Shown here: piece after piece, positions 1 through 64,000 of the stretch
How the letters are laid out: each line of letters starts with the position of its first letter
Numbering within the stretch: the stretch's first letter is position 1
Origin: a virus
Taxonomy: Duplodnaviria; Caudoviricetes
Virus record (IMG/VR): IMGVR_UViG_3300027899_000014
Location: 1,176 to 65,175 of that record
Length of the DNA stretch: 64,000 nucleotides
Strand: one strand, 5' to 3'
Position numbers and translations under genes: made by a program
The notes under the pieces: model-generated
Seen by the model: the letters and a program-made list of their open reading frames with translations, nothing else
Database searches by the model: none
Told to the model about the DNA's origin: nothing

Positions 1-587
1 ACAGGTGCAGTGAATTCATATTTACACATTAACTCTGTAGGATCAACATAGGCACCACGATTGCTAAAGATAAAGTTATTAGCACCAGGGTATTGCGCAG
101 GGACGTAATACATTCTACTGAGGTCTTTAGTTTGGAGATCTCCCATGCATCCAAATTCAGAGTTGAGTGCGAACCAGAAGTGTTTGATTTCACTCGAGTC
201 AACAAGTCGAGTAAGTGGGAACACGAGTCTAAACTTCGGCCATGCAATAGTGCTGCTTGCAGTACTATAACAAATGTAATCCCAATTACCATACCGCCTA
301 TAAAGTTCATCTTCTAAATTTCCTTCAAATTCATGTGTATCTACATCGATAGCTGCCCACATGCCCCAATTTAGTACATTTGCATTAGCTCGTGTAGTAC
401 CAGTTGTATAGGTTGCAGGTGAAATAAGAGGTGAAGTCTTTTTAGAGAATTCACCTCGTTTTGCTTTGTACCCATTTAAAGTTGAGAGATGATATAACGA
501 TCTCTCAAATTCTTCAAATGTTTTAAAGTCAACTCGAGTATCAGTTTTATTATCAAAGATACTCTTGAAAACTGTTAGTGAATACAT
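1..587 (-). CDS. AEP (archaeo-eukaryotic primase/PrimPol)-like protein, truncated by window edge; not in ORF track
   Basis: Manual translation from ATG at 587: MYSLTVFKSIFDNKTD...WAAIDVD...YSTASS...PKFRLVFPL...KDLSRMYYVP, open to the window start. DxD, RLVFPL and D-x-S-R motifs are typical of phage AEP-type proteins. Confidence 0.7.
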   Translation of the reverse strand, partial: MYSLTVFKSIFDNKTDTRVDFKTFEEFERSLYHLSTLNGYKAKRGEFSKKTSPLISPATYTTGTTRANANVLNWGMWAAIDVDTHEFEGNLEDELYRRYGNWDYICYSTASSTIAWPKFRLVFPLTRLVDSSEIKHFWFALNSEFGCMGDLQTKDLSRMYYVPAQYPGANNFIFSNRGAYVDPTELMCKYEFTAP

Positions 588-589
588 TA

Positions 590-1003
590 TTAATCAAAAA
601 CCTGTGCAAACAATCCAACATTGCCAACGTGCGTAGGCGCGATCCAACCAGTTGGTTTCAGTAAATCCGGAAGTCCCCATGGATTTGGTCTACCTTCTTT
701 AATACCTACTTCTTTTACTAAATTAGCTACTAGAACTCTATCCCATGCTTCGTATGGATCTACTCCATAAGTATCTAATGTACCTATTGCAAATACAATT
801 AAATCTACTAAAGCATCTACAGCATCATCTGCATTTTTAGCTTCTTTTAATTCATCTAATTCTTCTTGTAGACAACCAATTCTAAATTCTAGAAACTTCT
901 TAAGTTTTTCATCATCAAAATTTTTAACAACTTCATTAACACCAAACTGTTCATGCATTAACGCGATATCTCTTACCCAATTATAACTCATATTATTCTC
1001 CAA
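590..1003 (-). CDS. MazG-like all-alpha NTP pyrophosphohydrolase
   Basis: LQEELDEL...DAVDALVDL acidic EExxE/DxxxD pattern, C-terminal LLKPTGW. Confidence 0.8.
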   Translation of the reverse strand: MENNMSYNWVRDIALMHEQFGVNEVVKNFDDEKLKKFLEFRIGCLQEELDELKEAKNADDAVDALVDLIVFAIGTLDTYGVDPYEAWDRVLVANLVKEVGIKEGRPNPWGLPDLLKPTGWIAPTHVGNVGLFAQVFD

Positions 1004-1029
1004 TTAAAAATCTATTATATCACATTTTC

Positions 1030-2409
1030 CTAAAAAGTAAAACCCTTTGTTTCAATTTGTGACTTTTTATTTCGCTCAACCAAGAATTGAGTTGCTGGTT
1101 GCCCGCTCTCAGAAATATCCTTTTGAGCAGATTCTTCTACATCATATAGTTTCATTCTAGATCTATCAACTCCTATAACAAATCGTTTATAATAACCAGG
1201 ATCTGCGTACCTATTCTTAAGTTGCTTAACCATTATTTGGTTTAAGTTTTCAAGTTCTTCTGTAGCAATTAAAGCAAACATCATATCAGCAGTTGCAGGT
1301 AAACCAAACGATTCTGAAGTATCTGTTAATTCTACATCAGTGTTACCAAAACCACCTCGAGTTGTTTGGGTTGCACTTAACAAAGGTACATCATATTCAA
1401 CTGCAAGACCTCTAAGTTCTTCAGCTATCGATTTAACATAAGTGTATGAATTAACACCTGAACCATTTTTAATACGTGAAGAGCAACAGATATTTAAATA
1501 ATCGATAATTATCATATCAGGTTTGAAGTTACGTTTGATCTTCAATTCTTCTAATAAAGCCTTAAAATGACCTGAATGGGCAGTTGAAGTTGGATATTGT
1601 TTAACTATAAGTTTACCGGAAGTCTTCTTAATCAATTTATTAATACGATTATTATATGTAGGCAAATCTATTGTAGCCATCTCATTCATATTCATATTAA
1701 GAAGATTGGCATCAATACGTTCAGCAATACGTTCTTCTGCCATTTCCATAGTAATATACAAAACATTCTTATTTTGTAGAAGACTGGATGCTGCAACATG
1801 ACACATGAATAATGATTTTCCCACAGCAGTTCCAGCAAGTATGATATTCAGAGTCTTTTTAGATAATCCACCCTTTGTAATTTTATTAAAGATATCAAGA
1901 TCAAATGGAATCTTTTCTTCAACTCTATGATAGAAATCATATCGTTCTTGATAATCTTCGAGATAATCATGACCTACAGAAGAATCAAAACTTACTGCTA
2001 ATGCATCTGATAAAAGACTTGGTATAGCATCTTCAGTTTTGTCCTTATGTTTACCTTCTACAATATCATAAGCATCAATGATCGCATTAATAACGGCTCT
2101 ATTTTTACAGAATTTTTCTGTATTATCATAAAGCCATTGTTCATTATCAGTTTTAAAGGTTAACTCATTGATATATTTTTCAATATCCTGTAATTGGTTA
2201 TCACGCAATTCAGATCTATTACTAATCTGAATTGCTAATATGTCAAGAGTTATTGTTGAATTATATTGATCAAAAAAATTAATAATTTCTTGTGAGATTA
2301 CTTTTTCATACTGATCATTAAAATATTCAAGTTTAATGAATGGAATAACTTTTCGTGCATAAGTCTCATTGTGTATCAGATTGCTCAATATAGTCTGTGT
2401 TATCGTCAT
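1030..2409 (-). CDS. 41: Replicative DNA helicase (T4 gp41-like); likely start MTITQ at 2409
   Basis: Walker A AGTAVGKS, YITMEMAEE, IIDYLN, ATQTTR, SESFGLPATAD, KQLKNRY. Confidence 0.95.
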   Translation of the reverse strand: MTITQTILSNLIHNETYARKVIPFIKLEYFNDQYEKVISQEIINFFDQYNSTITLDILAIQISNRSELRDNQLQDIEKYINELTFKTDNEQWLYDNTEKFCKNRAVINAIIDAYDIVEGKHKDKTEDAIPSLLSDALAVSFDSSVGHDYLEDYQERYDFYHRVEEKIPFDLDIFNKITKGGLSKKTLNIILAGTAVGKSLFMCHVAASSLLQNKNVLYITMEMAEERIAERIDANLLNMNMNEMATIDLPTYNNRINKLIKKTSGKLIVKQYPTSTAHSGHFKALLEELKIKRNFKPDMIIIDYLNICCSSRIKNGSGVNSYTYVKSIAEELRGLAVEYDVPLLSATQTTRGGFGNTDVELTDTSESFGLPATADMMFALIATEELENLNQIMVKQLKNRYADPGYYKRFVIGVDRSRMKLYDVEESAQKDISESGQPATQFLVERNKKSQIETKGFTF

Positions 2410-2716
2410 CAATTCCGCCTGTGTATGTAATATCATTATTAGATAATTGGTGTACGATTAACTCTATAAGAAAATCTCCAATGTATTTCTCGAACTCATC
2501 TACATTATATTCTATTCCTGCATTATCGTAAACGTCATAATCAAAACTTATTACACATTTTTCTTCTTCTAAGACATCTTCAGGAAATTGAACTTTACCA
2601 TAACTAAAAACTATACCTGCATAGGGTGCATCTGTTAACTTAATTGCTGAAAGACCTTTATCACTATGGCTTTCTACAATTACATGACCAACTAAAAACT
2701 GAAAATCATCATTCAC
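2366..2716 (-). CDS. gp40-like head vertex assembly chaperone
   Basis: Position between uvsX and gene 41; acidic protein with YAGIVFSYGKV and FEKYIGDFL patterns. Confidence 0.6.
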   Translation of the reverse strand: MNDDFQFLVGHVIVESHSDKGLSAIKLTDAPYAGIVFSYGKVQFPEDVLEEEKCVISFDYDVYDNAGIEYNVDEFEKYIGDFLIELIVHQLSNNDITYTGGIDDDNTDYIEQSDTQ

Positions 2717-3308
2717 TATCTTCTCCTAAATCATCTTCAATTAATGCCAATTCTTCTTCAATAGATTCATCTGATATAATAGCACCATTTGAAATCTGAT
2801 AATTAATTTTAATCCAATCTTGGAAACTAGTACTTGATATAATAGGTAACCAAAAGTCTTTAGTGTCAGTATCTTTTATACGATACTTTTTATCTTCAAC
2901 CTCACCAGTATCTCTATTAACTTTGGAATACCAACCATTACTTGGTTTGATTACATGACCTGATTCTAAAGCCATTTCTAATAAGCCAGACCATTTGCTA
3001 ATACCACCTTCAAACTTAACAGTAACAGGTATCTTTGATTTTTCGCGTGAATGTCTAGACTTCTCTACATTGATGATGAAGTTATAACCTGCCAATTCAG
3101 TTCCATCTTTTTCTTGTTGACGACCAAGTATAAAGATGTTATCAGCCGAAAGGTATATACCTGATCCACCTGATACTACTGGCTTACTATACATCTCTTG
3201 TGTATTATGCGAAATTATTCCATTCTTTAATATATAATCATGTGTTGGAGTCTCAATATCATAAACATCTGCTCTTCTAGTATTAAATTTAATCGATTTT
3301 ATTTTCAT
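2709..3308 (-). CDS. uvsX: UvsX (RecA-like) C-terminal half fused behind a 35-aa split-intein C-fragment
   Basis: SD AGGAG then MKIKSIK...VYDIET...NGIISHN|TQEMYSKPVVSGGSGIYLSAD...VEKSR...KPSNGWY; intein blocks F/G followed by a Thr +1. Confidence 0.92.
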   Translation of the reverse strand: MKIKSIKFNTRRADVYDIETPTHDYILKNGIISHNTQEMYSKPVVSGGSGIYLSADNIFILGRQQEKDGTELAGYNFIINVEKSRHSREKSKIPVTVKFEGGISKWSGLLEMALESGHVIKPSNGWYSKVNRDTGEVEDKKYRIKDTDTKDFWLPIISSTSFQDWIKINYQISNGAIISDESIEEELALIEDDLGEDSE

Positions 3309-4077
3309 TTTTACTCCTACAATTATCAAAATGCCAACGTTTACCACCAACTTCTTTATTACAATGCGGACATAATAAAATTTTATGTACCCAAGTTTTA
3401 CCAAATACTGGATTTAATTCACCAATTCTACTTCCAGTTTTCAATGTTCTTGATGCATAATCCATAGATTTTACCGAATTTATCCTACAAGTTTCTTGTT
3501 CTTTTGTAAATTTAGATCTACCTATTTTTTGACTTCTGCATTTAAGATCATATTGGCCTTGTTTAAAAATATCACTTAAATTATTATTGTCTGAATATTG
3601 TTGTAAAGACTTTGTCACAAAATAGCGTTTTATATCAAATTTTTCTGCTATAGTATTATAATGTAGTTTTTCATTAATAAATAAGTGCCATATTGTTTTT
3701 GAAATATCGTCATAATTTTTAAATCCTGCTAATATCGCAATTTTATCTTTCTTGTCTACATAAGATTTTGATATTGATTTGCCAACCAAAATATTTGATT
3801 TTTTTCTTATCCAACCATATACTTTATTATTAGTCACCCCGCATCTTTTGCTCATCAATTTGCAGGCTGACCATAAACCTATATTATCTGGATTCATTTT
3901 TGCTAGAAGTTGATGTGCTACATAATGTTCTTCAGCAGTTAATTCACAAATATTTTCCTCATCATCAGTACCACCTACACATCTAGGAACAATGTGGTGT
4001 TTTTCAATATACCCAATAAGTTTTGTTCTATTTTTTGCTCTATTAATTAATAATTCATAATGCTTTAAATAATCCAT
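3289..4077 (-). mobile_element. Free-standing HNH homing endonuclease (MobE-like) between the uvsX halves
   Basis: EKHHIVPRCVGGTDDEENICELTAEEHYVAHQLL; C-terminal CPHC..HFDNC zinc ribbon; 3' end overlaps the start of uvsX-C. Confidence 0.9.
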
Positions 4078-4115
4078 ATTTTTAATTCCTTTAAAATGTA
4101 TATATGATTTATTTA

Positions 4116-4979
4116 TTAAAAACCTGATTTCACATCCAATTCCATTCCTTCAACTAAATCCTCAACTAAAACCCATTCACCATTTATCATAAACTTATGA
4201 CCTTGAGTAAATGATAATATAGTTCCATCTTCCATTTCAATATCTGTAATAAAGGCATCTTCGTATTTAAAAACATTTGTTACTGGTTGAAGACCTTTAG
4301 TAGTTTCTACTAACATTCCTGGAATAATATCTTTTAAGCTTATAGATCCTTTATCTGAGATAACTTCCATTTCTTCAGTTCCACACATATAGATATGATT
4401 CACTGCTACCATAGGGATATCATACTTAACTAGATATGGAGTAATCATTCTAAAGATAGACTTCATTTGGCGAGCACGAGTCATATCTTGAGTTGACTTA
4501 CCTTCAATAGCATCTTCCATTTCTTTCTTTGATGACATATTACCAAGAGAATCAATAACAAAGATAACCTTATCACCCCGTTTGATTTCTTGCAACTGAT
4601 GCATTATATCAAATTTGAACTCTTCCATATTCATGATAGGTGTATGTACTACACGTTCTTTATCAATACCCAGAGAATCAAAATAAGATTCAGGAGTACC
4701 AAACTCACAATCATAGAATACCAATACAGATTCTGGATACTTATCCATGTAAGACTTTGCAAGGATTAATGAGAATAATGATTTGAAATGTTTACTTGGT
4801 CCACAGAATAAGGTAAGACCTGGAGTTAATCCACCATCAATTCTACCTGATAATGCAATATTAAGAGCAGGAATTGGAGTTGTTACCATATCTTTTTTAG
4901 TAAAGAACTTTGAAGATGATAATATCGAAGAATCTTTAATCGTACTGTTCTTTTTAATTCGTTCTAATAATGCACTCAT
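4116..4979 (-). CDS. uvsX: UvsX (RecA-like) N-terminal half ending in an 89-aa split-intein N-fragment
   Basis: GPSKHFKS Walker A, FYDCEFG, VIDSLGN, VNHIYM|CGTEEMEV...FTQGHKF (TxxH block B)...GEWVLVEDL. Confidence 0.92.
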   Translation of the reverse strand: MSALLERIKKNSTIKDSSILSSSKFFTKKDMVTTPIPALNIALSGRIDGGLTPGLTLFCGPSKHFKSLFSLILAKSYMDKYPESVLVFYDCEFGTPESYFDSLGIDKERVVHTPIMNMEEFKFDIMHQLQEIKRGDKVIFVIDSLGNMSSKKEMEDAIEGKSTQDMTRARQMKSIFRMITPYLVKYDIPMVAVNHIYMCGTEEMEVISDKGSISLKDIIPGMLVETTKGLQPVTNVFKYEDAFITDIEMEDGTILSFTQGHKFMINGEWVLVEDLVEGMELDVKSGF

Positions 4980-5044
4980 TAATTACCTCATTTGTTAATT
5001 TATTCTACTATTATACCATACAATTTACAATTTGTAAACTATTA

Positions 5045-5602
5045 TTATGGATTATTTTTGGAATGAGGTACATCAAATACAAAAGTAATTCTTACACAAT
5101 CACCTATATTTTCTGTTCCATGTTCTAACTTATTATTGAACCAAAGTAATGTTCCAGGTTCTACTATGACAGACTCATCTCCAACTGAATATCGATAAGT
5201 TCCTTGGATTGCTAGATGGTATCTATCTCTTGTAAGATAATAATTTCCAATATCAATGTGTTTGCCTACACACCCTCCAATAGGCAAAGATAAAAATCCG
5301 CAACGACTAAACTTTTTGAAATTACGTTTTAAAAATCCAACTATCTCAGTATGTCTTTTATATGCTGGAGTTTCCACACAAATATCGGTATCACCAACAT
5401 ATTGATCTATAGTTTCAATAGAACCCATTACTAATTGTAGAACTCCGGCTTGAACCTCAGGAAACCCTCTGTCGAGCATAGACAATGCTCCTTCCATTGT
5501 CTTTTGTGCTCCCCAATCATTGGGGTATTTTTCTAATTGCTTTAATATCTTTGAGACATTAATTCCAGTTTTGATTATTCTAATATTATCCAAAAAATTC
5601 AT
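5045..5602 (-). CDS. Aspartyl/asparaginyl beta-hydroxylase-like 2OG-Fe(II) dioxygenase
   Basis: HID...RYHLAI...WFNNKLEHGTEN...RITFVFD, an HxD...H...R pattern. Confidence 0.8.
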   Translation of the reverse strand: MNFLDNIRIIKTGINVSKILKQLEKYPNDWGAQKTMEGALSMLDRGFPEVQAGVLQLVMGSIETIDQYVGDTDICVETPAYKRHTEIVGFLKRNFKKFSRCGFLSLPIGGCVGKHIDIGNYYLTRDRYHLAIQGTYRYSVGDESVIVEPGTLLWFNNKLEHGTENIGDCVRITFVFDVPHSKNNP

Positions 5603-8090
5603 CCAGGTTTGCTGAGTTATTTAATTTCCAACCAATTGGTTCAAGCATAATTTGAAGAGGGTTTATAAATACTTTTTCAAATTGTGTATCATAATCAATA
5701 TATTTTTCTAATCCAAATTCTTCCGGTATTTTATCTTTAATGGATATTACATTCTGATTAATAGGATTAGGAGTTCTTAAGAACACTACTTTTACTTTAT
5801 CACTATCAAGTATTTTTTCGTATGTCTTTGATAGTTTGTATTTGTCTATTAAATGATTGTACCAAAGAGCTCCACGTACGTGCATAGGAGTGCCTTTAGC
5901 AAATACATTAGTCTTATCACTAAACTTCTTAAGACCATTAATACCTGAAGGTCTGCCTATTTTGCCGGTTTCAAGAGATTCAAACTCAATTTTAAAGTCA
6001 TTCACATACTTATTGATTTGAGTTTCATCACCATCCAATATAATGTCCAATGAATCTTTTAGTTTTTTCCTACATATTTGAGGTGTAGAAGACTTAACCA
6101 ATTCTAGACCAGTTACCTTTAGTTTAGGTTCTGCGTATTGAACGCCTTCAGAATTATGAACACGAAGAAAGTATCTTTTCTTTGCTACAAATACACCTAC
6201 ATCGGCAAGTACTTCGCGTTTCATTTTCATCTTCTGTTCATATGCATTCATATAGTCTGCAAGTTTTATATATGAACGATCAATTAAAGGTTCTACTATT
6301 TTAGCACAGAATGTATCCATGAAAACTATCTTTTCACTGATAGATTTATTAGGACATACAGATTCCACAATTGCTTCTAAAGTTACATAATTAGAATCGG
6401 TATCTCCGGCAATAACATATTGGACATCTTCAGTTTTATTTGCTTTATTTAAGTACTCATCCAACATAATAGCATTCCATCTATTGGATAACTGACCTGA
6501 TAATGTGATACTTTCTGCCATTCTTAAGTCATAATATCTGAACCATGCATTACCTATTGCTCCATACACACTATTCAGTGCTTCTTTTACGGCTAATTGC
6601 ATAGCATTTGAAGAACTTTGAGCATTCTGATATTCTTTATTGTACTTATCAGACTCAAGTAATTGCTCATACTTAAGCATTTCATTTTTATAATTACTAC
6701 GGTCAGCATATACCTCTTCCATAATTTCAGGTAAGAACCCACGAACATCTCGACGATAGCACCAACCATTTGCGCTTAAAGATAAATTCTGTTCTTTAAT
6801 GTATGAATTATCAAATGATTTGGATAATAGTTCATCGACAGTACAAGGTATTTTAATATCGGTAAGAGTTTCGGGGCTAATATTATATTGCATAATCAAA
6901 TGTGGATATAGAGATGCCAAATCGAATGAGGCAATGTACTTATGTTTACCAACTACAGGTATCTGAACATAAGCACCTTCATACTTACCAGTTTTGATTG
7001 AATTCTTCTTTGGTGGTATAACAATATTCTTATTCTTCAATCTATTATAGATGATTGAGTCCCACATATTTACTGGACCATACACTTCATCAAGATTTAT
7101 TTTAGAATAATATGCAAGAGATACTGCAATTTGAATAAGCTTAAGTTTCTCATCTAACTTATCTACAAGTCTAACGTCATGTCTGTTATAGTCCACGAAC
7201 CGGGGCCAATCCAATTCATAAAAGTCTTTAAATGAATTATAAGGATTTTCAAGTTTCTTTTCACCTAGTACTGTATTGGCAACAGTATCAAGTTTCATAT
7301 CATCTACTTGAATTTTACCAAACTTAGCAAATAGTTCTTTATAATCGAGCATGGCAATGCCTTCGATATTATAACCGATCTTCTCATTACCGTTCTGATC
7401 TTTAAACAATCGTTCACGAACACGACCCCAAGGAGATAGTTTATTGATGATTTGATCATCTATAACTCTTGACATTCTACGAATTAGATATGGAAAGTCA
7501 TATCCATTGGTGTTCCAACCTGTTACAATATCAGGATAGTTTAGAGTCCAATGAGTCATAAACTCTCTAAATAAGTGAGCTTCACTTTGGCATTTAATAT
7601 ATGGACCATCCTCGTTTACCTTGTCATAAGGTCTTGTGCCAAAGGTTACAATATCACTAGAGTTTCTATTCTTTACTGATATAAGTGTAATCTCTTCTAC
7701 AGGATCTTTAATCACCTCATCAATACTTAGACCGTGTTCAGTAGTAGTCTCAATATCAATAGTGGTGATATTCATTACTGATTGGTCATATTGAATATCA
7801 CCTGGATAATATTCAGATATAAACTGTTTAGTGAAGTCTTGCATCCCGTATATTTTGAAGTTTTCTACTTCACCATAACTTTTGATAAACTCTTTAGTGT
7901 CATGGATATTACCAGGTTGGATTTCACCTACATATTCATTAGTAAGAGTCTTCCATTTAGTTGGAGTCTTGGATGAGACAAATAAGGTAGGTTTGAAGTC
8001 AACCTTGGTATGGATTCGTTTGCCATCTTCATAACCTCGAAGCAAGATGTTATTAGATACTTGTAGTACACTTGTATAGAATTTAGACAT
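5586..8090 (-). CDS. 43: Family B DNA polymerase (T4 gp43-like)
   Basis: DIET exo I, SFDLASLYP, KxxLNSVYG, GDTDS, KKRY motifs. Confidence 0.97.
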   Translation of the reverse strand: MSKFYTSVLQVSNNILLRGYEDGKRIHTKVDFKPTLFVSSKTPTKWKTLTNEYVGEIQPGNIHDTKEFIKSYGEVENFKIYGMQDFTKQFISEYYPGDIQYDQSVMNITTIDIETTTEHGLSIDEVIKDPVEEITLISVKNRNSSDIVTFGTRPYDKVNEDGPYIKCQSEAHLFREFMTHWTLNYPDIVTGWNTNGYDFPYLIRRMSRVIDDQIINKLSPWGRVRERLFKDQNGNEKIGYNIEGIAMLDYKELFAKFGKIQVDDMKLDTVANTVLGEKKLENPYNSFKDFYELDWPRFVDYNRHDVRLVDKLDEKLKLIQIAVSLAYYSKINLDEVYGPVNMWDSIIYNRLKNKNIVIPPKKNSIKTGKYEGAYVQIPVVGKHKYIASFDLASLYPHLIMQYNISPETLTDIKIPCTVDELLSKSFDNSYIKEQNLSLSANGWCYRRDVRGFLPEIMEEVYADRSNYKNEMLKYEQLLESDKYNKEYQNAQSSSNAMQLAVKEALNSVYGAIGNAWFRYYDLRMAESITLSGQLSNRWNAIMLDEYLNKANKTEDVQYVIAGDTDSNYVTLEAIVESVCPNKSISEKIVFMDTFCAKIVEPLIDRSYIKLADYMNAYEQKMKMKREVLADVGVFVAKKRYFLRVHNSEGVQYAEPKLKVTGLELVKSSTPQICRKKLKDSLDIILDGDETQINKYVNDFKIEFESLETGKIGRPSGINGLKKFSDKTNVFAKGTPMHVRGALWYNHLIDKYKLSKTYEKILDSDKVKVVFLRTPNPINQNVISIKDKIPEEFGLEKYIDYDTQFEKVFINPLQIMLEPIGWKLNNSANLDEFFG

Positions 8091-8649
8091 GTTTTCCTTT
8101 AAGTAACATCATTACGTCATAGCAGATATCATGGACTGGATGGTGTTTGATTACTAGATCTTTATTAAAATCTTCAACTTCACAATATCCATTAGATGAA
8201 CCATACATAATATCAATAGCAGTTCTAAGATCTCTATAGTTATTATATCTCATAATTGGTTCAGTTGATACAGCAGTAGATAAACTATCAAACATTGGCT
8301 GGTCCATTGATCCTCTAACCCAGATGGTTTGATTCTCTGGATTTGGAAACATGTTAATATAGTCTTTTACTTTTTGAATAGCTTCTTCAGCTTTTAAATC
8401 ATCAGGTTTTGGATGCAGACTAATATCTTGTAGATACTTGTGTTGCTTAGACCACCATTCTAGAGTACCTTTATCAATAGTTCTATTAAGGCGTTTGACT
8501 TGATCTTTAGCATCAAGTTTTAGGAACAAAGTTCTGTTCAATAGTTTATCATAATTCAACTCTTCAGCTGGATCAAAATACACTATAGCAACAGATAATA
8601 CGACAGAGTTTGATTCAACTCCTAAACTTTCTAAATCAAAACAATACAT
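8083..8649 (-). CDS. dexA: DexA-like DEDDh 3'-5' exonuclease
   Basis: FDLESLG, TLEWW, WVRGSMD, RDLRT, HHPVHD motifs. Confidence 0.8.
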   Translation of the reverse strand: MYCFDLESLGVESNSVVLSVAIVYFDPAEELNYDKLLNRTLFLKLDAKDQVKRLNRTIDKGTLEWWSKQHKYLQDISLHPKPDDLKAEEAIQKVKDYINMFPNPENQTIWVRGSMDQPMFDSLSTAVSTEPIMRYNNYRDLRTAIDIMYGSSNGYCEVEDFNKDLVIKHHPVHDICYDVMMLLKGKHV

Positions 8650-8717
8650 TTCACCTCCAATTTTATATAGATCTATAGTATCATATAATCTATAAAATGT
8701 AAACCATTATATAAAAG

Positions 8718-8755
8718 AATCCCCAAGAAGTATCTTTCGGCTACTTAAGGGGGAC
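8718..8755 (-). terminator. Probable intrinsic terminator hairpin
   Basis: TCCCC...AAGTA/TACTT...GGGGA imperfect inverted repeat with an A-run on its left (U-run on minus strand). Confidence 0.45.
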
Positions 8756-8759
8756 CGTG

Positions 8760-8906
8760 TTAAGCTTGTGTTGGAACGTATAATCTACACACCATACTTT
8801 TAAACAATTCAAATGCTTCTTTAGGTGTAGCACCACAACCTTGGATATGGAATGGAGCAACTTTGCAATACCATAGTCCGTTTTTATAGTAAAATTTATG
8901 TTGCAT
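8760..8906 (-). CDS. Small hypothetical protein (48 aa), not in ORF track
   Basis: Manual translation MQHKFYYKNGLWYCKVAPFHIQGCGATPKEAFELFKSMVCRLYVPTQA; fills the gap between ligase and the terminator. Confidence 0.45.
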   Translation of the reverse strand: MQHKFYYKNGLWYCKVAPFHIQGCGATPKEAFELFKSMVCRLYVPTQA

Positions 8907-8936
8907 TATTATAAGTCATTAATATTAAAATATTAT

Positions 8937-10235
8937 TTATTTAATTTTGCTAGAAAGATCAGCAATTTCTTTATCTTCGCGAACCTCAAGGAAAACCGGA
9001 AGGAATAAAGATTCTGCACCATTTGTATTTTTGATTCTAGCATTATATTTTACTGCAATAATCTTGCCCAAATAATCTGATGGAGGAGCATTTCTTTGTT
9101 CATCGGTAAATCCAGAACCAACATATACTCTTACAATACCATCAGCAGACTCACAGTACAGAGAACCAATAGCATCAGCGTATTTACCTGTACCAGGTAT
9201 TACAGAAACCACGCTCAAATCGCAATCTAATTCAGCTTTGAACTTGATTTGACCTTTTGACCTTTTGTTTTCCCATAATGATTTAGGATCTTTAAGAATG
9301 ATACCTTCATGCCCATCAGCAAGATACTTTTGAAATATCTCTTGAGTTTGTTCTATTGAATGAACATCAAATGTTTCTACTAAATTAATTTTCATTGCTA
9401 TAACAAATCTATCGACAAGATATTTCAATCTATTAAATCTATAGCTATAATTTTGTAACGTAGAGCCAGCAATGAAATCATCATAAGGTATTAAATCCCA
9501 AAGAGTAGCAACAACTCTATCTGCTTCTTCTTCTGATATAGTGCCCTTTACTGCTTTATTTAGAATACCATTACCAGTTTGTCGGTCACATATTTTGCAA
9601 TCATCATTTATTACTAGAAGTTCACCATCAAATACCAGGTCTTTATGATTTGCCAGGTCAATAAACTCCTGGCCAAGACTATCTAAACCAGTAATCTCTT
9701 TACCACTCCTAGAACGAAACTCAACAGTGCCATTCTTAACAATAGCATTAAATCTCATACCATCTTCTTTCTTTTGGACGATAGCTGGGAATTTAATCTT
9801 ATCAACTAATTTTTGTTCAAAGGGAGAACATAACATACATGGATATTCAGGAATTAGGTTCTTCCAGACTTTATTGATAGTTGAGGTATTAACACCACAC
9901 TTCAGGTCTTTTTGGATAATTCGTTCAATAACTTTAGCATCATCGCTAGAAATACAAGACAATATTTCTTTTAAAACAAAAATAGCATTATTACCAGTAA
10001 ACATTCTGGTAGATAATTTAGATAAACTATCAATTGCCCACTTTAACTCGTAGGGTGAATCCATAAGTTCATATTCATATTGAGGAATCTTTCTTTGATA
10101 GAACTGAGTGAATGGGTCATTAGCAAGACGACAAACCGCTTTCAGAAGGTCATTGTCTTTGTGTTTGGTCAACAACTCAATCTTGAAGTTTCTAGAATTG
10201 TTTTGTTCAAGTTCTTGTAATATCTGTAGTATCAT
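8937..10235 (-). CDS. 30: ATP-dependent DNA ligase (T4 gp30-like)
   Basis: KEDGMR adenylation motif, FDGEL, EGIILK, WENKRS, VGSGF, LFLPVF. Confidence 0.95.
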   Translation of the reverse strand: MILQILQELEQNNSRNFKIELLTKHKDNDLLKAVCRLANDPFTQFYQRKIPQYEYELMDSPYELKWAIDSLSKLSTRMFTGNNAIFVLKEILSCISSDDAKVIERIIQKDLKCGVNTSTINKVWKNLIPEYPCMLCSPFEQKLVDKIKFPAIVQKKEDGMRFNAIVKNGTVEFRSRSGKEITGLDSLGQEFIDLANHKDLVFDGELLVINDDCKICDRQTGNGILNKAVKGTISEEEADRVVATLWDLIPYDDFIAGSTLQNYSYRFNRLKYLVDRFVIAMKINLVETFDVHSIEQTQEIFQKYLADGHEGIILKDPKSLWENKRSKGQIKFKAELDCDLSVVSVIPGTGKYADAIGSLYCESADGIVRVYVGSGFTDEQRNAPPSDYLGKIIAVKYNARIKNTNGAESLFLPVFLEVREDKEIADLSSKIK

Positions 10236-10249
10236 AATAAGTTTCTCAG

Positions 10250-10459
10250 TTATATTAAATTAATATCAATTGTTTCACCAACTCTGAAGATCCTAACTTT
10301 GTACTTCATTTCAAAAAACCTTTTTTCATCTCTAGTCAAAACTGCATTGTAGCCTTGAGCACATTTCTTAGCATCTTCTTTCTTGTCGAAAGATTTTACC
10401 ATAGTAGTACCTTCTTCGCCATTTGCACCATTAAAACTATAAACACCGTATTTAAACAT
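10250..10459 (-). CDS. Hypothetical early protein
   Basis: 69-aa ORF packed in the early operon. Confidence 0.6.
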   Translation of the reverse strand: MFKYGVYSFNGANGEEGTTMVKSFDKKEDAKKCAQGYNAVLTRDEKRFFEMKYKVRIFRVGETIDINLI

Positions 10460-10461
10460 AA

Positions 10462-10653
10462 TTAAACCTCTTTATAGTAAGAAGGGTCGTCAAAAACGAC
10501 TTCATTGATAATCCAAGCAATGATAGAATCTCTATCAGTTGGAGCAATATGACGAGGGCGAACCCCATTAACATCTTTGAACCAATCAGAGAATTCTCCG
10601 AAAAGGTCTTCGATTGGCATTGCTTTGTATTTTTCTACGATTTTGTTACTCAT
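10462..10653 (-). CDS. Hypothetical early protein (start MSNKIV)
   Basis: SD GAGG before ATG 10653; SDWFKDVNGVRPR motif of the type seen in small phage proteins. Confidence 0.65.
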   Translation of the reverse strand: MSNKIVEKYKAMPIEDLFGEFSDWFKDVNGVRPRHIAPTDRDSIIAWIINEVVFDDPSYYKEV

Positions 10654-10672
10654 AATATAATTCCTCAAAAAT

Positions 10673-10777
10673 TTAGATATTATCCAATGCAAGGATAACT
10701 GTTGGGATGATTAACTGAAACATAACTGGTATGCTTAGTAGTAAATCTGATACGGGTTTTAATATTTCTTTATTCAT
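10673..10777 (-). CDS. 34-aa hydrophobic peptide, first gene after an early promoter; not in ORF track
   Basis: MNKEILKPVSDLLLSIPVMFQLIIPTVILALDNI, preceded by the GAGA..ACTATATTATG leader shared with other early genes. Confidence 0.45.
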   Translation of the reverse strand: MNKEILKPVSDLLLSIPVMFQLIIPTVILALDNI

Positions 10778-10790
10778 AATATAGTATCTC

Positions 10791-10849
10791 AATTAATTAG
10801 TTTATGGGTCTATTATAACACTTTTTCAGAGAATGTATACATTTATTTT
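10791..10849 (-). promoter_or_regulatory. Strong sigma70-type early promoter (repeat family copy)
   Basis: Minus strand AAAATAAATGTATACA-17 nt-TATAATAGACCCATAAA; near-identical to 11744-11800. Confidence 0.75.
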
Positions 10850-11466
10850 CACTTTTTTATTAATTTTATTGATCCATCATGACTTACAAAATATGCTTCA
10901 AATTTGATCTTAGGGAATAATTGTTTTAATTGAAGAAACTTAGTAAGATTACTTATAGCATCATCGAATAGACTTACTCTATCAAATTGACCAGTCTTTA
11001 GATAGTTGTGTATGATTACAAACTTTTTATCGGCTGCGGCAGCAATATCATTTATATTGCCAGCTCGTTCTACACGAACCTTATCAATATTAAATCTATG
11101 CTTTCTGAAAGTATTTAGAAAAACTTCTTTATTATCGAAGTTTGCTCGAGCAGTAACAACTATTACTTTACTAAGAGGATTTTTAGATGAATGGGATAGA
11201 ATTGCTTTTGCTCTATCCATCATTCTTGAGATAGGTTTGGATTCTTTATTAAACTTTTCAGCATCTCTGAATTCATCGAAATCAAATGATTCGCCTGCTT
11301 TAAGCGAATAGGTATTAAACTCTTGATTTGAAAGTTTCTTTATTACTTTGCCATCTTTGACTAAAGCAATTTGTGCAGTTGTATGAAATAGCGTATCATC
11401 TATATCAAATATAGAAAGTCTACCTAATTTATTTTCTTCTGATAAAAAATCTTTAAATGATTCCAT
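10849..11466 (-). CDS. Cap-less HAD-family phosphatase with a capsid-targeting-like N-terminus
   Basis: IFDIDDTL (motif I), VTAR (II), K (III), FDD (IV); MESFKDFLSEE start resembles the T4 internal-protein leader. Confidence 0.75.
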   Translation of the reverse strand: MESFKDFLSEENKLGRLSIFDIDDTLFHTTAQIALVKDGKVIKKLSNQEFNTYSLKAGESFDFDEFRDAEKFNKESKPISRMMDRAKAILSHSSKNPLSKVIVVTARANFDNKEVFLNTFRKHRFNIDKVRVERAGNINDIAAAADKKFVIIHNYLKTGQFDRVSLFDDAISNLTKFLQLKQLFPKIKFEAYFVSHDGSIKLIKK

Positions 11467-11516
11467 TCTCTTTACTTCTTTGATTAACATTTATTCTATT
11501 TATCTTTTCTATTACA

Positions 11517-11735
11517 TTAAAACAGTAAAGAAGGTTGTCTAGCAGGTAAATCTGCTTCGCAAGTAATTCTTTTTTTGTCAACCATAACATTATGCTTACC
11601 TGTAGCATTCCACAAGGTTTCAAGTTTTAACATTTCATTATATGAAACATTAACATCAACAACAACATCGGCTCTTGGCCAAACACCAACAGCCATTTTA
11701 CCTACTACTCTTACATTATATTTTTTCATTTTCAA
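11517..11735 (-). CDS. Hypothetical early protein
   Basis: ORF directly downstream of an early promoter. Confidence 0.5.
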   Translation of the reverse strand: MKMKKYNVRVVGKMAVGVWPRADVVVDVNVSYNEMLKLETLWNATGKHNVMVDKKRITCEADLPARQPSLLF

Positions 11736-11743
11736 TTTCCAAT

Positions 11744-11800
11744 TTAATTAATTTATGGGTCTATTATAACACTTTTTCAGGAAATGTATACGTTTATTTT
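11744..11800 (-). promoter_or_regulatory. Strong sigma70-type early promoter (repeat family copy)
   Basis: Minus strand AAAATAAACGTATACA...GTGTTATAATAGACCCATAAA. Confidence 0.75.
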
Positions 11801-11840
11801 TAATTAATTTGGAAATAGTCTATTTCCTAGAAAGAAACAC

Positions 11841-12032
11841 TCAACGCGAGGCCTTCACATATTCTAATTGAGTATTCAAATATTCTTCATAATCATCTAA
11901 TAATTTAGTTGACTTGATTTTGCTATACATCTTTTCAAAATCACCATGGCCATCTCCATGATAAAAATAAACAGGTTCACCATCAAATGTAGTATTAACT
12001 ACACTAATTTCTGTTATAAAATTCTCAATCAT
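11841..12032 (-). CDS. Hypothetical early protein
   Basis: SD GGAG; own GTTTACA...TATAAT promoter at about 12060-12100. Confidence 0.6.
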   Translation of the reverse strand: MIENFITEISVVNTTFDGEPVYFYHGDGHGDFEKMYSKIKSTKLLDDYEEYLNTQLEYVKASR

Positions 12033-12132
12033 TGTAATCTCCTATATAATATTTAATTTATAAATCTATTATACAACATTTTTAGGAAATGTAAACGTGT
12101 TTTAAAATAAATAAGAATATACGGAGATAAAA

Positions 12133-12393
12133 ATGAACACAGAAAATCTATATTCGAGATGGAGACCGGCGATAGCCTGGTCATATATGGTGATATGTTT
12201 ATTTGATTTTATGGTTGGACCAATAATTTATAATACTTTTCAGTATTTAAAAGATGGTACTGATATATCAATGTGGGAAAGCATTACACTTCAAGGAGGA
12301 GGTTTATATCATCTTTCGATGGGAGCTATAGTGGGAGTATCTGCCTTTGGTAGAACTAAAGAAAAACTAGCATCTCTAATGCCAAAAGAATAA
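12133..12393 (+). CDS. Holin-like membrane protein (GTA 3TM holin-like)
   Basis: WRPAIAWSY...GRTKEK motifs with hydrophobic segments; SD GGAG; late-type AATAAATA upstream; next to the endolysin. Confidence 0.7.
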   Translation: MNTENLYSRWRPAIAWSYMVICLFDFMVGPIIYNTFQYLKDGTDISMWESITLQGGGLYHLSMGAIVGVSAFGRTKEKLASLMPKE

Positions 12394-12400
12394 ATATAAT

Positions 12401-12480
12401 GATGCAACTATCTGCGTTCAAATCCTAAGGCGATAATTTCAAGATGGGAAAGTATGCATCGGGTCACAGATAGTTGTATC
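12401..12480 (+). ncRNA. Candidate ~80-nt structured small RNA
   Basis: GATGCAACTATCTG (12401-14) pairs with CAGATAGTTGTATC (12467-80), 14 bp with one G-U; AATAAATA at 12389-96 immediately upstream. Confidence 0.4.
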
Positions 12481-12513
12481 ACATCATTTAACAATCCTAG
12501 ATATTGCTTATAA

Positions 12514-12642
12514 CTATAAAAGTTTTGCTACTGTGTAATTAAATAAAAATTCTATTAAAGACCACACCGCGTATATAATAAAATAGCAAATTGTAAATAT
12601 TCCAAAAATAGATATACCTATCAGAATTGTTAAGTTATACAT
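12514..12642 (-). CDS. 42-aa membrane peptide downstream of the endolysin; not in ORF track
   Basis: SD AAGGA; MYNLTILIGISIFGIFTICYFIIYAVWSLIEFLFNYTVAKLL. Confidence 0.55.
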   Translation of the reverse strand: MYNLTILIGISIFGIFTICYFIIYAVWSLIEFLFNYTVAKLL

Positions 12643-12650
12643 AAAAATCC

Positions 12651-13064
12651 TTAAATTGTTTTGCCTGCCTGTAAATCTTTCAATGTCAAACCACCTGTAT
12701 ATTGGCAGTGAGCTAGTTCTTTAAACGTTTTCCAATTTCCTGCCCATTCAAGACCTAATGATTCTGCGATTTTACCACATTTATTAAATGTTACAGTATC
12801 ATTCCATTGCGCTTTACCACCAACAACTGGACAAAAATCAAACGCTATTTTATAGTTGTGAAAGGATTGACCGCCTTTAGCATTGGTTACTTTATTACCA
12901 GGAGTAGTTCTTCCCTGAGCATATAAGGCATTTTGTGATTCGTTATCTCTATATGTAGATGTAATTAAAACATCAATATTATCATCAGCACATTTTTCAA
13001 TAAATTGTTTACATAGATGTGCTACTCTTGGATGCAAATCTTCTATCTTTCTGCTGTTAATCAT
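12651..13064 (-). CDS. Endolysin, peptidase M15 (L-Ala-D-Glu peptidase type)
   Basis: YR..ESQNALYAQGRT, GGQSFHNY..AFD, W..FKELAHCQ. Confidence 0.92.
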   Translation of the reverse strand: MINSRKIEDLHPRVAHLCKQFIEKCADDNIDVLITSTYRDNESQNALYAQGRTTPGNKVTNAKGGQSFHNYKIAFDFCPVVGGKAQWNDTVTFNKCGKIAESLGLEWAGNWKTFKELAHCQYTGGLTLKDLQAGKTI

Positions 13065-13067
13065 AGT

Positions 13068-13340
13068 TTATCCTACTGCATCGCATAATGCATGTAAAGG
13101 TAACGTGGGAATTAATGTATTATTTATTAAACTAAATTCTAAACGTTTTTCATACGTATCCAGTCCATTTTTTTCAAGTACCTTAACACCTATAATAGGA
13201 ACAGAATCTTTATTAAGTCTTGAATATATAATTTTTCCGTCAACATAGATTCTCCTAGCAATCCATCCTTGGAGTATTATATTTGCAAATTTAACCGCAT
13301 CTTCAAGTAACTTTTGATTGCTTAAATTAATGTTGTTCAT
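13068..13340 (-). CDS. Hypothetical protein
   Basis: 90-aa ORF tightly packed in the operon. Confidence 0.55.
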   Translation of the reverse strand: MNNINLSNQKLLEDAVKFANIILQGWIARRIYVDGKIIYSRLNKDSVPIIGVKVLEKNGLDTYEKRLEFSLINNTLIPTLPLHALCDAVG

Positions 13341-13346
13341 AGTTAA

Positions 13347-13646
13347 TTATTTTAAAATTATTCTAGATTCTGGAACTACGATTGGACTAAACACTCGTTT
13401 ATACTCAGTTACCAGTGCTTCGGCAGGATCTGCTTCAATAGCTATTGAATGAAGGTATACTTTGATAGGGCCTTGAGCAAAGGGCATCACAGGAGCTATA
13501 GCAACTCTTACGCCAGCTTCTGTTTCTTGAAGGACAATATTAGCAGGATTTTTAATATAATAGTATTCACCATATTTACTATCAACCACTTCACCAATCA
13601 TATCTTCCCCGATTTGGGACTTAAAAACTCTTATATCACTCATCAT
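13347..13646 (-). CDS. Conserved T4-like hypothetical protein, possible Sm-like fold
   Basis: K..IGEDMIGEV...IKNP...P.MPFA pattern; follows hsp20. Confidence 0.6.
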   Translation of the reverse strand: MMSDIRVFKSQIGEDMIGEVVDSKYGEYYYIKNPANIVLQETEAGVRVAIAPVMPFAQGPIKVYLHSIAIEADPAEALVTEYKRVFSPIVVPESRIILK

Positions 13647-13666
13647 ATTCTCGCTTTAGTAAAAGG

Positions 13667-13707
13667 AACCTCCCAGGTATCTAATTAAATCTACCTGGGA
13701 GGTTTTT
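13667..13707. terminator. Strong (bidirectional-type) terminator hairpin after hsp20
   Basis: AACCTCCCAGGTA...TACCTGGGAGGTT 13-bp inverted repeat flanked by A and T runs. Confidence 0.8.
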
Positions 13708-13712
13708 ATTAT

Positions 13713-14171
13713 TTATTCAGTCAATAATTCAACATCTTGTTTTCCATCACCAATAAGAATCTTTTTAGGTTTCTTATGTTCAGGAATCACATTTTCAAGA
13801 TAAACAGATAAAATGCCATCAATGAATTCTGCATCTTTTACAACTACAGTATCTGCTAGCTTTATTGTTTTTCTAAATGATTTTGCACTAATACCTTTAT
13901 GAAGATATTCAATCTCATCATCAACACCAGTTTTATTTCCAGTCATAATAAGAACACAATCTTCAACAGTAATTTCTAGTTCATCTCTGGAAAAACCAGC
14001 CACTGCTAATTCAACAACATATTCATTGTCATTGTATTTAATTATATTATGGGGAGGATATATTTTAGTTTGATTTGTAGGTTGAGTTGAATACTTTTCA
14101 ATATCACTTAGGATTCTTTCTAATCCTAAAAATTGATTGAAGTATGGTAACGTGCTGTGATTTACTATCAT
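13713..14171 (-). CDS. Small heat shock protein Hsp20 (IbpA-like)
   Basis: YPPHNI, ELAVAGF, YLHKGIS, A.F.DGILSV.L. Confidence 0.93.
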   Translation of the reverse strand: MIVNHSTLPYFNQFLGLERILSDIEKYSTQPTNQTKIYPPHNIIKYNDNEYVVELAVAGFSRDELEITVEDCVLIMTGNKTGVDDEIEYLHKGISAKSFRKTIKLADTVVVKDAEFIDGILSVYLENVIPEHKKPKKILIGDGKQDVELLTE

Positions 14172-14178
14172 TTTTATT

Positions 14179-14227
14179 TCTCCATTTCTGCGAGATTAAT
14201 TAATAATTCTATCCTTTCGGCATAGAA
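14179..14227 (-). promoter_or_regulatory. ROSE-like RNA thermometer in the hsp20 leader
   Basis: UCUC(G)CA-GAAA-UGGAGA hairpin with a bulged G opposite the GGAG SD; upstream hairpin UUCUAU..GAAA..AUAGAA. Confidence 0.55.
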
Positions 14228-14362
14228 GGTTAAGGTTCCAGTTACGAATCTGGAATACCTCTCACGTGGGTATCGATCGGCGAACATCTATGTCCTTCAC
14301 GCACTTTTTATTTAAAGTCTAAAGTGATAAAGACTACCTACCTCGGGAGAAGGGGTGTTCTT

Positions 14363-14572
14363 TTATTCGTCGTTAGCCGCAACTTCTGCTAAAACATCTT
14401 TTTCAATTTCAGCAACTTGAACAGTTCCTTGTGACCTAATTTCATTGATTAATTCTGCAACAACTTCATAGGGTTGTTTTGCTAAAGAAGCTAAAATGGT
14501 ATTAATACCACGCACATTTAGTTTTAAATCAATTAAACTTTCTTCAATTTTCAATTTTTGTTCTTCATTCAT
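14363..14572 (-). CDS. Hypothetical protein
   Basis: 69-aa ORF after regA; INTILASLAKQPYEVVAELI pattern. Confidence 0.65.
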   Translation of the reverse strand: MNEEQKLKIEESLIDLKLNVRGINTILASLAKQPYEVVAELINEIRSQGTVQVAEIEKDVLAEVAANDE

Positions 14573-14574
14573 AT

Positions 14575-14988
14575 TTATTTTCTCTTGTTTGAACCAATAG
14601 TATATTTCGATGTTAGAGTCCAGTTCTTTTTGTCTTTATAAGAGACAATCTTAATCTGGGATAATGACGCTTTATTTTCTGCTTGCGCAGGATTTACTAT
14701 AGTTAAAAGTCCCCAGTCTCCTAGCAGACTTGCTATAGCATTTCTTCTTTCAATATCATTATTAGTGATATTGGATTCTTTACCGTCCAAAGCAAACAAC
14801 TCTTTGAAATGAACGATAAAATATTTGCCTTGCTTATGCAATATATGGCATGATTGGTATAGTGTATTATCTTTTTTAGATGCAATACCAATTCTTGTCA
14901 AAGTTTCACAGACCTTCAAAAATGCATCAGGGTCAGGTAACGTCACCTCAAGCATACTAGTGTAAGTCCAGTCATAAAAAATATCCAT
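14575..14988 (-). CDS. regA: Translational repressor RegA
   Basis: FLKVCETLTRIGIAS, LYQSCHILHKQGKYFIVHFKELF. Confidence 0.97.
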   Translation of the reverse strand: MDIFYDWTYTSMLEVTLPDPDAFLKVCETLTRIGIASKKDNTLYQSCHILHKQGKYFIVHFKELFALDGKESNITNNDIERRNAIASLLGDWGLLTIVNPAQAENKASLSQIKIVSYKDKKNWTLTSKYTIGSNKRK

Positions 14989-14990
14989 TT

Positions 14991-15368
14991 TTAATACCCG
15001 CCTTTATACAATTTTTGTTCAATAATGGCAAGTTGATCATTGGTTAGGATATCCAATGCTTGTCTTGCCTTTTCATCGGAATACTTAAAGTATTCCTTAA
15101 CTAATAAAAATGATTTAGAGTCTTTGTCTTTCTTTGCCCATTTACCAAATCTTTTCTTCTTAGTTATTGTATTTATCAAATATTGAAATTGCATATCATT
15201 ATCTAAATTATAAAATCTATTCATCTCATTGGCGTACAAAATAGTATCTGAATGCTGAGATAATCCTCTATTCACCATAAATGAATTATAATCTTTAACT
15301 GCTTGAGGATCTACAAATAGATTTTCTTTTGTTTGGGTAATAGCATTAATAAAGTCAAATGGAGTCAT
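14991..15368 (-). CDS. 62: Clamp loader small subunit gp62
   Basis: FMVNRGLS, KKRFGKWAK, YFKYSDEKA; synteny with regA and 44. Confidence 0.9.
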   Translation of the reverse strand: MTPFDFINAITQTKENLFVDPQAVKDYNSFMVNRGLSQHSDTILYANEMNRFYNLDNDMQFQYLINTITKKKRFGKWAKKDKDSKSFLLVKEYFKYSDEKARQALDILTNDQLAIIEQKLYKGGY

Positions 15369-15709
15369 TATAAAATTCCTGTCTCATCTAAATTTTCAGC
15401 TGTAATTGCAAATCTTTTATTTGGAAATCTATCGGATAACCTATCTTGTAGAGATACTATATCCACACCATGTGAAAGATATGAACTATCTTTTAATTTA
15501 TACATAAAAATAATATTATCATGTACTTCCAAATACGCTAAGATGTCATCTATAATTGGTTGATCATCTTCATCTATATATTCATCTTCGTCGTATTCTA
15601 AAAATAATTCGCCGTTTTCAAATTTACTTATAGTTCTGCGGACTCCATACCAATATCCTATTCCTCCAGTTAATAGTGCCAATATTAAAGTTAGATAATC
15701 CATTTCCAT
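15368..15709 (-). CDS. Hypothetical membrane-anchored acidic protein
   Basis: N-terminal TM helix LTLILALLTGGIGYWYG. Confidence 0.6.
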   Translation of the reverse strand: MEMDYLTLILALLTGGIGYWYGVRRTISKFENGELFLEYDEDEYIDEDDQPIIDDILAYLEVHDNIIFMYKLKDSSYLSHGVDIVSLQDRLSDRFPNKRFAITAENLDETGIL

Positions 15710-15717
15710 ATTAACAC

Positions 15718-16683
15718 CTATTTAAATTTACAAGAAGACATTATTTCAACCATAGCTGACATTATATTTATCTCTTGATCTGCTACAAAAGCGCTTTTAA
15801 ATTGATAATCACCAATAATAATAATTAATTGAGGAATACTTGATTGATCTAGAACATTGGTTGCATTATCATATAAATGTCGGAATAATGATGGAGCATC
15901 AGCATCTGCACTTGCAACCCATTTACGCACAGAAGTAAAATCTTTTTCTTTAAGACCTTTAATTAATTCTTTATAAGAGTCCGTAGATACATTGACAAAA
16001 ATTCCAGAGTCAATTTTACCCGCTACAGAATATCTCTGAAGTTCATTTAATATCCTTCTATAATCTGGAAAATGTTTTGTTACTAATTCAGCAACTACCT
16101 TTGGATCAAACTCTATATTTTCTTGCTTCAAGATACGGGTAGCACGTTTGAAAAACAATGCAGCCATTTCTTGTTTATCTTTAGGATCTATTTTAAAATC
16201 TATAGTAGCACAACGCGAGTGCAAGGGTTCTATAATACGATTTTTAAAATTACAAGTAAATATAAACCTCACATTGGAAGAAAATTCTTCCATATAATTA
16301 CGAAGAAAAGGTTGTACAGATTCAGCATTTAAATAATCTGCTTCATCAATAATAATAACCTTCTTTGCATCAGTTAATGATACAGAAGAGGAAAATCCAG
16401 AAATTGCATTACGAAATTCATCAATCCTTCTTCCTTCATCGGATCCATTAAGCATTATATATTCTGCTCTAATTTCATTACATAAAGCTTTAGCTATAGT
16501 AGTTTTACCTACTCCAGCTGTCCCGCTTAATAGTAAATGTGGAATTTGTTCTTGATTAATATAATTTCTAAAAGATACTTTAATATGTTCTGGCAATATA
16601 CAATCATCTATAACTTGAGGTCTATATTTTTCAGTCCAAATAAATTGATTTTCTAACATATCAATATTCATAAAATTCTCCAT
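15718..16683 (-). CDS. 44: Clamp loader large subunit gp44
   Basis: WTEKYRP, GTAGVGKTT, IIDEAD, PLHSRC. Confidence 0.96.
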   Translation of the reverse strand: MENFMNIDMLENQFIWTEKYRPQVIDDCILPEHIKVSFRNYINQEQIPHLLLSGTAGVGKTTIAKALCNEIRAEYIMLNGSDEGRRIDEFRNAISGFSSSVSLTDAKKVIIIDEADYLNAESVQPFLRNYMEEFSSNVRFIFTCNFKNRIIEPLHSRCATIDFKIDPKDKQEMAALFFKRATRILKQENIEFDPKVVAELVTKHFPDYRRILNELQRYSVAGKIDSGIFVNVSTDSYKELIKGLKEKDFTSVRKWVASADADAPSLFRHLYDNATNVLDQSSIPQLIIIIGDYQFKSAFVADQEINIMSAMVEIMSSCKFK

Positions 16684-16700
16684 AGTAAAAATTCATTTTG

Positions 16701-16708
16701 TATAAATA
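16701..16708 (+). promoter_or_regulatory. T4-type late promoter for the Seg-like endonuclease
   Basis: Exact TATAAATA. Confidence 0.55.
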
Positions 16709-16748
16709 ACTATTATATAACAAAAATTATTATATGTAAACAAAAATT

Positions 16749-16795
16749 GGTAGTCACGATGCGTCAACATCTACTACCTCTACACATTCTAACAG
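16749..16795 (+). promoter_or_regulatory. HEG-leader structured motif, copy 1
   Basis: GGTAG TCAC GATG cgtcaa CATC TA CTACC TCTA cacattctaacag. Confidence 0.65.
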
Positions 16796-16811
16796 CAATC
16801 AAGAGATCACT

Positions 16812-17456
16812 ATGTCCAGCAATTATATTTATAATCCCACAATTTTATATATAAAATTTCATGTATTAACTGGAAAATTATATTTTGGTAAAACCTCTTG
16901 TAAATCAAGAATAGATAACATTAATTCATATTATGGATCTGGATCATATTGGTCTAATCACATCAAACTGCACGGTAAAAACCATGTAGTTACTTTATGG
17001 AAATCAGATATTTTCTATAATAAAGAACAATTACTATTTGTATCAATATATCTTTCATTATATTATAATATAGTATTTTCAGATTTTTGGGCAAATTTAG
17101 AATTAGAAGATGGATTAAATGGCAGTAGAAATCCTAAAATGGGACCTAGAGGACCATTATCCAAACCTAGAAAACTAAAATCTGATGAGGATAAAGAAAA
17201 ATTAAAAGGACCTAGAGGACCAAATAAAAATAAAAGAGGCCCTATGTCAGAAAATAATAAAGAATCTCGTAGAGGGCCTCAGAAAAATCCAAATCCAAAT
17301 CGGTCTAATTCAAGAGGTATTAGTGGAAAAGATGGAAAAATATATGGTAAACAAAAAAATCCTTCTGGTCCATTTTTTACTATTTTATTAAATAAAAATA
17401 CTTATTCTAAAAAAACCCTTTCTAGATATTATCCAGAATTTAAACAATATTATTAA
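16812..17456 (+). mobile_element. Free-standing Seg-like GIY-YIG homing endonuclease inserted antisense between genes 45 and 44
   Basis: LYIKFHVLTGKLYFGKT...YYGSGSYW..H...WANLELEDG; basic C-terminus with GPRGP repeats. Confidence 0.8.
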
Positions 17457-17458
17457 TT

Positions 17459-17488
17459 TACAGTAGATAATAAAAATCATCTACTGTA
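17459..17488. terminator. Hairpin between the convergent endonuclease and gene 45
   Basis: TACAGTAGAT...ATCTACTGTA 10-bp inverted repeat. Confidence 0.5.
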
Positions 17489-17499
17489 GTAAATATATT

Positions 17500-18153
17500 T
17501 TAGAACGTACTGTCAGCCTCAATTGCGCAATAATATACTAAATCACCAATTGCAGACTCAAATCTGGCAATTCTAGAATGAATAGTTACTGCATAAGTGG
17601 ATTGCAACATTTTTAAGTTCTCAATTTTAATATTTGCTTTAAATACTTTATCAGTTAAACCTACTGCAGTTTCATAACTATTACTTGTTGCATTCTTCTT
17701 ATCACCAATAGTTAAAATGATGCTATTACCATCACCAATAATAGAAAGATCAGATGCTTTTAAAACTCCTGAAGTTCTTTGAATAGTAGTAAATACTGAC
17801 TCAGGTAAGTCAAACACAATATCAGCTGTAGGAAATACGATATCTTTACTTGGAGGTTTTACAATATTTTCACCAGCAGCAAAAAATTTAATTTTATTAT
17901 TTTTCTCTTTAATACTAACATACTTTTCTTCAAATTCTAATTCAGGATCAGTGAATAAAGAAAGAGCACCTAAAAACGAATTAAGATCATATATACCAAA
18001 TTCAATAGGGAATTCCTCAGGTACAGTTATACTCGAAGCAACAGTCTTATTTACTGAGGTGGTTCTTAATCTATTACCTGGACTTAGTAATAGATTACTA
18101 TTAATTGCTGCATAGTTTTTAAGGATGTTAATTGTTTCTTTACTAATTTTCAT
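17500..18153 (-). CDS. 45: Sliding clamp gp45
   Basis: MKISKETINILKNYAAIN, FGIYDLNSFL, YYCAIE. Confidence 0.93.
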   Translation of the reverse strand: MKISKETINILKNYAAINSNLLLSPGNRLRTTSVNKTVASSITVPEEFPIEFGIYDLNSFLGALSLFTDPELEFEEKYVSIKEKNNKIKFFAAGENIVKPPSKDIVFPTADIVFDLPESVFTTIQRTSGVLKASDLSIIGDGNSIILTIGDKKNATSNSYETAVGLTDKVFKANIKIENLKMLQSTYAVTIHSRIARFESAIGDLVYYCAIEADSTF

Positions 18154-18353
18154 AGTGTGGTCTCCATATTTTTAATTTTTTGTTGAATAATCACTTCCAA
18201 GTAATTCACTAAATCCATTGCTTCTTCTTGAGCATGGTTTAACCAATCTAATTCTGTTAAATCAGTTCTTTCTAAGGTAACTCCATACTTGGTTAAACCA
18301 AATTTAGCTCTTTGTTGTAGTTTTTCACATACAGTATCTTCAATTTTTGACAT
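18150..18353 (-). CDS. Small conserved phage protein, possibly MazG-like
   Basis: GLTKYGVTLERTDL...WLNHAQEEAMD..NYLE. Confidence 0.6.
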   Translation of the reverse strand: MSKIEDTVCEKLQQRAKFGLTKYGVTLERTDLTELDWLNHAQEEAMDLVNYLEVIIQQKIKNMETTL

Positions 18354-18403
18354 AATAACTCCATAAAATAATAATTATATTACATATTCGCATAAAAGTA
18401 AAC

Positions 18404-19519
18404 TTAAAATGGTATTTCATCAAATTCATCAATAGATATAATTACTGATTCAATATCTAATTCAGAAGTTTCAGGTTCAGTCATTTTATCAAGCAGATCA
18501 AGAAATGCTACTTTTGTTTGAGAGTCAAAACGATTGCAACATAATTCAACTGCTTTTGTTTTATTACCAAAGATAGCAAAAGCACGAATGATATGAACCA
18601 TTCTGCGTGTGGTAATTAATTCATCTACACCTCCATCATCATAAGTTTTACGAATAGCATCAGCCCATTTAACTAGTAGTTCAGCAAAAGGTACATCAAC
18701 ACAGTTGAATTGTTCCATTAAATTCTTAACAATTTTTAATTCAACATTTGCATTTGGATATTCTTGTTCAAATGTAACAGCAAATCGTTCAAGGAATGCT
18801 TCATTTAATACATTAGTACCAATGTAACGACCATCATCAGAACCTTTACCTTTGGTATTAGCTGTAGCAAGGATATTAAATCCTGCGGCTGGAATGATTA
18901 TTTCATTTTTTAGTTTGAAGTAATATGGTTTACCTTCAAGAATAGGTTGTAAGCATAATAGAGTATTAGCAGAACCTGCATCAATCTCATCAAGTAGCAA
19001 TGTAGTACCTGTACGCATAGCAACCAATACTGGTCCTTCAACAACTTCAACATTACCTTCTTGAAGGGTTTTAGAACCAATCAACTGCTCTTCGTCAGTC
19101 ATCATGTTTAAGTTTACACGAATTAATGGTTTTTTATGCTTGGCACATATTTGCTCAACCATTGTAGATTTACCATTACCAGTAGGTCCGTAAATATACG
19201 AGGGATAAAAAATGCCAGATTTAATGATAGACTCTAAATCTTTGAAGTTACCAAATGGTACAAAGTTAGGATCTTTTTCTGGCACGAGAGAAGTTCCACC
19301 TTTAGGAATGGAAACTGTTTTCAATTCTTTTATAGGAGTGTCTGCAGTAGGTAGTCTATACACACCACGAGCGATTTTATTTTGCATTAACCAATCTGGC
19401 CAATCGCATTGCATTTGATCTTTTACTTCTTTGAGTTGTTTACGAGTGATAGTACCAGTTGTTTCAGCATCTGGAAACAACTGGTACATAGTAGGAATAA
19501 AGTTTGGAATGGTTTTCAT
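18404..19519 (-). CDS. MoxR/CobS-like AAA+ ATPase
   Basis: GPTGNGKS, LLLDEID, ATANTKG, NEAFLERF, ITTRR. Confidence 0.92.
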   Translation of the reverse strand: MKTIPNFIPTMYQLFPDAETTGTITRKQLKEVKDQMQCDWPDWLMQNKIARGVYRLPTADTPIKELKTVSIPKGGTSLVPEKDPNFVPFGNFKDLESIIKSGIFYPSYIYGPTGNGKSTMVEQICAKHKKPLIRVNLNMMTDEEQLIGSKTLQEGNVEVVEGPVLVAMRTGTTLLLDEIDAGSANTLLCLQPILEGKPYYFKLKNEIIIPAAGFNILATANTKGKGSDDGRYIGTNVLNEAFLERFAVTFEQEYPNANVELKIVKNLMEQFNCVDVPFAELLVKWADAIRKTYDDGGVDELITTRRMVHIIRAFAIFGNKTKAVELCCNRFDSQTKVAFLDLLDKMTEPETSELDIESVIISIDEFDEIPF

Positions 19520-19540
19520 AATATAGTTTTTCTCATTTGT

Positions 19541-19593
19541 TAGTTTATGGATCTATTATAACACGTTTTCATCAAATGTAAACGTTTATTTTC
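19541..19593 (-). promoter_or_regulatory. Early promoter (repeat family copy)
   Basis: Minus strand GAAAATAAACGTTTACA...GTGTTATAATAGATCCATAAA. Confidence 0.7.
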
Positions 19594-19596
19594 ATA

Positions 19597-21735
19597 TTAG
19601 GCAATAAGTTTTATAAATTTATTCAATAATAAACGATTCACTTGGCGACTTTCCATTATTTTGGTAAACTTATTTGCAATGGAAGAAGCTGATTGAGTAT
19701 TAGAAACATTTAATTCTACATCTTTAATTCTTAATGACTTTGCAGGAACTAATAATAAATCATCACGACCTTCACATTTTAAAGAAGCAAATCCAGTTGT
19801 TTTAACTTCTCTCTTAACATCTTCATGATCTATATTATAGATATCATTATTAAATGCAGCAGATTTAATTTCATTATTACTTAAAGAACCTGCAATATAA
19901 AATCCAATATTGGCAACATTATATCTATCCTTTATCATTTTTAATAAAGTAGAAGTTTGGTTAGTTGAGTTATTAGTAAATCGATAATTGCATTTAGTTA
20001 TTGGATCAACTAAGAAATTCTTTCCAAATCTAGGAGTGGTTGCTCGTAAACTACTGCCTGCTCCATCAGTTAATGTAATAAAAGACATCTTTTCTACATT
20101 ATTTTTATTGATAAATTTACCTACATACTCAGTCATATACGCCAGTGCACTGTTTAAAGGAGTTCCACCTAATCTATATCCAGAGTTTCTAGTGAATTGA
20201 TTTGTATTAAAAAGTCTTTTTGCCATATCATTGAAATCTTTATTCGACATTTTATTACTGAATAATTCAAATAAAGCACATTCATTTGATGCATTATTTA
20301 ATAAATTAAATTCCGCATATACTTTTGATGTCCTTTCTTTTAATCTGTCTATGTAGGCAGCATTCTCATATCTGTTATAATAATCAGAGAATGCTAATAC
20401 TTGAAATGGAATTTGTGTTCTATGACAAAACATTGATAATGTAATAACTTGTTGAACTACATCTCCAATAACCTCGCACATAGAACCTGACCAATCTACT
20501 AAAAAGATCATCCCATGATTTTTACCTTCTTGAGCAATAGTTATTCTTTTGAATAAATCATCATTCAATTGGTATCCCCAAACCTTTTTCATATCCAATG
20601 AACCTGATTTAGATACTTGATTACGTTTATATTGAGTTGCTGCTTTTTTCATCTCAAATTCTTTTATGAGATAATTAACAGTTTTCAAGGTATTTGATTT
20701 GAATTTATTATATTCTTCATTTGCTTTACTAGTTAAATTATCCATAAATTCATTTGGAGTTTCAGTTTCATTTAAAATAGTTTTATAATCTATAATTATT
20801 TCAGAATCATAATTAATATCTAATCTTAAATAATTATATGTTTCATCCATATCTACTGAATTATTCAAGTTATTCATTAAAGATTTATTAGTTTTACTCT
20901 CTAATTTCTCTTCTATTTCTTCAGGAGTTTTGCTACATTGAGAAGATACAGATTCGTTTTCTTGTTGAATAACTTCTTCTTCTTCTTCAGGTTCTTTAGA
21001 CCCTTCAGACTCTTCAGGTTCTTTAGACCCTTCAGACTCTTCAGGTTCTTTAGACCCTTCAGACTCTTCAGGTTCTTTAGACCCTTCAGACTCTTCAGGT
21101 TCTTTAGACCCTTCAGACTCTTCAGACCCTTCAGACCCTTCAGACTCTTCAGAAGTTCTTCGATCTTCTTGAACTTCTTCACTTTCTAATTCATTTTTAC
21201 AGAATTCGTAAATTTCTTTTGCTAATTGAATAACTTGCGCAGGCGTTTCGGTTTTTTCTGTTCTAATAACAAATACTTTTTCTTGTTCTGAAAATGAAAC
21301 GCCTGACGAAATACCTACTTTAAACCAAAGATTAATTCTATCAATTAAGTTAAGAGTTCTTACATTTTTAATTTCCTTTACACCAAAGAAGTCTCTTTCA
21401 TTAAGTTGTCTATAACCTTCAATCATAGTCTTTTTAAGACCAGGATATTTGCGTTTCATTAGTTTCTCAATACGAACATCTTCAACTACATTAATATAGT
21501 CATGGATTTTGTAATCTTCTTTAGAAGCCTCCATCATATCCATAGTTGTATATAAGGCATGACCGGTCTCATGACCTACAAGCATACTCTCTATTTCAGA
21601 AGTCATACCTTTAAAGATAGGTAAAGTTAATTGTCTTGATTTAATATTAAAAGAGGCAGTCTTAACTGCAGCTTTAACTACAGTTAAGTTTTCTGTTGCG
21701 AGGAGTTTTGCGGTAATGTCTATTGCAGTATTCAT
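19597..21735 (-). CDS. CobT-like protein: N-terminal HExxH metallopeptidase-like domain, acidic linker, vWA domain
   Basis: HETGHALYT...EDVRIE; MIDAS DWSGSM, GGTPL, LTDG. Confidence 0.88.
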   Translation of the reverse strand: MNTAIDITAKLLATENLTVVKAAVKTASFNIKSRQLTLPIFKGMTSEIESMLVGHETGHALYTTMDMMEASKEDYKIHDYINVVEDVRIEKLMKRKYPGLKKTMIEGYRQLNERDFFGVKEIKNVRTLNLIDRINLWFKVGISSGVSFSEQEKVFVIRTEKTETPAQVIQLAKEIYEFCKNELESEEVQEDRRTSEESEGSEGSEESEGSKEPEESEGSKEPEESEGSKEPEESEGSKEPEESEGSKEPEEEEEVIQQENESVSSQCSKTPEEIEEKLESKTNKSLMNNLNNSVDMDETYNYLRLDINYDSEIIIDYKTILNETETPNEFMDNLTSKANEEYNKFKSNTLKTVNYLIKEFEMKKAATQYKRNQVSKSGSLDMKKVWGYQLNDDLFKRITIAQEGKNHGMIFLVDWSGSMCEVIGDVVQQVITLSMFCHRTQIPFQVLAFSDYYNRYENAAYIDRLKERTSKVYAEFNLLNNASNECALFELFSNKMSNKDFNDMAKRLFNTNQFTRNSGYRLGGTPLNSALAYMTEYVGKFINKNNVEKMSFITLTDGAGSSLRATTPRFGKNFLVDPITKCNYRFTNNSTNQTSTLLKMIKDRYNVANIGFYIAGSLSNNEIKSAAFNNDIYNIDHEDVKREVKTTGFASLKCEGRDDLLLVPAKSLRIKDVELNVSNTQSASSIANKFTKIMESRQVNRLLLNKFIKLIA
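20986..21147. repeat. In-frame tandem repeat: five 27-bp units (20986-21120) plus 9-bp subunits, encoding (SEGSKEPEE)n
   Basis: TTCAGGTTCTTTAGACCCTTCAGACTC x5, then TTCAGACCC x2 and TTCAGACTC. Confidence 0.95.
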
Positions 21736-21753
21736 AATATAGTCTCTTTATCA

Positions 21754-21804
21754 ATTTATGAGACTATTATATACTGTTTTATGCAAATGTAAACATTTAT
21801 TTTC
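21754..21804 (-). promoter_or_regulatory. Early promoter (repeat family copy) for the vWA/MoxR operon
   Basis: Minus strand GAAAATAAATGTTTACA...TATAATAGTCTCATAAA. Confidence 0.7.
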
Positions 21805-21828
21805 ATTAAAGTAAAAATTGTTTAAAGG

Positions 21829-21984
21829 CTTAAAAAGTGCACTTTTAAGTTATTGATTACATTATACTTTTTTTATTAAAAAGAGGGTTTTTCACACTTT
21901 ATGGTGTTCCTATCACCCTTAAAATAAAAAAGTGTGCACAGAACGCATTATTTTTTCGCTTTATTAAATAGAATCAATCTGTTA
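21829..21984. promoter_or_regulatory. Intergenic region with a palindrome and two IHF-consensus sites
   Basis: AAAAGTGCACTTTT palindrome; WATCAANNNNTTR matches at 21846-58 (minus) and 21972-84 (plus). Confidence 0.5.
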
Positions 21985-21987
21985 TGA

Positions 21988-23706
21988 TCATGCTATCACA
22001 GAAAATTCATTGCGTTTTTCCACCTTCAGGATTGAATGAAATTTGTCATTCAGTATATCACCTCGATGAGATATTACAAATACATTAGTATCTGATTCTA
22101 ATGAATTAATCATGGTTAATAATGATTCTGTAGAGGCATCATCAAGACTAGAATCGGCAATCTCATCCATGATCAAAAGATTAGTATTGACTGAATTCTT
22201 CAATCTAGCAATTTGTCTCCAAGCAAATAGAATTGCCACATCAAGTTTACGTTTCTCGCCTTCGGAAAAAGAGGCATAGGTAAATTCATCTCGAAATCTT
22301 GACTTAATAGTTTCATTGAAAGACTCATCTAATTCAAACTTAATATAGGTGTCCATAAGTGCCAGATACTTATTGATCAAAGTATTCATTACAGGTAGAT
22401 ACTCACGAATAATTGCAGTCTTAATTCCTGTATCTTTCAATAACTGATTTGAAATATCTTGTAACCCTCTAAGTTCCATCAAGGAGGTTTTCTCAGTTAT
22501 TTGTTCTATAGTACTATTTGCTAGTTCTTTTAATTTACGTTTCTCTTCATCTACGTTTGCAGTATTTTGTTCTACACCTTCAATCTCGGCAAGGAACTGA
22601 GAGTTTTGTCTATTCAATAGAGTGATAGTACTATTTGTTGTAGATAACTCAATATTTTTATCGGTAATATTATTTTGTATTAGTTGAATATTTTTCAAAG
22701 ATTCTTTTAGATTAGCGTAAGCTTTTTCCAAAGCTTGGAGTTTAGAATCTTCCTCATCTATTTTAGATTGAATATCTGCAACTACTATTTGTTTATATTC
22801 ATCGGTAATTTCCTGTGAACATGTTGAACATACATCATTTTCGTAAAAGAAATGTTTGTGTGTTACATGATGATTATGGATTGCAGTAACTTTGCTAAGT
22901 AACCTATTAACACCCTGAATATCTTCATCAAGTTTATCTTTGTCACTAATCTTTTCTCTTAAATGAACTAGTTCTGCTGCTAGTAACTCGGAAGTTACTT
23001 GTGATTGCTCAATTTGATGATCATTTTTAGTAATTTTATCCAATAATAATCTAACAGTATCAGACTTTGCATTATTCATTGCCGAAATTATAGCAGTCTG
23101 CGACTCAACTTTTGCTCGTGCTATTTTAATATCAGAATCTAATCTTGAAATAGCATCTTTAGTTGATAATACTCTATCTTTCAATATTTGATTCATTACA
23201 GAGAAAATACGAATATCCAAAATATCTTCAACTACTTCTCGGCGTTGACTTGTTTTAAGTTGCATAAAGGGAACAAATGATGCTGAACCTAGAATAACTA
23301 CCTGTGTAAAGGTTTTATAGTTAAGTCTAAGTATCTGTTGTTCTAAAATCTTTTGGTAATCTTTATTTGCTGCCTCTTGATTCAATAAGACATCATTACA
23401 ATATATCTCAAATATACCAGGTTTTATTCCTCGGATAACCTTATAAGATTTAGTACCAATAAGAAATTCACATGTTACTAATAATTGTTTACCATTAATA
23501 GAGTTGACTAATTGTCCTAATTTAATATCTCGGAAAGGTTTACCAAATAAACAAAATGTAATGGCATCAAGTATTGTAGATTTGCCATCACCATTTTTAC
23601 CCATTATCAAAGTAGTTCTTGACTTATCTAATAGGATTTTGTTTTCAACATTACCTGTTGATAGAAAGTTTTTGTAACTAATGTACTTAAAATGTAATGT
23701 AGACAT
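21988..23706 (-). CDS. 46: Recombination endonuclease ATPase subunit gp46 (Rad50/SbcC-like)
   Basis: GKNGDGKST, CSTC hook, FSEGE signature, IMDE, VISH. Confidence 0.96.
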   Translation of the reverse strand: MSTLHFKYISYKNFLSTGNVENKILLDKSRTTLIMGKNGDGKSTILDAITFCLFGKPFRDIKLGQLVNSINGKQLLVTCEFLIGTKSYKVIRGIKPGIFEIYCNDVLLNQEAANKDYQKILEQQILRLNYKTFTQVVILGSASFVPFMQLKTSQRREVVEDILDIRIFSVMNQILKDRVLSTKDAISRLDSDIKIARAKVESQTAIISAMNNAKSDTVRLLLDKITKNDHQIEQSQVTSELLAAELVHLREKISDKDKLDEDIQGVNRLLSKVTAIHNHHVTHKHFFYENDVCSTCSQEITDEYKQIVVADIQSKIDEEDSKLQALEKAYANLKESLKNIQLIQNNITDKNIELSTTNSTITLLNRQNSQFLAEIEGVEQNTANVDEEKRKLKELANSTIEQITEKTSLMELRGLQDISNQLLKDTGIKTAIIREYLPVMNTLINKYLALMDTYIKFELDESFNETIKSRFRDEFTYASFSEGEKRKLDVAILFAWRQIARLKNSVNTNLLIMDEIADSSLDDASTESLLTMINSLESDTNVFVISHRGDILNDKFHSILKVEKRNEFSVIA

Positions 23707-24764
23707 TATGCCATATCCAAATTTACCGCTTCTGTGAATAAAGAACCTATGTATGATTTTATCTTTGATGTCTCAACATCAGTTTCTATAGATTCAATAT
23801 AATGATTTAGAACAGATTGCGTATCTTCTAATTTAATATCATCAGATAGTTCACCTGAAGAGAAGTCTCCAATGTCTTCAATAATCTTAATTTCATGAGC
23901 ACCTTTATTATATAATTTAGTCAGGAATGTATCAAACTTATAATAATCTGTTTTATTTACCACAATCAGTTTTACATAACTATCAGATAAATCTAAAGCA
24001 TCTAAGTTTATTGGTTCAATGCCTTTATCGTCATATTCTATTTTTACAAATAGTGTATTTGGATTTCTAATAAACTGAAGCTTTCTTGATGCTAAATCAA
24101 ATATGTGAAATCCTTTAGGATCACCATAATCTTGCCAAGTTAGTTCGTATGGAGTTCCGAGATACGATATATTACCATTTGTTGATCTATGGTGATAATG
24201 GCCTGAGAAAGTTTTATCATATCGATCAAACATCAAACTAGACATTCCACCATGGGATTCTACACCACGATACATTTGAAATCCTCCTATCTCGAAATGA
24301 CCCATACAGATATCAGAAGGTGAATGATTAATCACATGATATGCTACATCATAATTGTCGTTGCATATCCAAGGTATCATAGCAACATCAATACCTTTTA
24401 CAGAAACAGTTTGAGCATGTTCTATAAGATTAATATTATCATATTCTGCCAATAACAAACTAGGAGTGTTTGGAAAGAGGGTATTTTTAAAAGTAATATC
24501 ATGATTGCCTATTAACATGTATAATGTTATATTTCGTATTTGAAGTGGTTTGAAGAAAAAATCTTTACATTGATCTATAACATAATTATTAGTAAATTTA
24601 CGGGTATCAAAAGTATCACCTAGAATAATAACAGTATCAATTTTATTTTGGTCAAGATATGGAAAGAATACTTCTTCATAAAATTTACGTTGATGATCAA
24701 GTATAATTGTAGAACCTGTTCTTGCTCCAAAATGTTGGTCAGTTATTAAACAAACTTTATTCAT
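23706..24764 (-). CDS. 47: Recombination endonuclease nuclease subunit gp47 (Mre11-like)
   Basis: DQHFG, GDTFD, GNHD, GHFE, SGHYH. Confidence 0.96.
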   Translation of the reverse strand: MNKVCLITDQHFGARTGSTIILDHQRKFYEEVFFPYLDQNKIDTVIILGDTFDTRKFTNNYVIDQCKDFFFKPLQIRNITLYMLIGNHDITFKNTLFPNTPSLLLAEYDNINLIEHAQTVSVKGIDVAMIPWICNDNYDVAYHVINHSPSDICMGHFEIGGFQMYRGVESHGGMSSLMFDRYDKTFSGHYHHRSTNGNISYLGTPYELTWQDYGDPKGFHIFDLASRKLQFIRNPNTLFVKIEYDDKGIEPINLDALDLSDSYVKLIVVNKTDYYKFDTFLTKLYNKGAHEIKIIEDIGDFSSGELSDDIKLEDTQSVLNHYIESIETDVETSKIKSYIGSLFTEAVNLDMA

Positions 24765-24939
24765 TCAATCCCCATCCTTCAATACTAGTTTGTTCAAAAG
24801 TTTTAAGTTGGCATTTACAACCTTGTATTATAGCATAATTGATTGTATGTTCTTTTTCAGAATTTTCTATAGTTTGCCAACCTTCCCATATTTTAGATTC
24901 TTCATCATATAAACGGTATTGCTTTATAACTTCATTCAT
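24757..24939 (-). CDS. Hypothetical protein
   Basis: 60-aa ORF between genes 55 and 47, overlapping the start of 47. Confidence 0.5.
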   Translation of the reverse strand: MNEVIKQYRLYDEESKIWEGWQTIENSEKEHTINYAIIQGCKCQLKTFEQTSIEGWGLNE

Positions 24940-24954
24940 AATGTATTCTCACTA

Positions 24955-25494
24955 TTAACTATAAAAATCTTCTAAAGGTGAATAAACTTCCTTTTTAATC
25001 TTTTCCTTTTTTGGTTTTTCAAATGACGAACCATCAAAATTATTATACGCTTTCATGTACTCAATATAGTTATTGGTGAAATCTCCTTGTTCATCATGAG
25101 CTTGTAATTCAGTAATATCTAAAGCATTTGATGTAAGTAATTTACTTCTAATATAGACTTGTTTTTTCTCTTTGGCTATTCTACGCAGAAACGCAAAATA
25201 AACTATTTGAGTAAAATAAGAGAAAGGATTATGAGTTTTAGTTTCATCAAAATTGTCTATTACTTTTAAACAATTTTCAACTCCATCTAAAATCATATCA
25301 TCTTTGAATGAATATCCATTAAAGCTTCTAAGATTAGAGAAATTAGTAGCAATTTTAAATATGCATCCTCCAATATATTCTGAGATTCGGGGTTTAGGAA
25401 TTCCTTTGTCAGTACAGTCTTTAACTTCAGCTATACGCTTTTGCATAGCTAAAAAGAATTCTGCATTATCAATATAGTTTAGTTTTTTACTCAT
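24955..25494 (-). CDS. 55: Late-transcription sigma factor gp55
   Basis: NYIDNAEF, F.GYSFKDDMILDG, NPFSYFTQIVYFAFLRRI. Confidence 0.95.
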   Translation of the reverse strand: MSKKLNYIDNAEFFLAMQKRIAEVKDCTDKGIPKPRISEYIGGCIFKIATNFSNLRSFNGYSFKDDMILDGVENCLKVIDNFDETKTHNPFSYFTQIVYFAFLRRIAKEKKQVYIRSKLLTSNALDITELQAHDEQGDFTNNYIEYMKAYNNFDGSSFEKPKKEKIKKEVYSPLEDFYS

Positions 25495-25577
25495 TTTTAC
25501 TACCTCAATTTAGAATATAGAACTATTATATCCTATGATTAATAAAAAGTATATTAAAAATATATTTTATTTTATTG

Positions 25578-25606
25578 TTTACAACTGTTTACTTTTGTGA
25601 TATACT
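25578..25606 (+). promoter_or_regulatory. Antisense sigma70-type promoter
   Basis: TTTACA-17 nt-TATACT with extended -10 TG; no plus-strand ORF downstream. Confidence 0.45.
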
Positions 25607-25628
25607 GGTTATACCAGGTTTTTCTAGG

Positions 25629-25991
25629 TTAATGTATTGTTTTATTAGATACTTTAATATCTTTATAAAATTCTATATCATATTCTTCTTCTAGTTGTCC
25701 AGGTTCTAATTGAATATCAACCATACGTTTATAGTAATTGAGAGTAGATTCGTTTAGAGGTTTGACGATTATTACATCATGCTTCCTCACTTTAAAGATT
25801 TGATCATCCGTAAAAGAACACCATGGAGAACCGGCTAATACTTCTTTATTCTTACCATCAAGGTTGAAATTTACTGTTTTCATTTGAATAGGATACATGA
25901 TTGTGTATTCAGAATCGTCTTCATTTATTAGTACACTTATTAGGTTATCACCATTAACAAGTTTTAAAGTAATATAGTCATGTTGTATCAT
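25629..25991 (-). CDS. Conserved T4-like hypothetical protein, possible Sm-like fold
   Basis: LKLVNGDNLIS...PW..F pattern; usual position between uvsW and 55. Confidence 0.65.
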   Translation of the reverse strand: MIQHDYITLKLVNGDNLISVLINEDDSEYTIMYPIQMKTVNFNLDGKNKEVLAGSPWCSFTDDQIFKVRKHDVIIVKPLNESTLNYYKRMVDIQLEPGQLEEEYDIEFYKDIKVSNKTIH

Positions 25992-27472
25992 ATTGGCACC
26001 TCAATTATTTTGACGGAAAATTCCTCTGCAATATATATCTTATAACGTTCTATACCATGGGTCAAAGTAGTATTCTTCCAAGACTTCCAATGCAAATCAT
26101 CAACTAAATCAAAAAGTCGGCATTCATTTTTGCCATCATTTAAACGAAGACCTCTACCTATAGATTGTAGATTTCTTATTTTAGATTTTGAAGGATGGGC
26201 AAATATGATATTTTCTATTGAAGGCATATTAGTACCTGTACTCATGGTCGCGTACGAGGCTACTATTATAGCATTATCATATTTGCTACAAACATTTCTA
26301 ATTTCTTCACGGTCTTTTGTATCTACTCCACCATGGATATAAAAGACAGGTCTATCTTGATTAACCTTATTTTTTATATCTTCATAAATTACTTTGCCGT
26401 GCTTTTGCACATAGTTAAAAAGTACAAGAGTATTGCCTGTAGTAGATATTGCCAAATTTCGTATAAATTTATTTCTAACAGGATTTGTAACTAACCAATC
26501 AAGTTCTTTAATATACTCAGTACCTTTAAACATCTTACAAGTTTCATCATCATATTTAAGAATAAGTTGCTTAATCTTTAAATTAACTACAGAACCTTCA
26601 TCCATCAATTTTTTGGTTGTTGTTACCTGATAAACTGGTCCAAATAAACCTTCAAGAGTTAATTTATTGGTTTTAGAACTTTCATCAATAGTACCTGTAG
26701 CTCCAATTCTATATTTGGTATTAACACATTTCTCCATAATACCCGAGATAGAAGCGGCAGTCGAGAGATGGCATTCATCAACCATAGCAACATCAAATTG
26801 CTGATAAAAGGATTTTTGTTTTATAGTAATTAATGATTGCCAAGTAGAGATAAGAACATTTTTAGTAAAATCCTTTGTAAATCCAGAATAAAGTTTTTGT
26901 ACATGATGTTCAACATCAAATCCATTTGCGATTGAATAATCAGAAAAATCTGAATACATTTGTTCAACAAGCATGGTGTTAGGAGTTATCAATAATATTT
27001 TTCTATTTGCATTTAAATGCCATCTTATTATAGAATATAAAATTGCAGATTTACCTGAAGCAGTTGGACTTAAAAGTGTAACTCTATTTCTATTAAGTGC
27101 TTTTAGAAGAGCATCTACTTGATAATCCCTAAGAGATATAGATTGACCTCTAGCAGATAAATTCAAACTATCTGCAAATAATTGAATATCATCTAATGAG
27201 TATGTATTCGAATTCTCTATACCTTCATCAATAGTTAATTCATAATCATTTCTATTTGCAAATTCTTTTACATATTGTAATAAACCAGCATATAGATTTT
27301 TAGTTTGCATGTTATACAGTCTAACAAAACCATCCCAGATGCCTGCCTTATAGGTAGGCATAAACTTATAACCTGGGATTCTAAATTTAAAGAAGTCAGA
27401 TAGTTCTTGTTCTATTGAAGAATCAGAAAATATTCTAACATATACTTCATTAAACTTTTCAACTTTAATCAT
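25988..27472 (-). CDS. uvsW: SF2 helicase UvsW
   Basis: LRDYQ, SPTASGKS, DECH, GATGT, QSIGRGLR. Confidence 0.96.
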   Translation of the reverse strand: MIKVEKFNEVYVRIFSDSSIEQELSDFFKFRIPGYKFMPTYKAGIWDGFVRLYNMQTKNLYAGLLQYVKEFANRNDYELTIDEGIENSNTYSLDDIQLFADSLNLSARGQSISLRDYQVDALLKALNRNRVTLLSPTASGKSAILYSIIRWHLNANRKILLITPNTMLVEQMYSDFSDYSIANGFDVEHHVQKLYSGFTKDFTKNVLISTWQSLITIKQKSFYQQFDVAMVDECHLSTAASISGIMEKCVNTKYRIGATGTIDESSKTNKLTLEGLFGPVYQVTTTKKLMDEGSVVNLKIKQLILKYDDETCKMFKGTEYIKELDWLVTNPVRNKFIRNLAISTTGNTLVLFNYVQKHGKVIYEDIKNKVNQDRPVFYIHGGVDTKDREEIRNVCSKYDNAIIVASYATMSTGTNMPSIENIIFAHPSKSKIRNLQSIGRGLRLNDGKNECRLFDLVDDLHWKSWKNTTLTHGIERYKIYIAEEFSVKIIEVPI

Positions 27473-27912
27473 TAGCTACCAGCAAGGAATTTTTTATGTT
27501 CTAGAACGGTTTTAAGTTGCCAATCTCGAGCTTTGATTTGGCCAAGAATAGATTCAAGCAAGTAATTCATAGTCTGTAAATATTCTATTTTAACTTTCAT
27601 ATTATTAAGATCAGTATCTCCATCAAGAAATTGATCCATTTCATTTTTCATAGGTTTTACACCTTGCCATTGTTCCCAGTTTAGGGAAGATAATTCATCT
27701 CTGGAAAGTTCACCTCGATAATATCTAAACTTAGTCTTTTTTAGGACATTAAAATCATTATTATATTTTGTTATTTTGAGTTTTGCTTGCATCAAATATC
27801 TTACATATTTTGCATGCAATTTTGGAACTCGGATGGATTCATCCGAAATATGATTGTCGTCCATGGTAGAGTCTTCATCCCATTCTGAAAGCAATTCTTC
27901 AATTGTAGCCAT
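27472..27912 (-). CDS. uvsY: Recombination mediator UvsY
   Basis: W..DS, PKLHAKY, YYRG, R.WQLK...KFLAG. Confidence 0.9.
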   Translation of the reverse strand: MATIEELLSEWDEDSTMDDNHISDESIRVPKLHAKYVRYLMQAKLKITKYNNDFNVLKKTKFRYYRGELSRDELSSLNWEQWQGVKPMKNEMDQFLDGDTDLNNMKVKIEYLQTMNYLLESILGQIKARDWQLKTVLEHKKFLAGS

Positions 27913-27927
27913 AATATCCTCAAAAAA

Positions 27928-28458
27928 TTATATAAATTCGTATCTACTTATTTTAAATGATACATTCCCAACTAAATATGTTACATCTGTATTTGTAGAT
28001 AGAAAATTCAATGAACTTAAAGTTACTGGTAGAATATCTATAAACTTTACCGTTTGTACCGGCAAATTATTACTTCCTAATATTTGTAAAGTAGCGTCAG
28101 AAAATTCTTTGCTTGTTCTACTATACCCAGTATCTTGCAAGTTAATAAAATCAGTAAATTGGTTATTATCTTCTGGAAATCCAAGTCCAATCATCCAATT
28201 ATATACTGCAATATAATTATCCATGTTTTGATCTATAATAAACTGAATATTTAAATCATCAAATGAAATTATTTCTCCACTAAAAGGCAAAGCCGATAAA
28301 GGAGTATTCATATCAAAAGTTGGTAGTGTCATACTTGGAAGAGTAACTTCTTGACAAAAGAAAGAAACTTCCGGTAATTTTGAAATAGAAAAATTAAACC
28401 CATTACTAGATAGTGGATTTATATTTGTTGGAAACGGACATGTAGTTGTTATTGCCAT
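27928..28458 (-). CDS. 3: Tail tube terminator / tail completion protein gp3
   Basis: N.LSSNGF.F, FFCQEVTLP, DQNMDNY, SDATL, P..LS.L.F. Confidence 0.85.
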   Translation of the reverse strand: MAITTTCPFPTNINPLSSNGFNFSISKLPEVSFFCQEVTLPSMTLPTFDMNTPLSALPFSGEIISFDDLNIQFIIDQNMDNYIAVYNWMIGLGFPEDNNQFTDFINLQDTGYSRTSKEFSDATLQILGSNNLPVQTVKFIDILPVTLSSLNFLSTNTDVTYLVGNVSFKISRYEFI

Positions 28459-28477
28459 TATAGTACCTCTGATCTAT

Positions 28478-29260
28478 TTATAACAATTCAAAACTTATTA
28501 ATTTCCATCCTTTTATTGGTATAGAATTATTTTTGGTTTGTTTGCTCATAAAGTTATTTAATGAATGGTTTTGGAACCAATCTGTATAATTTATGTCTAA
28601 ATGAATTGGATTATTATTTTTAAACTGAACAACCAAATTTTTATACTTATTAGTAAACAATCTATTTTGCAATTTAGTTTCTTTCATTTTTTCCAAAGCT
28701 TCAGGATAATCATCTTTAAATGTTTTACCTTTAAGAGGCGATATTCTTCCATTCTGATATTCTTTTTTTCGTTGTGCACTATTAGCAGCATTCTGTTCTT
28801 CAGTTCTTATTTTACCTTTATTATTATAACCTAATGTATTCCCATTTTTAAATCCCTTTTTACTTTTATGTTCTTCTGATTGGGGTCTACCTTTCATTTT
28901 TTGTCTATGTTTTTCAATAGTTTCAGGGGATCTTTTATGGCCTCTTCCGCCTTTATCTATATTATAACCTTGACCTCCTTGAGTAGAAGTCAATGAATCA
29001 TATTGAATAATAAAATCAGTTTCTATTAATCTGCAATATTCATAATCATTAGATTGCAAAATAACACTACAAGAAAAATTGTGTTTGCCATATTTTTCAA
29101 TAGCAAAAGATATAGGAGATCTTTCTTGATATTTTGGTTTGGTAATTTTACAATGGTCATTAAATCTATGACCTAATTTATTTGATGTATAACCAATATA
29201 TTTCTTATTATTGATTAAATTTGTTATAAGATATATTGAATATATATTTGTGCTGGACAT
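28478..29260 (-). mobile_element. Free-standing GIY-YIG homing endonuclease with NUMOD3-like repeats, between genes 23 and 3
   Basis: YSIYLITNLINNKKYIGYT, AIEKYG, GYNIDKGG, SPETIEK/SEEHKSK repeats. Confidence 0.9.
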
Positions 29261-29276
29261 AACTGTTCCTTAATAG

Positions 29277-29323
29277 TTGTTAGAATGTTTAGAGTAGATA
29301 GGATTGAGGGATCCGTGATCTAC
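29277..29323 (-). promoter_or_regulatory. HEG-leader structured motif, copy 2
   Basis: Minus strand GTAGA TCAC GGAT ccctca ATCC TA TCTAC TCTA aacattctaacaa, preceded by AATAAATA. Confidence 0.65.
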
Positions 29324-29363
29324 AACTTATTTATTAATGATTTATTAAAGCCATTAATCTATC

Positions 29364-29395
29364 AAAATAAAAAAGAAGGGTCAAAAGACCCTTCT
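29364..29395 (-). terminator. Intrinsic terminator after gene 23
   Basis: AGAAGGGTC-TTTT-GACCCTTCT followed by a T-run on the minus strand. Confidence 0.85.
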
Positions 29396-29434
29396 AATTA
29401 TTTCACAAGAACTTAAAAAGTCCTTTAAAATCAA

Positions 29435-30838
29435 TTACATAAGATTTGTAACTTTACAAATTCTGTAGTAATAATTTTTACGGGCTGTCATTGAGTTGTC
29501 CGCATTTGAAGTAGCAGACATTGAAGCATCATCAATATCAACCATTGGATTAGCAACCATACCGTAACGAGTTTTGAAACCAATTTTAGGTTGGAAAGTT
29601 TGTGGATCAACCGCACGAACCATTTGCAATGGAACATAAGGGCAATAGAACAAACCAGCATCAAATGCAGAAGTACCTTTGTAACCTACAGTAAAGAATT
29701 GTAGACCAGCACCAGAAGGATTATTACCACCTGTGTAAGGATCAACATAAACTTTATATTTGCCGTTTAAGATACCAGCAAAAGTAGTAGATGCTTCATC
29801 AACATTCAAACCAGTAGAAAGAGCAGGAGCATAATCTAATACACCAGCCATTGCTAAAGCAGAAGCAACATCTGAAGAACAGATGATGAAGTTACCACGT
29901 CCACGACGTGTTTGTTGAGCGATAGCGTTAGCTTCTCTTTCGATTTGGAACAACAAACCTTTGAATTTTTCAACTGACCAACGACCATTAGAGTCAACGT
30001 CAAGATCAAAAGTACCAGCAGTTGCAGTACCAGTAGCAGCACCTTGTTTAGCAACAGTATAGATAGTACGAATAACTTCACGGTTGATTTCAGCAAGAAT
30101 TTCAGTAGAAAGAATTTTGCTTAATTCGCCTTCAGCGTCAAGACCATGAACTGATTTTAAGTCTTGTGCTAATTCGATAGAGTATTCAGCTTTCAATGCA
30201 CGAGTTTTAGCAACAACTGAAGTTTTCTCAATTGAGAAAGCCATTTCAGGAAATGCATTACCTGCAGTTGAACCTAAAATTTCAGCAGCTGATGTAGCTA
30301 TACCTAAACCAGTTTGATAAGAACCAGTTGATAAACCAGTAGCACCAGTAGGATCAGTACCAGTTGCGCCTGAAGTACCTGTGAAACTTGTATCAGCTTC
30401 ATTAAACAATGCTTCTGTTCCACTTGGACTAGTGTAACGAGATTTCATTGCAAAAATCAAACCAGTAGGTTGAGTCATTGGTTGAACACCGGCAATATCA
30501 TATGCAATCAACTGAGGCATAGCACGACGTACTAAGTTAATCAATACAGGATCAAAACCAGCTACACCACCAGTACCAGCAGCGCCAGCGTTGTATGTAC
30601 CAGTACCAGTAGTATTGATACCATAGTTACCAGCACCACCAATGTTAGTAGAAACTCCACCAGTACCGTTTTCGAAAAGCATGCTATTAGCTTGACTAGC
30701 AGCACTCATTTCACGTTGTTGGTTTTCTAAGATAACCGCTAAGTCACCTCGACGAGTAAAGTCTTTAATTGCAGGTGCGCCTTCAGCGTCAATTACAGGA
30801 GCCCATTTTTCTAAAAGGGCAGAACGATTTAATTCCAT
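29435..30838 (-). CDS. 23: Major capsid protein gp23
   Basis: LVRRAMP, GVQPMTQPTGLIFA, RALKAEYSIELAQDL, FYCPYVPL, FQPKIGFKTRYG. Confidence 0.98.
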   Translation of the reverse strand: MELNRSALLEKWAPVIDAEGAPAIKDFTRRGDLAVILENQQREMSAASQANSMLFENGTGGVSTNIGGAGNYGINTTGTGTYNAGAAGTGGVAGFDPVLINLVRRAMPQLIAYDIAGVQPMTQPTGLIFAMKSRYTSPSGTEALFNEADTSFTGTSGATGTDPTGATGLSTGSYQTGLGIATSAAEILGSTAGNAFPEMAFSIEKTSVVAKTRALKAEYSIELAQDLKSVHGLDAEGELSKILSTEILAEINREVIRTIYTVAKQGAATGTATAGTFDLDVDSNGRWSVEKFKGLLFQIEREANAIAQQTRRGRGNFIICSSDVASALAMAGVLDYAPALSTGLNVDEASTTFAGILNGKYKVYVDPYTGGNNPSGAGLQFFTVGYKGTSAFDAGLFYCPYVPLQMVRAVDPQTFQPKIGFKTRYGMVANPMVDIDDASMSATSNADNSMTARKNYYYRICKVTNLM

Positions 30839-30865
30839 CTTAAGTTTCCTTATTTTTATTAAAAA

Positions 30866-32521
30866 TTATTGGTTATATTTTTGTAATACTTTAGCATACG
30901 CAGCAACAGTAGGATCAACATTAACATATTTGTTTTCATTGATTTCATCTACCGGAGAATCAGTAACAAAAGATTCTACTAAAGCGCTGTGTTTACCAGT
31001 GAAATAGTTTTCACGAATTGTTTGTACTTTTACTTTGAATAAATCTTCTGAATCATAAGATAATTCTTCTACTAATGCAGTAAATTTTTCAACTTCTGTA
31101 TCAGTCAAACCTTCGCTAACCATATTTACGATTTCTTTACGAACTGATTCAGAAAGTGATTTTTTCAAATCAATATTTCTTTCAACTTGTTCGTTTAACT
31201 TAGACTCTAATACGTCAATCTTAGTTTCCATCTCACCGATAACGTCGTACTTTTCTTCAGGAACATCAATATAATGCTCTTCAAAAAGTCCTTTCATACC
31301 AGTAATAAAAGATTCCATGATGTCAGACTTAAGTCCATTTTCAAGGGCTATTTCATTCTGTTCTATCCACTGCTCAACAACATAGTCGAGGTAACCATCA
31401 ATTTTTTCAACCAGACCCTCAGTAATTGAATCTACTTGCTCAGCAAGTTGTTCTTCAAATTCTTCTTCTAAACGTGAAACTTCCTCTTTAACACGTACAA
31501 CTACAGCAGCTTCAAAAATAGTAGCAGCTTTTACTTTAAATTCTTCTGTTAAATCTTCACCAAAAAGTAAAGCATCAACGTCTTCTTGGACATCGAAATC
31601 TTCAATAGATTCTTTTACATTTTTGCGAACTTTAGCAATATCAGCAACAGATCTACTACTCAAAGTATTTTTTGCAATTTTTTCAGGTGAATTAATTGCC
31701 TTTGGGATGAAATGATTATGTACACCTTGTGTATTTAAATCATCTGCAGTTTGTCTTTTTATAACTGAACCAATTCCTTTATGTCGTTTTGCAACAATAC
31801 CCGCATGTTTTTCTTGACTTGCAGTAGTTCTTGCAGTTTGCGTTTTATTAATTGAATTATTATATTGTTTACTAGCTTTCTTAACATAAGAACCTAAAGT
31901 CTTTTTACTTAACTCATCTAATTGCTCAAAGTCTTCAGACATCATGAAATCTTCTAGTTCTTCAACTGAATAATCTTCAAGAGTAAGTTCTTCTTTAGTC
32001 ATTTTGTCGACTGCTTTAGTAATACCTTTATCACGTTTAAGAGCAATCCTACCAGAATCGGACCATTTTGCTCCGGCGCCCAGCTTTTCACCATTAACAA
32101 TACCGCTTGTAGCTGCTTTCTTGACATAAGAACCTAAAGTCTTTTTAGATAATTCAAACAATGTTTGTTCTTCTTCATCTAAAGAATCATATTCTTCTTT
32201 GGTTAGTTTATTGACTGCTTTAGATATACCAGCCTGACGAGCAAATGCTTTATTGCTAGATTTATTTGCTTTGTCTCCTTCACCTCTTGCTTGTTCGCGT
32301 GATGCACTTCTTGTATTTTTGCCATAATCAGCATTCGCTTTCTTAATATAAGAACCTAGAGTTGCTTTTGATAATTCAAACAATGCTTGTTCTTCTTCAT
32401 CTAAAGAATCATATTCTTCTTCAGTGATGAATTCTTCATCTAATTCTTCTTCGTTTTCTAAAACTAATCCTGCTAATTTGGATTCTTCCATAATCTCAGC
32501 AATTTTGCTATCAATAGACAT
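30866..32521 (-). CDS. 22: Prohead core scaffold gp22, extended by three repeated basic modules
   Basis: C-terminal half EFKVKAATIFEAAV...YLDYVVEQW...FEEHYIDVP is gp22-like; N-terminal ELSKxTLGSY modules. Confidence 0.9.
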   Translation of the reverse strand: MSIDSKIAEIMEESKLAGLVLENEEELDEEFITEEEYDSLDEEEQALFELSKATLGSYIKKANADYGKNTRSASREQARGEGDKANKSSNKAFARQAGISKAVNKLTKEEYDSLDEEEQTLFELSKKTLGSYVKKAATSGIVNGEKLGAGAKWSDSGRIALKRDKGITKAVDKMTKEELTLEDYSVEELEDFMMSEDFEQLDELSKKTLGSYVKKASKQYNNSINKTQTARTTASQEKHAGIVAKRHKGIGSVIKRQTADDLNTQGVHNHFIPKAINSPEKIAKNTLSSRSVADIAKVRKNVKESIEDFDVQEDVDALLFGEDLTEEFKVKAATIFEAAVVVRVKEEVSRLEEEFEEQLAEQVDSITEGLVEKIDGYLDYVVEQWIEQNEIALENGLKSDIMESFITGMKGLFEEHYIDVPEEKYDVIGEMETKIDVLESKLNEQVERNIDLKKSLSESVRKEIVNMVSEGLTDTEVEKFTALVEELSYDSEDLFKVKVQTIRENYFTGKHSALVESFVTDSPVDEINENKYVNVDPTVAAYAKVLQKYNQ

Positions 32522-32550
32522 TTATATCTCCTAATTTTGATATATCTTAT

Positions 32551-32558
32551 TATTTATA
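32551..32558 (-). promoter_or_regulatory. T4-type late promoter
   Basis: TATAAATA upstream of gene 22. Confidence 0.7.
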
Positions 32559-32570
32559 AAAATTAAACTT

Positions 32571-33221
32571 TTACTTAATGCTTCGTAAAAAATGTTGGAA
32601 GGCACGTATTTTTTGCTCTTCTAAATTCATCGATGTTGCTTTTGTTATTGTTCTTCTAGCTTCATCAACATGTTTCTCAAACTTTCCATCAACATAAACC
32701 CAAGATGCACCTTCCATGATTCCCTGAACCCAAGCATCTGGGGCAGATGGATCACTTACTAAATCGCCTGCAGTACTTAACATAAAGTCATTTTGTACTA
32801 CATTAACACCTTCATTGTTCATTTTTAATGAACCTAAAGCACGACTTGATGTACCAATTCTTCCGCCACCTTTAAGAATACCTTCGGCAATTCTGCCCAT
32901 AGGAGTATCAAGAATCTTCGCCTTTCCAATCCAATTGTTACCTTCTTTTCTTAAGTTAGTAATTAGATGTGAAATTCTATCAAGATTAATTGAAGGCGAT
33001 TCAGGATGTCCTAATTCGCCAAAAGCAGAATTCTTTTCTACTTTTTCTTTAATATATCTTTGAACTTCCTTATCCATAATAGATTCAGGATACATTCTGC
33101 CATTACGATTCTTGATATTTGATTGAAGAAATACTCCTTCTACGTAAAGTTGTTTACCTTTACCTAGTTTTTCTTCTACAACCATATTTAATGTTTCGTT
33201 AACTTCCCTAATTAGTTTCAT
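32571..33221 (-). CDS. 21: Prohead protease gp21
   Basis: NRNGRMYP, GELGHP, SSRALGS, DPSAPDA. Confidence 0.96.
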   Translation of the reverse strand: MKLIREVNETLNMVVEEKLGKGKQLYVEGVFLQSNIKNRNGRMYPESIMDKEVQRYIKEKVEKNSAFGELGHPESPSINLDRISHLITNLRKEGNNWIGKAKILDTPMGRIAEGILKGGGRIGTSSRALGSLKMNNEGVNVVQNDFMLSTAGDLVSDPSAPDAWVQGIMEGASWVYVDGKFEKHVDEARRTITKATSMNLEEQKIRAFQHFLRSIK

Positions 33222-33222
33222 A

Positions 33223-33897
33223 TTAGCTTCCGTATACTAATTCGTTATCTAAAGCACCAAATTGAGTAGTCTCTATTTTACCATAATAACCTGAATTCTT
33301 TCTAACTTTAATCCAAATTTCCCCTTGGACTGCCGCAGCAAGTTTATCTACAATAGTAACACTGATAGGATATGTTGCATTAGTATTATCAGGTGGGAAA
33401 TATGTACCCATCATATCAATAAGATTACCATTATCTGCAAGAGGAGTAACAATGCGAACACTATTTCTATCTACTTTATATATAGCACCAGGTTCTCCAG
33501 CCCATTGAACTGCGGTAATAGAAACAGAAGGTGAACCAATTATTACTTGTGTTGCATAAGCAATTTTATAAGTAGTACCTGCTATTGCTGCTGCCCCATT
33601 TGCTGCTAGAGTAGCATGTGTAGTATCTGTTACTGAAGTGATAAGTCCAACATAAACTCCTGCAGTAGTATATACTTTTGCATTCACATGAACATTAGTA
33701 TTAAAACTAGTTCCTACACCAACTATTGAAGTAGCACCTGTACCTATTGTTACAGTTCCTGCTCCATCAATAGTATTTGCATAAGGTAACAAATCTGTTG
33801 TTAAATTTATTATAGATGCAGCAGTATCTGATCCAGCAATTTTAATAACTGCCTCAGTCTCTGATGCTTTAATAATGGTTTTTGTTAATGCTGCCAT
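33223..33897 (-). CDS. Putative virion protein with an inserted beta-rich domain
   Basis: Head-gene operon position; internal SIVGVGTSF...ITSVTDTTHATL module. Confidence 0.6.
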   Translation of the reverse strand: MAALTKTIIKASETEAVIKIAGSDTAASIINLTTDLLPYANTIDGAGTVTIGTGATSIVGVGTSFNTNVHVNAKVYTTAGVYVGLITSVTDTTHATLAANGAAAIAGTTYKIAYATQVIIGSPSVSITAVQWAGEPGAIYKVDRNSVRIVTPLADNGNLIDMMGTYFPPDNTNATYPISVTIVDKLAAAVQGEIWIKVRKNSGYYGKIETTQFGALDNELVYGS

Positions 33898-33899
33898 CT

Positions 33900-34457
33900 T
33901 TATTCCTTAATGATTACATCGAGTATTTTTAAGAAGTTATCCGAACTTTCTTTCATGAACTCGACAACCTCTAATTTATTTTCTAGTAAGTTATTTATAT
34001 GTTGTTGAGTTTGGTAATTTATTGCAATAACAGATTCATCATTAAGAATGTAGTGTATTTTACCATTAATAATAGAATCAAATTCATTCATCTCACGAAT
34101 ATGATAAACAGCTGGATCAATTGAAAAGGATTTGTCGGAAGCTATTTTAATATATTGTTCGACTATTTTATTTGTGACTTTTATATTATGTTCTTCTTTA
34201 ATTATGTCTGCAATTTTTACTATGTTTTCAGAAAAGAATTCTTCATATAAGTTATTGATAATATCTTTTGCTTGCTCTGAATATTTAATATGATTTTTTG
34301 CTTCCGACAAATTTTTAAACTGAGTTACTTCATTATTAATTAATATAATATTATCGGTAGTTCTCTGAATAGTATTACCAAAGTAATAGAGATCCTCAAG
34401 AATCTCCATACCTGATAACGTTTCTTTTAACTTTTTAGAAAACTGTGAATAATACAT
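33900..34457 (-). CDS. Putative prohead core protein (gp68 position)
   Basis: Synteny between the gp67-like gene and gene 21; MKES.DNF C-terminus. Confidence 0.55.
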   Translation of the reverse strand: MYYSQFSKKLKETLSGMEILEDLYYFGNTIQRTTDNIILINNEVTQFKNLSEAKNHIKYSEQAKDIINNLYEEFFSENIVKIADIIKEEHNIKVTNKIVEQYIKIASDKSFSIDPAVYHIREMNEFDSIINGKIHYILNDESVIAINYQTQQHINNLLENKLEVVEFMKESSDNFLKILDVIIKE

Positions 34458-35803
34458 TATAACCCTGAATGTCTATCACTAGATTTCGAGGTATGTGCAG
34501 CTGATCCTGCACCAAGACCTGTCTTTTTATACGATCGTTGTGTACCAGCTCTTCTTTTATCAAAAAGTTTTTGATCTTCTGGACTCATTTTTTCTCTTGC
34601 AGAACTAATAATATCCTTAGTTGGGATCGGCCATTCTGGATTTGTTCCTACTTTTTTAAGTATGTTATTAGATTGTTGTGTTGATTTACCTCTATAAGAC
34701 ATATGAGTTCTATTAGATAATTCATCTAACTCTTCAACTTCTTCTTTAGTTAATTTGCCAACTGCTTTAGCAATACCTGCAGTACGTTTCTTTTCTAATT
34801 TCTTAGAATAATTATAATTATCTACATGTAAAGCTTCTAAGCCACTATTTCCTTTGGCTAAAGCATCTGATGCACCACGAGCAGATTGTTTAACACCAAC
34901 TGCAGCTTTTTTGCCTTGCTCAGCCGCTTTATTAATATATGAACCTAAAGTTTTCTTAGATAATTCATCTAACTCTTCAACTTCTTCTTTAGTTAATTTA
35001 CGGGCTGCTGCTTCAATACCTTTTCTTCGGTTATTAGCTTTAACAAAAGCTGCCCATTGGGCGTCTTTATTGGGTGAAGTGTACATAGTTCTTACCTGAG
35101 ACGCTCTATCATCAGAGGCTTTCTTAACATAAGAACCAAGAGTCTTTTTAGACAATTCATCAAGTTGTTCAAACTCTTCAGACATCATAAAGTCTTCTAA
35201 TTCATCTATTGAATAATCTTCAAGAGTAAGTTCTTCTTTTGTTAATTTGTCAACTGCTTTAGCAATACCGACTTTGCGTTTTTTGTTCATACTTGCAGCA
35301 TCTTGATAATCTTTACTTCTACTATGATCATTAACAGTTATACCTTTAACAAATCCTGCAAGACCAACATCAGAAGTTGCTTTCTTGACATAAGAACCTA
35401 AAGTCTTTTTAGATAATTCATCTAGTTGCTCAAATTCTTCAGACATCATATAGTATTCAATTTCTTCAACTGAATAATCTTCAAGAGTGAATTCTTCAAC
35501 TTCTTCTTTAGTTAATTTTTTCTTTGCTTTTGCTTTTTCTTGATCAATAAAACTTTGAGTAGTTCCGCCTTTAGCATGGTGTTTTATTAATTTGTCTTTA
35601 AATTTTGGATGCTTAGGATCCCAAGTTTCATATGCATCACTTGAATCATAACTTTCTTCAACTGAACCAAACATACCTTGAGCAACAGATACTCTCATAT
35701 CATCTAAACGGCCAGAAATTTTACTTGCCATAACAGCATTAAAATTATCTTCAATAGCAATTGAATCACCTTCAGCAATTGCGTTAATTAAATCTTTAAT
35801 CAT
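34457..35803 (-). CDS. gp67-like prohead core protein, greatly extended by repeated basic modules
   Basis: N-terminal DLINAIAEGD...F..VMASKI..RLD.MR..VAQ.MF is gp67-like and follows the portal; then 4-5 modules. Confidence 0.75.
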   Translation of the reverse strand: MIKDLINAIAEGDSIAIEDNFNAVMASKISGRLDDMRVSVAQGMFGSVEESYDSSDAYETWDPKHPKFKDKLIKHHAKGGTTQSFIDQEKAKAKKKLTKEEVEEFTLEDYSVEEIEYYMMSEEFEQLDELSKKTLGSYVKKATSDVGLAGFVKGITVNDHSRSKDYQDAASMNKKRKVGIAKAVDKLTKEELTLEDYSIDELEDFMMSEEFEQLDELSKKTLGSYVKKASDDRASQVRTMYTSPNKDAQWAAFVKANNRRKGIEAAARKLTKEEVEELDELSKKTLGSYINKAAEQGKKAAVGVKQSARGASDALAKGNSGLEALHVDNYNYSKKLEKKRTAGIAKAVGKLTKEEVEELDELSNRTHMSYRGKSTQQSNNILKKVGTNPEWPIPTKDIISSAREKMSPEDQKLFDKRRAGTQRSYKKTGLGAGSAAHTSKSSDRHSGL

Positions 35804-35805
35804 TG

Positions 35806-37311
35806 TTAGTTTCCTTGTTGTGTAGATGTTGGAGATCCAAATCCTTCAGGTACTGGAGGAGGATTCTCTTTATTTTGTTTTGCGATTTCTTTTATATCTT
35901 CATCTGATTGCATTAGTACATTTTTTTGAATCCATTCAATACTATAATATTTACCTACATACAAATCAATTTGCTGAAGGGTCGCAATTCGTTGATTAAG
36001 AACTTCACTTTCTTTTAATTCTGAAAAATAATTATCTTTTTGGAAATCAAATTGAATACTTTGTTTCATATCAAACCATTCGTCATCTCGAATGATACCT
36101 TTTGAAACTAATTGTATTCTTAATGCATCTACAAGTAAATTAGAAAATTTCTTACGTAATCTAGTAACAAATTTATTAAACTTAACTTCTTCTCGTGTTA
36201 TCTCAGTAGAACGACCTATGCTAAAACCTTGAGAAGGTTGTAATCTTCCTAAAGGAACATTTAAAGCTTGATATAATTTACTTTGGAAGTATTGTACATC
36301 TTCTATTTGACCAAGAGTTTGACCTCCAGGCAAAGTAGTAATTTCAGTACCTTTGCCACCTTCTCTTCGAGGCATCCAGAAGTCTTCCATCATAGACAAA
36401 TGTTTACGATCATCTCTTACTTCGCCAGTAGTAGCATCATAAACAATTTTATTACGAAACTTGTTCATAATATCATTTACATATTGTTCTGCTTTTAACT
36501 TAGGTAAATTACCAACATCAATATAGAATATACGTCTTTCTGGGGCTCTAGAAATACGATAGATTACTACCGCATCTTCAATCATTTTTAATTGATTGGT
36601 TGGTTTAACTGCTTTATGGAGATGACCTAAAGTCATTCCTGAATTAGGATCAATTAAACCACTTGGGCAATAGATAACTGAATCAAGAGATAATTTAACA
36701 CCTTGCGATGTTTGCTCACTAATTCCTTTATCATTATATATGTAAAATTCATCAATAGATTTTACAACATCAATACCTTTTTCATTACGTTGTTTCTTTA
36801 CGTTTTTGATTTTTCTTATTTTTCTTGGATCAATTTTACGTAATTCTGTAATACCTTTTTTGATATTAGCAGGATCAATCAATACTTGATAGTATACTCT
36901 ACCATCTATGTACCATTGACGGAAAATGTCTGGACCGAATTCTTCAAAGTCAAATAGTTTTAGTACTTCTTCAAATTCATCGGTGATTTTTTTCTTAATA
37001 CCATCTGAAACTTTTAAATTATCCAGATTAAGTTCAATAGATTTATCATCTTCAGTTATAATTGATTCATTAACAATATCTGTTATTGCAGAATCACAAT
37101 CAGAATACTGGGCAACTTCTCGGTATCGACGAATAAGATCATTTTCATTCTTGACAATAGAATCCATATCAAGAACAAGACCATAATAATTTGCAGCACC
37201 TGATGCTGTTGTTATTACAGTACTGCCATCTTCCGAACTTGGTGGAACTACACTAAGTGGATTTTCCTTGACAGGTTTTTTCTTACCTAACTCGATACCG
37301 AAAATTTGCAT
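35806..37311 (-). CDS. 20: Portal protein gp20
   Basis: WYIDGR, YRISRAPERRIFYIDVGNLP, EDFWMPRREGGKGTEITTLPGG. Confidence 0.98.
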   Translation of the reverse strand: MQIFGIELGKKKPVKENPLSVVPPSSEDGSTVITTASGAANYYGLVLDMDSIVKNENDLIRRYREVAQYSDCDSAITDIVNESIITEDDKSIELNLDNLKVSDGIKKKITDEFEEVLKLFDFEEFGPDIFRQWYIDGRVYYQVLIDPANIKKGITELRKIDPRKIRKIKNVKKQRNEKGIDVVKSIDEFYIYNDKGISEQTSQGVKLSLDSVIYCPSGLIDPNSGMTLGHLHKAVKPTNQLKMIEDAVVIYRISRAPERRIFYIDVGNLPKLKAEQYVNDIMNKFRNKIVYDATTGEVRDDRKHLSMMEDFWMPRREGGKGTEITTLPGGQTLGQIEDVQYFQSKLYQALNVPLGRLQPSQGFSIGRSTEITREEVKFNKFVTRLRKKFSNLLVDALRIQLVSKGIIRDDEWFDMKQSIQFDFQKDNYFSELKESEVLNQRIATLQQIDLYVGKYYSIEWIQKNVLMQSDEDIKEIAKQNKENPPPVPEGFGSPTSTQQGN

Positions 37312-37341
37312 ATTTTATCTCAAAATTATAATGAAAAATTA

Positions 37342-37944
37342 TTAGAAACTAAATGGAATTGTTCCTACTGGAGTATCAATTGATATGTTAGTACCAAAAG
37401 AAGAACCATCAGTATCTGTACCAGTATTAGATGTAAAGTAGTTATAAGTAAATTCTACATCAAAAGTTTCAAGTGTGTTTATTACGTCAAAATCTAAAGC
37501 AATTGGAGAAATAGTTGTAGGATATGCATCAGCAAATTTATATACTTTTAAAGTAGCACCATTACGATCTAATTGATGAACTTCTAAATCTACTTGATAA
37601 TCAGAAGGATTTGTTTTACCTTCAGTAGCAGCATATCGTTGAATCCCAGCTTGCCAAGATTCAAATGCATTACGTAAACCAAAGGTTGTATCATTAATAA
37701 TTGTTATATTCCACGGTTGGAAACTACGTTCACCTGCAATATTAACAACTCTGCCTCTATATGGAACTTCTACATTTGTTATAGTAGAACCAGGTAATTG
37801 AGCAGCTTTACATAAAAACTGAGCTCTTGATCCTTCAAATGCACCGGCAGATACATAAGAAGGGAAATTTAAGTACGCTCTAAATTGATTGGCACGAGCA
37901 CCGCCACCAATCAATTGAGATTTAAAATCTGATATATTTGCCAT
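37342..37944 (-). CDS. 19: Tail tube protein gp19
   Basis: GGARANQF, CKAAQLP, AGERSFQPW..T. Confidence 0.93.
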   Translation of the reverse strand: MANISDFKSQLIGGGARANQFRAYLNFPSYVSAGAFEGSRAQFLCKAAQLPGSTITNVEVPYRGRVVNIAGERSFQPWNITIINDTTFGLRNAFESWQAGIQRYAATEGKTNPSDYQVDLEVHQLDRNGATLKVYKFADAYPTTISPIALDFDVINTLETFDVEFTYNYFTSNTGTDTDGSSFGTNISIDTPVGTIPFSF

Positions 37945-37975
37945 TTTTTTATTCCTTAGATATACGACTTTGTAT

Positions 37976-37983
37976 TATTTATA
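37976..37983 (-). promoter_or_regulatory. T4-type late promoter
   Basis: TATAAATA upstream of gene 19. Confidence 0.65.
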
Positions 37984-37987
37984 GTTG

Positions 37988-38015
37988 AAAATTGGGAGTG
38001 TATTTCAACTCCCAA
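37988..38015 (-). terminator. Terminator hairpin after gene 18
   Basis: TTGGGAGT...ACTCCCAA inverted repeat with a T-run on the minus strand. Confidence 0.6.
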
Positions 38016-38022
38016 ATACTAA

Positions 38023-39942
38023 TTAACCACCAATTTCAGAGAAACTGATACCACTTCTTACTGCTATAAAGTTCAAAGTAATATAGTTAATTGAACGGGC
38101 AGGTTTAACATAAATGTCGCCTACAAATTCATTACGATCAATTACCTCTCCAGTATTATTAGTATCGTCACAAATTACTCTAAAGTCTAGAATACCTCGA
38201 CGACCCTTAACATCTCGTAAGAAAGGTTCTACAATATTTTTAAATTGAGCTCTTGTAAAAGTATCATTAAATTCAAATAATTGATATTTAGATGCAGTAG
38301 AAATTGCTTTCTCAAGAACAATAAACAATCTACGAACATTGATACGATCAAATGCAGAAGGCTTAGCCAATAATGTTTTATCACCAAATAATATAGTACC
38401 TTGTCCAGGGAATGTAACTACTGGATTAACACCATTTTTATAGATAGTATCTCTATCTGTTTTAGATAAACTTGCGGCAAGTTTAACAATATTTTTCACT
38501 TGACCACGATTATGCCCAGCAGGAGACCACCAAGCATCATTAGTATAATCAGTACGTGCAGTCATACCAGCAATATCACCGTTTAATGGTACCCATCGAT
38601 ATCTGTCATTATATCTATCGTATTGATACTTATAACCAGAATCTAGAACACCATAAGAAGACGATGTTAATCCATCTCTATAAGCATTAATTTTAGTAGT
38701 AACTGCTGAACCTGAACCTATAATTGCATCACCTGTAGATATATCTTGTGCAGATACAAATACAACACAATCTTTACGAATTTCTGCAATACTTTGAATT
38801 ACATAGTTAGCAGTAAGAAAATTTGCTTTACCGACAGGTATTAAACTAATATCATATTGACTATCATCTAAGTATAATTCCCAAGATGTCATTGCATATG
38901 ATCCAGCTGCATCAGAAAAATCATCAACCGCACCTGAAAAGGAATCATTCATAGCTCCTTTTAAAGAAGCATAAGCAGTACCTGAAACAGCAGCGGTACC
39001 CCATGCTCCTCCAGTATTAGTGTTTGCGGTATGTTTCATCCACCAAATATATTGTGATCTTGTATTAATTACTTCTTTATAATAATTAAGTGTACCATCA
39101 TATTTTTTAGCATCTGATAATTTAGAAACATAAGCAAATTTTTCTAAAATTGAACCTTTTGTTCCAGTGAACGCTCCATCTTCATCAATGATAATGATAT
39201 GAAGTTCATCCCCAGTAACATTAGTGTTAGAAGCATAATCTGAAGTTCCGGGCGCAGAATCAAATTGAGTATAATATGCCCAATCAGCTTTTAATGCAGT
39301 TCCTGCAGGAACAGAAATTAAAGAACCAGGAGACTCTAAAGTTAATGAAGTAGCAGATTCAATAGATTTAACAGTACCAATAACTACGCCTAAATCAGTT
39401 TTAAGAATAGCACCTACATGTAGTTGAGTAGTAAAAAGTGTACTAACCCCTACCACAGTTGTTCCACCAATAGGAACAATACTAGAAGAGGTAACACTAG
39501 TCAACACTAAATTTTTAAATGTATTAGAGTCTGCCATTGATACTTTCAATGAATTACCTAAAATACCGGCATATTTTGCTGCCCAAGAACAGTTATATGT
39601 TGAAGTAGTTAAAGTACCATAGTGACTTTCATTTTTAATTTTAGTAGCAGTACCACCCGTACTAACTGCATTAACTGCAGAATTAGAATCAATTCTAGAT
39701 ACATATAAACTACTTGTATAAGACAAAAAGTTTGCTGCAGTAAAAAATGATTCAAAAGTACTATCATTTGGCATACCAAATTGTTTTACTAATTCAACTT
39801 CTGATGATAATTTGATAGGGTATTCTATTGGACCCCACTGGAACTTACCAGCAAATGCCCCAGTTGATGATGAAACTGCTGGTACAATATTAGTAAAATC
39901 TTTTTCTACTACTGTAACTCCAGGACTTAACGCGTATGCCAT
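38023..39942 (-). CDS. 18: Tail sheath protein gp18
   Basis: SPGVTVVE, FQWGP, WWSPAG, FDRINVRRLF, KPARSINYI. Confidence 0.97.
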   Translation of the reverse strand: MAYALSPGVTVVEKDFTNIVPAVSSSTGAFAGKFQWGPIEYPIKLSSEVELVKQFGMPNDSTFESFFTAANFLSYTSSLYVSRIDSNSAVNAVSTGGTATKIKNESHYGTLTTSTYNCSWAAKYAGILGNSLKVSMADSNTFKNLVLTSVTSSSIVPIGGTTVVGVSTLFTTQLHVGAILKTDLGVVIGTVKSIESATSLTLESPGSLISVPAGTALKADWAYYTQFDSAPGTSDYASNTNVTGDELHIIIIDEDGAFTGTKGSILEKFAYVSKLSDAKKYDGTLNYYKEVINTRSQYIWWMKHTANTNTGGAWGTAAVSGTAYASLKGAMNDSFSGAVDDFSDAAGSYAMTSWELYLDDSQYDISLIPVGKANFLTANYVIQSIAEIRKDCVVFVSAQDISTGDAIIGSGSAVTTKINAYRDGLTSSSYGVLDSGYKYQYDRYNDRYRWVPLNGDIAGMTARTDYTNDAWWSPAGHNRGQVKNIVKLAASLSKTDRDTIYKNGVNPVVTFPGQGTILFGDKTLLAKPSAFDRINVRRLFIVLEKAISTASKYQLFEFNDTFTRAQFKNIVEPFLRDVKGRRGILDFRVICDDTNNTGEVIDRNEFVGDIYVKPARSINYITLNFIAVRSGISFSEIGG

Positions 39943-40006
39943 TTTAAATTCTCCTAAGAAATAATATTCGGTGTATACGATGAATCTTAACTTTGATTCA
40001 TTGTAT

Positions 40007-40014
40007 TATTTATA
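40007..40014 (-). promoter_or_regulatory. T4-type late promoter
   Basis: TATAAATA upstream of gene 18. Confidence 0.7.
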
Positions 40015-40026
40015 AAAATTCATATT

Positions 40027-41136
40027 TCAGAAATTTAGAAGCATAATAGGCGCTTCTAATTCTATTTGACCATCATCATAAAAACCAAACGGGGTTAATT
40101 CTTCCTCAATTAATCTCATTTGATTTTGATACATTATTTGTCTAAGTTCTACGTTATTTAATTCTTTAAAATATGGTTGAGTGGTTAACCACGAAAAAAT
40201 AACAAGTCCCATTACTAAATCATCTTTGTAACTATCATCTGCTGCGTATGAATCCTTTACTTCAATAAAGGTAGATAGTTCAGAAATCGTATCCATATCA
40301 TTAATAAGTAGTTTATTTTCTACTAATAACGATTTTAAATTGGCACAACCAATTCTTTTTGTTTTTTTATCGGTATTTACACCTAAAAAAGATCTACCAC
40401 CAAATCCGCCTCCGGCAGATTGTCCTCTATCTAATCCCTTTGCTTTTTTATTTATAATAATCATATTTTCATATTCTAACTCATGATGTAATATATGTGC
40501 CACCTGTTCAGATATATTTATCTCAATTAAAACGTGTGCATTATTATAATCTTTTGCAACTTTATAAATTATATTTGGAAATAGTAAAGGACTTATATGA
40601 TTATCTTTATACTTAGCAACTTGTTTATATGGTATTTCTGTGATATCTATTACCTGAATTACCGAATTATCTCCACCAACTCCCTTTGACGGATCAATTG
40701 TCATTACATAGTTTCTACCTCTTTCAGGTATTTCAAAAACATCTAATCCTTCTCTTGAGTAATCAATAACACTTGGTGATAGTTTAGATAAAGTATCGGA
40801 AGGTATCAATGTTAAACTTGAACCTAAGAACGAACAATTGTGAGAAATTAAATCATTTGAATAATATAAATTTCCATTATCAACATTTATTGGATCATAT
40901 ACATCTATTTCACCATAAGAAATAATATCAACAATTATTTTATCATTTAAAACATCTCCATTACTCAATAATCCTGCAATAATTTCTTTATCATTATCTA
41001 TAAATCTATGATTTTCTGTTACTATAATATTACTATTATCTACAAATGATATTTGTATAGTGTTCCTTTTATTTTTAATGATACCATCAAAGGATTGAAA
41101 ACCAGAAGGAGTCAATATTTTATATCTAGAGTTCAT
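40027..41136 (-). CDS. 17: Terminase large subunit C-terminal (nuclease) part, behind a 100-aa split-intein C-fragment
   Basis: YKILTPSGF...VTENHRF...VYDPINV...ISHN|CSFLGSS; nuclease motifs IDPSKGVGGD and DDLVM. Confidence 0.93.
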   Translation of the reverse strand: MNSRYKILTPSGFQSFDGIIKNKRNTIQISFVDNSNIIVTENHRFIDNDKEIIAGLLSNGDVLNDKIIVDIISYGEIDVYDPINVDNGNLYYSNDLISHNCSFLGSSLTLIPSDTLSKLSPSVIDYSREGLDVFEIPERGRNYVMTIDPSKGVGGDNSVIQVIDITEIPYKQVAKYKDNHISPLLFPNIIYKVAKDYNNAHVLIEINISEQVAHILHHELEYENMIIINKKAKGLDRGQSAGGGFGGRSFLGVNTDKKTKRIGCANLKSLLVENKLLINDMDTISELSTFIEVKDSYAADDSYKDDLVMGLVIFSWLTTQPYFKELNNVELRQIMYQNQMRLIEEELTPFGFYDDGQIELEAPIMLLNF

Positions 41137-41884
41137 TTTGTAATATTTGCGTTTTTCTTAATATATTTAATATAGTTCTAGCTGATACATTAAAATCAGA
41201 TGCAACTGATTTAGCAAAAACATTTTCATATGAACACCACTTTCCATTTTTAGCTATATAATTATAAGGTATTTCTAATTTAGGTTTTGATTCATATAAA
41301 GATAATACTTTAGAATATAATTCTAATAATTCTTTTTTCTTTTCTTCCTTTATGTTTATAGTTTTATTCTTTCTTATACTAGACCATAATTTTCTAGTAT
41401 CTTTAGAAGGAACTCTTCCCTGTAATTTTAAATTGGGTTTACCCAATTTACTTTTTGATATATTTGTTTTTGTTTTTTCAGTTCTTGTTGAACCTGTATT
41501 TGGGTTGAATTCTTTTGATAAACCTTTAGCCCAATGATTTTCCGATGCCATTTTTCTTTGTTCTAAAGTAAATTTTTTTCCAGGAATACCTCCATTTAAA
41601 CCGTTTTCAGGTTCCAGGTTAGCCCATTCTTTAGATTCTACTATATTATTTTCTTCTGATAACTGTAAAGCAGGTTCAACTATAGATGCATCATGATATA
41701 ACTCAGATACCCACAGGGTAACTATATGTTCTTTACCATGTTTTTTAATATGGCGCATCCAATGTTTACCAGAACCATTATATTTGTATGGATCTTTAGT
41801 GGTTTTACCAAAATATTTTAATCCAGTTATATTGTGTTGTTTGATATAAAGATATGTAGGTTCAATGGGAGTATAAATATTCAT
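41126..41884 (-). mobile_element. Free-standing Seg-like GIY-YIG homing endonuclease between the terminase halves
   Basis: YLYIKQHNITGLKYFGKTT..PYKYNGSG..W..H...WANLEPENG; overlaps the start of 17-C. Confidence 0.85.
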
Positions 41885-41905
41885 ACTGGTGTCCTCTTAT
41901 GACAT

Positions 41906-41940
41906 TAGAGCTAGTAGATGTTTGCTGCATCATGACTAGC
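41906..41940 (-). promoter_or_regulatory. HEG-leader structured motif, copy 3 (overlaps the last codons of 17-N)
   Basis: Minus strand GCTAG TCAT GATG cagcaaa CATC TA CTAGC TCTA. Confidence 0.65.
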
Positions 41941-42825
41941 ATTTATTAAATTATATGCTTCTTCTATAGGTATATTTATAATTTTTCCAGTTTCAGTATC
42001 TTGCAAAGTTATAATAGTATTTCCTGCAACACACAATACTTCCTGGTTAAACTTTAGTTCACCTAATTGTCGACGTTGTTCTTCTGCCCAAGCAGCGTCT
42101 CTTCCAGGAATTTCCCAATATGGAATAAACAGAGGTACAAAGTCATTATGACCTTTTTCAGCATCAGTCCAAAACTTCCAAAAATGATTATACCCAAGTG
42201 GAGTAGAACTTAATAAAATTTTAGATGTTTGACCTGAAGAGATTGTAGGATAAACAGAAGTAAAAAAATCTTCAGCAACTGAATTTGGAATAAATGCAGT
42301 TTCGTCAATATATAACATATTGACGGTTTTACCACGGATACCTGAACCTGTAGTAGCAGCAGTAAATACTTTTGATTTATTTTCTAATTCAATATCACCT
42401 TTATTCCATGTTTTTACTCCGCATTTTAGCCAATGAGGTAATAACTCAAACATCAATTGGAGCCTACTCATCACCTCTCTAGCAGCAGAAGATTTATTTG
42501 CAAGTATTGCTACATTTTTAGCATTATTAAAATTAACATACCAAAGAATATATGCAGCAGAAGTTTGTGTTTTACCTTGTTGACGACCCTCCATGAGAAT
42601 AACTTTACGATTCTCATGGATTATCTTTACCTTTTTTCTTTGACATTCATAAAGATTAAATGGTATTATACCATAGTCAAGTGAGATAATTTTACAGTAT
42701 GTATCTATAAAGTAAATAGGATCTTGTGAACATTTAATATATTCTTCTACTTGTTCTTGAGTATATTGAACATCTACATTTGCCGCTTTTAAATTAGGAT
42801 TGCTATTATACGTTAATGATGCCAT
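41911..42825 (-). CDS. 17: Terminase large subunit N-terminal (ATPase) part ending in a 40-aa split-intein N-fragment
   Basis: GRQQGKT, YIDETAF, STPLG, FNQEVL|CVAGNTIITLQD...IEEAY. Confidence 0.93.
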   Translation of the reverse strand: MASLTYNSNPNLKAANVDVQYTQEQVEEYIKCSQDPIYFIDTYCKIISLDYGIIPFNLYECQRKKVKIIHENRKVILMEGRQQGKTQTSAAYILWYVNFNNAKNVAILANKSSAAREVMSRLQLMFELLPHWLKCGVKTWNKGDIELENKSKVFTAATTGSGIRGKTVNMLYIDETAFIPNSVAEDFFTSVYPTISSGQTSKILLSSTPLGYNHFWKFWTDAEKGHNDFVPLFIPYWEIPGRDAAWAEEQRRQLGELKFNQEVLCVAGNTIITLQDTETGKIINIPIEEAYNLINASHDAANIY

Positions 42826-42837
42826 AATGATGCCATA

Positions 42838-43578
42838 TTAAAAATGTTCTAACCAAGATTCAGAAATAATACTTCCATCTATAGGATCACCAATAGCAGT
42901 ATAATTATCAATAGGTTCATTAGTAACAATATCATTAATATTAGCTTTAACTGTAGTAATAATACCACCGGTATTATTTCCACCAAATAGATTTAATTTC
43001 AAAGTAAAATTTAATGTATGAGTTACAAATCTTCGTGTAGCAAAATCACCATCATAATCATCCTGTACAGAAATACTATTTAAAATAATAGGAATATCTT
43101 GAATAACATTCATTTCAGGTACAGCATTAATTGATAATGTATATTCTGGAGTAAATGTAGGTAAAATTTGTTCTATTATTTGTAATGCATCTTCTTGAGT
43201 TTTTGTCAAAATGTATAAAGATACTTCAAGATTATATGGAACAACTGAATTTAAAGTATTAAGATAATTTGTGCCATCACCACATTTTATTTGTTGCATT
43301 CTGTTTGTTTTTCGTACAGAATCATAAGAATATCCAGTAATTTCAAAAGATATTCTAGGCAATGTTGTATATACATGTCCTTCTAAAGATGGATCAGAAT
43401 CTATTCTTACTAACCACTTTTCTTTTGGAGCATATCCTACCGGTACTTTTAGAGTTTGAACTGTAGTTCCAGTAACAGAACCACCTTCTTTTCTTTCTAT
43501 TTTAATATTAGAAAAAAGGCCGCCAAACCCAACAATAGTTTTTCTTATTATTCCGTGATAAAATGGAGTTTCGTACAT
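42838..43578 (-). CDS. 15: Tail sheath stabilizer / tail terminator gp15
   Basis: FYH..IRKTIVGFG.LF, VP..YAPKEK, LPRISFE, EQILP.F.P. Confidence 0.93.
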   Translation of the reverse strand: MYETPFYHGIIRKTIVGFGGLFSNIKIERKEGGSVTGTTVQTLKVPVGYAPKEKWLVRIDSDPSLEGHVYTTLPRISFEITGYSYDSVRKTNRMQQIKCGDGTNYLNTLNSVVPYNLEVSLYILTKTQEDALQIIEQILPTFTPEYTLSINAVPEMNVIQDIPIILNSISVQDDYDGDFATRRFVTHTLNFTLKLNLFGGNNTGGIITTVKANINDIVTNEPIDNYTAIGDPIDGSIISESWLEHF

Positions 43579-44498
43579 TAAATATCTCCGAACGGATTAT
43601 TAGTATTCCATACAACAGTAGATGCTTCATCTAAAAATGAATTATTATCACCATATGAATCTGGTTTATCTATATCTACTTCAACTACAGCAACTGCCTC
43701 AGCAAGACTACCACTACCATTACTAACAATTTGAATAGTAGGTATTGCTGTATAACCAGTTCCGCCATTAGTAATATCAATTCTTATAACTTTATTTGCA
43801 GTTGCTCCAGTACCTAATACTGCAGTTGCTGTTGCGCCAATTCCTTGATCATATAAAGCAACAATATTAACAGTTGGTACTGTCATATAACCAGAACCTT
43901 GATTAGTAACATTAATAGATGTGACAGTACCATATGAACTATCTGCGATATTCGTAGAGAATGTTTTTAATGATTCAAATATATCAATATCTTCATTACC
44001 GGTATCTAGTCTTTCAGATGCATATTGGAACAATTCTACTTGAAGTTTGTAAACATATAATTTGCCCAATTGATAAAATGGATCTTGATGTTGAACAAAT
44101 TTAATTTCAAATAAACCCTTTGACAATGGAAAATAAATTAAATCTCCTTCATTAGGTCTGCTTGGTACTATAGTTACACCATGTACACCTACAAATTGTT
44201 CCCATCTTCTACGAGAAACCACTAGAGTTGCAGATTGTTCTACCATCAATCCAAATTTTTGTATCATGAATCCTTGACCACCAAAAGTATCAATATTTTC
44301 AAAATACATTTCTATAGGAAAAACTGTTTTAAATTCAGATAATCTATCTTCACCTAGAATATTATCTTTTGCAACTAATGTTCTAGGGATATACATCACT
44401 TCATTTCCATATATACGAAGTGATTCAATAATTAAATCTTCTACAAGATACTGTTCATTTTTTGTACCTTGAGTAAAATACACATTAGTTGTTGACAT
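43578..44498 (-). CDS. 14: Neck protein gp14 with inserted beta-repeat domain
   Basis: EDLIIES..IYG, YIPR, RPNEGDLIYFP, FYQLGK, NPFG end. Confidence 0.92.
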   Translation of the reverse strand: MSTTNVYFTQGTKNEQYLVEDLIIESLRIYGNEVMYIPRTLVAKDNILGEDRLSEFKTVFPIEMYFENIDTFGGQGFMIQKFGLMVEQSATLVVSRRRWEQFVGVHGVTIVPSRPNEGDLIYFPLSKGLFEIKFVQHQDPFYQLGKLYVYKLQVELFQYASERLDTGNEDIDIFESLKTFSTNIADSSYGTVTSINVTNQGSGYMTVPTVNIVALYDQGIGATATAVLGTGATANKVIRIDITNGGTGYTAIPTIQIVSNGSGSLAEAVAVVEVDIDKPDSYGDNNSFLDEASTVVWNTNNPFGDI

Positions 44499-44501
44499 AT
44501 T

Positions 44502-45479
44502 TTATCCCATAAACCAAGATAATGGAGCAGATTTAGTCATTAATTCATCTTCTAAATCTTTGATCTCATCCATAGCTTCTCTATATAAAGAATCGCCATC
44601 TAATGTAACGCCACCAGGCAATTGTATACCTGAAAACTTTTTGATATTAGTTGCCCACATCCTTTTAAATAATGCGGTGGTATAGTGTTTTAACCAAAGC
44701 TCATTCCACATTCTAGGTGCATTGGCCGGATTTAACGCGCCATAACCATCAACCATAAAATATTGACCAATTAATACGCCAGATTGCCATTTAATATCAA
44801 GATATAATTTATTTGTAAATCTATTAAACCTAATATCTGGTTTAGCATTTAACTCGAAATCCAACATATCAAGATGCTGCATAACTGTTTTATAATAGAT
44901 CATTGATGTAGAAGTTACATCATACAAATCATGTAAACGTAATTGATATTGTAGATCAAACATGTTCTTAGAAGAAGATGCTTGAGCCATAGGAATAACT
45001 CTAGTTACACCATATAATAAATCTGGCAACGTGATATATCTATTGTCATACACACCTTTAACAACCGGATTTAATACAGTTAAAGTAGCAGTAACTGTAT
45101 CAGTTGAAATAGTTTCTCCCGCAAGGAAATCACCTATTATCTCAACAACCAATAAAACATTTCCTGTAGATGTTCTTGATTCTGTTCTAGTTCCTTCATC
45201 CAAAACTACAATTGCTGTAGCACCAGAAGTTGCTCCAGTTACTTTAGTGGATTCTCCGAAAGACTCTGCATTATTGGTTGTAAGATTTAATACAGAAGCA
45301 GTAATCATGTATTTGGCATATACTTGTTCTATACCTTCAGGATGATACAATCTCCAATATTCTAATGCCTCATCAATTCGGTCTTCTAATTGTTCATCGT
45401 CTACATTTATTTCAAGTACAGGAGCACCCAATGATCGTAGACAATATTGTTTTAAATCTTCTCTTGATGATAAAGCCAT
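44502..45479 (-). CDS. 13: Neck protein gp13
   Basis: YCLRSLGAPVLEINVD..QLEDRIDEAL; KFSGIQLPGGVTLDG. Confidence 0.93.
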   Translation of the reverse strand: MALSSREDLKQYCLRSLGAPVLEINVDDEQLEDRIDEALEYWRLYHPEGIEQVYAKYMITASVLNLTTNNAESFGESTKVTGATSGATAIVVLDEGTRTESRTSTGNVLLVVEIIGDFLAGETISTDTVTATLTVLNPVVKGVYDNRYITLPDLLYGVTRVIPMAQASSSKNMFDLQYQLRLHDLYDVTSTSMIYYKTVMQHLDMLDFELNAKPDIRFNRFTNKLYLDIKWQSGVLIGQYFMVDGYGALNPANAPRMWNELWLKHYTTALFKRMWATNIKKFSGIQLPGGVTLDGDSLYREAMDEIKDLEDELMTKSAPLSWFMG

Positions 45480-45506
45480 GAGTAATCTCTTATAAAGTTA
45501 TAGTAA

Positions 45507-45514
45507 TATTTATA
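45507..45514 (-). promoter_or_regulatory. T4-type late promoter
   Basis: TATAAATA upstream of gene 13. Confidence 0.7.
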
Positions 45515-48500
45515 CTAATTTAATATACCAATATATTTTATTTCTTCATCTAATCTTACACAGAATTCAGAAGTTATACCAATATCAATAATAGCCTCAT
45601 ATTTTATTTCTTCATCTAGTGCTACATTATAAGAAATAGCTTCGTCTAATATAACATAATATTTTATTTCTTTATCAAATAAAACACCAAAAAATATTAA
45701 TAATTTATCAACAAATAACTGTATTATCGCTGTAGCATTTGAAATTACTGTGATAGTTTTACGTATAAGTTTAACTAAAGAAATATCTATAATAGATTCT
45801 ACATGTAAAACCTTAGAAATCTCTTTAGTAACTGTATAGAAAATATCTGTTGTTGAATAAGCAGTTTTTATAATAGTTCTACTTATAGATGTTGTATTAT
45901 TAGAAGTAGCAAATAGATATAGCAACTTTATAAAAGCTATTGTCAACGTACTTGCGGTAATAGAAGAACTTATTAAACTTCGTAAAGTGCTTCTAGATAA
46001 AGAAGTAATTCCAGAAACACCAGAATTTATAGTTTTAGATATAACTTTTATAATAACCGATGCAGGAATAATAAACAAAATTAAAGTTTTTGAAATCCGT
46101 TTAACAAAATAAGAACTTCCAGAAGAAGTAGTATTCAATACTTTTTGTAACTTTTTGTATAATACTAAGGTACCTGAAGAAGTACCTAACATGTTTCTAT
46201 TAATTGATCTTCTAATAACCGTAGTTGGAGAAGTAGATACTATCATTGCCAATAAATGCAATGCATAATCATATAAAGCCACAGCAACAGTAGAAGAACT
46301 TAGCATAGTTCTCAATATAGATTTATAAACTAAAGCAGTTGTATTAGCTATATTATTAACAGTTTTACTTAATTTCTTAATAACATTAATATTTGCAGTA
46401 TTAAATACACTCAATACTGTTTGTAACTTTTTATATAATACTAAGATACCTGAAGTAGTACTTACTATAGTTTTATTAATGGCTCTTATAATAATTGTTG
46501 TAGGAGATATAGATATACTCAATACTTTTTGTAACTTTTTATATAATACTAAGGTGCCTGAAGAGGTACCTAATATGCTTTTATTAATTAATCTTGTAAT
46601 AACTGATGTTGGAGATGCAGATGCTATCATAGTCAATAACTTAATACTAAAAGCAAATAGCACTGCAGAAACAGAGGAAGAACCAACCACAAGTTTATTA
46701 ATTAATCTTATAATAAAAACAGAAACTGCAGTTGTACCAAGAACAGTTTTATTAATTACTCTTGTACTAACAGTATTAACTGATGATATACCTAAAATAG
46801 TTTTTCTAATTGCTCGAGTAATAACTGCACTAGGTGACGAGGTTGCTAATATTAATACTAAATAAACAGAAGAAATATACCATGCAGTTATAGCACTAGT
46901 TGTAACAACTGCAGTTTTATTAATGGTTTTTAATAAAGAATATGTTACTAAAGTAGAACTTAATAATATTTTGTTAATTAATTTAGTAAAAACTATAGTT
47001 GGAGTAGTTGAACCTATTAAGGTTTTCTTTATTAATCTTATAATAAAAGCGGCACCAGAAGAGGTACCTAATATGCTTCTATTAATTGCTTTAGTAATAA
47101 CCGTAGTTGGAGATGTAGATGCTATCATTACTAATAGATGTAATACATAATCAAATAAAGCAGCGGTACCAGTAGAAGTGCCTGTTAAGGTTTTACGAAT
47201 AGATTTTACTAGACTAAACGCACTATTAGATAAACCTAATGCAATCTTTAATGTTGATTTTATAACAACTGAAGTACTTGAAGAAGTACTAAAGGCAACT
47301 TTTGACATTAATTTTAAAGCAATAGAAGTTGCTGAAGTTGTACCAACAACTGTTTTATTGACGACTCTTCTAATAACCGTAGTTGGAGATGTAGATGCTA
47401 TCATTGCTAATAGATGCAATACATAATCAAATAACGTCGCTGTACCAGAAGAGGTGACTGTTAGGGTTTTATTGATTGCTCTTCTAATAACTGATGTAGG
47501 AGATGTAGATGCTATCATTGCTAATAGATGCAATACATAATCAAATAAAGCAGCGGTACCGGTAGAAGTGACTGTTAGGGTTTTATTGATTACTCTTATA
47601 AAAACAACTGCACATGAAGAAGTACCTAACATGCTTCTATTAATTGATCTTCTAATGATAGATGTTGGAGATGTAGATGCTATCATTGCTAATAGATGTA
47701 ATACATAATCAAATAACGCCGCTGTACCAGAAGAAGTGACTGTTAGGGTTTTATTGATTACTCTTACTATGCTAGAAGCACCTGATGTTGAAACCAACAA
47801 TATTTTTAAAATATTTCTACTAATTGTAATACTAACATTTGATGTACCTGTTAAGGTTTTATTGATTACTCTTTTAACTATAGACGTAATAGTAGTTGAA
47901 CCTAAAACTATTTTTATAATGGATTTAATAAAAACTGAAGTAACACTTGTTGAAGAAACAATAGTTTTTATAATGGATTTAATAAAAGCTGCAGTAGGAA
48001 TAGTATAACCAAGTGCTATTTTTACAGTATTTCTTACTAGACTAGAGGCAATACTAGTTGAACCCGTTAAGGTTTTATTGATTACTCTTTTAACTATAGA
48101 TGTAATAGTAGTTGAACCCATTAAGGTTTTATTAATTGCTCTAGTAATAACCGCAGTTGGAGATGTAGATGCAGCCATTAATAATAAACGAATACCATAA
48201 ACATATAAAGTAACTAATGTTGTGGTAACAGTAGAAGTGCCTATTATAGTTTTGTTAATTCGTTTAGTAAAACTAGAGGCAACTGATGTTGTAGCAAGTA
48301 TAGTTTTTGCTATTAATCTTGTAAAAATAGAGGTTGGACTTGTTGAACCTAAAGCTATTTTGTTAATTCGTTTAGTAAAACTAAAGGCAATGGATGTTGA
48401 AGAAACAATAGTTTTTATAATGGATTTAATAAAAACAGAAGTTGCACTAGTTGAAGAAACAATAGTTTTTATAATGGATTTAATAAAAACTGAAGTTGCA

Positions 48501-48946
48501 CTAGTTGTACCAAGTACGGTTTTATTAATTGCTCTTTTAATGATAGATGTAGGAGATGTAGATGATACTAGTACTAAGAACTTCAGTATATAAGCATATA
48601 GAACACCTATTGCCGAGCAAGAACCAATTATAGTTTTCTTAACTAATTTAGTAAAAACAGAAGTGGGAGTTGAATTTACTAAACTCGCATACACGATATA
48701 AAATGATCCTACATAAGTAGGATCAATATAATCTCCTCCTACAGTATAATCATATAAGTATGAATAAGAAGATGGCACACCTGCTATAGTTTTACCAATC
48801 CATCTAATTGATGCAGCAGCAACCAATAAGGATACTAATCTATAGGCGGCAATACTTTTTCTAAGTGAAGCTGAGGGAGTTGTAGAAGCTACAAGACTTT
48901 GAGTATATGTTGTTCCTTGATATACCGTTCTTAATAGTAATGACAT
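45515..48946 (-). CDS. 1143-aa protein of ~18-aa basic/hydrophobic repeats; putative fibre component
   Basis: Units such as STSPTSIIKRAINKTVLG, periodic 20-aa variants (AALFDYVLHLLAMIA), acidic LDEEIKY repeats at the C-terminus; lies in the structural region. Confidence 0.75.
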   Translation of the reverse strand: MSLLLRTVYQGTTYTQSLVASTTPSASLRKSIAAYRLVSLLVAAASIRWIGKTIAGVPSSYSYLYDYTVGGDYIDPTYVGSFYIVYASLVNSTPTSVFTKLVKKTIIGSCSAIGVLYAYILKFLVLVSSTSPTSIIKRAINKTVLGTTSATSVFIKSIIKTIVSSTSATSVFIKSIIKTIVSSTSIAFSFTKRINKIALGSTSPTSIFTRLIAKTILATTSVASSFTKRINKTIIGTSTVTTTLVTLYVYGIRLLLMAASTSPTAVITRAINKTLMGSTTITSIVKRVINKTLTGSTSIASSLVRNTVKIALGYTIPTAAFIKSIIKTIVSSTSVTSVFIKSIIKIVLGSTTITSIVKRVINKTLTGTSNVSITISRNILKILLVSTSGASSIVRVINKTLTVTSSGTAALFDYVLHLLAMIASTSPTSIIRRSINRSMLGTSSCAVVFIRVINKTLTVTSTGTAALFDYVLHLLAMIASTSPTSVIRRAINKTLTVTSSGTATLFDYVLHLLAMIASTSPTTVIRRVVNKTVVGTTSATSIALKLMSKVAFSTSSSTSVVIKSTLKIALGLSNSAFSLVKSIRKTLTGTSTGTAALFDYVLHLLVMIASTSPTTVITKAINRSILGTSSGAAFIIRLIKKTLIGSTTPTIVFTKLINKILLSSTLVTYSLLKTINKTAVVTTSAITAWYISSVYLVLILATSSPSAVITRAIRKTILGISSVNTVSTRVINKTVLGTTAVSVFIIRLINKLVVGSSSVSAVLFAFSIKLLTMIASASPTSVITRLINKSILGTSSGTLVLYKKLQKVLSISISPTTIIIRAINKTIVSTTSGILVLYKKLQTVLSVFNTANINVIKKLSKTVNNIANTTALVYKSILRTMLSSSTVAVALYDYALHLLAMIVSTSPTTVIRRSINRNMLGTSSGTLVLYKKLQKVLNTTSSGSSYFVKRISKTLILFIIPASVIIKVISKTINSGVSGITSLSRSTLRSLISSSITASTLTIAFIKLLYLFATSNNTTSISRTIIKTAYSTTDIFYTVTKEISKVLHVESIIDISLVKLIRKTITVISNATAIIQLFVDKLLIFFGVLFDKEIKYYVILDEAISYNVALDEEIKYEAIIDIGITSEFCVRLDEEIKYIGILN

Positions 48947-48953
48947 TGATTAT

Positions 48954-49000
48954 ACTCAAATCCTTAATAAGTTTATATTATATTTATTAAGGATTTGAGT
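48954..49000 (-). promoter_or_regulatory. 17-bp inverted repeat containing a late promoter and the RBS of the repeat-protein gene
   Basis: ACTCAAATCCTTAATAA / TTATTAAGGATTTGAGT; minus strand AATAAATA in the 5' arm/loop and AAGGA in the 3' arm. Confidence 0.65.
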
Positions 49001-49009
49001 TACATCTTT

Positions 49010-50437
49010 TTATTCCCAATAAGAGTTTACAGATACTAATACAGAGATTACACCAGTAGTTGTTACTGCACCAAAATTCCTAGCAATGAAATGCAAATAT
49101 TCACCTGGATTTACTGCTAAAGGAGAGTTGAATGACATATAAGCACCACCTGCAGAACCAATTACCCCAACTGCTGATGTTACGGGAAATGTCTCAAACC
49201 CAACAGCGACTTTTCTAGGTCCTTTTGTGCCAGTGATAGCATCAACTGTTGCCAAAGTAACAGCATTAGAACCAACAGCAACTGAATATCCATATAATAC
49301 TGGACCACCTGCTAAAATTGTAGTAACTGCTCCGTGAAACTTAACACCTCTAATATAAAGTGTTTTAGCCGTTAACGCTGCAGTAGGAACTGGGTTTAAA
49401 AAAGAACCTAAAATACCATCAATACCCTGAGCTAAAGTTGGTAATACAGGAAATAATCCACCTAATCCAGAATATACTGAAGTTGCATTATTGATAGCAG
49501 AACCAGCAGGGTTGACAGTAGCCGTTACATTGGTTAATAATGCTGTCTGACCCATAGTACCGCCAGATTGTCCTTGTATACCGGATTTACCTGAGATAGA
49601 TGCGATATCTGCTATAGATTTACCAAGACCTCCCGCATCTTGCAATCCAACAAACACATAACCAATTTTTAATGTAGTTGCTGCTGATGGTGCAATTGCT
49701 GAGTTTATTACCCTAGCACTAAAAGGTTGTGCCGCAGTATAAACAGGCATTCCCATACCAGCAGGAGAATTAATAACACCAACACAAGCACCATCAATAT
49801 AAAATAAAACACGGTCATCTTCACAGATAATTTTATATTTAACCATCTCAGCGATGCCTGGAGGAGTAACCACCGTGATGTTTGTTTCTACACTGTTATT
49901 TACTACAACACACTTTAAAGTACCACCAGAATCATATCTGAATAATGCACCATCTGTTACAGCGGCATTTGTTAGGAATTGAAACAATCCAAATTCAATT
50001 GTGCAGTTTACTTGTGGTGCTGTACTTAAAGCAACATCCATATTACAATAAGTTGCCAAATCCGAGTAGAGTGGAAAGTATTGATAGGTTTTAATTGAAC
50101 TATAAGTAGATAATGTGTTTATTGCCGAAGCGTTTAATGTTATTGAACCACCGCCAACTACAACTGTTTGAGTTGTTACTGTTTGATAAAAAAGAGCAGT
50201 ATTTAATGCTGTATAGTTGAAGGTTTCGGTAAACAATGGAACTGCTTGACCAACACCAATTCTGCCTTGGGCGGATACTCGTACTTCTTGTGAAATTCTA
50301 CCTGCTGGGTCTCCAGTCTCAGATATATCCGATGCCAACATTATATAACCAGATTGCGCTGGGTCAAGAGGCATATTTACTTTTACATTACCGAAACCAT
50401 CTAGTCCCGAAGATGCTACTATTACGTCTAAAGCCAT
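49010..50437 (-). CDS. Putative virion protein with a lectin/ConA-like beta-sandwich region
   Basis: Gly/Thr/Ala-rich; KYKII....VLFYIDG pattern; structural cluster. Confidence 0.55.
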   Translation of the reverse strand: MALDVIVASSGLDGFGNVKVNMPLDPAQSGYIMLASDISETGDPAGRISQEVRVSAQGRIGVGQAVPLFTETFNYTALNTALFYQTVTTQTVVVGGGSITLNASAINTLSTYSSIKTYQYFPLYSDLATYCNMDVALSTAPQVNCTIEFGLFQFLTNAAVTDGALFRYDSGGTLKCVVVNNSVETNITVVTPPGIAEMVKYKIICEDDRVLFYIDGACVGVINSPAGMGMPVYTAAQPFSARVINSAIAPSAATTLKIGYVFVGLQDAGGLGKSIADIASISGKSGIQGQSGGTMGQTALLTNVTATVNPAGSAINNATSVYSGLGGLFPVLPTLAQGIDGILGSFLNPVPTAALTAKTLYIRGVKFHGAVTTILAGGPVLYGYSVAVGSNAVTLATVDAITGTKGPRKVAVGFETFPVTSAVGVIGSAGGAYMSFNSPLAVNPGEYLHFIARNFGAVTTTGVISVLVSVNSYWE

Positions 50438-50451
50438 TTTATTTTCCTATA

Positions 50452-50745
50452 TTAGTCTGCCCATACCCAGCGAACTTGGAATGAGTTTGTCAATTTGTGA
50501 ATACTTCTTGCGTATATAGTAAACCCTGTTCCACCTGTAGGCGTCCCACATGTTATGGAAGCAAATACAGGAAAATACTTATGGTCAGAAGCAGTATGTG
50601 TTGCAGTAGTATCATCCCCCATTACCCAAGCCTCTACTTTAGAAGAGGCTTGGATTGAGGTTTGACCAGTAACTACCACAAATGCTTCATTAGACCCTGG
50701 ATCTGCTCCAAAATCTAAAGTAGCTGTACCAATTCCGTTGGCCAT
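50452..50745 (-). CDS. Small putative virion protein
   Basis: 97 aa, beta-rich, SD AGGA, structural cluster. Confidence 0.6.
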   Translation of the reverse strand: MANGIGTATLDFGADPGSNEAFVVVTGQTSIQASSKVEAWVMGDDTTATHTASDHKYFPVFASITCGTPTGGTGFTIYARSIHKLTNSFQVRWVWAD

Positions 50746-50748
50746 TTT

Positions 50749-51120
50749 TTATGCGTAAGTAATTTGAGCAGTAATTTGAATAGAATCCCCAACTTGAAGA
50801 TTGACTACATCAAATGTTGAACTTACTAACATAGTACCACCAGTTAATGCAGAAAATAATCCTGCTTCTACAATTGCTTTTGCGGTACTTGTAGCAGTAA
50901 TGGTTTGGATAACTTGAAAAGTATTAGTAGAAGATGTAGCTGCGTTAGCAGATCCTCTAGTTTCTACTTCAGTAGTTAATGCAACATCACCAACAGCTGC
51001 TGTATGAACTCCAGTACCAATACCAATCCATTTCGGAACAACAGTTGTTGTTGTAGTATCTGCCATTTTAGTAGCAGTATAAGTTTTTCCTGCAGTTGTT
51101 AAGACTGTAACTAAAGCCAT
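50749..51120 (-). CDS. Small beta-sandwich putative fibre subunit
   Basis: IGIGTG...D.AL.TE...AIVEAGLFSA..GGTML....F..VNL..GDSIQIT. Confidence 0.65.
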   Translation of the reverse strand: MALVTVLTTAGKTYTATKMADTTTTTVVPKWIGIGTGVHTAAVGDVALTTEVETRGSANAATSSTNTFQVIQTITATSTAKAIVEAGLFSALTGGTMLVSSTFDVVNLQVGDSIQITAQITYA

Positions 51121-51124
51121 TTTA

Positions 51125-51286
51125 TTATCCTATTTTTAAAAATTTTTTTAATTTCCAAATCAATTGCTTGATTGGATTGTTGTTATAATATGATATTACA
51201 CCTAAATCTTCTACTGTTCCATCAGCTCTTGTTACAATAGCACTAAAACTAATTTCTTTTGCGCCAGATTTTGCATCTACGTTCAT
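51125..51286 (-). CDS. 53-aa protein upstream of the fibre-like subunit; not in ORF track
   Basis: SD AAGGTG; MNVDAKSGAKEISFSAIVTRADGTVEDLGVISYYNNNPIKQLIWKLKKFLKIG. Confidence 0.65.
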   Translation of the reverse strand: MNVDAKSGAKEISFSAIVTRADGTVEDLGVISYYNNNPIKQLIWKLKKFLKIG

Positions 51287-51305
51287 ATATTCACCTTAAT
51301 ATTTA

Positions 51306-51638
51306 TTATTTCGTTACATTTGGAGAAACAGTAATATTTCCCTCAAGTATTCTATACTTCTTTAAAGAATTAGATGTTATTTCTACATCATACACATATC
51401 TATTTATAGTTAATGTATCTGTTACTAAATTAGAAAGACCAATAGAAATCTTTCCTAAAGATGCATTAAGAACTACAACAGTAAGTGGTATAAATTCATT
51501 GGCAGTATAACTTTTCCTAAGTTGACCTGCGGCAGTATACGTAGAAAGGTCAACTACTAACCCATTATTATCAACTACTGTCATAGTTCTATAGAATTCT
51601 GCGCCTTGGTCTATAGATAAATTAGCAACTGTTGCCAT
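51306..51638 (-). CDS. Conserved small virion-associated protein
   Basis: ANLSIDQGA, DLSTYT...QLRKSY, RYVYDVEI, RILEG.I.V.P.VT. Confidence 0.7.
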   Translation of the reverse strand: MATVANLSIDQGAEFYRTMTVVDNNGLVVDLSTYTAAGQLRKSYTANEFIPLTVVVLNASLGKISIGLSNLVTDTLTINRYVYDVEITSNSLKKYRILEGNITVSPNVTK

Positions 51639-51657
51639 CTAAATTCTCTTTTATTTA

Positions 51658-52329
51658 TTAAGCAACACGAATTAAACCAGCAGTACTATTATTTACAGGC
51701 ATGGTCAAAGTAAAAGTACCGGAAGTAATACTTTGTGCCGAGAATGTAAATACACCTACAGCATTTTTGCTTGATACAGTTGAGTTATAGATTAACATTG
51801 TATCAAAACCAGTAATAGTAACGCCAGTCCAAGTCATTGACCCTGAAGGAGTCCAATATGTGGTGCCTGTAAAAGGTGTTGTACCACTTGCAACCATAGC
51901 TGGAGCATTAAAATAAACTGCTGTAGTAGATAATGCTGCAGTAACAGCTACTGATAATACTAAAGAAGTAGTACCTCCACCTGAAACAACATATGTTCCT
52001 GGTACAATACCTACTCCAGAAACTCCCATATTATTAGCAATACCTGTGCCAGAAGCAACCGTGAGAGCCGTAGTAGAAATAGTTGCAGTGCCTGTTGTAG
52101 CTACAATATTAGTTATTGCTTGACCTCCTGCAGCATAAGTACCTGTTACAGAAACTTCACCTGTAGTCGTGTACGAAGTAGTTCTAGCATCTAAAGTAGC
52201 AGTTGCTAAGAACAATGCACCATAAAATGTATCTGCTGCGACCTTACCGCCGGTAGCAATAGAAAATGCATGAACTCCGTTCATTAAATCAGTTTTGAAT
52301 GTATTGCATAAACCAGCAGTATTAGCCAT
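51658..52329 (-). CDS. Putative structural (fibre/spike) subunit with an inserted module
   Basis: CNTFK..L..G.H.F, TF..ALF, GEV..TG.Y.AGG, LIYNST, GTFTL.MP...LIRVA. Confidence 0.65.
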   Translation of the reverse strand: MANTAGLCNTFKTDLMNGVHAFSIATGGKVAADTFYGALFLATATLDARTTSYTTTGEVSVTGTYAAGGQAITNIVATTGTATISTTALTVASGTGIANNMGVSGVGIVPGTYVVSGGGTTSLVLSVAVTAALSTTAVYFNAPAMVASGTTPFTGTTYWTPSGSMTWTGVTITGFDTMLIYNSTVSSKNAVGVFTFSAQSITSGTFTLTMPVNNSTAGLIRVA

Positions 52330-52346
52330 TTTTTATTTCCTTAAAT

Positions 52347-52592
52347 TTAAAAAGTTGATTGTTCTACACCAATTTGTCCAAATGGATTATTTGTGTAAGT
52401 GTGAGCATTTGATTTTACTATTTCATCACCTAAAAACCATTTTTCACTAAACAAAATATATGCAGATTCTACAATCCATTCAGTTTTATATAGTAATGCT
52501 GCTTCAGGAATATTACCCTTTGAAGTATATATTAATGGTGCATCAGTTGGATTTGCATTAGCAATTGTAGCAGAATAGTCTATTTCAGTCAT
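52347..52592 (-). CDS. Hypothetical protein
   Basis: 81-aa ORF downstream of the late promoter TATAAATA at 52621-52628. Confidence 0.6.
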   Translation of the reverse strand: MTEIDYSATIANANPTDAPLIYTSKGNIPEAALLYKTEWIVESAYILFSEKWFLGDEIVKSNAHTYTNNPFGQIGVEQSTF

Positions 52593-52633
52593 AGTATTTA
52601 TCTCAGTAATTATTATATAGTATTTATAAGTTT

Positions 52634-52966
52634 TTAAATATAAGGTTTTGGATATAGATCTTTTATTGCTTTAATATTTTCTTTCCAAACATCAAAACCT
52701 TGATTATAAAGAACATCCAATTGATCTGCAATCGAAGGATAATTTTCTTTTCTTAACTTCTTATATTTATTAAATTCGTATTCATCTTGTAGCCGTTGAA
52801 TTTCATTTTCAACTTCTTCACTAGATGGTTTCTTTTGAATAGTATCAGACCATTCTATATTTTCATATATTTGATCTCCAACAACTGACCAAATTGCTCC
52901 AGGTCTTAACATTTGAAGCGCATGAGTAATATCAAAAGTTTCAATTAAATCATGTTTGTATATCAT
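52634..52966 (-). CDS. XkdW-like tail fibre assembly/accessory protein
   Basis: AL..LRPGA.W, R...YPSI.DQLD.LY, W...I.AIK..YPK. Confidence 0.7.
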   Translation of the reverse strand: MIYKHDLIETFDITHALQMLRPGAIWSVVGDQIYENIEWSDTIQKKPSSEEVENEIQRLQDEYEFNKYKKLRKENYPSIADQLDVLYNQGFDVWKENIKAIKDLYPKPYI

Positions 52967-54945
52967 TAATAAATTTCCTGTAAAAGAACTGTAGTTGTTG
53001 CAAGTTCATAGATGGGGCCTATTGAACCAATGGGTCTATTCAAATAAAAACTTGATGCAGCACCACCAGCAGATTGTATCATTAATTTATATATAACTCC
53101 TGCGCCAGCTCCAACATTAGGACTATCTAAGTACATATAATGATTAGTCCTAGGTGTAGAAAAATTATCTGCATCATATCCAGGATTCCAAATACCTGAC
53201 CAATAATTTGGATCTGATAAATTTCTTCCAATTTCTACATCACCAGTACCGTTTACATTTCTAAATAATCTAAAAATAGTATCATTTGGGGTTTCAAAAG
53301 AAATATTATATTGAACTAATATCTGACTACCTGAATATTGTGGATTTATTTGGGTATCAAGAACTGAAATAAATGTTCCTAAAAAGCCTGCTGCAGCAAA
53401 TGCATAAACTGCTGTAGTATCAACTTTTCTATTTACTGTTTGTACAACCATACCTGTTGCAGGTTGAGCTAACCAACTATATCCATTTGATCTTAAAACT
53501 GTTTTAGCGGCTCCAGGAGGAATAGATATTACATTATTAACGCCACTGCCAACCAATATTCCATTATCTGTAAGACTTGTTAATCCTGTACCACCTTTAA
53601 CTACTGGTAATGTACCTGTCATATCTAATGAAGATATATCAAGATTATCCCAATAAGCGGTAACACCATCACTTTTTAAATATCTGCCTGCAAATGTTGT
53701 TTGTGACGGAACATATGATGGAGTTGCATATGCTAATCCAGTTCCATTGGATGTTAGAACTGTTCCATACGCACCAACACCAGTTAATCCTGTTCCGCCA
53801 TTGCCTATAGATACCGCATTTACTAATGATAAAGTACTAGCATTTAGAGTAGTTACACCAATACTAGATATACCCGATAACGAACCACCCGTAATTGAAA
53901 TAGCATTTGAATTTTGTGTAGCAATTGAACCTAATCCAAGAGCAGTTCTTGCTGTTGCATCAGATGCTACTTGCCAAGTTGTACCATTGCCTACAATAAA
54001 ATTATTTAAACCATAGGATAATCCGCCTAATGTAGTTAAATTAGCATTATATGCTTGTACATGCGAGCCAATAACTAATCCTAAATTTGATCTAGCACCC
54101 GTTGCATCTGCTGCTCCAGTTCCACCATATATAACTGATAAGTATGTTCCTAATGCTAAGGTCGGTATAGATATACTATAAGCACCTGAAAATGTCAAGT
54201 TTGAATTTAAATACCAAGTTTTATTTACAGTACTTTCACTATAAATATCACCTTTATTCAAATATAAACTATAATTAGTAAGACCATTTTCAGCAGAACC
54301 ATATAAACCTATATTAGAACCACCTGCATGAGTATCATTTGAATAACCTTGAACACCTATTGCTCTTCCTGTAGATCCAGTAGCATTTACGTGTGCTTCA
54401 CCTATTACTCCAACACCTTTAGTTATACCGTATGTATAACCAACTCCATATAAACCTGCACCATACGACATGATGTATGCAGTTCCTGAAGGTGTTCCAG
54501 TATTCGCAATAGATACTGTAATTACATTTGTCCCAGTATTAATATTTGTTATAACTGTGTCAGTAGCTATTCCAACCCCATAAACAACTTGTCCAATATA
54601 TATTCCAAGTACATCACTAAGTGTAATTGTAGTTCCACCTGAACTACCTGCAACAATATTTTTAGAATAATTAAAACCTGTTTTTTCTGATATTAATCCA
54701 ATATGATGTGGTTCATTTTTTTGAATCCCTGCATCAACATCTGAAAATACATTAGTTGCATTTGGAAATCTTGTAGAATTTGCTTGACTACCAATATATA
54801 AATTTGTTCCACCTGTTTTTAATAGTCTTGTTTGTATATCAACGTTTAAATTAATAAAGTTGGCATCAACCTCAGCATTAGTTAATGTTGAGTTTTTAAC
54901 TGTAGCACCAGTTCCTGAAGTTGATCGAGTAGTTATAGCGGCCAT
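52966..54945 (-). CDS. Tail fibre-like protein
   Basis: LTNAEVDANF.NL N-terminus, repeated GGTG motifs, ARSNLGL/ARTALGL, C-terminal receptor-binding-like domain. Confidence 0.8.
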   Translation of the reverse strand: MAAITTRSTSGTGATVKNSTLTNAEVDANFINLNVDIQTRLLKTGGTNLYIGSQANSTRFPNATNVFSDVDAGIQKNEPHHIGLISEKTGFNYSKNIVAGSSGGTTITLSDVLGIYIGQVVYGVGIATDTVITNINTGTNVITVSIANTGTPSGTAYIMSYGAGLYGVGYTYGITKGVGVIGEAHVNATGSTGRAIGVQGYSNDTHAGGSNIGLYGSAENGLTNYSLYLNKGDIYSESTVNKTWYLNSNLTFSGAYSISIPTLALGTYLSVIYGGTGAADATGARSNLGLVIGSHVQAYNANLTTLGGLSYGLNNFIVGNGTTWQVASDATARTALGLGSIATQNSNAISITGGSLSGISSIGVTTLNASTLSLVNAVSIGNGGTGLTGVGAYGTVLTSNGTGLAYATPSYVPSQTTFAGRYLKSDGVTAYWDNLDISSLDMTGTLPVVKGGTGLTSLTDNGILVGSGVNNVISIPPGAAKTVLRSNGYSWLAQPATGMVVQTVNRKVDTTAVYAFAAAGFLGTFISVLDTQINPQYSGSQILVQYNISFETPNDTIFRLFRNVNGTGDVEIGRNLSDPNYWSGIWNPGYDADNFSTPRTNHYMYLDSPNVGAGAGVIYKLMIQSAGGAASSFYLNRPIGSIGPIYELATTTVLLQEIY

Positions 54946-54973
54946 TTAGTTATCCTGTTAACAGTATATTTAC

Positions 54974-55198
54974 TTATTTATTATTTATAAATGTCATTAA
55001 CATTTGTTTTATGTCACTAATATCATTTTTCAACAACTGAATTTCGTTATCTTGACGTGCAATTAAATCTCTTTGATACAATTGCAAATTTCTTTTATTA
55101 ATATATTCATTATATCCATTATCTGAAATAGTGATTATAGCAGAAGATTCTGTATCTCTTACTAAATCACTATTTCCTGTTACTTTTAAATATTTCAT
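54974..55198 (-). CDS. Small coiled-coil protein after the VrlC-like gene (start MKYLKV)
   Basis: V.GN.DLVRD..S.AII and LK.DI.DIK.ML patterns. Confidence 0.65.
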   Translation of the reverse strand: MKYLKVTGNSDLVRDTESSAIITISDNGYNEYINKRNLQLYQRDLIARQDNEIQLLKNDISDIKQMLMTFINNK

Positions 55199-55199
55199 G

Positions 55200-58100
55200 T
55201 TATGCGCAAGCAACAATTCTCAAATCTTTTACAGTTGGAATAGCGCAAGTATTTGAAGATTGCATTACTAATTTAACTGCAACGGTATCAAATTGTCCTA
55301 TAGTTGAATGAATATTAATACTACCTTGAACAGTAGATGAATTAACAACTGACATTGTCAATGTAGATTTACCTACATCTGCTCCTGTACCATTAACTAT
55401 AGCAGTAATTAATGATGCAGTACCTACGCCTACACCAGTTACTAATGATCCAATTGATACACCAACAGTGGTAGGTATTACAATTGTGTTTGTGCCGGAA
55501 ACACCACTAATTGTTTCTACAGTAATAATGTTATCCGTTTCTACATTATAGTGATAATCTGTAAATGTAAAATCACTCAAATCAGTTTTTATTACTGGAG
55601 TAGCAGGTTCTATTTTAACCCAATTTAACGTATTTATATCACCTGATTTTATTGCTTTATAATATACAAATACATCAGAACTTAAAGGAACATTTGCAGA
55701 AAAATTTATTTTTAAATAGCCACAAACTTGATTAAGTATAATGTTATTAGAAACATATTTACTAACAGTAGAACTTCCTACAGGAGTAATATCATCCTTA
55801 AACATTACTTTATTAACTATAGTAGTACCAGCTATTGAAGCTTGACTTGTAAAATCTTGTAATGCACTATCAACAAAAGATACAAATAGTTTTCCGGTAG
55901 TACCGTCATCTGTAATATGAGATACAAGAAATGTACCATTATTTAATGATGAAGTTGTTCCTGCAATAGTAATATAAGTTCCAATAGCAATAGCTTTTAA
56001 CTTACCTCTAAATGTAGCATCTGTACTGCTGATAAAAGCATTTCCATATACAGTATCTGCCATTTTAGTATTAAAAGTTAATCCTACTCCAGTAAATACA
56101 GATACTTCATCAATTAATGCTAGATTTGTATTACTTTCATATGGTTTATTAATTTTATTTGCTATTAATACAGAACTAACTCTATGAGTATCAATGATAG
56201 GAGATAAACTATCTTTTGTAGTTTTAATTGTTGCAGTAAGAGTTAATGGTTTTATTCCATTAAGACCTGCATTTGCTTCATTAACTTCAGATACAATCAT
56301 TCTAGGTGAATTAAAATAATTTGTATCATTAGAAACACATGCAACAGATGCCGCGTCAATAACATAAGGTGTTTCAAAACCATCTACAGATTTTCCTGAC
56401 GCAGTTCTAATTTTATAATCAATACTAGTTTCTGGAAAATTCAAGTTTGTAAATGAAGGTTGAATCGCATCATATTGAATATTTTTTGATAATAACCATA
56501 CTTCAGATGAACTAGCTGGCCCAGCGTATCCAGAAGCTGTAGCATTACCTCCAGCAGTTATTGTATATGAATCCATATCAACATTTGCTATAGTTCTATC
56601 ACCATTTAAATTTGCTGCAGTAATACCATTTATAGTATTAGCAACACCACTAATTCTAACAATACTTCCTGAAGGCATACCATGATCCTGATGCCATACT
56701 CTAACTAAGGCAGAGCCACTTGTAGTTTGGAATGGATATGCATCAAATGAATCAATTGTAATTTTAGTGGTTGGAATTACATCATTAATAAAATCAATAC
56801 TACCTACTGCGTTTACATCAAATTTAGCTCTGTATACTGTAAATTTCATATCTTGAGTATCGCATGGAGTCCATGATTGCCCATTTTGAGATTTATATAA
56901 TACACCAGCATAAGGTTGTTGTGTTATAGTTTGTGTAGAATCTGGAATCAAATTACCCATTTCAGAAATCCAAACTCTATAAAGAATAGAATCACTCAAT
57001 AATACAATTGCATAATCTGTACCATCTTTTACATACACAGGACTTTTAAAATTAAATGTTGTAGGTGTATCATACTTTGGATATGGTACATCTCCGCCTT
57101 CTTCAGCCGTTACAGTAACAATTGTTGAAGACAAATTAATTTGTTCCGGTAATAATGTAACTGAACTAAATGGTAAAATAGTTGCACCTGGATATCCATT
57201 AACTGTTTCACGAATTTGTAATGTTACAGGAATACTAGGATCTTTTTTAGCAAAGAATATATCTACTTTAGTTAAGAAGCATCCACCTGGTTGATCTTTA
57301 ATAGTAAATGTTTGAGCAAGAGGATCATACCAACCAGTACCTGAAACAACTCTTTCAGATGTTTCTGTAATAACTCTATTATCTGTTAAACGTTCTTGTA
57401 CTAATTCGCCATTTCTTGTAGCAGTATATGTTGCTTGTTTAGTTTGTAATACACCATTTGCTTCATACATACTAGTCCCTCTAGAATTAAATAATCCTAA
57501 TGGAGTTGCGGTATCTTGTAGTTTAAATTCACGTTTGCCAGTTCTAAATCTAACGCTATCAGTATTAGGAATATCAAATAATAAATTAGCACTACCATTA
57601 AAATTAGTTATTACTGAATTACCTTTTACTTTAGCAACTGGAGTGGCTGTTAATGTACCATAAGCAAGACTAACGTTTCCTTTTACAACATCTCCAGATA
57701 AGAATGAACCCTTAATATTAACAACATATATTGATTTATGTAATGTAATTGGATTATATTCTATGTCTACAATAACTGCTGTTGCAGGACATCCTGATGA
57801 ATCTGGAGTTTGATACGCAGTAGCACCTCTAAGTGATACAAATATAATATCACCTCGATTTAAACAAACTTGAGTATCACCATTTATTCTACGTTGTGCA
57901 TTAGAAGAATCTCCACCAACATTAGACGCATAATCAAATATTCCACTAACAGAAGTTCCAAGATCTAATTTTGTAGCAGGTGTACAATAGTTAGAAATAT
58001 CCATATTTTCAAAGAATGGATAAAATTCTGTTTCTGGTTTTAATGCTTTTGCTTGAATTAAAACATTTCTTGAACGAATGTATGGAATAACAGCAGATGA

Positions 58101-61100
58101 TACAATTCTATCTTCCGTTAATTGAGTATCAACTTTAGCAACTAATGTTGTATTAACACCGCTTCTATATTGTCCCTTTGTAGTCGCAGTAGTAGTTGTT
58201 AATGTATAAGAACCTCCATAAAGACTCCAATGACCATTTAATGAAAAACTCTGTCCGGTTAATCCTCTAGCTTGAGCCTGTGCGGCAAGTCCTCCGCTAT
58301 AGGCATTAGTAATAACGGGTTTGCCTGACCATTGAGTTTGCCAAGCATTCCAAATAGTACCAAGAACTCCTGAAGATTCTCCCAATATTTTAATAGTATT
58401 ATAGTTACCTTCAACATTATTAATAATATCCGGTCTACGTTCTGTTTCAAACCAATCATCAGAAGAAGGAGTTAATTCCATTTTACCTAGAAAAGTAAAA
58501 ATTGCAAATGGATTTATACGTTCCGTTCTTGAACCTAAAGTTTGTTCTGCTATTTTAACATGATCTATTACAGGCAATGTTATAATATCACCGTACATTT
58601 TATAACTATTTGATGTTCTAGCACCTTCAGTTTTATTTTTCTCAATTATATTAATGTTTTGCATTGTATAAAATGGACGCAATTGATTATTTTCTTGATC
58701 AATAGCACACAAATAATCAGGTGACAAGGTATTACCTATGCCATGTCCATTGAAACTATCTACAATAAATCCATTTTGGAATCTATCTAAACCAGAAGTA
58801 TCTGTTATCTTCATTGATACAGTTTCTTGTTCAAGTAATGATAAAGATGTATAATACTCTAAATTTTCAATTCGTTTTTCTAGTTTACCGATATCACGCA
58901 TAGTATATCGTTTATTTTCTGCCTTCGTGAAAATAACATTATCAATACTAGTATTTAATGTGTATGGAGCAAGAGTTAATGAATACAACTCCATACCTGT
59001 TGACATTACAGGTGGTTGTAATGGAGGTATGTTTGGTGTACCTTTTACATTAACAAAATTACCGGTATAATCAATATAGATTTTATCCAATCTAGGCAAA
59101 TAATAATCATAATCTATGTTTACATCAATAGCTCTTTTAGGTAAAAATGTAGTAGATGTCCAAGAAGAACCGTTATATGCTGGACGGAAATCTATAACAT
59201 CTCTTAATGAGAATCCTGTGTATGTTGGAATTTCATTATAGCCAATACCTGTGTATGATTCTACTGTAAAATAATCACCTGTACCATGGGCAAAATATTC
59301 AAAATACACTTGAACTGGCGCAGTAGGTGGAGAGAAAGATGATTTTAAAGTTAAACGACTATAATCATAATGAGTTTCTCTTTGACCATCATCAAAATCA
59401 TATCTGTCTGAAATGTCTATAGTGTAATCACCAGTAGGAGCAGCAAATGTGCCCGATTTCATTTTGATAGATAAAACCCTGAAAGTATCTGCATAACCAA
59501 GATTTAATGTGGTTGCCTGTCCTAATGTAGCCGTAGTATATGTTGTATTACTAATAGTTGCAGTTTTGGTTCTTCTAGTAGATGTAGCACCAGTTTTATT
59601 AATAGCTGCGGATAGAATAACACTTTGGCCATTATAAGAAGCATTTACGGATATTGTTACTTGATTTCCTGCAACAACTATACCAGTAATTGGAACAATT
59701 GCAGAGGTTGTAGATAATAAGTAATTTTCATATGCTGCAGCAGAGGCAAATGTTCCAGTATCAGTTGTTTGGAATGCTACTTGACCCGAAGCTACAGTTA
59801 ACGCAGCAAATCTTTCAAATACTGTATAACTAATATCAGAAGATGCTTTAATAAATGAATTTGGTAATGGAAATATTAATCCTGAATTGTTAGGTTCAAC
59901 AATATCTGTAGATATTAAAGAAAATGTAGATCCTGTAATTGCAACTGAAGGTGATGAATCTATAGTTATTGCTGAATTACCTGCAATTGCAGTAACTCTT
60001 TTTACCTGTCCTGCAATATAAAGATAGTCACCTACTCTTAATACTGATAGAAAGTTTGTTCCAGTTCCAGTAAGTGATGTAGTTGAACCTGTTATGGTTC
60101 CTAATAACTGAGTTAAATTTGGACTAATATCAGCAACAAATCCAGATATAGCAAATGATTTTGTATCTCTACTAAAATTTTTGCCTACTCTCATAGAAAT
60201 ATCAAAAATAAACAATTTGTATATTGTAGTTGTTTGATATACTAAACCATTATCCCATTCTACACCTCTAACTTTACAAGTACCAATTATGTTACCTGCT
60301 CCTGCAAGTTGATCATAAATGTTAATTGTTACATTATTTTTATAGTCTGGTATGCCGGCTAAATTTTTAACAAAGACATAATTACCTACAGTTGCAGTTA
60401 CTTTAGCATTATTTACAGAATTATAAGTTCTTGCTTTATCTACATCTACAAATTCAGTAGAAGGTTTTTGAATTTTATATCCTTGAACATATGCTTTACC
60501 TGCTTCCATACCAATAGCAAGTTTTGCTTCATTACCAAAATTGGCATAGGCAACGGCCTCAGCATTTGTGCCACTATCACTTGTTATAATAACATTTGGA
60601 TTTGAAGTAAATCCAGAACCTATATTAATAACATCAATACCAATTAATTTGCCTTCACTATTAATTTTAGCTGCAGCAGATGCACCAATACCACCTCCAC
60701 CTGAAAAACTAATGGTAGGAGCAGTTAAAAATCCAGAACCTTGTTTTGTAACTTCAATTGAAATTACAGAACCAAAGGAATCATATACACCTCTATTATA
60801 ATTAGGTTTTGGTGTATATTCCCATTGAACTCCAGTAGTGGTACCATCGTACACTTTACCTACAGTATGAGTTGGACCTGTAGATCCAGCAGAAGTAGCG
60901 GTGTTTCTAGCAGTATATAATTTGTTACTGTTTGAAACAATATCACCTAATAAATATAATCTATCAGATATCCAATTACTTCTATCATTATTTCTATGTT
61001 CACGTACATCTATTCCAAAAGGTACTACAATATAGTCTCCTGATTCATCATAAGTTCTTTCTGCCAAAGTTTTTTCTAATTGCGCATAATCTGTACCGCT

Positions 61101-61910
61101 TTTTATACTCAATATTCTACCATTAACAACTCGTGCTAATTCAATAAAATTAGAATCAGTAGTTGTACCAATAGGTAGTTTTGTCAAAACTAAATCTATA
61201 AAATGTCTATGTGATCCTGGAGCAGAATAATTATAACTATTTTGTGCATTATCTAGTAATGATTCATCTTCATACTCAGTAATGATAGATTCATTAATAG
61301 TTAACCCGATTCTATAAGAAGGTATGTTTGAATATTTGTCTAATATAACAGTTTGGCTATCTGCTAAAACAAAAAATCCATTAATGTAATATACACCTCT
61401 TTTTATAATCCCTGCTGAACCAATACCAGTAGCATTGGTAGAAATAGATTGTACAGAATGTGTTTCATCTGCAAGAGATATTACTTCTGAATTACTAAAT
61501 GGAACAGAAGCGGAGGAATTATCAGATGTTATATAACGAACAAATAAAGTTGCTGGATCAGTATTATCATGCGCAGTAGCATATAAAACTTCTGCCGTAA
61601 TACCACTAGTAGCACCTACAATTTGTTTACCTATAAAAGAATTTATGAAATCATTTACGTCAACTCCACCATAAGTAGGATCTACTTTTATATAATTATA
61701 TTTTGTGTCAACTGAAAATTCACCAGGAATTACCATGGAACCCTGTTTGAAAATATGGTCTCCATGTCTTTTAACTTGTTGTTGGACAATTGTTTGGAGT
61801 TGTGTTAATTCTCTTGCTTGAACAGGATATCCTGGACGAAACAATATTTTATAGAATTTTTTATCTTCATTGTAATCGTCGTAGTACGGTTCTGTATTAA
61901 AATCTAACAT
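55200..61910 (-). CDS. Large VrlC-like (DUF4815-type) virion structural protein
   Basis: PYYDDY...LFRPG..VQARELTQLQ, RYTMRDIGKLEKRIENLEYYT, DPLAQTF, DLRIVA end. Confidence 0.88.
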   Translation of the reverse strand: MLDFNTEPYYDDYNEDKKFYKILFRPGYPVQARELTQLQTIVQQQVKRHGDHIFKQGSMVIPGEFSVDTKYNYIKVDPTYGGVDVNDFINSFIGKQIVGATSGITAEVLYATAHDNTDPATLFVRYITSDNSSASVPFSNSEVISLADETHSVQSISTNATGIGSAGIIKRGVYYINGFFVLADSQTVILDKYSNIPSYRIGLTINESIITEYEDESLLDNAQNSYNYSAPGSHRHFIDLVLTKLPIGTTTDSNFIELARVVNGRILSIKSGTDYAQLEKTLAERTYDESGDYIVVPFGIDVREHRNNDRSNWISDRLYLLGDIVSNSNKLYTARNTATSAGSTGPTHTVGKVYDGTTTGVQWEYTPKPNYNRGVYDSFGSVISIEVTKQGSGFLTAPTISFSGGGGIGASAAAKINSEGKLIGIDVINIGSGFTSNPNVIITSDSGTNAEAVAYANFGNEAKLAIGMEAGKAYVQGYKIQKPSTEFVDVDKARTYNSVNNAKVTATVGNYVFVKNLAGIPDYKNNVTINIYDQLAGAGNIIGTCKVRGVEWDNGLVYQTTTIYKLFIFDISMRVGKNFSRDTKSFAISGFVADISPNLTQLLGTITGSTTSLTGTGTNFLSVLRVGDYLYIAGQVKRVTAIAGNSAITIDSSPSVAITGSTFSLISTDIVEPNNSGLIFPLPNSFIKASSDISYTVFERFAALTVASGQVAFQTTDTGTFASAAAYENYLLSTTSAIVPITGIVVAGNQVTISVNASYNGQSVILSAAINKTGATSTRRTKTATISNTTYTTATLGQATTLNLGYADTFRVLSIKMKSGTFAAPTGDYTIDISDRYDFDDGQRETHYDYSRLTLKSSFSPPTAPVQVYFEYFAHGTGDYFTVESYTGIGYNEIPTYTGFSLRDVIDFRPAYNGSSWTSTTFLPKRAIDVNIDYDYYLPRLDKIYIDYTGNFVNVKGTPNIPPLQPPVMSTGMELYSLTLAPYTLNTSIDNVIFTKAENKRYTMRDIGKLEKRIENLEYYTSLSLLEQETVSMKITDTSGLDRFQNGFIVDSFNGHGIGNTLSPDYLCAIDQENNQLRPFYTMQNINIIEKNKTEGARTSNSYKMYGDIITLPVIDHVKIAEQTLGSRTERINPFAIFTFLGKMELTPSSDDWFETERRPDIINNVEGNYNTIKILGESSGVLGTIWNAWQTQWSGKPVITNAYSGGLAAQAQARGLTGQSFSLNGHWSLYGGSYTLTTTTATTKGQYRSGVNTTLVAKVDTQLTEDRIVSSAVIPYIRSRNVLIQAKALKPETEFYPFFENMDISNYCTPATKLDLGTSVSGIFDYASNVGGDSSNAQRRINGDTQVCLNRGDIIFVSLRGATAYQTPDSSGCPATAVIVDIEYNPITLHKSIYVVNIKGSFLSGDVVKGNVSLAYGTLTATPVAKVKGNSVITNFNGSANLLFDIPNTDSVRFRTGKREFKLQDTATPLGLFNSRGTSMYEANGVLQTKQATYTATRNGELVQERLTDNRVITETSERVVSGTGWYDPLAQTFTIKDQPGGCFLTKVDIFFAKKDPSIPVTLQIRETVNGYPGATILPFSSVTLLPEQINLSSTIVTVTAEEGGDVPYPKYDTPTTFNFKSPVYVKDGTDYAIVLLSDSILYRVWISEMGNLIPDSTQTITQQPYAGVLYKSQNGQSWTPCDTQDMKFTVYRAKFDVNAVGSIDFINDVIPTTKITIDSFDAYPFQTTSGSALVRVWHQDHGMPSGSIVRISGVANTINGITAANLNGDRTIANVDMDSYTITAGGNATASGYAGPASSSEVWLLSKNIQYDAIQPSFTNLNFPETSIDYKIRTASGKSVDGFETPYVIDAASVACVSNDTNYFNSPRMIVSEVNEANAGLNGIKPLTLTATIKTTKDSLSPIIDTHRVSSVLIANKINKPYESNTNLALIDEVSVFTGVGLTFNTKMADTVYGNAFISSTDATFRGKLKAIAIGTYITIAGTTSSLNNGTFLVSHITDDGTTGKLFVSFVDSALQDFTSQASIAGTTIVNKVMFKDDITPVGSSTVSKYVSNNIILNQVCGYLKINFSANVPLSSDVFVYYKAIKSGDINTLNWVKIEPATPVIKTDLSDFTFTDYHYNVETDNIITVETISGVSGTNTIVIPTTVGVSIGSLVTGVGVGTASLITAIVNGTGADVGKSTLTMSVVNSSTVQGSINIHSTIGQFDTVAVKLVMQSSNTCAIPTVKDLRIVACA

Positions 61911-61950
61911 GATTCTCTCTTTGTCCTAAAGGTATTGTTATCATTATTTA

Positions 61951-64000
61951 TTAGAATCCAATTATTGTTCTAAGAGTAACTGTTTGTTGTTCAGTAGGGG
62001 TAAATGCGTTTCTATTATCTATATACATTAAATCACCCGAATATTTATCTATAGTAGGCGGTGCTGCATCAAGCATCGTAAATGTTTGCGCAGGATTTGA
62101 AACTAGATACATAACTTTACCAACATCTAATGTATAATTATCCAATGATTGTAATAACATGGCACTTCCTGTATTTGTTACAATCCTAAATCTTGAATTA
62201 GTTGTAAATTCTGCAATCAATTCATCAGGTGCAAATGTAACATTACTTGTATTTGCATAAACTACCCAACAAGCAGTTTCAAATACAGTTGTAGCAATGT
62301 AAGTAGTATTGTATTTGTATATATTACGAAGAATTCCCACTTGTCTATAATTATTATTTACTGTAAACCCTTGGTTTTTATAATTTGATATATCACTAAA
62401 AAACATTAAACCACTTGCTTTTAATTCATTTAAAGCATTTTTACCGTGTCCACCATAGGGTGATATAATTGCTCGGGCAGTTGCTCCTTTGCCTGTTCCA
62501 GATATAGTAACATTAGACCAAGTATATCCATAACCTTGAGTTAATATATTTATTTTTGTAACTCTACCTGAATTTATAGTTACTGTAGCAGTAGCACCTG
62601 TACCATCTCCTGTAATAGCAACTGTAGCAGATGTATAACCATAACCTCCTGAAACTACAGGAATATTCATTAATTTACCAGAAACAGTTAGTAATTCAAC
62701 ATTTGCTTGTAATGAATTAATATCACCAATTGATAATGAAGGAGTTAATTGAGCACCTGTTCCATCACCTGAAATGTCTATATACGCAACAGAATACCCT
62801 ACACCACCATCAATAATTTGAACACCTGTAATTTGTCCACTTGATATTATTGGTACTAATCTTGCACTTGAACCTGTTGTTGTTGCTGTTATTAAACCAT
62901 TTACACCAGATACATCATTAATACTAATAACAGGTATTTTGGTATAACCTGCTCCACACTTCATATTAGGAGTAGCAGTAGCACTTATACCTGCATAAGT
63001 TAAAGTTGCTGTTCCATTAGCAACTGCTCCACTTTCATGAACTGGAGCAGTAGAACCTGAAGTTCCACCTATAGTAACTGTGTATAATCTATTAGCATAA
63101 AATATTTGTTGATTAGTTGTGTATAATGTGGTTGCTGTCCACAGTGTGCCTATAGTTATTGTTGGTGTCGTTGTATATGATCCAGACCCTGTAACAATTA
63201 CATTAATTAATGAACCATTTTGTAGCACTGCACTTGCAGTTCCGCCACCTGAACCTGAAATAGAAACAGAAGGGGTGTTAGTATATCCAGATCCTACATT
63301 TGCAACATCAATATTTGCAATAATTTTATTTAGTGTAACAGTACTTAATTGATTACTACCGTTTTTTGTTACTGTTCCAGTAGCGCGAGCTCCAACAAAT
63401 TCTAAAGCAACGGTTCCATTTGTTACTATACCACTTGTATGGATTGGCCCAGTAGTTGTAAATGTTCCAGGTATAACTACCTTATAGTAGTTATTATTAT
63501 ACACTATAATTTGGTTTAAAATAGCATATCCACCTGATGCCCATGCACTAGAATTACTAAATGGTGGTTCAATTGTTATAGTAGGTGATGTGTATCCTGA
63601 ACCAACTGCCGTTATACTTGCACCTAATACATAAAGTGGATCAGCTTCTAAATACCCATCGCCTTTTAAAGTTAAAATAGCTCCAGTGTATCCTGAACCT
63701 CGTGCATCAACTTTAATTATTTGTATGTTACCTTTAGAATAAAATTGTTGTTGTAATGCCGTAAGAATCGGCATATGAGTGCCGGTAAGAAATTTATTTC
63801 TAAGAGAAATAGGAATACTATATATAAATTTCCAAATGTACCCATCTAATGTAGTTATTGTTTCTGCACTAGCACCATAAGGTTGTTGTGTGGATATTGT
63901 GTTATTATTATTATCAATACACATATACACATTAAAGTTATCAGCCAACACATAATAACTAGAATCTTCTAACCTTTGTACACCGGTTTGTCCTTTAACC
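61951..64000 (-). CDS. Baseplate wedge protein (gp8-like) with inserted repeats, truncated at window end
   Basis: YV...FNVY.C.DN, DGYIWKFIY, P.GGHG, YRQVGI, SGDLMYIDNR; frame stays open to 64000. Confidence 0.8.
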   Translation of the reverse strand, partial: VKGQTGVQRLEDSSYYVLADNFNVYMCIDNNNNTISTQQPYGASAETITTLDGYIWKFIYSIPISLRNKFLTGTHMPILTALQQQFYSKGNIQIIKVDARGSGYTGAILTLKGDGYLEADPLYVLGASITAVGSGYTSPTITIEPPFSNSSAWASGGYAILNQIIVYNNNYYKVVIPGTFTTTGPIHTSGIVTNGTVALEFVGARATGTVTKNGSNQLSTVTLNKIIANIDVANVGSGYTNTPSVSISGSGGGTASAVLQNGSLINVIVTGSGSYTTTPTITIGTLWTATTLYTTNQQIFYANRLYTVTIGGTSGSTAPVHESGAVANGTATLTYAGISATATPNMKCGAGYTKIPVISINDVSGVNGLITATTTGSSARLVPIISSGQITGVQIIDGGVGYSVAYIDISGDGTGAQLTPSLSIGDINSLQANVELLTVSGKLMNIPVVSGGYGYTSATVAITGDGTGATATVTINSGRVTKINILTQGYGYTWSNVTISGTGKGATARAIISPYGGHGKNALNELKASGLMFFSDISNYKNQGFTVNNNYRQVGILRNIYKYNTTYIATTVFETACWVVYANTSNVTFAPDELIAEFTTNSRFRIVTNTGSAMLLQSLDNYTLDVGKVMYLVSNPAQTFTMLDAAPPTIDKYSGDLMYIDNRNAFTPTEQQTVTLRTIIGF

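What the first reader, a model, noticed from the sequence alone, without database searches (positions are those of the whole stretch)
16749..41940. A covarying structured motif precedes all three GIY-YIG homing endonuclease genes
Seen, three copies aligned: GGTAG-TCAC-GATG-cgtcaa-CATC-TA-CTACC-TCTA (16749, +); GTAGA-TCAC-GGAT-ccctca-ATCC-TA-TCTAC-TCTA (29323, -); GCTAG-TCAT-GATG-cagcaaa-CATC-TA-CTAGC-TCTA (41940, -). The stem sequences differ but always pair (5 bp + 4 bp), while the TCAY/TA internal loop and trailing TCTA are conserved. This is the signature of a protein- or ligand-recognised fold. Each copy lies after a late-type promoter and 21-29 nt before the ATG. Copies 1 and 2 also share ACATTCTAACA and ATGTCCAGCA despite encoding different GIY-YIG subfamilies. 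The motif is absent before the HNH gene. Knowledge: T4 endonuclease genes use simple RBS-occluding hairpins, but this fold does not itself cover the RBS. Inference: a possibly undescribed cis-regulatory RNA (autorepression, processing or activation), or an ssDNA hairpin, that travels with these mobile genes.
Basis: partly seen in the sequence, partly recalled or inferred. Interest (0 to 1): 0.88.

Follow-up and report, generated by a model that had tools for sequence, protein, structure and literature searches.

The report
Conserved hairpin leader of homing endonucleases
A short hairpin that keeps its shape while its letters change sits in front of many unrelated selfish nuclease genes in uncultured T4-like phages, and the way its pairs vary suggests that it works on the opposite strand, probably as a small antisense RNA that restrains those genes.

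Summary
The three hairpins lie at 16749-16782(+), 29290-29323(-) and 41906-41940(-). A covariance model finds only these three in the window: 44-47 bits, next best 11.8.

The motif is a real, widespread family. In 63 distinct copies, 98.3% of 687 pair cells pair and 10 of 11 pairs change on both sides. I found 144 distinct copies in 3.05 Mb of fetched viral DNA, with 0 in reversed controls.

The motif lies inside the mobile cassette. It precedes several nuclease families: GIY-YIG variants, SegE-like, two HNH types and NUMOD3 proteins. Rfam has no match. Eleven cultured phages, T4 included, have none.

New here:
- A second covarying hairpin holds the Shine-Dalgarno sequence.
- A late-promoter core lies in reverse orientation over codons 2-4.
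- Nearly all non-Watson-Crick pairs are A·C on the gene strand, which is G·U on the complement.

I therefore favour a roughly 65-85 nt cis-antisense RNA (0.45) over a sense 5'-UTR element (0.3). No transcript data could be obtained. Dassa et al. 2009 reported hairpins upstream of such genes and may have seen the same element.

The parts
16749..16782 (+). Hairpin P1 copy 1 (stem-loop 16749-16778, tail TCTA 16779-16782), before HEG1
   Evidence: 47.1 bits
29290..29323 (-). Hairpin P1 copy 2 with TCTA tail, before HEG2
   Evidence: 44.2 bits
41906..41940 (-). Hairpin P1 copy 3 with TCTA tail, before HEG3. It overlaps the last codons and the TAG stop (41913-41911) of the terminase-N/N-intein ORF.
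   Evidence: (45.2 bits)
16702..16708 (+). Late-promoter core ATAAATA of the HEG1 cassette, 40 nt before P1
29328..29334 (-). Late-promoter core (AATAAATA) 4 nt before P1 copy 2
41973..41979 (-). Late-promoter core (TATAAATA) 32 nt before P1 copy 3
16826..16832 (-). ATAAATA in reverse orientation inside HEG1; proposed antisense late promoter
41873..41879 (+). ATAAATA in reverse orientation over codons 2-4 of HEG3; proposed antisense late promoter
41890..41904 (-). Second hairpin P2 of copy 3 (TGTC/GACA stem, Shine-Dalgarno in the loop)
41885..41952 (+). Predicted antisense RNA of the HEG3 module (inferred ends): P2as, UUAGA, P1as, U-rich tail
   Evidence: -20.5 kcal/mol, z -3.12, 0 of 200 shuffles as stable; the sense strand gives -12.4, z -1.06
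16737..16820 (-). Predicted antisense RNA of the HEG1 module (inferred ends)
   Evidence: -22.9 kcal/mol, z -2.18; sense -11.0, z -1.32
29252..29335 (+). Equivalent antisense stretch of the HEG2 module. It folds well, but the reverse box is imperfect (TATATAT on the sense strand).
   Evidence: -21.4 kcal/mol, z -2.61; sense -12.2, z -1.48
16812..17456 (+). HEG1, 214 aa, YLYIK-type GIY-YIG-like homing endonuclease. The cassette is about 16697-17487, inverted between gp44 and gp45.
28478..29260 (-). HEG2, 260 aa, canonical GIY-YIG, downstream of gp23
41126..41884 (-). HEG3, 252 aa, YLYIK-type, between the two halves of the terminase gene

Best explanation
The motif is the larger hairpin (P1) of a portable leader module of about 95 nt. 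Free-standing homing endonuclease (HEG) cassettes of an uncultured clade of T4-like phages carry it at their 5' end.

**Shown.** The order of the module is:
1. the late-promoter core nATAAATA;
2. 3-5 nt (sometimes 20-56 nt);
3. P1: 5 variable bp, a U-A pair, a bulged C, an R:Y pair, a bulged C, a G-C pair, 3 variable bp and the loop;
4. YCUAA;
5. a short second hairpin P2 that carries the Shine-Dalgarno sequence;
6. (CAGC)AUG;
7. NNU AUU UAU.

The last element is the reverse complement of the late-promoter core. The module is shared by unrelated nuclease families.

**Inferred.** Where pairs are not Watson-Crick, they are almost always A·C on the gene strand, which is G·U on the complement. So the fold that selection maintains is that of the complementary strand.

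Most likely the module encodes a cis-antisense RNA of about 65-85 nt.
- It starts from the reverse late-promoter box over codons 2-4, so its 5' end would lie next to the HEG start codon.
- Its first hairpin (P2as) shows the anti-Shine-Dalgarno sequence in its loop.
- Its last hairpin is P1, followed by a U-rich stretch that is the complement of the HEG's own promoter.

The antisense RNA would pair with the HEG leader and hold down translation of a potentially harmful nuclease. In this it resembles the antisense partners of type I toxin-antitoxin pairs, and it recalls CfrI of phage S-PM2.

The same DNA also gives the late HEG mRNA a hairpin at or near its 5' end, so a sense role may coexist.
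For: **Family and structure.**
- 63 distinct copies: 98.3% of cells paired, 10 of 11 pairs with changes on both sides, covariation 0.838 against 0.256 in shuffles (0 of 500).
- 144 distinct copies in 3.05 Mb, 0 in reversed controls.

**Part of the cassette.**

**Unbiased association with HEG genes.**
- Whole-contig scans gave 3 hits in the window, 10 hits in 4 of 5 contigs and 22 hits in 5 of 5 contigs.
- Every newly found copy is followed by an ORF with a HEG-like start.
- 133 of 144 distinct copies are followed by an ORF. In 97 of those 133 the ATG lies 19-22 nt after the tail.

**Strand.**
- Position 8/30: GC 31, AU 25, other (A·C) 7, GU 0.
The G8/T30 pattern gave 10 of 118, one of them a G+C-rich chance hit.
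- Stems of P1: sense A·C or C·A 13, G·U 2, other 4, in 1008 cells.
- P2 is present in 89 of 94 distinct short leaders (shuffled mean 21, maximum 35). Its non-Watson-Crick pairs are A·C 36 and G·U 4.
- The antisense strand is the more stable in 95 of 96 leaders, mean -18.6 against -13.8 kcal/mol.
- Dinucleotide-shuffle z-scores: mean -2.04 antisense against -1.49 sense; antisense lower in 69 of 96.
- In the window the antisense z-scores are -3.12, -2.18 and -2.61, against -1.06, -1.32 and -1.48 for the sense strand.

**Reverse promoter box.**
- TATTTAT lies in the first 40 nt of 100 of 133 ORFs.
- The codon before Ile ends in T in 113 of 114, whatever its amino acid. Ile is ATT 96 and ATA 18. 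Tyr is TAT 112 and TAC 2.
- ATAAATA is depleted in the window (40 found, 62.7 +/- 8 expected) and strand-biased (31 on -, 9 on +). Two of the few wrong-strand copies lie at these HEG starts.
- In a complete 194.6-kb relative, 8 of the 15 antisense-oriented in-ORF boxes sit at the start of motif-linked HEG genes.

**Precedent.** An antisense RNA runs opposite a HEG in the T4-like cyanophage S-PM2 (PMC2984593, passages read).
Against: - No transcript evidence. The one read-laying run gave RNA contigs over gp23 only and none over the module.
- 33 of 133 ORFs lack TATTTAT. Window copy 2 has no exact reverse box.
- The simple terminator scan finds nothing at copy 1. The U-rich stretch usually starts 3-5 nt after the stem, which is poor for an intrinsic terminator. 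It is also confounded with the sense promoter.
- The sense promoter ends 3-5 nt before P1 in 84 of 133. P1 would then lie at the very 5' end of the late mRNA, which fits a sense role.
- The invariant bulged C residues (C7 in 52 of 52, C9 in 51 of 52) are explained by neither strand model.
- The wobble counts are not phylogenetically independent. 26 of the 36 A·C cells in P2 come from two arm types.
- The z-score advantage of the antisense strand is moderate.
Confidence: 0.45

Rival explanations
1. Sense-strand 5'-leader element. P1 folds in the HEG mRNA. It acts as a 5'-terminal stabilising hairpin, or as the binding site of a phage or host protein that tunes translation or decay. It is followed by a G-poor standby region and the Shine-Dalgarno sequence.
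For: - The orientation is always that of the HEG: 36 of 36 loci hits on the + strand, and all 47 loci hits.
- The distance to the ATG is fixed (19-22 nt in 97 of 133).
- The promoter core ends 3-5 nt before P1 in 84 of 133, so a late transcript would begin at about P1 nucleotides 1-3 (the T4 promoter geometry is recalled).
- The invariant bulged C residues and the YCUAA tail suggest specific recognition.
- The phage encodes RegA.
Against: - G·U is almost absent on the sense strand (1 of 687 cells), while A·C is frequent. That is the reverse of what a sense RNA fold gives.
- When the promoter is far upstream, P1 is not 5'-terminal.
- Sense folds have weak z-scores.
- RegA is known to bind unstructured initiation regions, not hairpins (recalled).
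Confidence: 0.3
2. T4-type control that limits translation to late transcripts. In read-through transcripts the transcribed promoter box (A)UAAAUA pairs with UAUUUAU at +5 to +11. This closes a domain around P1, P2, the Shine-Dalgarno sequence and the AUG, and blocks initiation. Transcripts from the cassette's own late promoter lack the 5' arm and are translated. P1 would serve as a structural spacer.
For: - Perfect 7-10 nt complementarity at fixed places.
- The long-range helix appears in the minimum-energy fold of 11 of 27 long leaders.
- The logic is established for I-TevI, mobE and segB (PMC2988022 and PMC3014915, passages read).
- Dassa et al. describe late-promoter boxes within such hairpins (PMC2677866, section 14).
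Against: - The flanks of the two boxes do not covary. Outward extension is 0.57 against 0.48 in permutations (117 of 1000 as high); inward there is none.
- The predicted unpaired probability of the Shine-Dalgarno sequence hardly differs between long and late forms.
- It does not explain the covariation, the invariant bulges or the antisense wobble pattern of P1 and P2.
Confidence: 0.12
3. DNA-level element. The hairpin forms in single-stranded DNA of the template strand during replication or break repair. A recombination or replication protein recognises it and so aids spread or retention of the cassette.
For: - The pairs are almost only Watson-Crick, with the wobble on the complementary strand. 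DNA G·T would show the same pattern.
- The hairpin lies within 16-50 nt of the 5' boundary of the cassette.
Against: - There is no matching element at the 3' boundary.
- Homing by break repair needs no cis site (established knowledge).
- The tight register with the Shine-Dalgarno sequence, the ATG and the two promoter boxes points to expression.
- A second hairpin that holds the Shine-Dalgarno sequence has no obvious DNA role.
Confidence: 0.1

Closest known systems
Regulatory hairpins that sequester the ribosome binding site of T-even endonuclease genes (I-TevI, I-TevII, I-TevIII, T4 segB, Aeh1 mobE). Source: PMC2988022 and PMC3014915, passages read.
   Same: A hairpin in the leader of a homing endonuclease gene, next to a T4-type late promoter. 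The presumed purpose is to limit expression of the nuclease.
   Different: - Those hairpins contain the ribosome binding site and the promoter lies inside them. They are not one conserved family.
- Here P1 lies upstream of the binding site and the promoter is outside it.
- The structure is one covarying family shared by several nuclease families.
- The pair statistics favour the opposite strand.
- Model R2 finds nothing in T4, Aeh1 or phage 25.
Hairpin upstream of seg43(25) in Aeromonas phage 25 (mentioned in PMC2988022, passage read)
   Same: A stable hairpin immediately upstream of the ribosome binding site that does not sequester it.
   Different: No sequence or model match in phage 25. It is a single case without comparative support.
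Hairpins upstream of free-standing endonuclease genes in 'fractured genes' (Dassa et al. 2009, PMC2677866; section 14 and hairpin passages read)
   Same: - Metagenomic T4-like phage loci, a terminase split by an atypical split intein among them.
[quoted passage not shown]
- It may be the same element.
   Different: - They read it as an Aeh1-like translational hairpin on the sense strand.
- The text I read reports no covariation analysis, no strand analysis, no second hairpin and no reverse promoter box.
- Their Figure 4A and Supplementary Figure S4 could not be seen, so identity is untested.
CfrI, the roughly 225-nt antisense RNA of cyanophage S-PM2 (PMC2984593, passage read)
   Same: An antisense RNA opposite a homing endonuclease gene in a T4-like phage of the Kyanoviridae, co-expressed with it.
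   Different: CfrI is longer and links psbA to the endonuclease gene. R2 finds no copy of the motif in S-PM2, while the positive control in the same call gave 6 hits. CfrI is a working analogy, not a relative.

Membership tests
T4-type hairpin of endonuclease genes that sequesters the ribosome binding site | The hairpin contains the Shine-Dalgarno sequence | tested here: not met
   P1 ends 19-36 nt before the ATG and never includes the Shine-Dalgarno sequence. The small P2 does hold it in its loop and 3' arm.
T4-type hairpin of endonuclease genes that sequesters the ribosome binding site | The late promoter lies inside the hairpin, so late transcripts cannot form it | tested here: inconclusive
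   The promoter core ends 3-5 nt before P1 in 84 of 133. A 7-nt complement at +5 to +11 could form a long-range stem, but no covariation supports it.
Any Rfam 15 family | A match to a curated covariance model at or near its gathering score, on either strand | tested here: not met
   0 matches at gathering score in the window. At E up to 5 on 13 loci (39,427 bases) there were 3 weak matches, none at the motif.
cis-antisense regulatory RNA | A transcript from the strand opposite the target | not testable with these tools
   Only assembled RNA contigs were on offer, and none covers the module.
cis-antisense regulatory RNA | A promoter in reverse orientation at a fixed place | tested here: met
   By sequence only. 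TATTTAT is present in 100 of 133, the codon-independent T in 113 of 114, and TAT in 112 of 114. It is a rare wrong-strand box.
cis-antisense regulatory RNA | A fold selected on the antisense strand, with a recognition loop complementary to the target | tested here: met
   Wobble asymmetry, stability and z-scores, and the anti-Shine-Dalgarno sequence in the P2as loop in all three window copies.
Intrinsic (Rho-independent) terminator, read on the antisense strand | A G+C-rich stem directly followed by a run of U | tested here: inconclusive
   The simple scan found 0 around copy 1, but it cannot score bulged stems. An A-run abuts P1 on the sense strand when the promoter is far. Otherwise the U-rich box starts 3-5 nt after the stem.
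CfrI of S-PM2 | Sequence or structure homology | tested here: not met
   R2 gives 0 hits in NC_006820, with 6 hits in the control genome in the same call.
Fractured gene with split intein and free-standing endonuclease (context of copy 3) | The N-extein ends before a Cys that opens the intein, the C part ends in HN plus Cys, and the endonuclease ORF lies between and overlaps the C part | tested here: met
   - The N fragment reads ...FNQEVL|CVAGNTIITLQ...IY*.
- The C fragment reads MNSRY...LISHN|CSFLGSS.
- Residues 4-105 of the C fragment match an engineered split intein C part (6dsl_B, E 2.2e-13) and the gp41-1 intein (6qaz_A).
- Residues 98-325 of the C fragment match T4 gp17, and residues 6-237 of the N fragment match T4 gp17 112-340.
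- The ORFs overlap at 41126-41136.

The most novel reading that the evidence does not exclude
Free-standing homing endonucleases of at least six unrelated nuclease families share one self-contained control cassette that works on both strands. Two convergent late promoters bracket about 70 nt. This stretch encodes the nuclease's leader on one strand and a two-hairpin antisense RNA on the other. The selfish gene would thus carry its own 'antidote', like a type I toxin-antitoxin pair, and the cassette would be exchanged between endonuclease genes as a module.
Probability: 0.4. Interest if true: 0.8.

Novelty: new variant of a known kind. Interest (0 to 1): 0.68.

Why it matters
Free-standing homing endonucleases must be expressed enough to spread, yet not enough to harm the phage that carries them. 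How they fit into a foreign transcription programme has been worked out only case by case in T-even phages.

A single leader with strong covariation, shared by GIY-YIG, SegE-like, HNH and NUMOD3 nucleases in many uncultured phages, would be the first family-level regulatory element for these genes.

If the antisense reading is right, it adds a class of small phage RNAs and a toxin-antitoxin-like logic to selfish nucleases. It also explains the odd conserved M-x-I-Y start of unrelated proteins as a promoter written through a reading frame.

In practice:
- The motif marks endonuclease cassettes and their 5' borders in metagenomes.
- The model can be offered to Rfam.
- The strand question can be tested with a handful of synonymous and wobble-switch mutants.

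Tried and rejected
**Searches and tests that gave nothing**
- Rfam at gathering score and at E up to 5: no match at the motif.
- blastn of the copy 2 leader against cultured phages: no match.
- tblastn of HEG3: only two Vibrio phage records, at 39% identity.
- R2 on HTVC008M, Melnitz, DSL-LC02, S-SRM01 and Sf-FS3: 0 hits.
- R2 on T4, Aeh1, phage 25, LIMEstone1 and Vibrio SRILMA: 0 hits.
- R2 on S-PM2: 0 hits. For named records the tool's first look listed 0-1 candidates, so I added a plain pattern check on five of them (0 matches) and a positive control.
- Simple terminator scan around copy 1: 0 found.

**Transcript evidence**
- 13 coded runs held small shares of the gp23 stretch.
- Four were laid. 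RNA contigs cover gp23 only and none covers the motif. This says nothing either way about transcription of the module. I draw no conclusion on habitat.

**Ideas considered and dropped**
- Covariation between the inner 3' arm of P1 and the ribosome binding site: only considered by eye and dropped.
- Group I intron, ribozyme, integron attC-like or IS200/IS605-like end: no Rfam match, no second end, and no matching recombinase seen in the ORFs I annotated.
- The conserved TAA as a stop codon for upstream ORFs: rejected, because TCTAT and TCTAC tails occur.
- Long-range promoter/+5 pairing: no flank covariation.

**Tools and files not available**
- Supplementary files and figures of Dassa et al. 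could not be seen.

**Rows dropped.** The relaxed regex gave 12 control hits and 3 evident false positives (L158, L192, L034 at 1211). I did not use it for counts. The stricter scan had 0 control hits. It still holds one G+C-rich chance hit (listed as L298 and L333). Among the 11 copies without an ORF it also holds four orphan hairpins, three copies cut by the locus end and three with short ORFs.

Full report
**1. The observation**

All three adopt one fold: a 6-bp outer stem, a 3-by-1 internal loop (CAY against U), a 4-bp inner stem, a 6-7 nt loop and a UCUA tail.

A covariance model built from the three was run over the whole window with filters off. It finds only these three, at 44-47 bits, and the next best match scores 11.8 bits. 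Rfam has nothing at gathering score. It also has nothing at E up to 5 at the motif in 13 loci. Both searches cover both strands.

**2. Context in the window**

The window is nearly all of a 65-kb IMG/VR record from a T4-like phage.

| Gene | Coordinates |
|---|---|
| gp23 | 29435-30838 |
| gp44 | 15718-16683 |
| gp45 | 17500-18153 |
| RegA | 14575-14988 |
| UvsY | 27472-27912 |

Its gp23 is 56-58% identical to gp23 of Kyanoviridae such as Pelagibacter phage HTVC008M, Methylophilales phage Melnitz and cyanophages.

The three ORFs behind the motif match the PHROG family 'homing endonuclease'. HEG2 is a canonical GIY-YIG protein. HEG1 and HEG3 belong to a YLYIKxH...KYFGKT variant.

HEG3 sits inside a terminase gene that is a 'fractured gene' with an atypically split intein. 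Copy 3 of the motif overlaps the last codons of the N-intein ORF.

A fourth endonuclease, an HNH protein at 3289-4077, sits in a second fractured gene, UvsX.

**3. A real and widespread family**

Relatives of HEG3 in viral contigs gave 46 loci.
- They carry the motif on the gene's strand in 36 places by model R1.
- Model R2, rebuilt from those hits, gave 50 matches over the window and those 46 loci together.
- By eye, 19 of 23 distinct upstream regions have it and 4 do not: L035, L040, L044 and L048.

I then scanned whole contigs, which does not depend on any protein.
- 10 hits in 4 of 5 contigs.
- 22 hits in 5 of 5 contigs.
- A complete 194.6-kb genome has 6 model hits, plus 2 copies with long loops that the model missed.

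All newly found copies precede ORFs. The ORF families include:
- an HNH family (SKPHNxHYLNRY...EKHHICPK);
- HNH_3;
- NUMOD3 with HNH;
- SegE_GIY-YIG;
- canonical GIY-YIG;
- other proteins that match homing-endonuclease PHROGs.

Searches that started from HEG2, the HNH protein and the SegE-like protein found the motif before their closer relatives too.

On 63 distinct copies taken without regard to pairing, 98.3% of 687 cells pair and 10 of 11 pairs change on both sides. The covariation score is 0.838 against 0.256 in shuffles, with 0 of 500 shuffles as high. Slid partners give 31-47% paired.

A strict scan of all 3.05 Mb fetched gave 144 distinct hairpins, with 0 in reversed sequence.
- 133 are followed by an ORF.
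- The other 11 are one chance hit, three cut by the locus end, three with the usual start context but a short ORF, and four orphans.

Eleven cultured phages gave no hit.

**4. Part of the mobile cassette**

Three comparisons of sites with and without a cassette fix the borders.
- L011 carries an extra cassette exactly between the stop and start codons that overlap in the window at 27473-27479. The insert begins with the promoter box, then the hairpin.
- L025 lacks HEG1. Window 16697-17487 is replaced there by 28 nt.
- L025 carries its own cassette between window 14350 and 14363.

One RNA contig of a relative joins 28487 to 29521 with 131 other letters between, which is an allele without HEG2.

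**5. Anatomy of the module**

- ATAAATA lies within 80 nt upstream in 114 of 133 copies. It ends 3-5 nt before the hairpin in 84.
- After the YCTAA tail, 97 of 133 reach the ATG in 19-22 nt.
- In 89 of 94 distinct short leaders, a second 4-bp hairpin (P2) starts right after the tail. It carries the Shine-Dalgarno sequence in its loop and 3' arm. Shuffled leaders give a mean of 21 and a maximum of 35.
- Nearly all the ORFs, whatever their family, begin M-x-I-Y.
- At nucleotide level this start is NNT ATT TAT. The base before Ile is T in 113 of 114 although the amino acid varies. Ile is ATT 96 and ATA 18. Tyr is TAT 112 and TAC 2.
- TATTTAT is the reverse complement of the late-promoter core.
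- That core is depleted and strongly strand-biased in the window: 40 found against 62.7 expected, 31 on the coding strand and 9 on the other.
- In the complete relative, 8 of the 15 in-ORF copies in antisense orientation lie at the start of motif-linked endonuclease genes.

**6. Which strand folds**

An RNA fold tolerates G·U and rejects A·C. On the gene strand the reverse is seen.

| Place | Sense A·C | Sense G·U |
|---|---|---|
| Position 8/30, 63 unbiased copies (also G-C 31, A-U 25) | 7 | 0 |
| P1 stems | 13 | 2 |
| P2 | 36 | 4 |

The A8/C30 pattern gave 81 stem-validated of 120 stretches (60 distinct). The G8/T30 pattern gave 10 of 118 (5 distinct, one a chance hit).

A sense A·C is a G·U on the complement. 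Further support:
- The complement is the more stable strand in 95 of 96 leaders.
- It has the lower shuffle z-score in 69 of 96.
- In the window it gives z-scores of -3.1, -2.2 and -2.6, against -1.1, -1.3 and -1.5 for the sense strand.
- In all three window copies the antisense P2 shows the anti-Shine-Dalgarno sequence in its loop.

Caveats:
- The counts are not independent events.
- 26 of the 36 A·C cells in P2 come from two arm types.
- The z-score gap is moderate.

**7. Mechanism**

*Shown:* the family, its covariation, its place in the cassette, its link to many nuclease families, the second hairpin, the reverse box and the strand asymmetry.

*Inferred:* the module encodes a cis-antisense RNA of about 65-85 nt.
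- It starts from the reverse late-promoter box. By the T4 geometry, which I recall and did not test, the start would fall beside the HEG start codon.
- It runs through P2as and UUAGA.
- It ends with P1 and the U-rich complement of the HEG's own promoter.
- It would pair with the HEG leader and restrain translation.

Results against this reading:
- No transcript data could be had.
- A quarter of the copies lack the exact reverse box, window copy 2 among them.
- The terminator reading is weak.
- The sense promoter's tight spacing to P1 would also suit a 5'-terminal mRNA hairpin.
- The invariant bulged C residues remain unexplained by any model.

The T4-style 'late transcripts only' stem between the promoter box and +5 to +11 is possible, but no covariation supports it. 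These readings do not exclude one another.

**8. Comparison with what is known**

- Regulatory hairpins of T-even endonuclease genes sequester the ribosome binding site and enclose the late promoter (PMC2988022 and PMC3014915, passages read). P1 does neither, and T4, Aeh1 and phage 25 lack the motif.
- Dassa et al. 2009 (PMC2677866; section 14 and all hairpin passages read) found hairpins before 15 of 16 free-standing endonuclease genes in fractured-gene loci. [quoted passage not shown] This may well be the same element, read as a sense translational hairpin. I could not see the figure or the supplement.
- CfrI of S-PM2 is an antisense RNA opposite an endonuclease gene (PMC2984593, passage read). 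It is a precedent, not a relative.
- Four literature searches listed no paper that describes this motif, a strand analysis of it, or an antisense RNA module shared among endonuclease genes. PMC10448857 holds none of the five terms I searched in it. PMC10690425 names homing endonucleases only in its reference list.

**9. Verdict**

I rate it a new variant of a known kind, that is, regulatory RNA structure at the 5' end of phage homing endonuclease genes. Prior sighting by Dassa et al. is possible. Interest 0.68.

Noticed in passing
window 40027-42825 (-): The large terminase is a 'fractured gene'. The N fragment (41911-42825) ends with a roughly 40-aa N-intein (CVAGNTIITLQ...). HEG3 lies between. 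The C fragment (40027-41136) starts with a roughly 110-aa C-intein that ends in HN|C. This atypical split point matches the Lake Gatun terminase locus of Dassa et al. 2009 and the engineered split intein 'CatC' in the PDB.
   Followed up: yes
window 2709-4979 (-): UvsX is a second fractured gene. UvsX-N with an N-intein lies at 4116-4979. An HNH endonuclease lies at 3289-4077, with a promoter box but no hairpin. The C-intein with UvsX-C lies at 2709-3404; its real start is probably the internal MKIKSIKF, and the intein ends in ISHN|T.
   Followed up: partly
window 16712-16740 (-): A near-consensus sigma-70-type promoter (TTTACA, 17 nt, TATAAT; 11 of 12) lies on the strand opposite HEG1. It sits inside the cassette, just upstream of P1, and faces gp44. 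The same element (GTTATATGTAAAC...) recurs in L010, L051, L059 and L060. An inverted cassette may bring a promoter for the gene it cut off.
   Followed up: partly
all loci; window 16812, 29260, 41884: Unrelated nucleases behind the motif nearly all begin M-x-I-Y-(T/S). The conservation is at nucleotide level (NNT ATT TAT), so a DNA or RNA signal is written through the first codons.
   Followed up: yes
whole window: ATAAATA is under-represented (40 found, 62.7 +/- 8 expected) and strand-biased (31 on -, 9 on +). This suggests that stray late promoters are selected against, above all in antisense orientation.
   Followed up: partly
window 25629-25991 (-): A 120-aa ORF has a weak Pfam Sm_like match (E 6e-5, below the curated cut-off). 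It is a possible RNA-binding protein and was not examined further.
   Followed up: no
window 55310-55400 (-): ARAGORN calls a tRNA of undetermined type with a two-base anticodon loop oddity, inside the 2236-aa ORF 55200-61910. Probably a false call.
   Followed up: no
L312, L330, L335 (one lineage); L437: Orphan copies of the hairpin with no endonuclease ORF behind them. The first three are also among the rare G8/T30 variants. They may be remnants left after loss of the gene, as Dassa et al. describe for their gp41-7 locus.
   Followed up: no
window 13713-14171 (-), 12651-13064 (-), 8083-8649 (-): Accessory genes: an Hsp20 family protein, a VanY/M15 peptidase and an Rv2179c-like 3'-5' exoribonuclease.
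   Followed up: no

Follow-up and report, generated by a model that had tools for sequence, protein, structure and literature searches.

The 64-kb stretch of DNA analysed here (the window) comes from a marine T4-like phage whose head-scaffold proteins bear basic cassettes, predicted to form two helices, in addition to their scaffold parts. T4 gp22 and gp67 are only 269 and 80 aa long, whereas their counterparts in the window have 551 and 448 aa; that the T4 proteins are much shorter had already been pointed out in an earlier reading made from the letters alone (the sequence-only reading). It had described arrays of modules with constant flanks and variable centres in both proteins and proposed that the prohead protease releases them as cargo. 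Our analysis confirmed the observation itself and supported the interpretation in part.

The gene names proposed earlier hold, both by profile matches and by gene order. The core of gp22 scored 230 bits (E 4.2e-68) with PF25623 T4_CASP, whose cut-off is 27, the protein matched phrog_237 (E 7e-77), and T4 gp22 showed 30% identity to it across the core. [quoted passage not shown] Residues 3-69 of the gp67-like protein matched phrog_1064 'prohead' (E 1.4e-6), while BLASTP against T4 gp67 returned nothing at E<=10; the gene comes immediately after portal gene 20 and before genes 68 and 21, as T4 gene 67 does. The two proteins resemble T4 gp22 and gp67 in the order 20-67-68-21-22-23, in the T4_CASP core and, as far as the profile match goes, in the phrog_1064 N-terminus, and also as gp21 substrates with many L/I-x-E sites, which for the window is a prediction. 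Unlike them, they contain basic cassettes.

The features of the locus are listed in Table 1. In the ORF translations, gp22 holds three modules and the gp67-like protein three more, as had been claimed, together with divergent extras: at aa 362 a left flank in degenerate form (LSNRTHMSYRGKS) with no right flank, and at about aa 95-102 a right-flank remnant, KKKLTKEE, with no left one. A six-frame regex search of the whole window found 7 left and 6 right flanks, all of them within these two genes. Every module in the window directly follows L-D-E or L-F-E, and no internal [LI]xE was found in any of them. The modules have a pI of 9.9-10.5 and the spacers one of 4.1, and the gp67-like precursor contains 77 K+R vs 76 D+E. 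At the DNA level, the six places at which the left flank had been seen to be similar match exactly the starts of an 85-nt direct-repeat family detected by repeat search (31875, 32115, 32337, 34926, 35118 and 35379). The acidic spacer common to both genes was recovered as well, as part of a 152-nt family comprising spacer and left flank, in which gp22 positions 31875-32026 are 86% identical to 35118-35269 and 75% identical to 35379-35530 of the gp67-like gene.

Table 1. Features of the scaffold locus, with positions in the window
Feature	Position	Strand	Remarks
gp22 head scaffolding protein, 551 aa	30866..32521	-	conserved N-terminus, 3-module insert, T4_CASP core aa 311-543
gp22 insert, gene nt 107-939	31583..32415	-	missing from 293-aa gp22 of near-identical relative L007
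gp22 module 1, aa 50-110, pI 10.1	32192..32374	-	preceded by L-F-E
gp22 module 2, aa 124-178, pI 10.0	31988..32152	-	preceded by L-F-E
gp22 acidic spacer, aa 179-203, LTLEDYSVEELEDFMMSEDFEQLDE, pI 4.1	31913..31987	-	V-E-E and L-D-E candidate cut sites
gp22 module 3, aa 204-261, pI 10.5	31739..31912	-	right flank divergent
gp21 prohead protease (Peptidase_S77, PF03420)	32571..33221	-	presumed processing enzyme
185-aa protein, gene 68 position	33900..34457	-	no family
gp67-like prohead core protein, 448 aa	34457..35803	-	gp67-like N-terminus, 3 modules, basic C-terminal tail
gp67-like acidic spacer 1, aa 105-129	35417..35491	-	
gp67-like module 1, aa 130-191	35231..35416	-	AF2-predicted hairpin
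gp67-like acidic spacer 2, aa 192-216	35156..35230	-	I-D-E and L-D-E sites
gp67-like module 2, aa 217-274, pI 10.2	34982..35155	-	
gp67-like module 3, aa 281-355, 75 aa, pI 9.9	34739..34963	-	
gp67-like degenerate fourth left flank and basic C-terminal tail, aa 362-448, net +10	34460..34720	-	preceded by L-D-E

To place the module among known families, we searched several databases. A six-module profile matched 2673 cluster representatives (50% identity) at E<=1e-3, which puts the pattern far above chance; the module is a widespread family without a name. When 102 modules were scanned against Pfam, no family came up consistently (the best, Med26, matched 6/102), a PDB profile search with the module gave a best E of 0.53, a Foldseek comparison of the module model with PDB and BFVD yielded 0 hits at E<=0.001, and the best ESM Atlas score, 0.77, was counted as no significant match. 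The module regions of both window proteins matched phrog_5709 (E 3e-14 and 2e-19). This PHROGs family of unknown function covers whole stand-alone proteins and not a single cassette; Cr30 and S-SKS1, which like P-TIM68 are module-bearing phages, each have a 682-aa protein with modules that is close in size to the profile of this family (676 positions). Stand-alone module proteins have 2-8 matched stretches each. Among 96 module ORFs from 77 loci and the window, 45 either form a fusion with gp22 or gp67 or map to the gp20-gp21 block.

Structure prediction of a single module, which the sequence-only reading had proposed as a check, gave a two-helix hairpin for gp67-like module 1 (AlphaFold2, pLDDT 86.8), its helices spanning residues 8-35 and 40-64. 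In this model the LDE site lies in the non-helical N-terminal segment and the centre is helical with high confidence; in a second model (pLDDT 74, pTM 0.45) the P1 Glu is the start of helix 1. From the first model we infer that the conserved flanks pair as the stem of the hairpin and that the variable centre is its tip. The view of the flanks as handles for recombination or for the protease is therefore incomplete, since on this model reading they would form the stem as well.

The motif of gp21 is given as L/I-X-E in the part of the literature drawn on here (PMC9026906), and the specificity of window gp21 was assumed from T4. In the 150 best representatives, a regex that placed no constraint on the six upstream residues counted 435 left flanks; P1 was Glu in 435/435 and P3 was L, I or V in 432/435. 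Of the 464 full modules defined by HMM, 440 have Glu at P1, and at P3 L stands in 257, I in 150 and V in 31. The variable centres of these modules (17,082 aa) contained one [LI]xE, against 39.3±5.9 (minimum 22) in 500 shuffles, and the control motifs showed no depletion (Ex[LI] 38 vs 39.2, [LI]xQ 37 vs 39.8, [LI]E 52 vs 40). [FMV]xE (9 vs 46.7) and [LI]xxE (14 vs 38.2) were likewise depleted, so the constraint is possibly wider than the T4 rule or partly structural. Glu makes up 3.9% of the centre residues and Asp 8.9%. The opposite trend was seen in the gp22 core of the same phages, with 281 sites vs 128±9 in shuffles, in gp21 (173 vs 64.5) and in homologues of the 185-aa protein at the gene 68 position (89 vs 38), where enrichment is as expected for a degradable core protein. 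In the comparison at the same loci, the portal had 191 sites vs 206 shuffled and the modules 2 vs 39. T4 gp22 has 16 sites vs 5.8 expected. The T4 internal proteins (IPs) have 0 internal sites, but this precedent is weak alone because just 0.7-1.1 are expected per protein.

In-silico digestion left 463/464 modules uncut, and 423/464 begin at a cut. The fragments were bimodal, with 978 of at least 40 aa (620 in shuffles) and 370 of at most 12 aa (105 in shuffles), and the sole fragments of window gp22 longer than 31 aa were the three module pieces. The predicted products are 64-123 aa long and not about 55-75 aa as first proposed, because acidic C-terminal tails are retained; under the strict [LI]xE rule, the predicted product gp22 aa 124-203 has a net charge of -4. 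PF03420 was present in 4/5 records bearing stand-alone arrays, the exception being a 51%-complete fragment. The motif counts support the claim of a cut motif at the module border: the motif precedes every module, is near-absent inside and is enriched in the degradable core. The window cassettes qualify as candidate S77 substrates, with L/I-x-E at their borders and an S77 gene in the same phage. The (L/I/V)-x-E before the module, with its invariant Glu and Leu/Ile, could also belong to the fold.

Module number and content vary among relatives; the invariance that the sequence-only reading had named as grounds for its refutation was not seen. Among close relatives, gp22 has 0 to 3 modules; bare forms are 283-302 aa for gp22 and 53 aa for gp67, and the largest gp67-like protein has 539 aa. 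In L007, the neighbouring genes are near-identical to those of the window, gp22 (293 aa) is without a module and the centres of the gp67-like protein differ, while the degenerate fourth flank and tail are kept. Shuffling between loci, also proposed earlier, is supported by a 549-nt block common to window gp22 and the gp67-like gene of another locus (L053), where nt 366-911 of the gp22 gene align at 81.6% identity over ~550 nt with the 3' end of the L053 gene; gp22 module 3 and its tail, to about aa 310, are homologous to the C-terminus of that gp67-like protein. The centre family of gp22 module 2 also occurs in gp67-like proteins of L008, L053, L059 and L070 and in an L025 protein encoded between gp20 and gp21, and that of gp67-like module 1 recurs in three gp22 proteins (L010, L011 and L012), in the L008 gp67-like protein and in a stand-alone protein of L009. 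One centre family was found in gp22 at three loci, in gp67-like proteins at two and in a stand-alone protein at one.

The 464 modules fell into 306 centre families, with centres of 18-74 aa. The centres are diverse, as had been claimed, but judged by their sequences they are not random: members of a family that come from different genes and contigs remain 82-95% identical and evolve under purifying selection, with dN/dS values mostly of 0.04-0.5 (27-34 codons per pair). The commonest centre residues are the hydrophilic A, K, S, D, R, G and N, and the positive charge lies mostly in the flanks. The flanks showed a modest excess of identical codons (142/214 vs 109 expected and 83/102 vs 56.6) in pairs that are not independent.

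The explanation we favour, at a probability of roughly 0.6, is that gp21 releases protease-proof basic peptides which the head keeps in the manner of T4 internal proteins, the scaffolds being their polyprotein carriers. Cleavage, retention, ejection and cassette function are what we infer here, from the observed anatomy, family breadth, motif statistics, predicted fold, presence/absence variation and cassette sharing. Each of the two proteins carries an array of basic cassettes of ~55-75 aa, by prediction two-helix hairpins with the conserved flanks as stem and the variable centre as tip, and the acidic spacers would offset the charge of the precursor. Once the prohead has assembled, gp21 (Peptidase S77) would cut after the Glu of the (L/I/V)-x-E before every cassette, and probably also at the second V/I/L-x-E site of long spacers. 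The site-rich scaffold core domain would be reduced to short peptides, while the cassettes would survive as ~7-14 kDa peptides because they lack internal sites. They would then remain with the DNA in the mature head, as counter-ions or as proteins ejected into the host, and recombination would gain, lose and swap cassettes among gp22, gp67-like and stand-alone internal-protein-like genes.

The closest known parallel is in the T-even phages. According to the portions of the literature used here, T4 IPs are small and basic and have no sequence relation to one another beyond a common targeting leader, the capsid targeting sequence (CTS); gp21 cuts them, and they are packed at ~360-370 copies each and injected (PMC9958956, PMC12373910, PMC3012670); T-even IPs reside in the scaffold core, are trimmed after L/I-x-E and stay with the DNA at ~1000 copies, and their set differs between related phages (PMC9026906, PMC3012670, PMC12373910). 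The cassettes are likewise small, basic and without an internal gp21 site, and 10/250 module proteins, stand-alone ones with a CTS-like start, begin MK[ST][YF]x[ED][FY], resembling T4 ipI-III (MKTYQEF.../MKTFKEF...). They differ in that three to four of them are embedded in gp22 and gp67-like proteins and are not separate CTS-tagged products, in that the ~10-aa N-terminal CTS ending in L/I-x-E is missing from the window cassettes, and in that all share, at both ends, one conserved stem of the predicted hairpin. Compared by BLASTP with T4 ipI, ipII and ipIII, the window proteins gave chance-level rows only (E>=0.079). In giant phages (SPN3US, phiKZ-like), a prohead protease related to T4 gp21 cuts after Glu to mature many internal head proteins, and ejection proteins make up a large mass within the DNA, as described in the excerpts relied on (PMC5694885, PMC7411985). 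By that description these are separate large proteins with propeptides and not arrays of one family of cassettes in a scaffold. A constant flank and a variable core, with a site-specific protease that frees several products, are also found in cyanobactin-type precursors and neuropeptide polyproteins. The flank/core logic is alike; chemistry, enzymes and biology are not, and the cassette flanks would stay in the product as the hairpin stem.

It is also conceivable, but unlikely, that the hairpins and spacers are merely extra core elements for charge balance, packing or contact with the capsid interior, and that gp21 excises them and they are expelled as other gp22 fragments are, with nothing retained or delivered. 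The modules are indeed located in bona fide scaffold and core proteins, the precursor is charge-balanced, and T4 core fragments have been reported to leave the prohead in the parts of the sources drawn on (PMC9958956, PMC9026906). However, an expelled segment should be as site-rich as the core, and the modules are 20-fold depleted. The 0-3 modules of gp22 in relatives with neighbouring head genes that, by eye, look near-identical imply that modules are dispensable for the same shell, the same cassettes occur in stand-alone proteins distant from head genes, and so many centre families under purifying selection would be unexpected for filler.

Two further scenarios are clearly less probable still. 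In one, no processing takes place at the borders: 'xLDE-LSK' would be a structural cap, and the arrays would act, for example, as intact multi-hairpin binders of nucleic acid or protein in the cell. Conservation of the flanks as a fold element, the P1 Glu at the start of helix 1 in one AF2 model and the position of stand-alone arrays among replication and nucleotide-metabolism genes are in its favour, but it leaves unexplained the avoidance of hydrophobic-x-Glu in the centres with the reverse motif unaffected, the preference for Asp over Glu, the recurrent fusion to the protease substrates gp22 and gp67, and S77 in 4/5 records with stand-alone arrays. In the other, which we find equally hard to credit, the centres are unconstrained, fast-diverging loops and not a cargo library, and the basic stem alone matters, for instance as a non-specific counter-ion of DNA. 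That the flanks hold most of the positive charge and that the centres are hydrophilic and of widely different length agrees with this, whereas discrete centre families with dN/dS mostly well below 1, near-identical phages that differ by replacement and not by gradual divergence, and the confidently helical centre of gp67-like module 1 argue against it.

Under the favoured reading, release of basic peptides that are kept in the head, the scaffold probably also delivers small proteins packed with the DNA. More tentatively, and in our estimate with no great likelihood, the cassettes may form a combinatorial library of injected hairpin binders, shuffled by recombination, in which each tip family acts against a different host factor. 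The basic stem would then serve core loading, release by the protease and co-packing with DNA, and the hundreds of tip families would meet targets such as a defence nuclease. Each of T4 Ip1-3 blocks one GmrSD variant. If this is true, the scaffold would be the delivery chassis of a phage 'effector polyprotein', supplied at thousands of copies per virion as the DNA enters.

The source contig is 65,175 bp long with approximately 31% G+C, and the window covers most of it. ORF calls together with Pfam and PHROGs profiles placed a T4-type head gene block on the minus strand of the window, the coordinates of which are collected in the table. By gene order relative to T4, the 448-aa protein occupies the position of gene 67; its first 69 residues matched phrog_1064 ("prohead") with an E-value of 1.4e-6, and BLASTP gave no match between this protein and T4 gp67 itself. 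The nearest cultured relatives by DNA were marine cyanophages and phages of Pelagibacter and Methylophilales, with 64-69% identity in the gp21-gp22 core only. Because the contig is only 39% complete, further arrays are possible in this phage. The 185-aa protein had no family match; the T4 gp21-type cut motif, [LI]xE, is 2.3-fold enriched in its homologues, and this enrichment would be in keeping with a degradable core protein comparable to T4 gp68. The Ala/Thr/Gly-rich 224-aa protein, whose gene lies between the 185-aa gene and gp21, had no Pfam or PHROG family and is poor in [LI]xE (3 vs 8.2 in shuffles). The segment that it shares with gp18 of the same phage (reciprocal phmmer, E≤1e-4) could represent a common surface or decoration domain.

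Coordinates of head genes in the window and of features in related viral loci (L numbers)
Sequence	Feature	Position	Strand	Match or place
Window	Tail sheath gp18	38023-39942	-	
Window	Tail tube gp19	37342-37944	-	
Window	Portal gp20	35806-37311	-	PF07230
Window	448-aa gp67-like protein	34457-35803	-	
Window	185-aa protein	33900-34457	-	Gene 68 position
Window	224-aa protein	33223-33897	-	
Window	Prohead protease gp21	32571-33221	-	PF03420 Peptidase_S77
Window	Scaffold gp22	30866-32521	-	PF25623 T4_CASP at aa 311-543
Window	Major capsid protein gp23	29435-30838	-	PF07068
Window	GIY-YIG endonuclease gene	28478-29260	-	
L007	282-aa ORF	3049-3897	+	Between gp21 and gp22
L011	539-aa gp67-like protein	2234-3850		
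L009	502-aa array protein	5341-6846		
L009	Ferritin/Dps-like gene	4722-5156		Upstream of array
L031	Ferritin/Dps-like gene	4783-5217		Upstream of array
L057	Ferritin/Dps-like gene	3405-3842		Upstream of array
L064	Ferritin/Dps-like gene	4412-4861		Upstream of array
L037	Ferritin/Dps-like gene	4117-4551		Upstream of array
L075	Ferritin/Dps-like gene	4425-4859		Upstream of array

The sequence-only reading had described modules with constant flanks and variable centres in two scaffold proteins, and our analysis recovered three in gp22 (aa 50-110, 124-178 and 204-261) and three in the gp67-like protein (aa 130-191, 217-274 and 281-355), the latter followed by a degenerate left flank at aa 362. When all six frames of the 64-kb window were scanned, 7 left and 6 right flanks were found, all within these two genes. 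The left-flank DNA repeats start at 31875, 32115, 32337, 34926, 35118 and 35379, as listed by that reading, and the spacer it considered common to both genes was found as a 152-nt block of spacer plus flank with 86% and 75% identity. The proposed alternation of acidic spacers and basic modules was likewise confirmed (spacer pI 4.1, module pI 9.9-10.5), and the gp67-like protein is charge-balanced overall (K+R 77, D+E 76). The expected L-D-E or L-F-E precedes every module of the window. The long spacers contain a second conserved V/I/L-x-E site (DYS-V/I/L-x-E), and a cut there would free an acidic 15-mer.

A profile built from the six window modules, run against 1.84 billion cluster representatives, matched 2673 proteins at E≤1e-3, of which 694 passed E≤1e-10; the best 150 of the 2673 had lengths of 206-1379 aa and 2-8 matched stretches per protein. 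These proteins come almost entirely from uncultured phages. Among isolate phages, tblastn matches to the module were limited to Cr30, S-SKS1, P-TIM68 and BUCT-ZZ01, with a further match in one viral single-cell fragment, and none of the module-bearing phages was found to have a published virion proteome. Pfam searches with gp22, the gp67-like protein, 67 of the best 150 representatives and 102 modules revealed no consistent family for the module. DUF7443 and HWE_HK were rejected, with weak rows among the 67 representatives and no single stretch passing alone, as was N4_RNAP_helical, sub-threshold in the scan of the two window proteins (20.5 bits vs a cut-off of 27). No solved structure in the PDB matched the module by sequence, its sole PHROGs family was phrog_5709, of unknown function, and our literature search found no description of it, the one "KTLGSY" match being an unrelated plant paper.

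T4 gp21 is described as cleaving after Glu in L/I-X-E, and exchanging this Glu for Asp as preventing processing of the T4 capsid targeting sequence (PMC9026906). The specificity of the window gp21 was assumed from the T4 enzyme, with which it shares 40% identity. Left flanks were counted among the best 150 representatives with a regular expression that left the upstream residues free: the residue before the presumed cut (P1) was Glu in 435/435 flanks, and P3 was L, I or V in 432/435. When full modules were instead defined as HMM domain matches that begin at profile position 3 or earlier and reach position 58 or beyond, 440 of the 464 modules in the same 150 proteins had Glu at P1. The centres of these 464 modules are 18-74 aa long (median 34), with a centre composition of 3.9% Glu and 8.9% Asp. 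Within whole modules, [LI]xE occurred 11 times vs 150.5±12 in shuffles, and within the variable centres once vs 39.3±5.9 (minimum 22 in 500 shuffles). Control motifs in the centres were undepleted (Ex[LI] 38 vs 39.2, [LI]xQ 37 vs 39.8, [LI]E 52 vs 40), and [LI]xD was slightly low (76 vs 92.5). Because [FMV]xE (9 vs 46.7) and [LI]xxE (14 vs 38.2) were depleted too, avoidance extends somewhat beyond the T4 rule.

For the degradable proteins encoded in the same loci the bias was opposite, with [LI]xE enriched in the gp22 core (281 vs 128±9), gp21 (173 vs 64.5) and the 185-aa protein (89 vs 38); it was neutral in the portal (191 vs 206), and the modules of these loci contained 2 vs 39. T4 gp22 is likewise enriched (16 vs 5.8). 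The T4 internal proteins (IPs) possess one site at the end of the capsid targeting sequence (CTS) and zero in the mature part; because only 0.7-1.1 sites are expected per IP, this avoidance fits in direction, is not significant alone, and was rejected as a strong precedent. An in-silico digest of the best 150 proteins left 463/464 modules intact, with 423/464 starting at a cut and a bimodal distribution of fragment sizes. Applied to the window, the strict rule would yield gp22 products of aa 50-116, 124-203 and 204-326, gp67-like products of aa 130-201, 217-280, 281-361 and 362-448, and pieces of ≤31 aa from the gp22 core. The seven gp22 and gp67-like products would measure 64-123 aa, rather than the approximately 55-75 aa first suggested.

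For structure prediction, 102 of 169 modules from the window and 77 viral loci were retained after dropping those >85% identical, and the alignment of these 102 sequences was given to AlphaFold2. The model is a two-helix hairpin (residues 8-35 and 40-64; mean pLDDT 86.8, pTM 0.71) with a non-helical EQLDELS lead-in, and by our reading of it each constant flank would supply one half of the stem, with the variable centre at the tip. Foldseek searches of the PDB and BFVD returned only generic alpha-hairpins or uncharacterised homologues, and the ESM Atlas gave no lead (best score 0.77). A model of spacer plus module had a pTM of 0.45, too low to judge packing of acidic helices on the hairpin.

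Of 444 candidate stretches from a profile-guided scan of viral contigs, 368 proved to be relatives. From the 78 loci retained, L030 was left out as lying on the same contig as L007. Module number was not invariant in the retained loci: gp22 carries 0-3 modules in 283-624 aa, and the gp67-like proteins measure between 53 aa (the bare form) and 539 aa. In L007, whose 185-aa and 224-aa proteins, gp21 and gp23 are near-identical by eye to those of the window, gp22 is 293 aa long with zero modules, and the gp67-like protein carries three modules whose centres are different. Nucleotides 1-106 and 940-1656 of the window gp22 gene show 89-93% identity to L007 gp22, nt 107-939 are missing from it, and nt 366-911 resemble the L053 gp67-like gene at its 3' end (81.6% over 549 nt). 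By context, the 96 module ORFs comprised 7 gp22 fusions, 9 gp67-like fusions, 17 between gp20 and gp21, 9 adjoining gp20, 3 adjoining gp21 and 51 in loci without a detected head gene. Because module number changes while the capsid genes remain near-identical, capsid size was rejected as the main role of the modules.

The 169 full modules fell into 75 centre families (≥50% identity), including 42 singletons. The exchange of centres between loci anticipated from the sequence was borne out by the family TSDVGLAGFVKG..., which occurs in gp22 of three loci (L010, L011 and L012), in the gp67-like proteins of the window and L008, and in the stand-alone 502-aa protein of L009. The family of the second gp22 module of the window also occurs in the gp67-like proteins of L008, L053, L059 and L070 and in an L025 protein between gp20 and gp21. 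In the best 150 representatives, the 464 modules represent 306 centre families, and only 15/551 within-protein module pairs share a family, on which basis tandem duplication of one unit was rejected. In three loci the centres are nucleotide-identical and the flanks differ with dS of 0.25-0.67. Synonymous codon identity between window flanks (142/214 vs 109 and 83/102 vs 56.6) showed a modest excess from non-independent pairs. A diversity-generating retroelement was rejected by reasoning only: the centres vary in length and are unalignable between families, in contrast to fixed-position substitutions.

The GIY-YIG gene lies just after window gp23, where T4 has segD. L007 instead possesses the 282-aa ORF, which lies between gp21 and gp22, has no Pfam match and adjoins the gp22 site of module gain or loss; homing-type breaks could drive cassette exchange. 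In the 539-aa gp67-like protein of L011, a basic insert of approximately 190 aa that is not a module lies after the gp67 N-terminus and ahead of the first acidic spacer, and the gp67-like slot thus takes other cargo.

Large, charged array proteins also occur outside the head cluster, in Cr30 (682 aa), S-SKS1 (682 aa) and P-TIM68 (1006 aa), with L/I-x-E ahead of every module. PF03420 was found in 4/5 tested records with stand-alone arrays, including a complete 218-kb contig, and the sole record without it is a 51%-complete fragment. An N-terminus of the form MK[ST][YF]x[ED][FY], present in 10/250 module proteins, resembles those of T4 ipII and ipIII (MKTYQEFIAE...) and ipI (MKTFKEF...) in NC_000866.4. 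A neighbourhood scan of 61/96 neighbouring ORFs of 9 stand-alone loci, picked by size and proximity, revealed that in 6/9 loci the gene immediately upstream of the array is ferritin/Dps-like (145-150 aa). The conserved order is a large cytidylyltransferase-like or DUF6321 protein, the ferritin/Dps-like gene, the array and DUF7207 downstream; in Cr30 one small gene separates the cytidylyltransferase gene from the array downstream of it, and in P-TIM68 the array follows it directly. Stand-alone arrays also contain non-hairpin blocks, such as "...VKDF.KSDAPQFKG.S..." common to the L009 array protein and P-TIM68 P0003, and VE(E)L(D/E)E linkers separate these blocks too. Among the best 150 representatives there are 532 site-free non-module fragments of ≥40 aa, 68% of them net positive. 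Judged from these sequences, cargo of several kinds may be present in the polyproteins.

We think that the scaffold proteins double as polyprotein carriers, with cleavage, retention and injection all inferred. The acidic spacers would neutralise the basic hairpins within the precursor, gp21 would cleave at the conserved sites, and the core would be shredded while the site-free hairpins survive and remain with the DNA. Copy numbers stated for T4 are approximately 580 for gp22, 340 for gp67 and 360-370 for each IP (PMC9958956); if those of the window phage were T4-like, it would pack approximately 3100 basic peptides (3x580 + 4x340). The peptides might act as counter-ions or packing aids for DNA, or, by analogy, as ejected effectors like T4 Ip1-3, each described as blocking one GmrSD variant (PMC12373910). 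The stem, being basic and conserved, points to a generic role; the tips, which are diverse, conserved and exchangeable, point to specific roles.

A role of the modules in assembly only seems unlikely, fitting poorly with the depletion of cut sites, the presence/absence variation and the stand-alone copies. Still less probable is that the LDE-LSK signature is purely structural, which would leave the specific avoidance of hydrophobic-x-Glu in the centres unexplained. We give equally little credence to the idea that the centres are unconstrained loops, which is at odds with centre families that are conserved and evolve under purifying selection (dN/dS within families mostly 0.04-0.5, from short alignments, 27-34 codons in length).

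The T4 internal proteins, packaged along with the phage DNA and injected to counter the defences of the host, are the classic example of such cargo, and to our knowledge internal proteins have so far been known as separate CTS-tagged gene products of T-even coliphages. The T-even internal-protein/CTS system is the closest known one; its defining N-terminal CTS is absent from the scaffold-embedded cassettes, which also have no homology to IPI-III, and we therefore regard the cassettes as working like this system and not as a member of it. They belong to a much larger, unnamed family of at least 2673 sequence clusters, and what would be new is cargo written into scaffold proteins as predicted cleavable cassettes, swapped between genes and phages. 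The 682-aa array of Cr30 makes the idea directly testable in Caulobacter. If true, it would widen the concept of internal proteins to include marine T4-like phages as well as the pond-water Caulobacter phage Cr30, explain the wide length range of gp22 and gp67 homologues, provide a sequence rule for virion-internal cargo (a site ahead of the product and none within), and offer a natural design for loading many small-protein copies into capsids.
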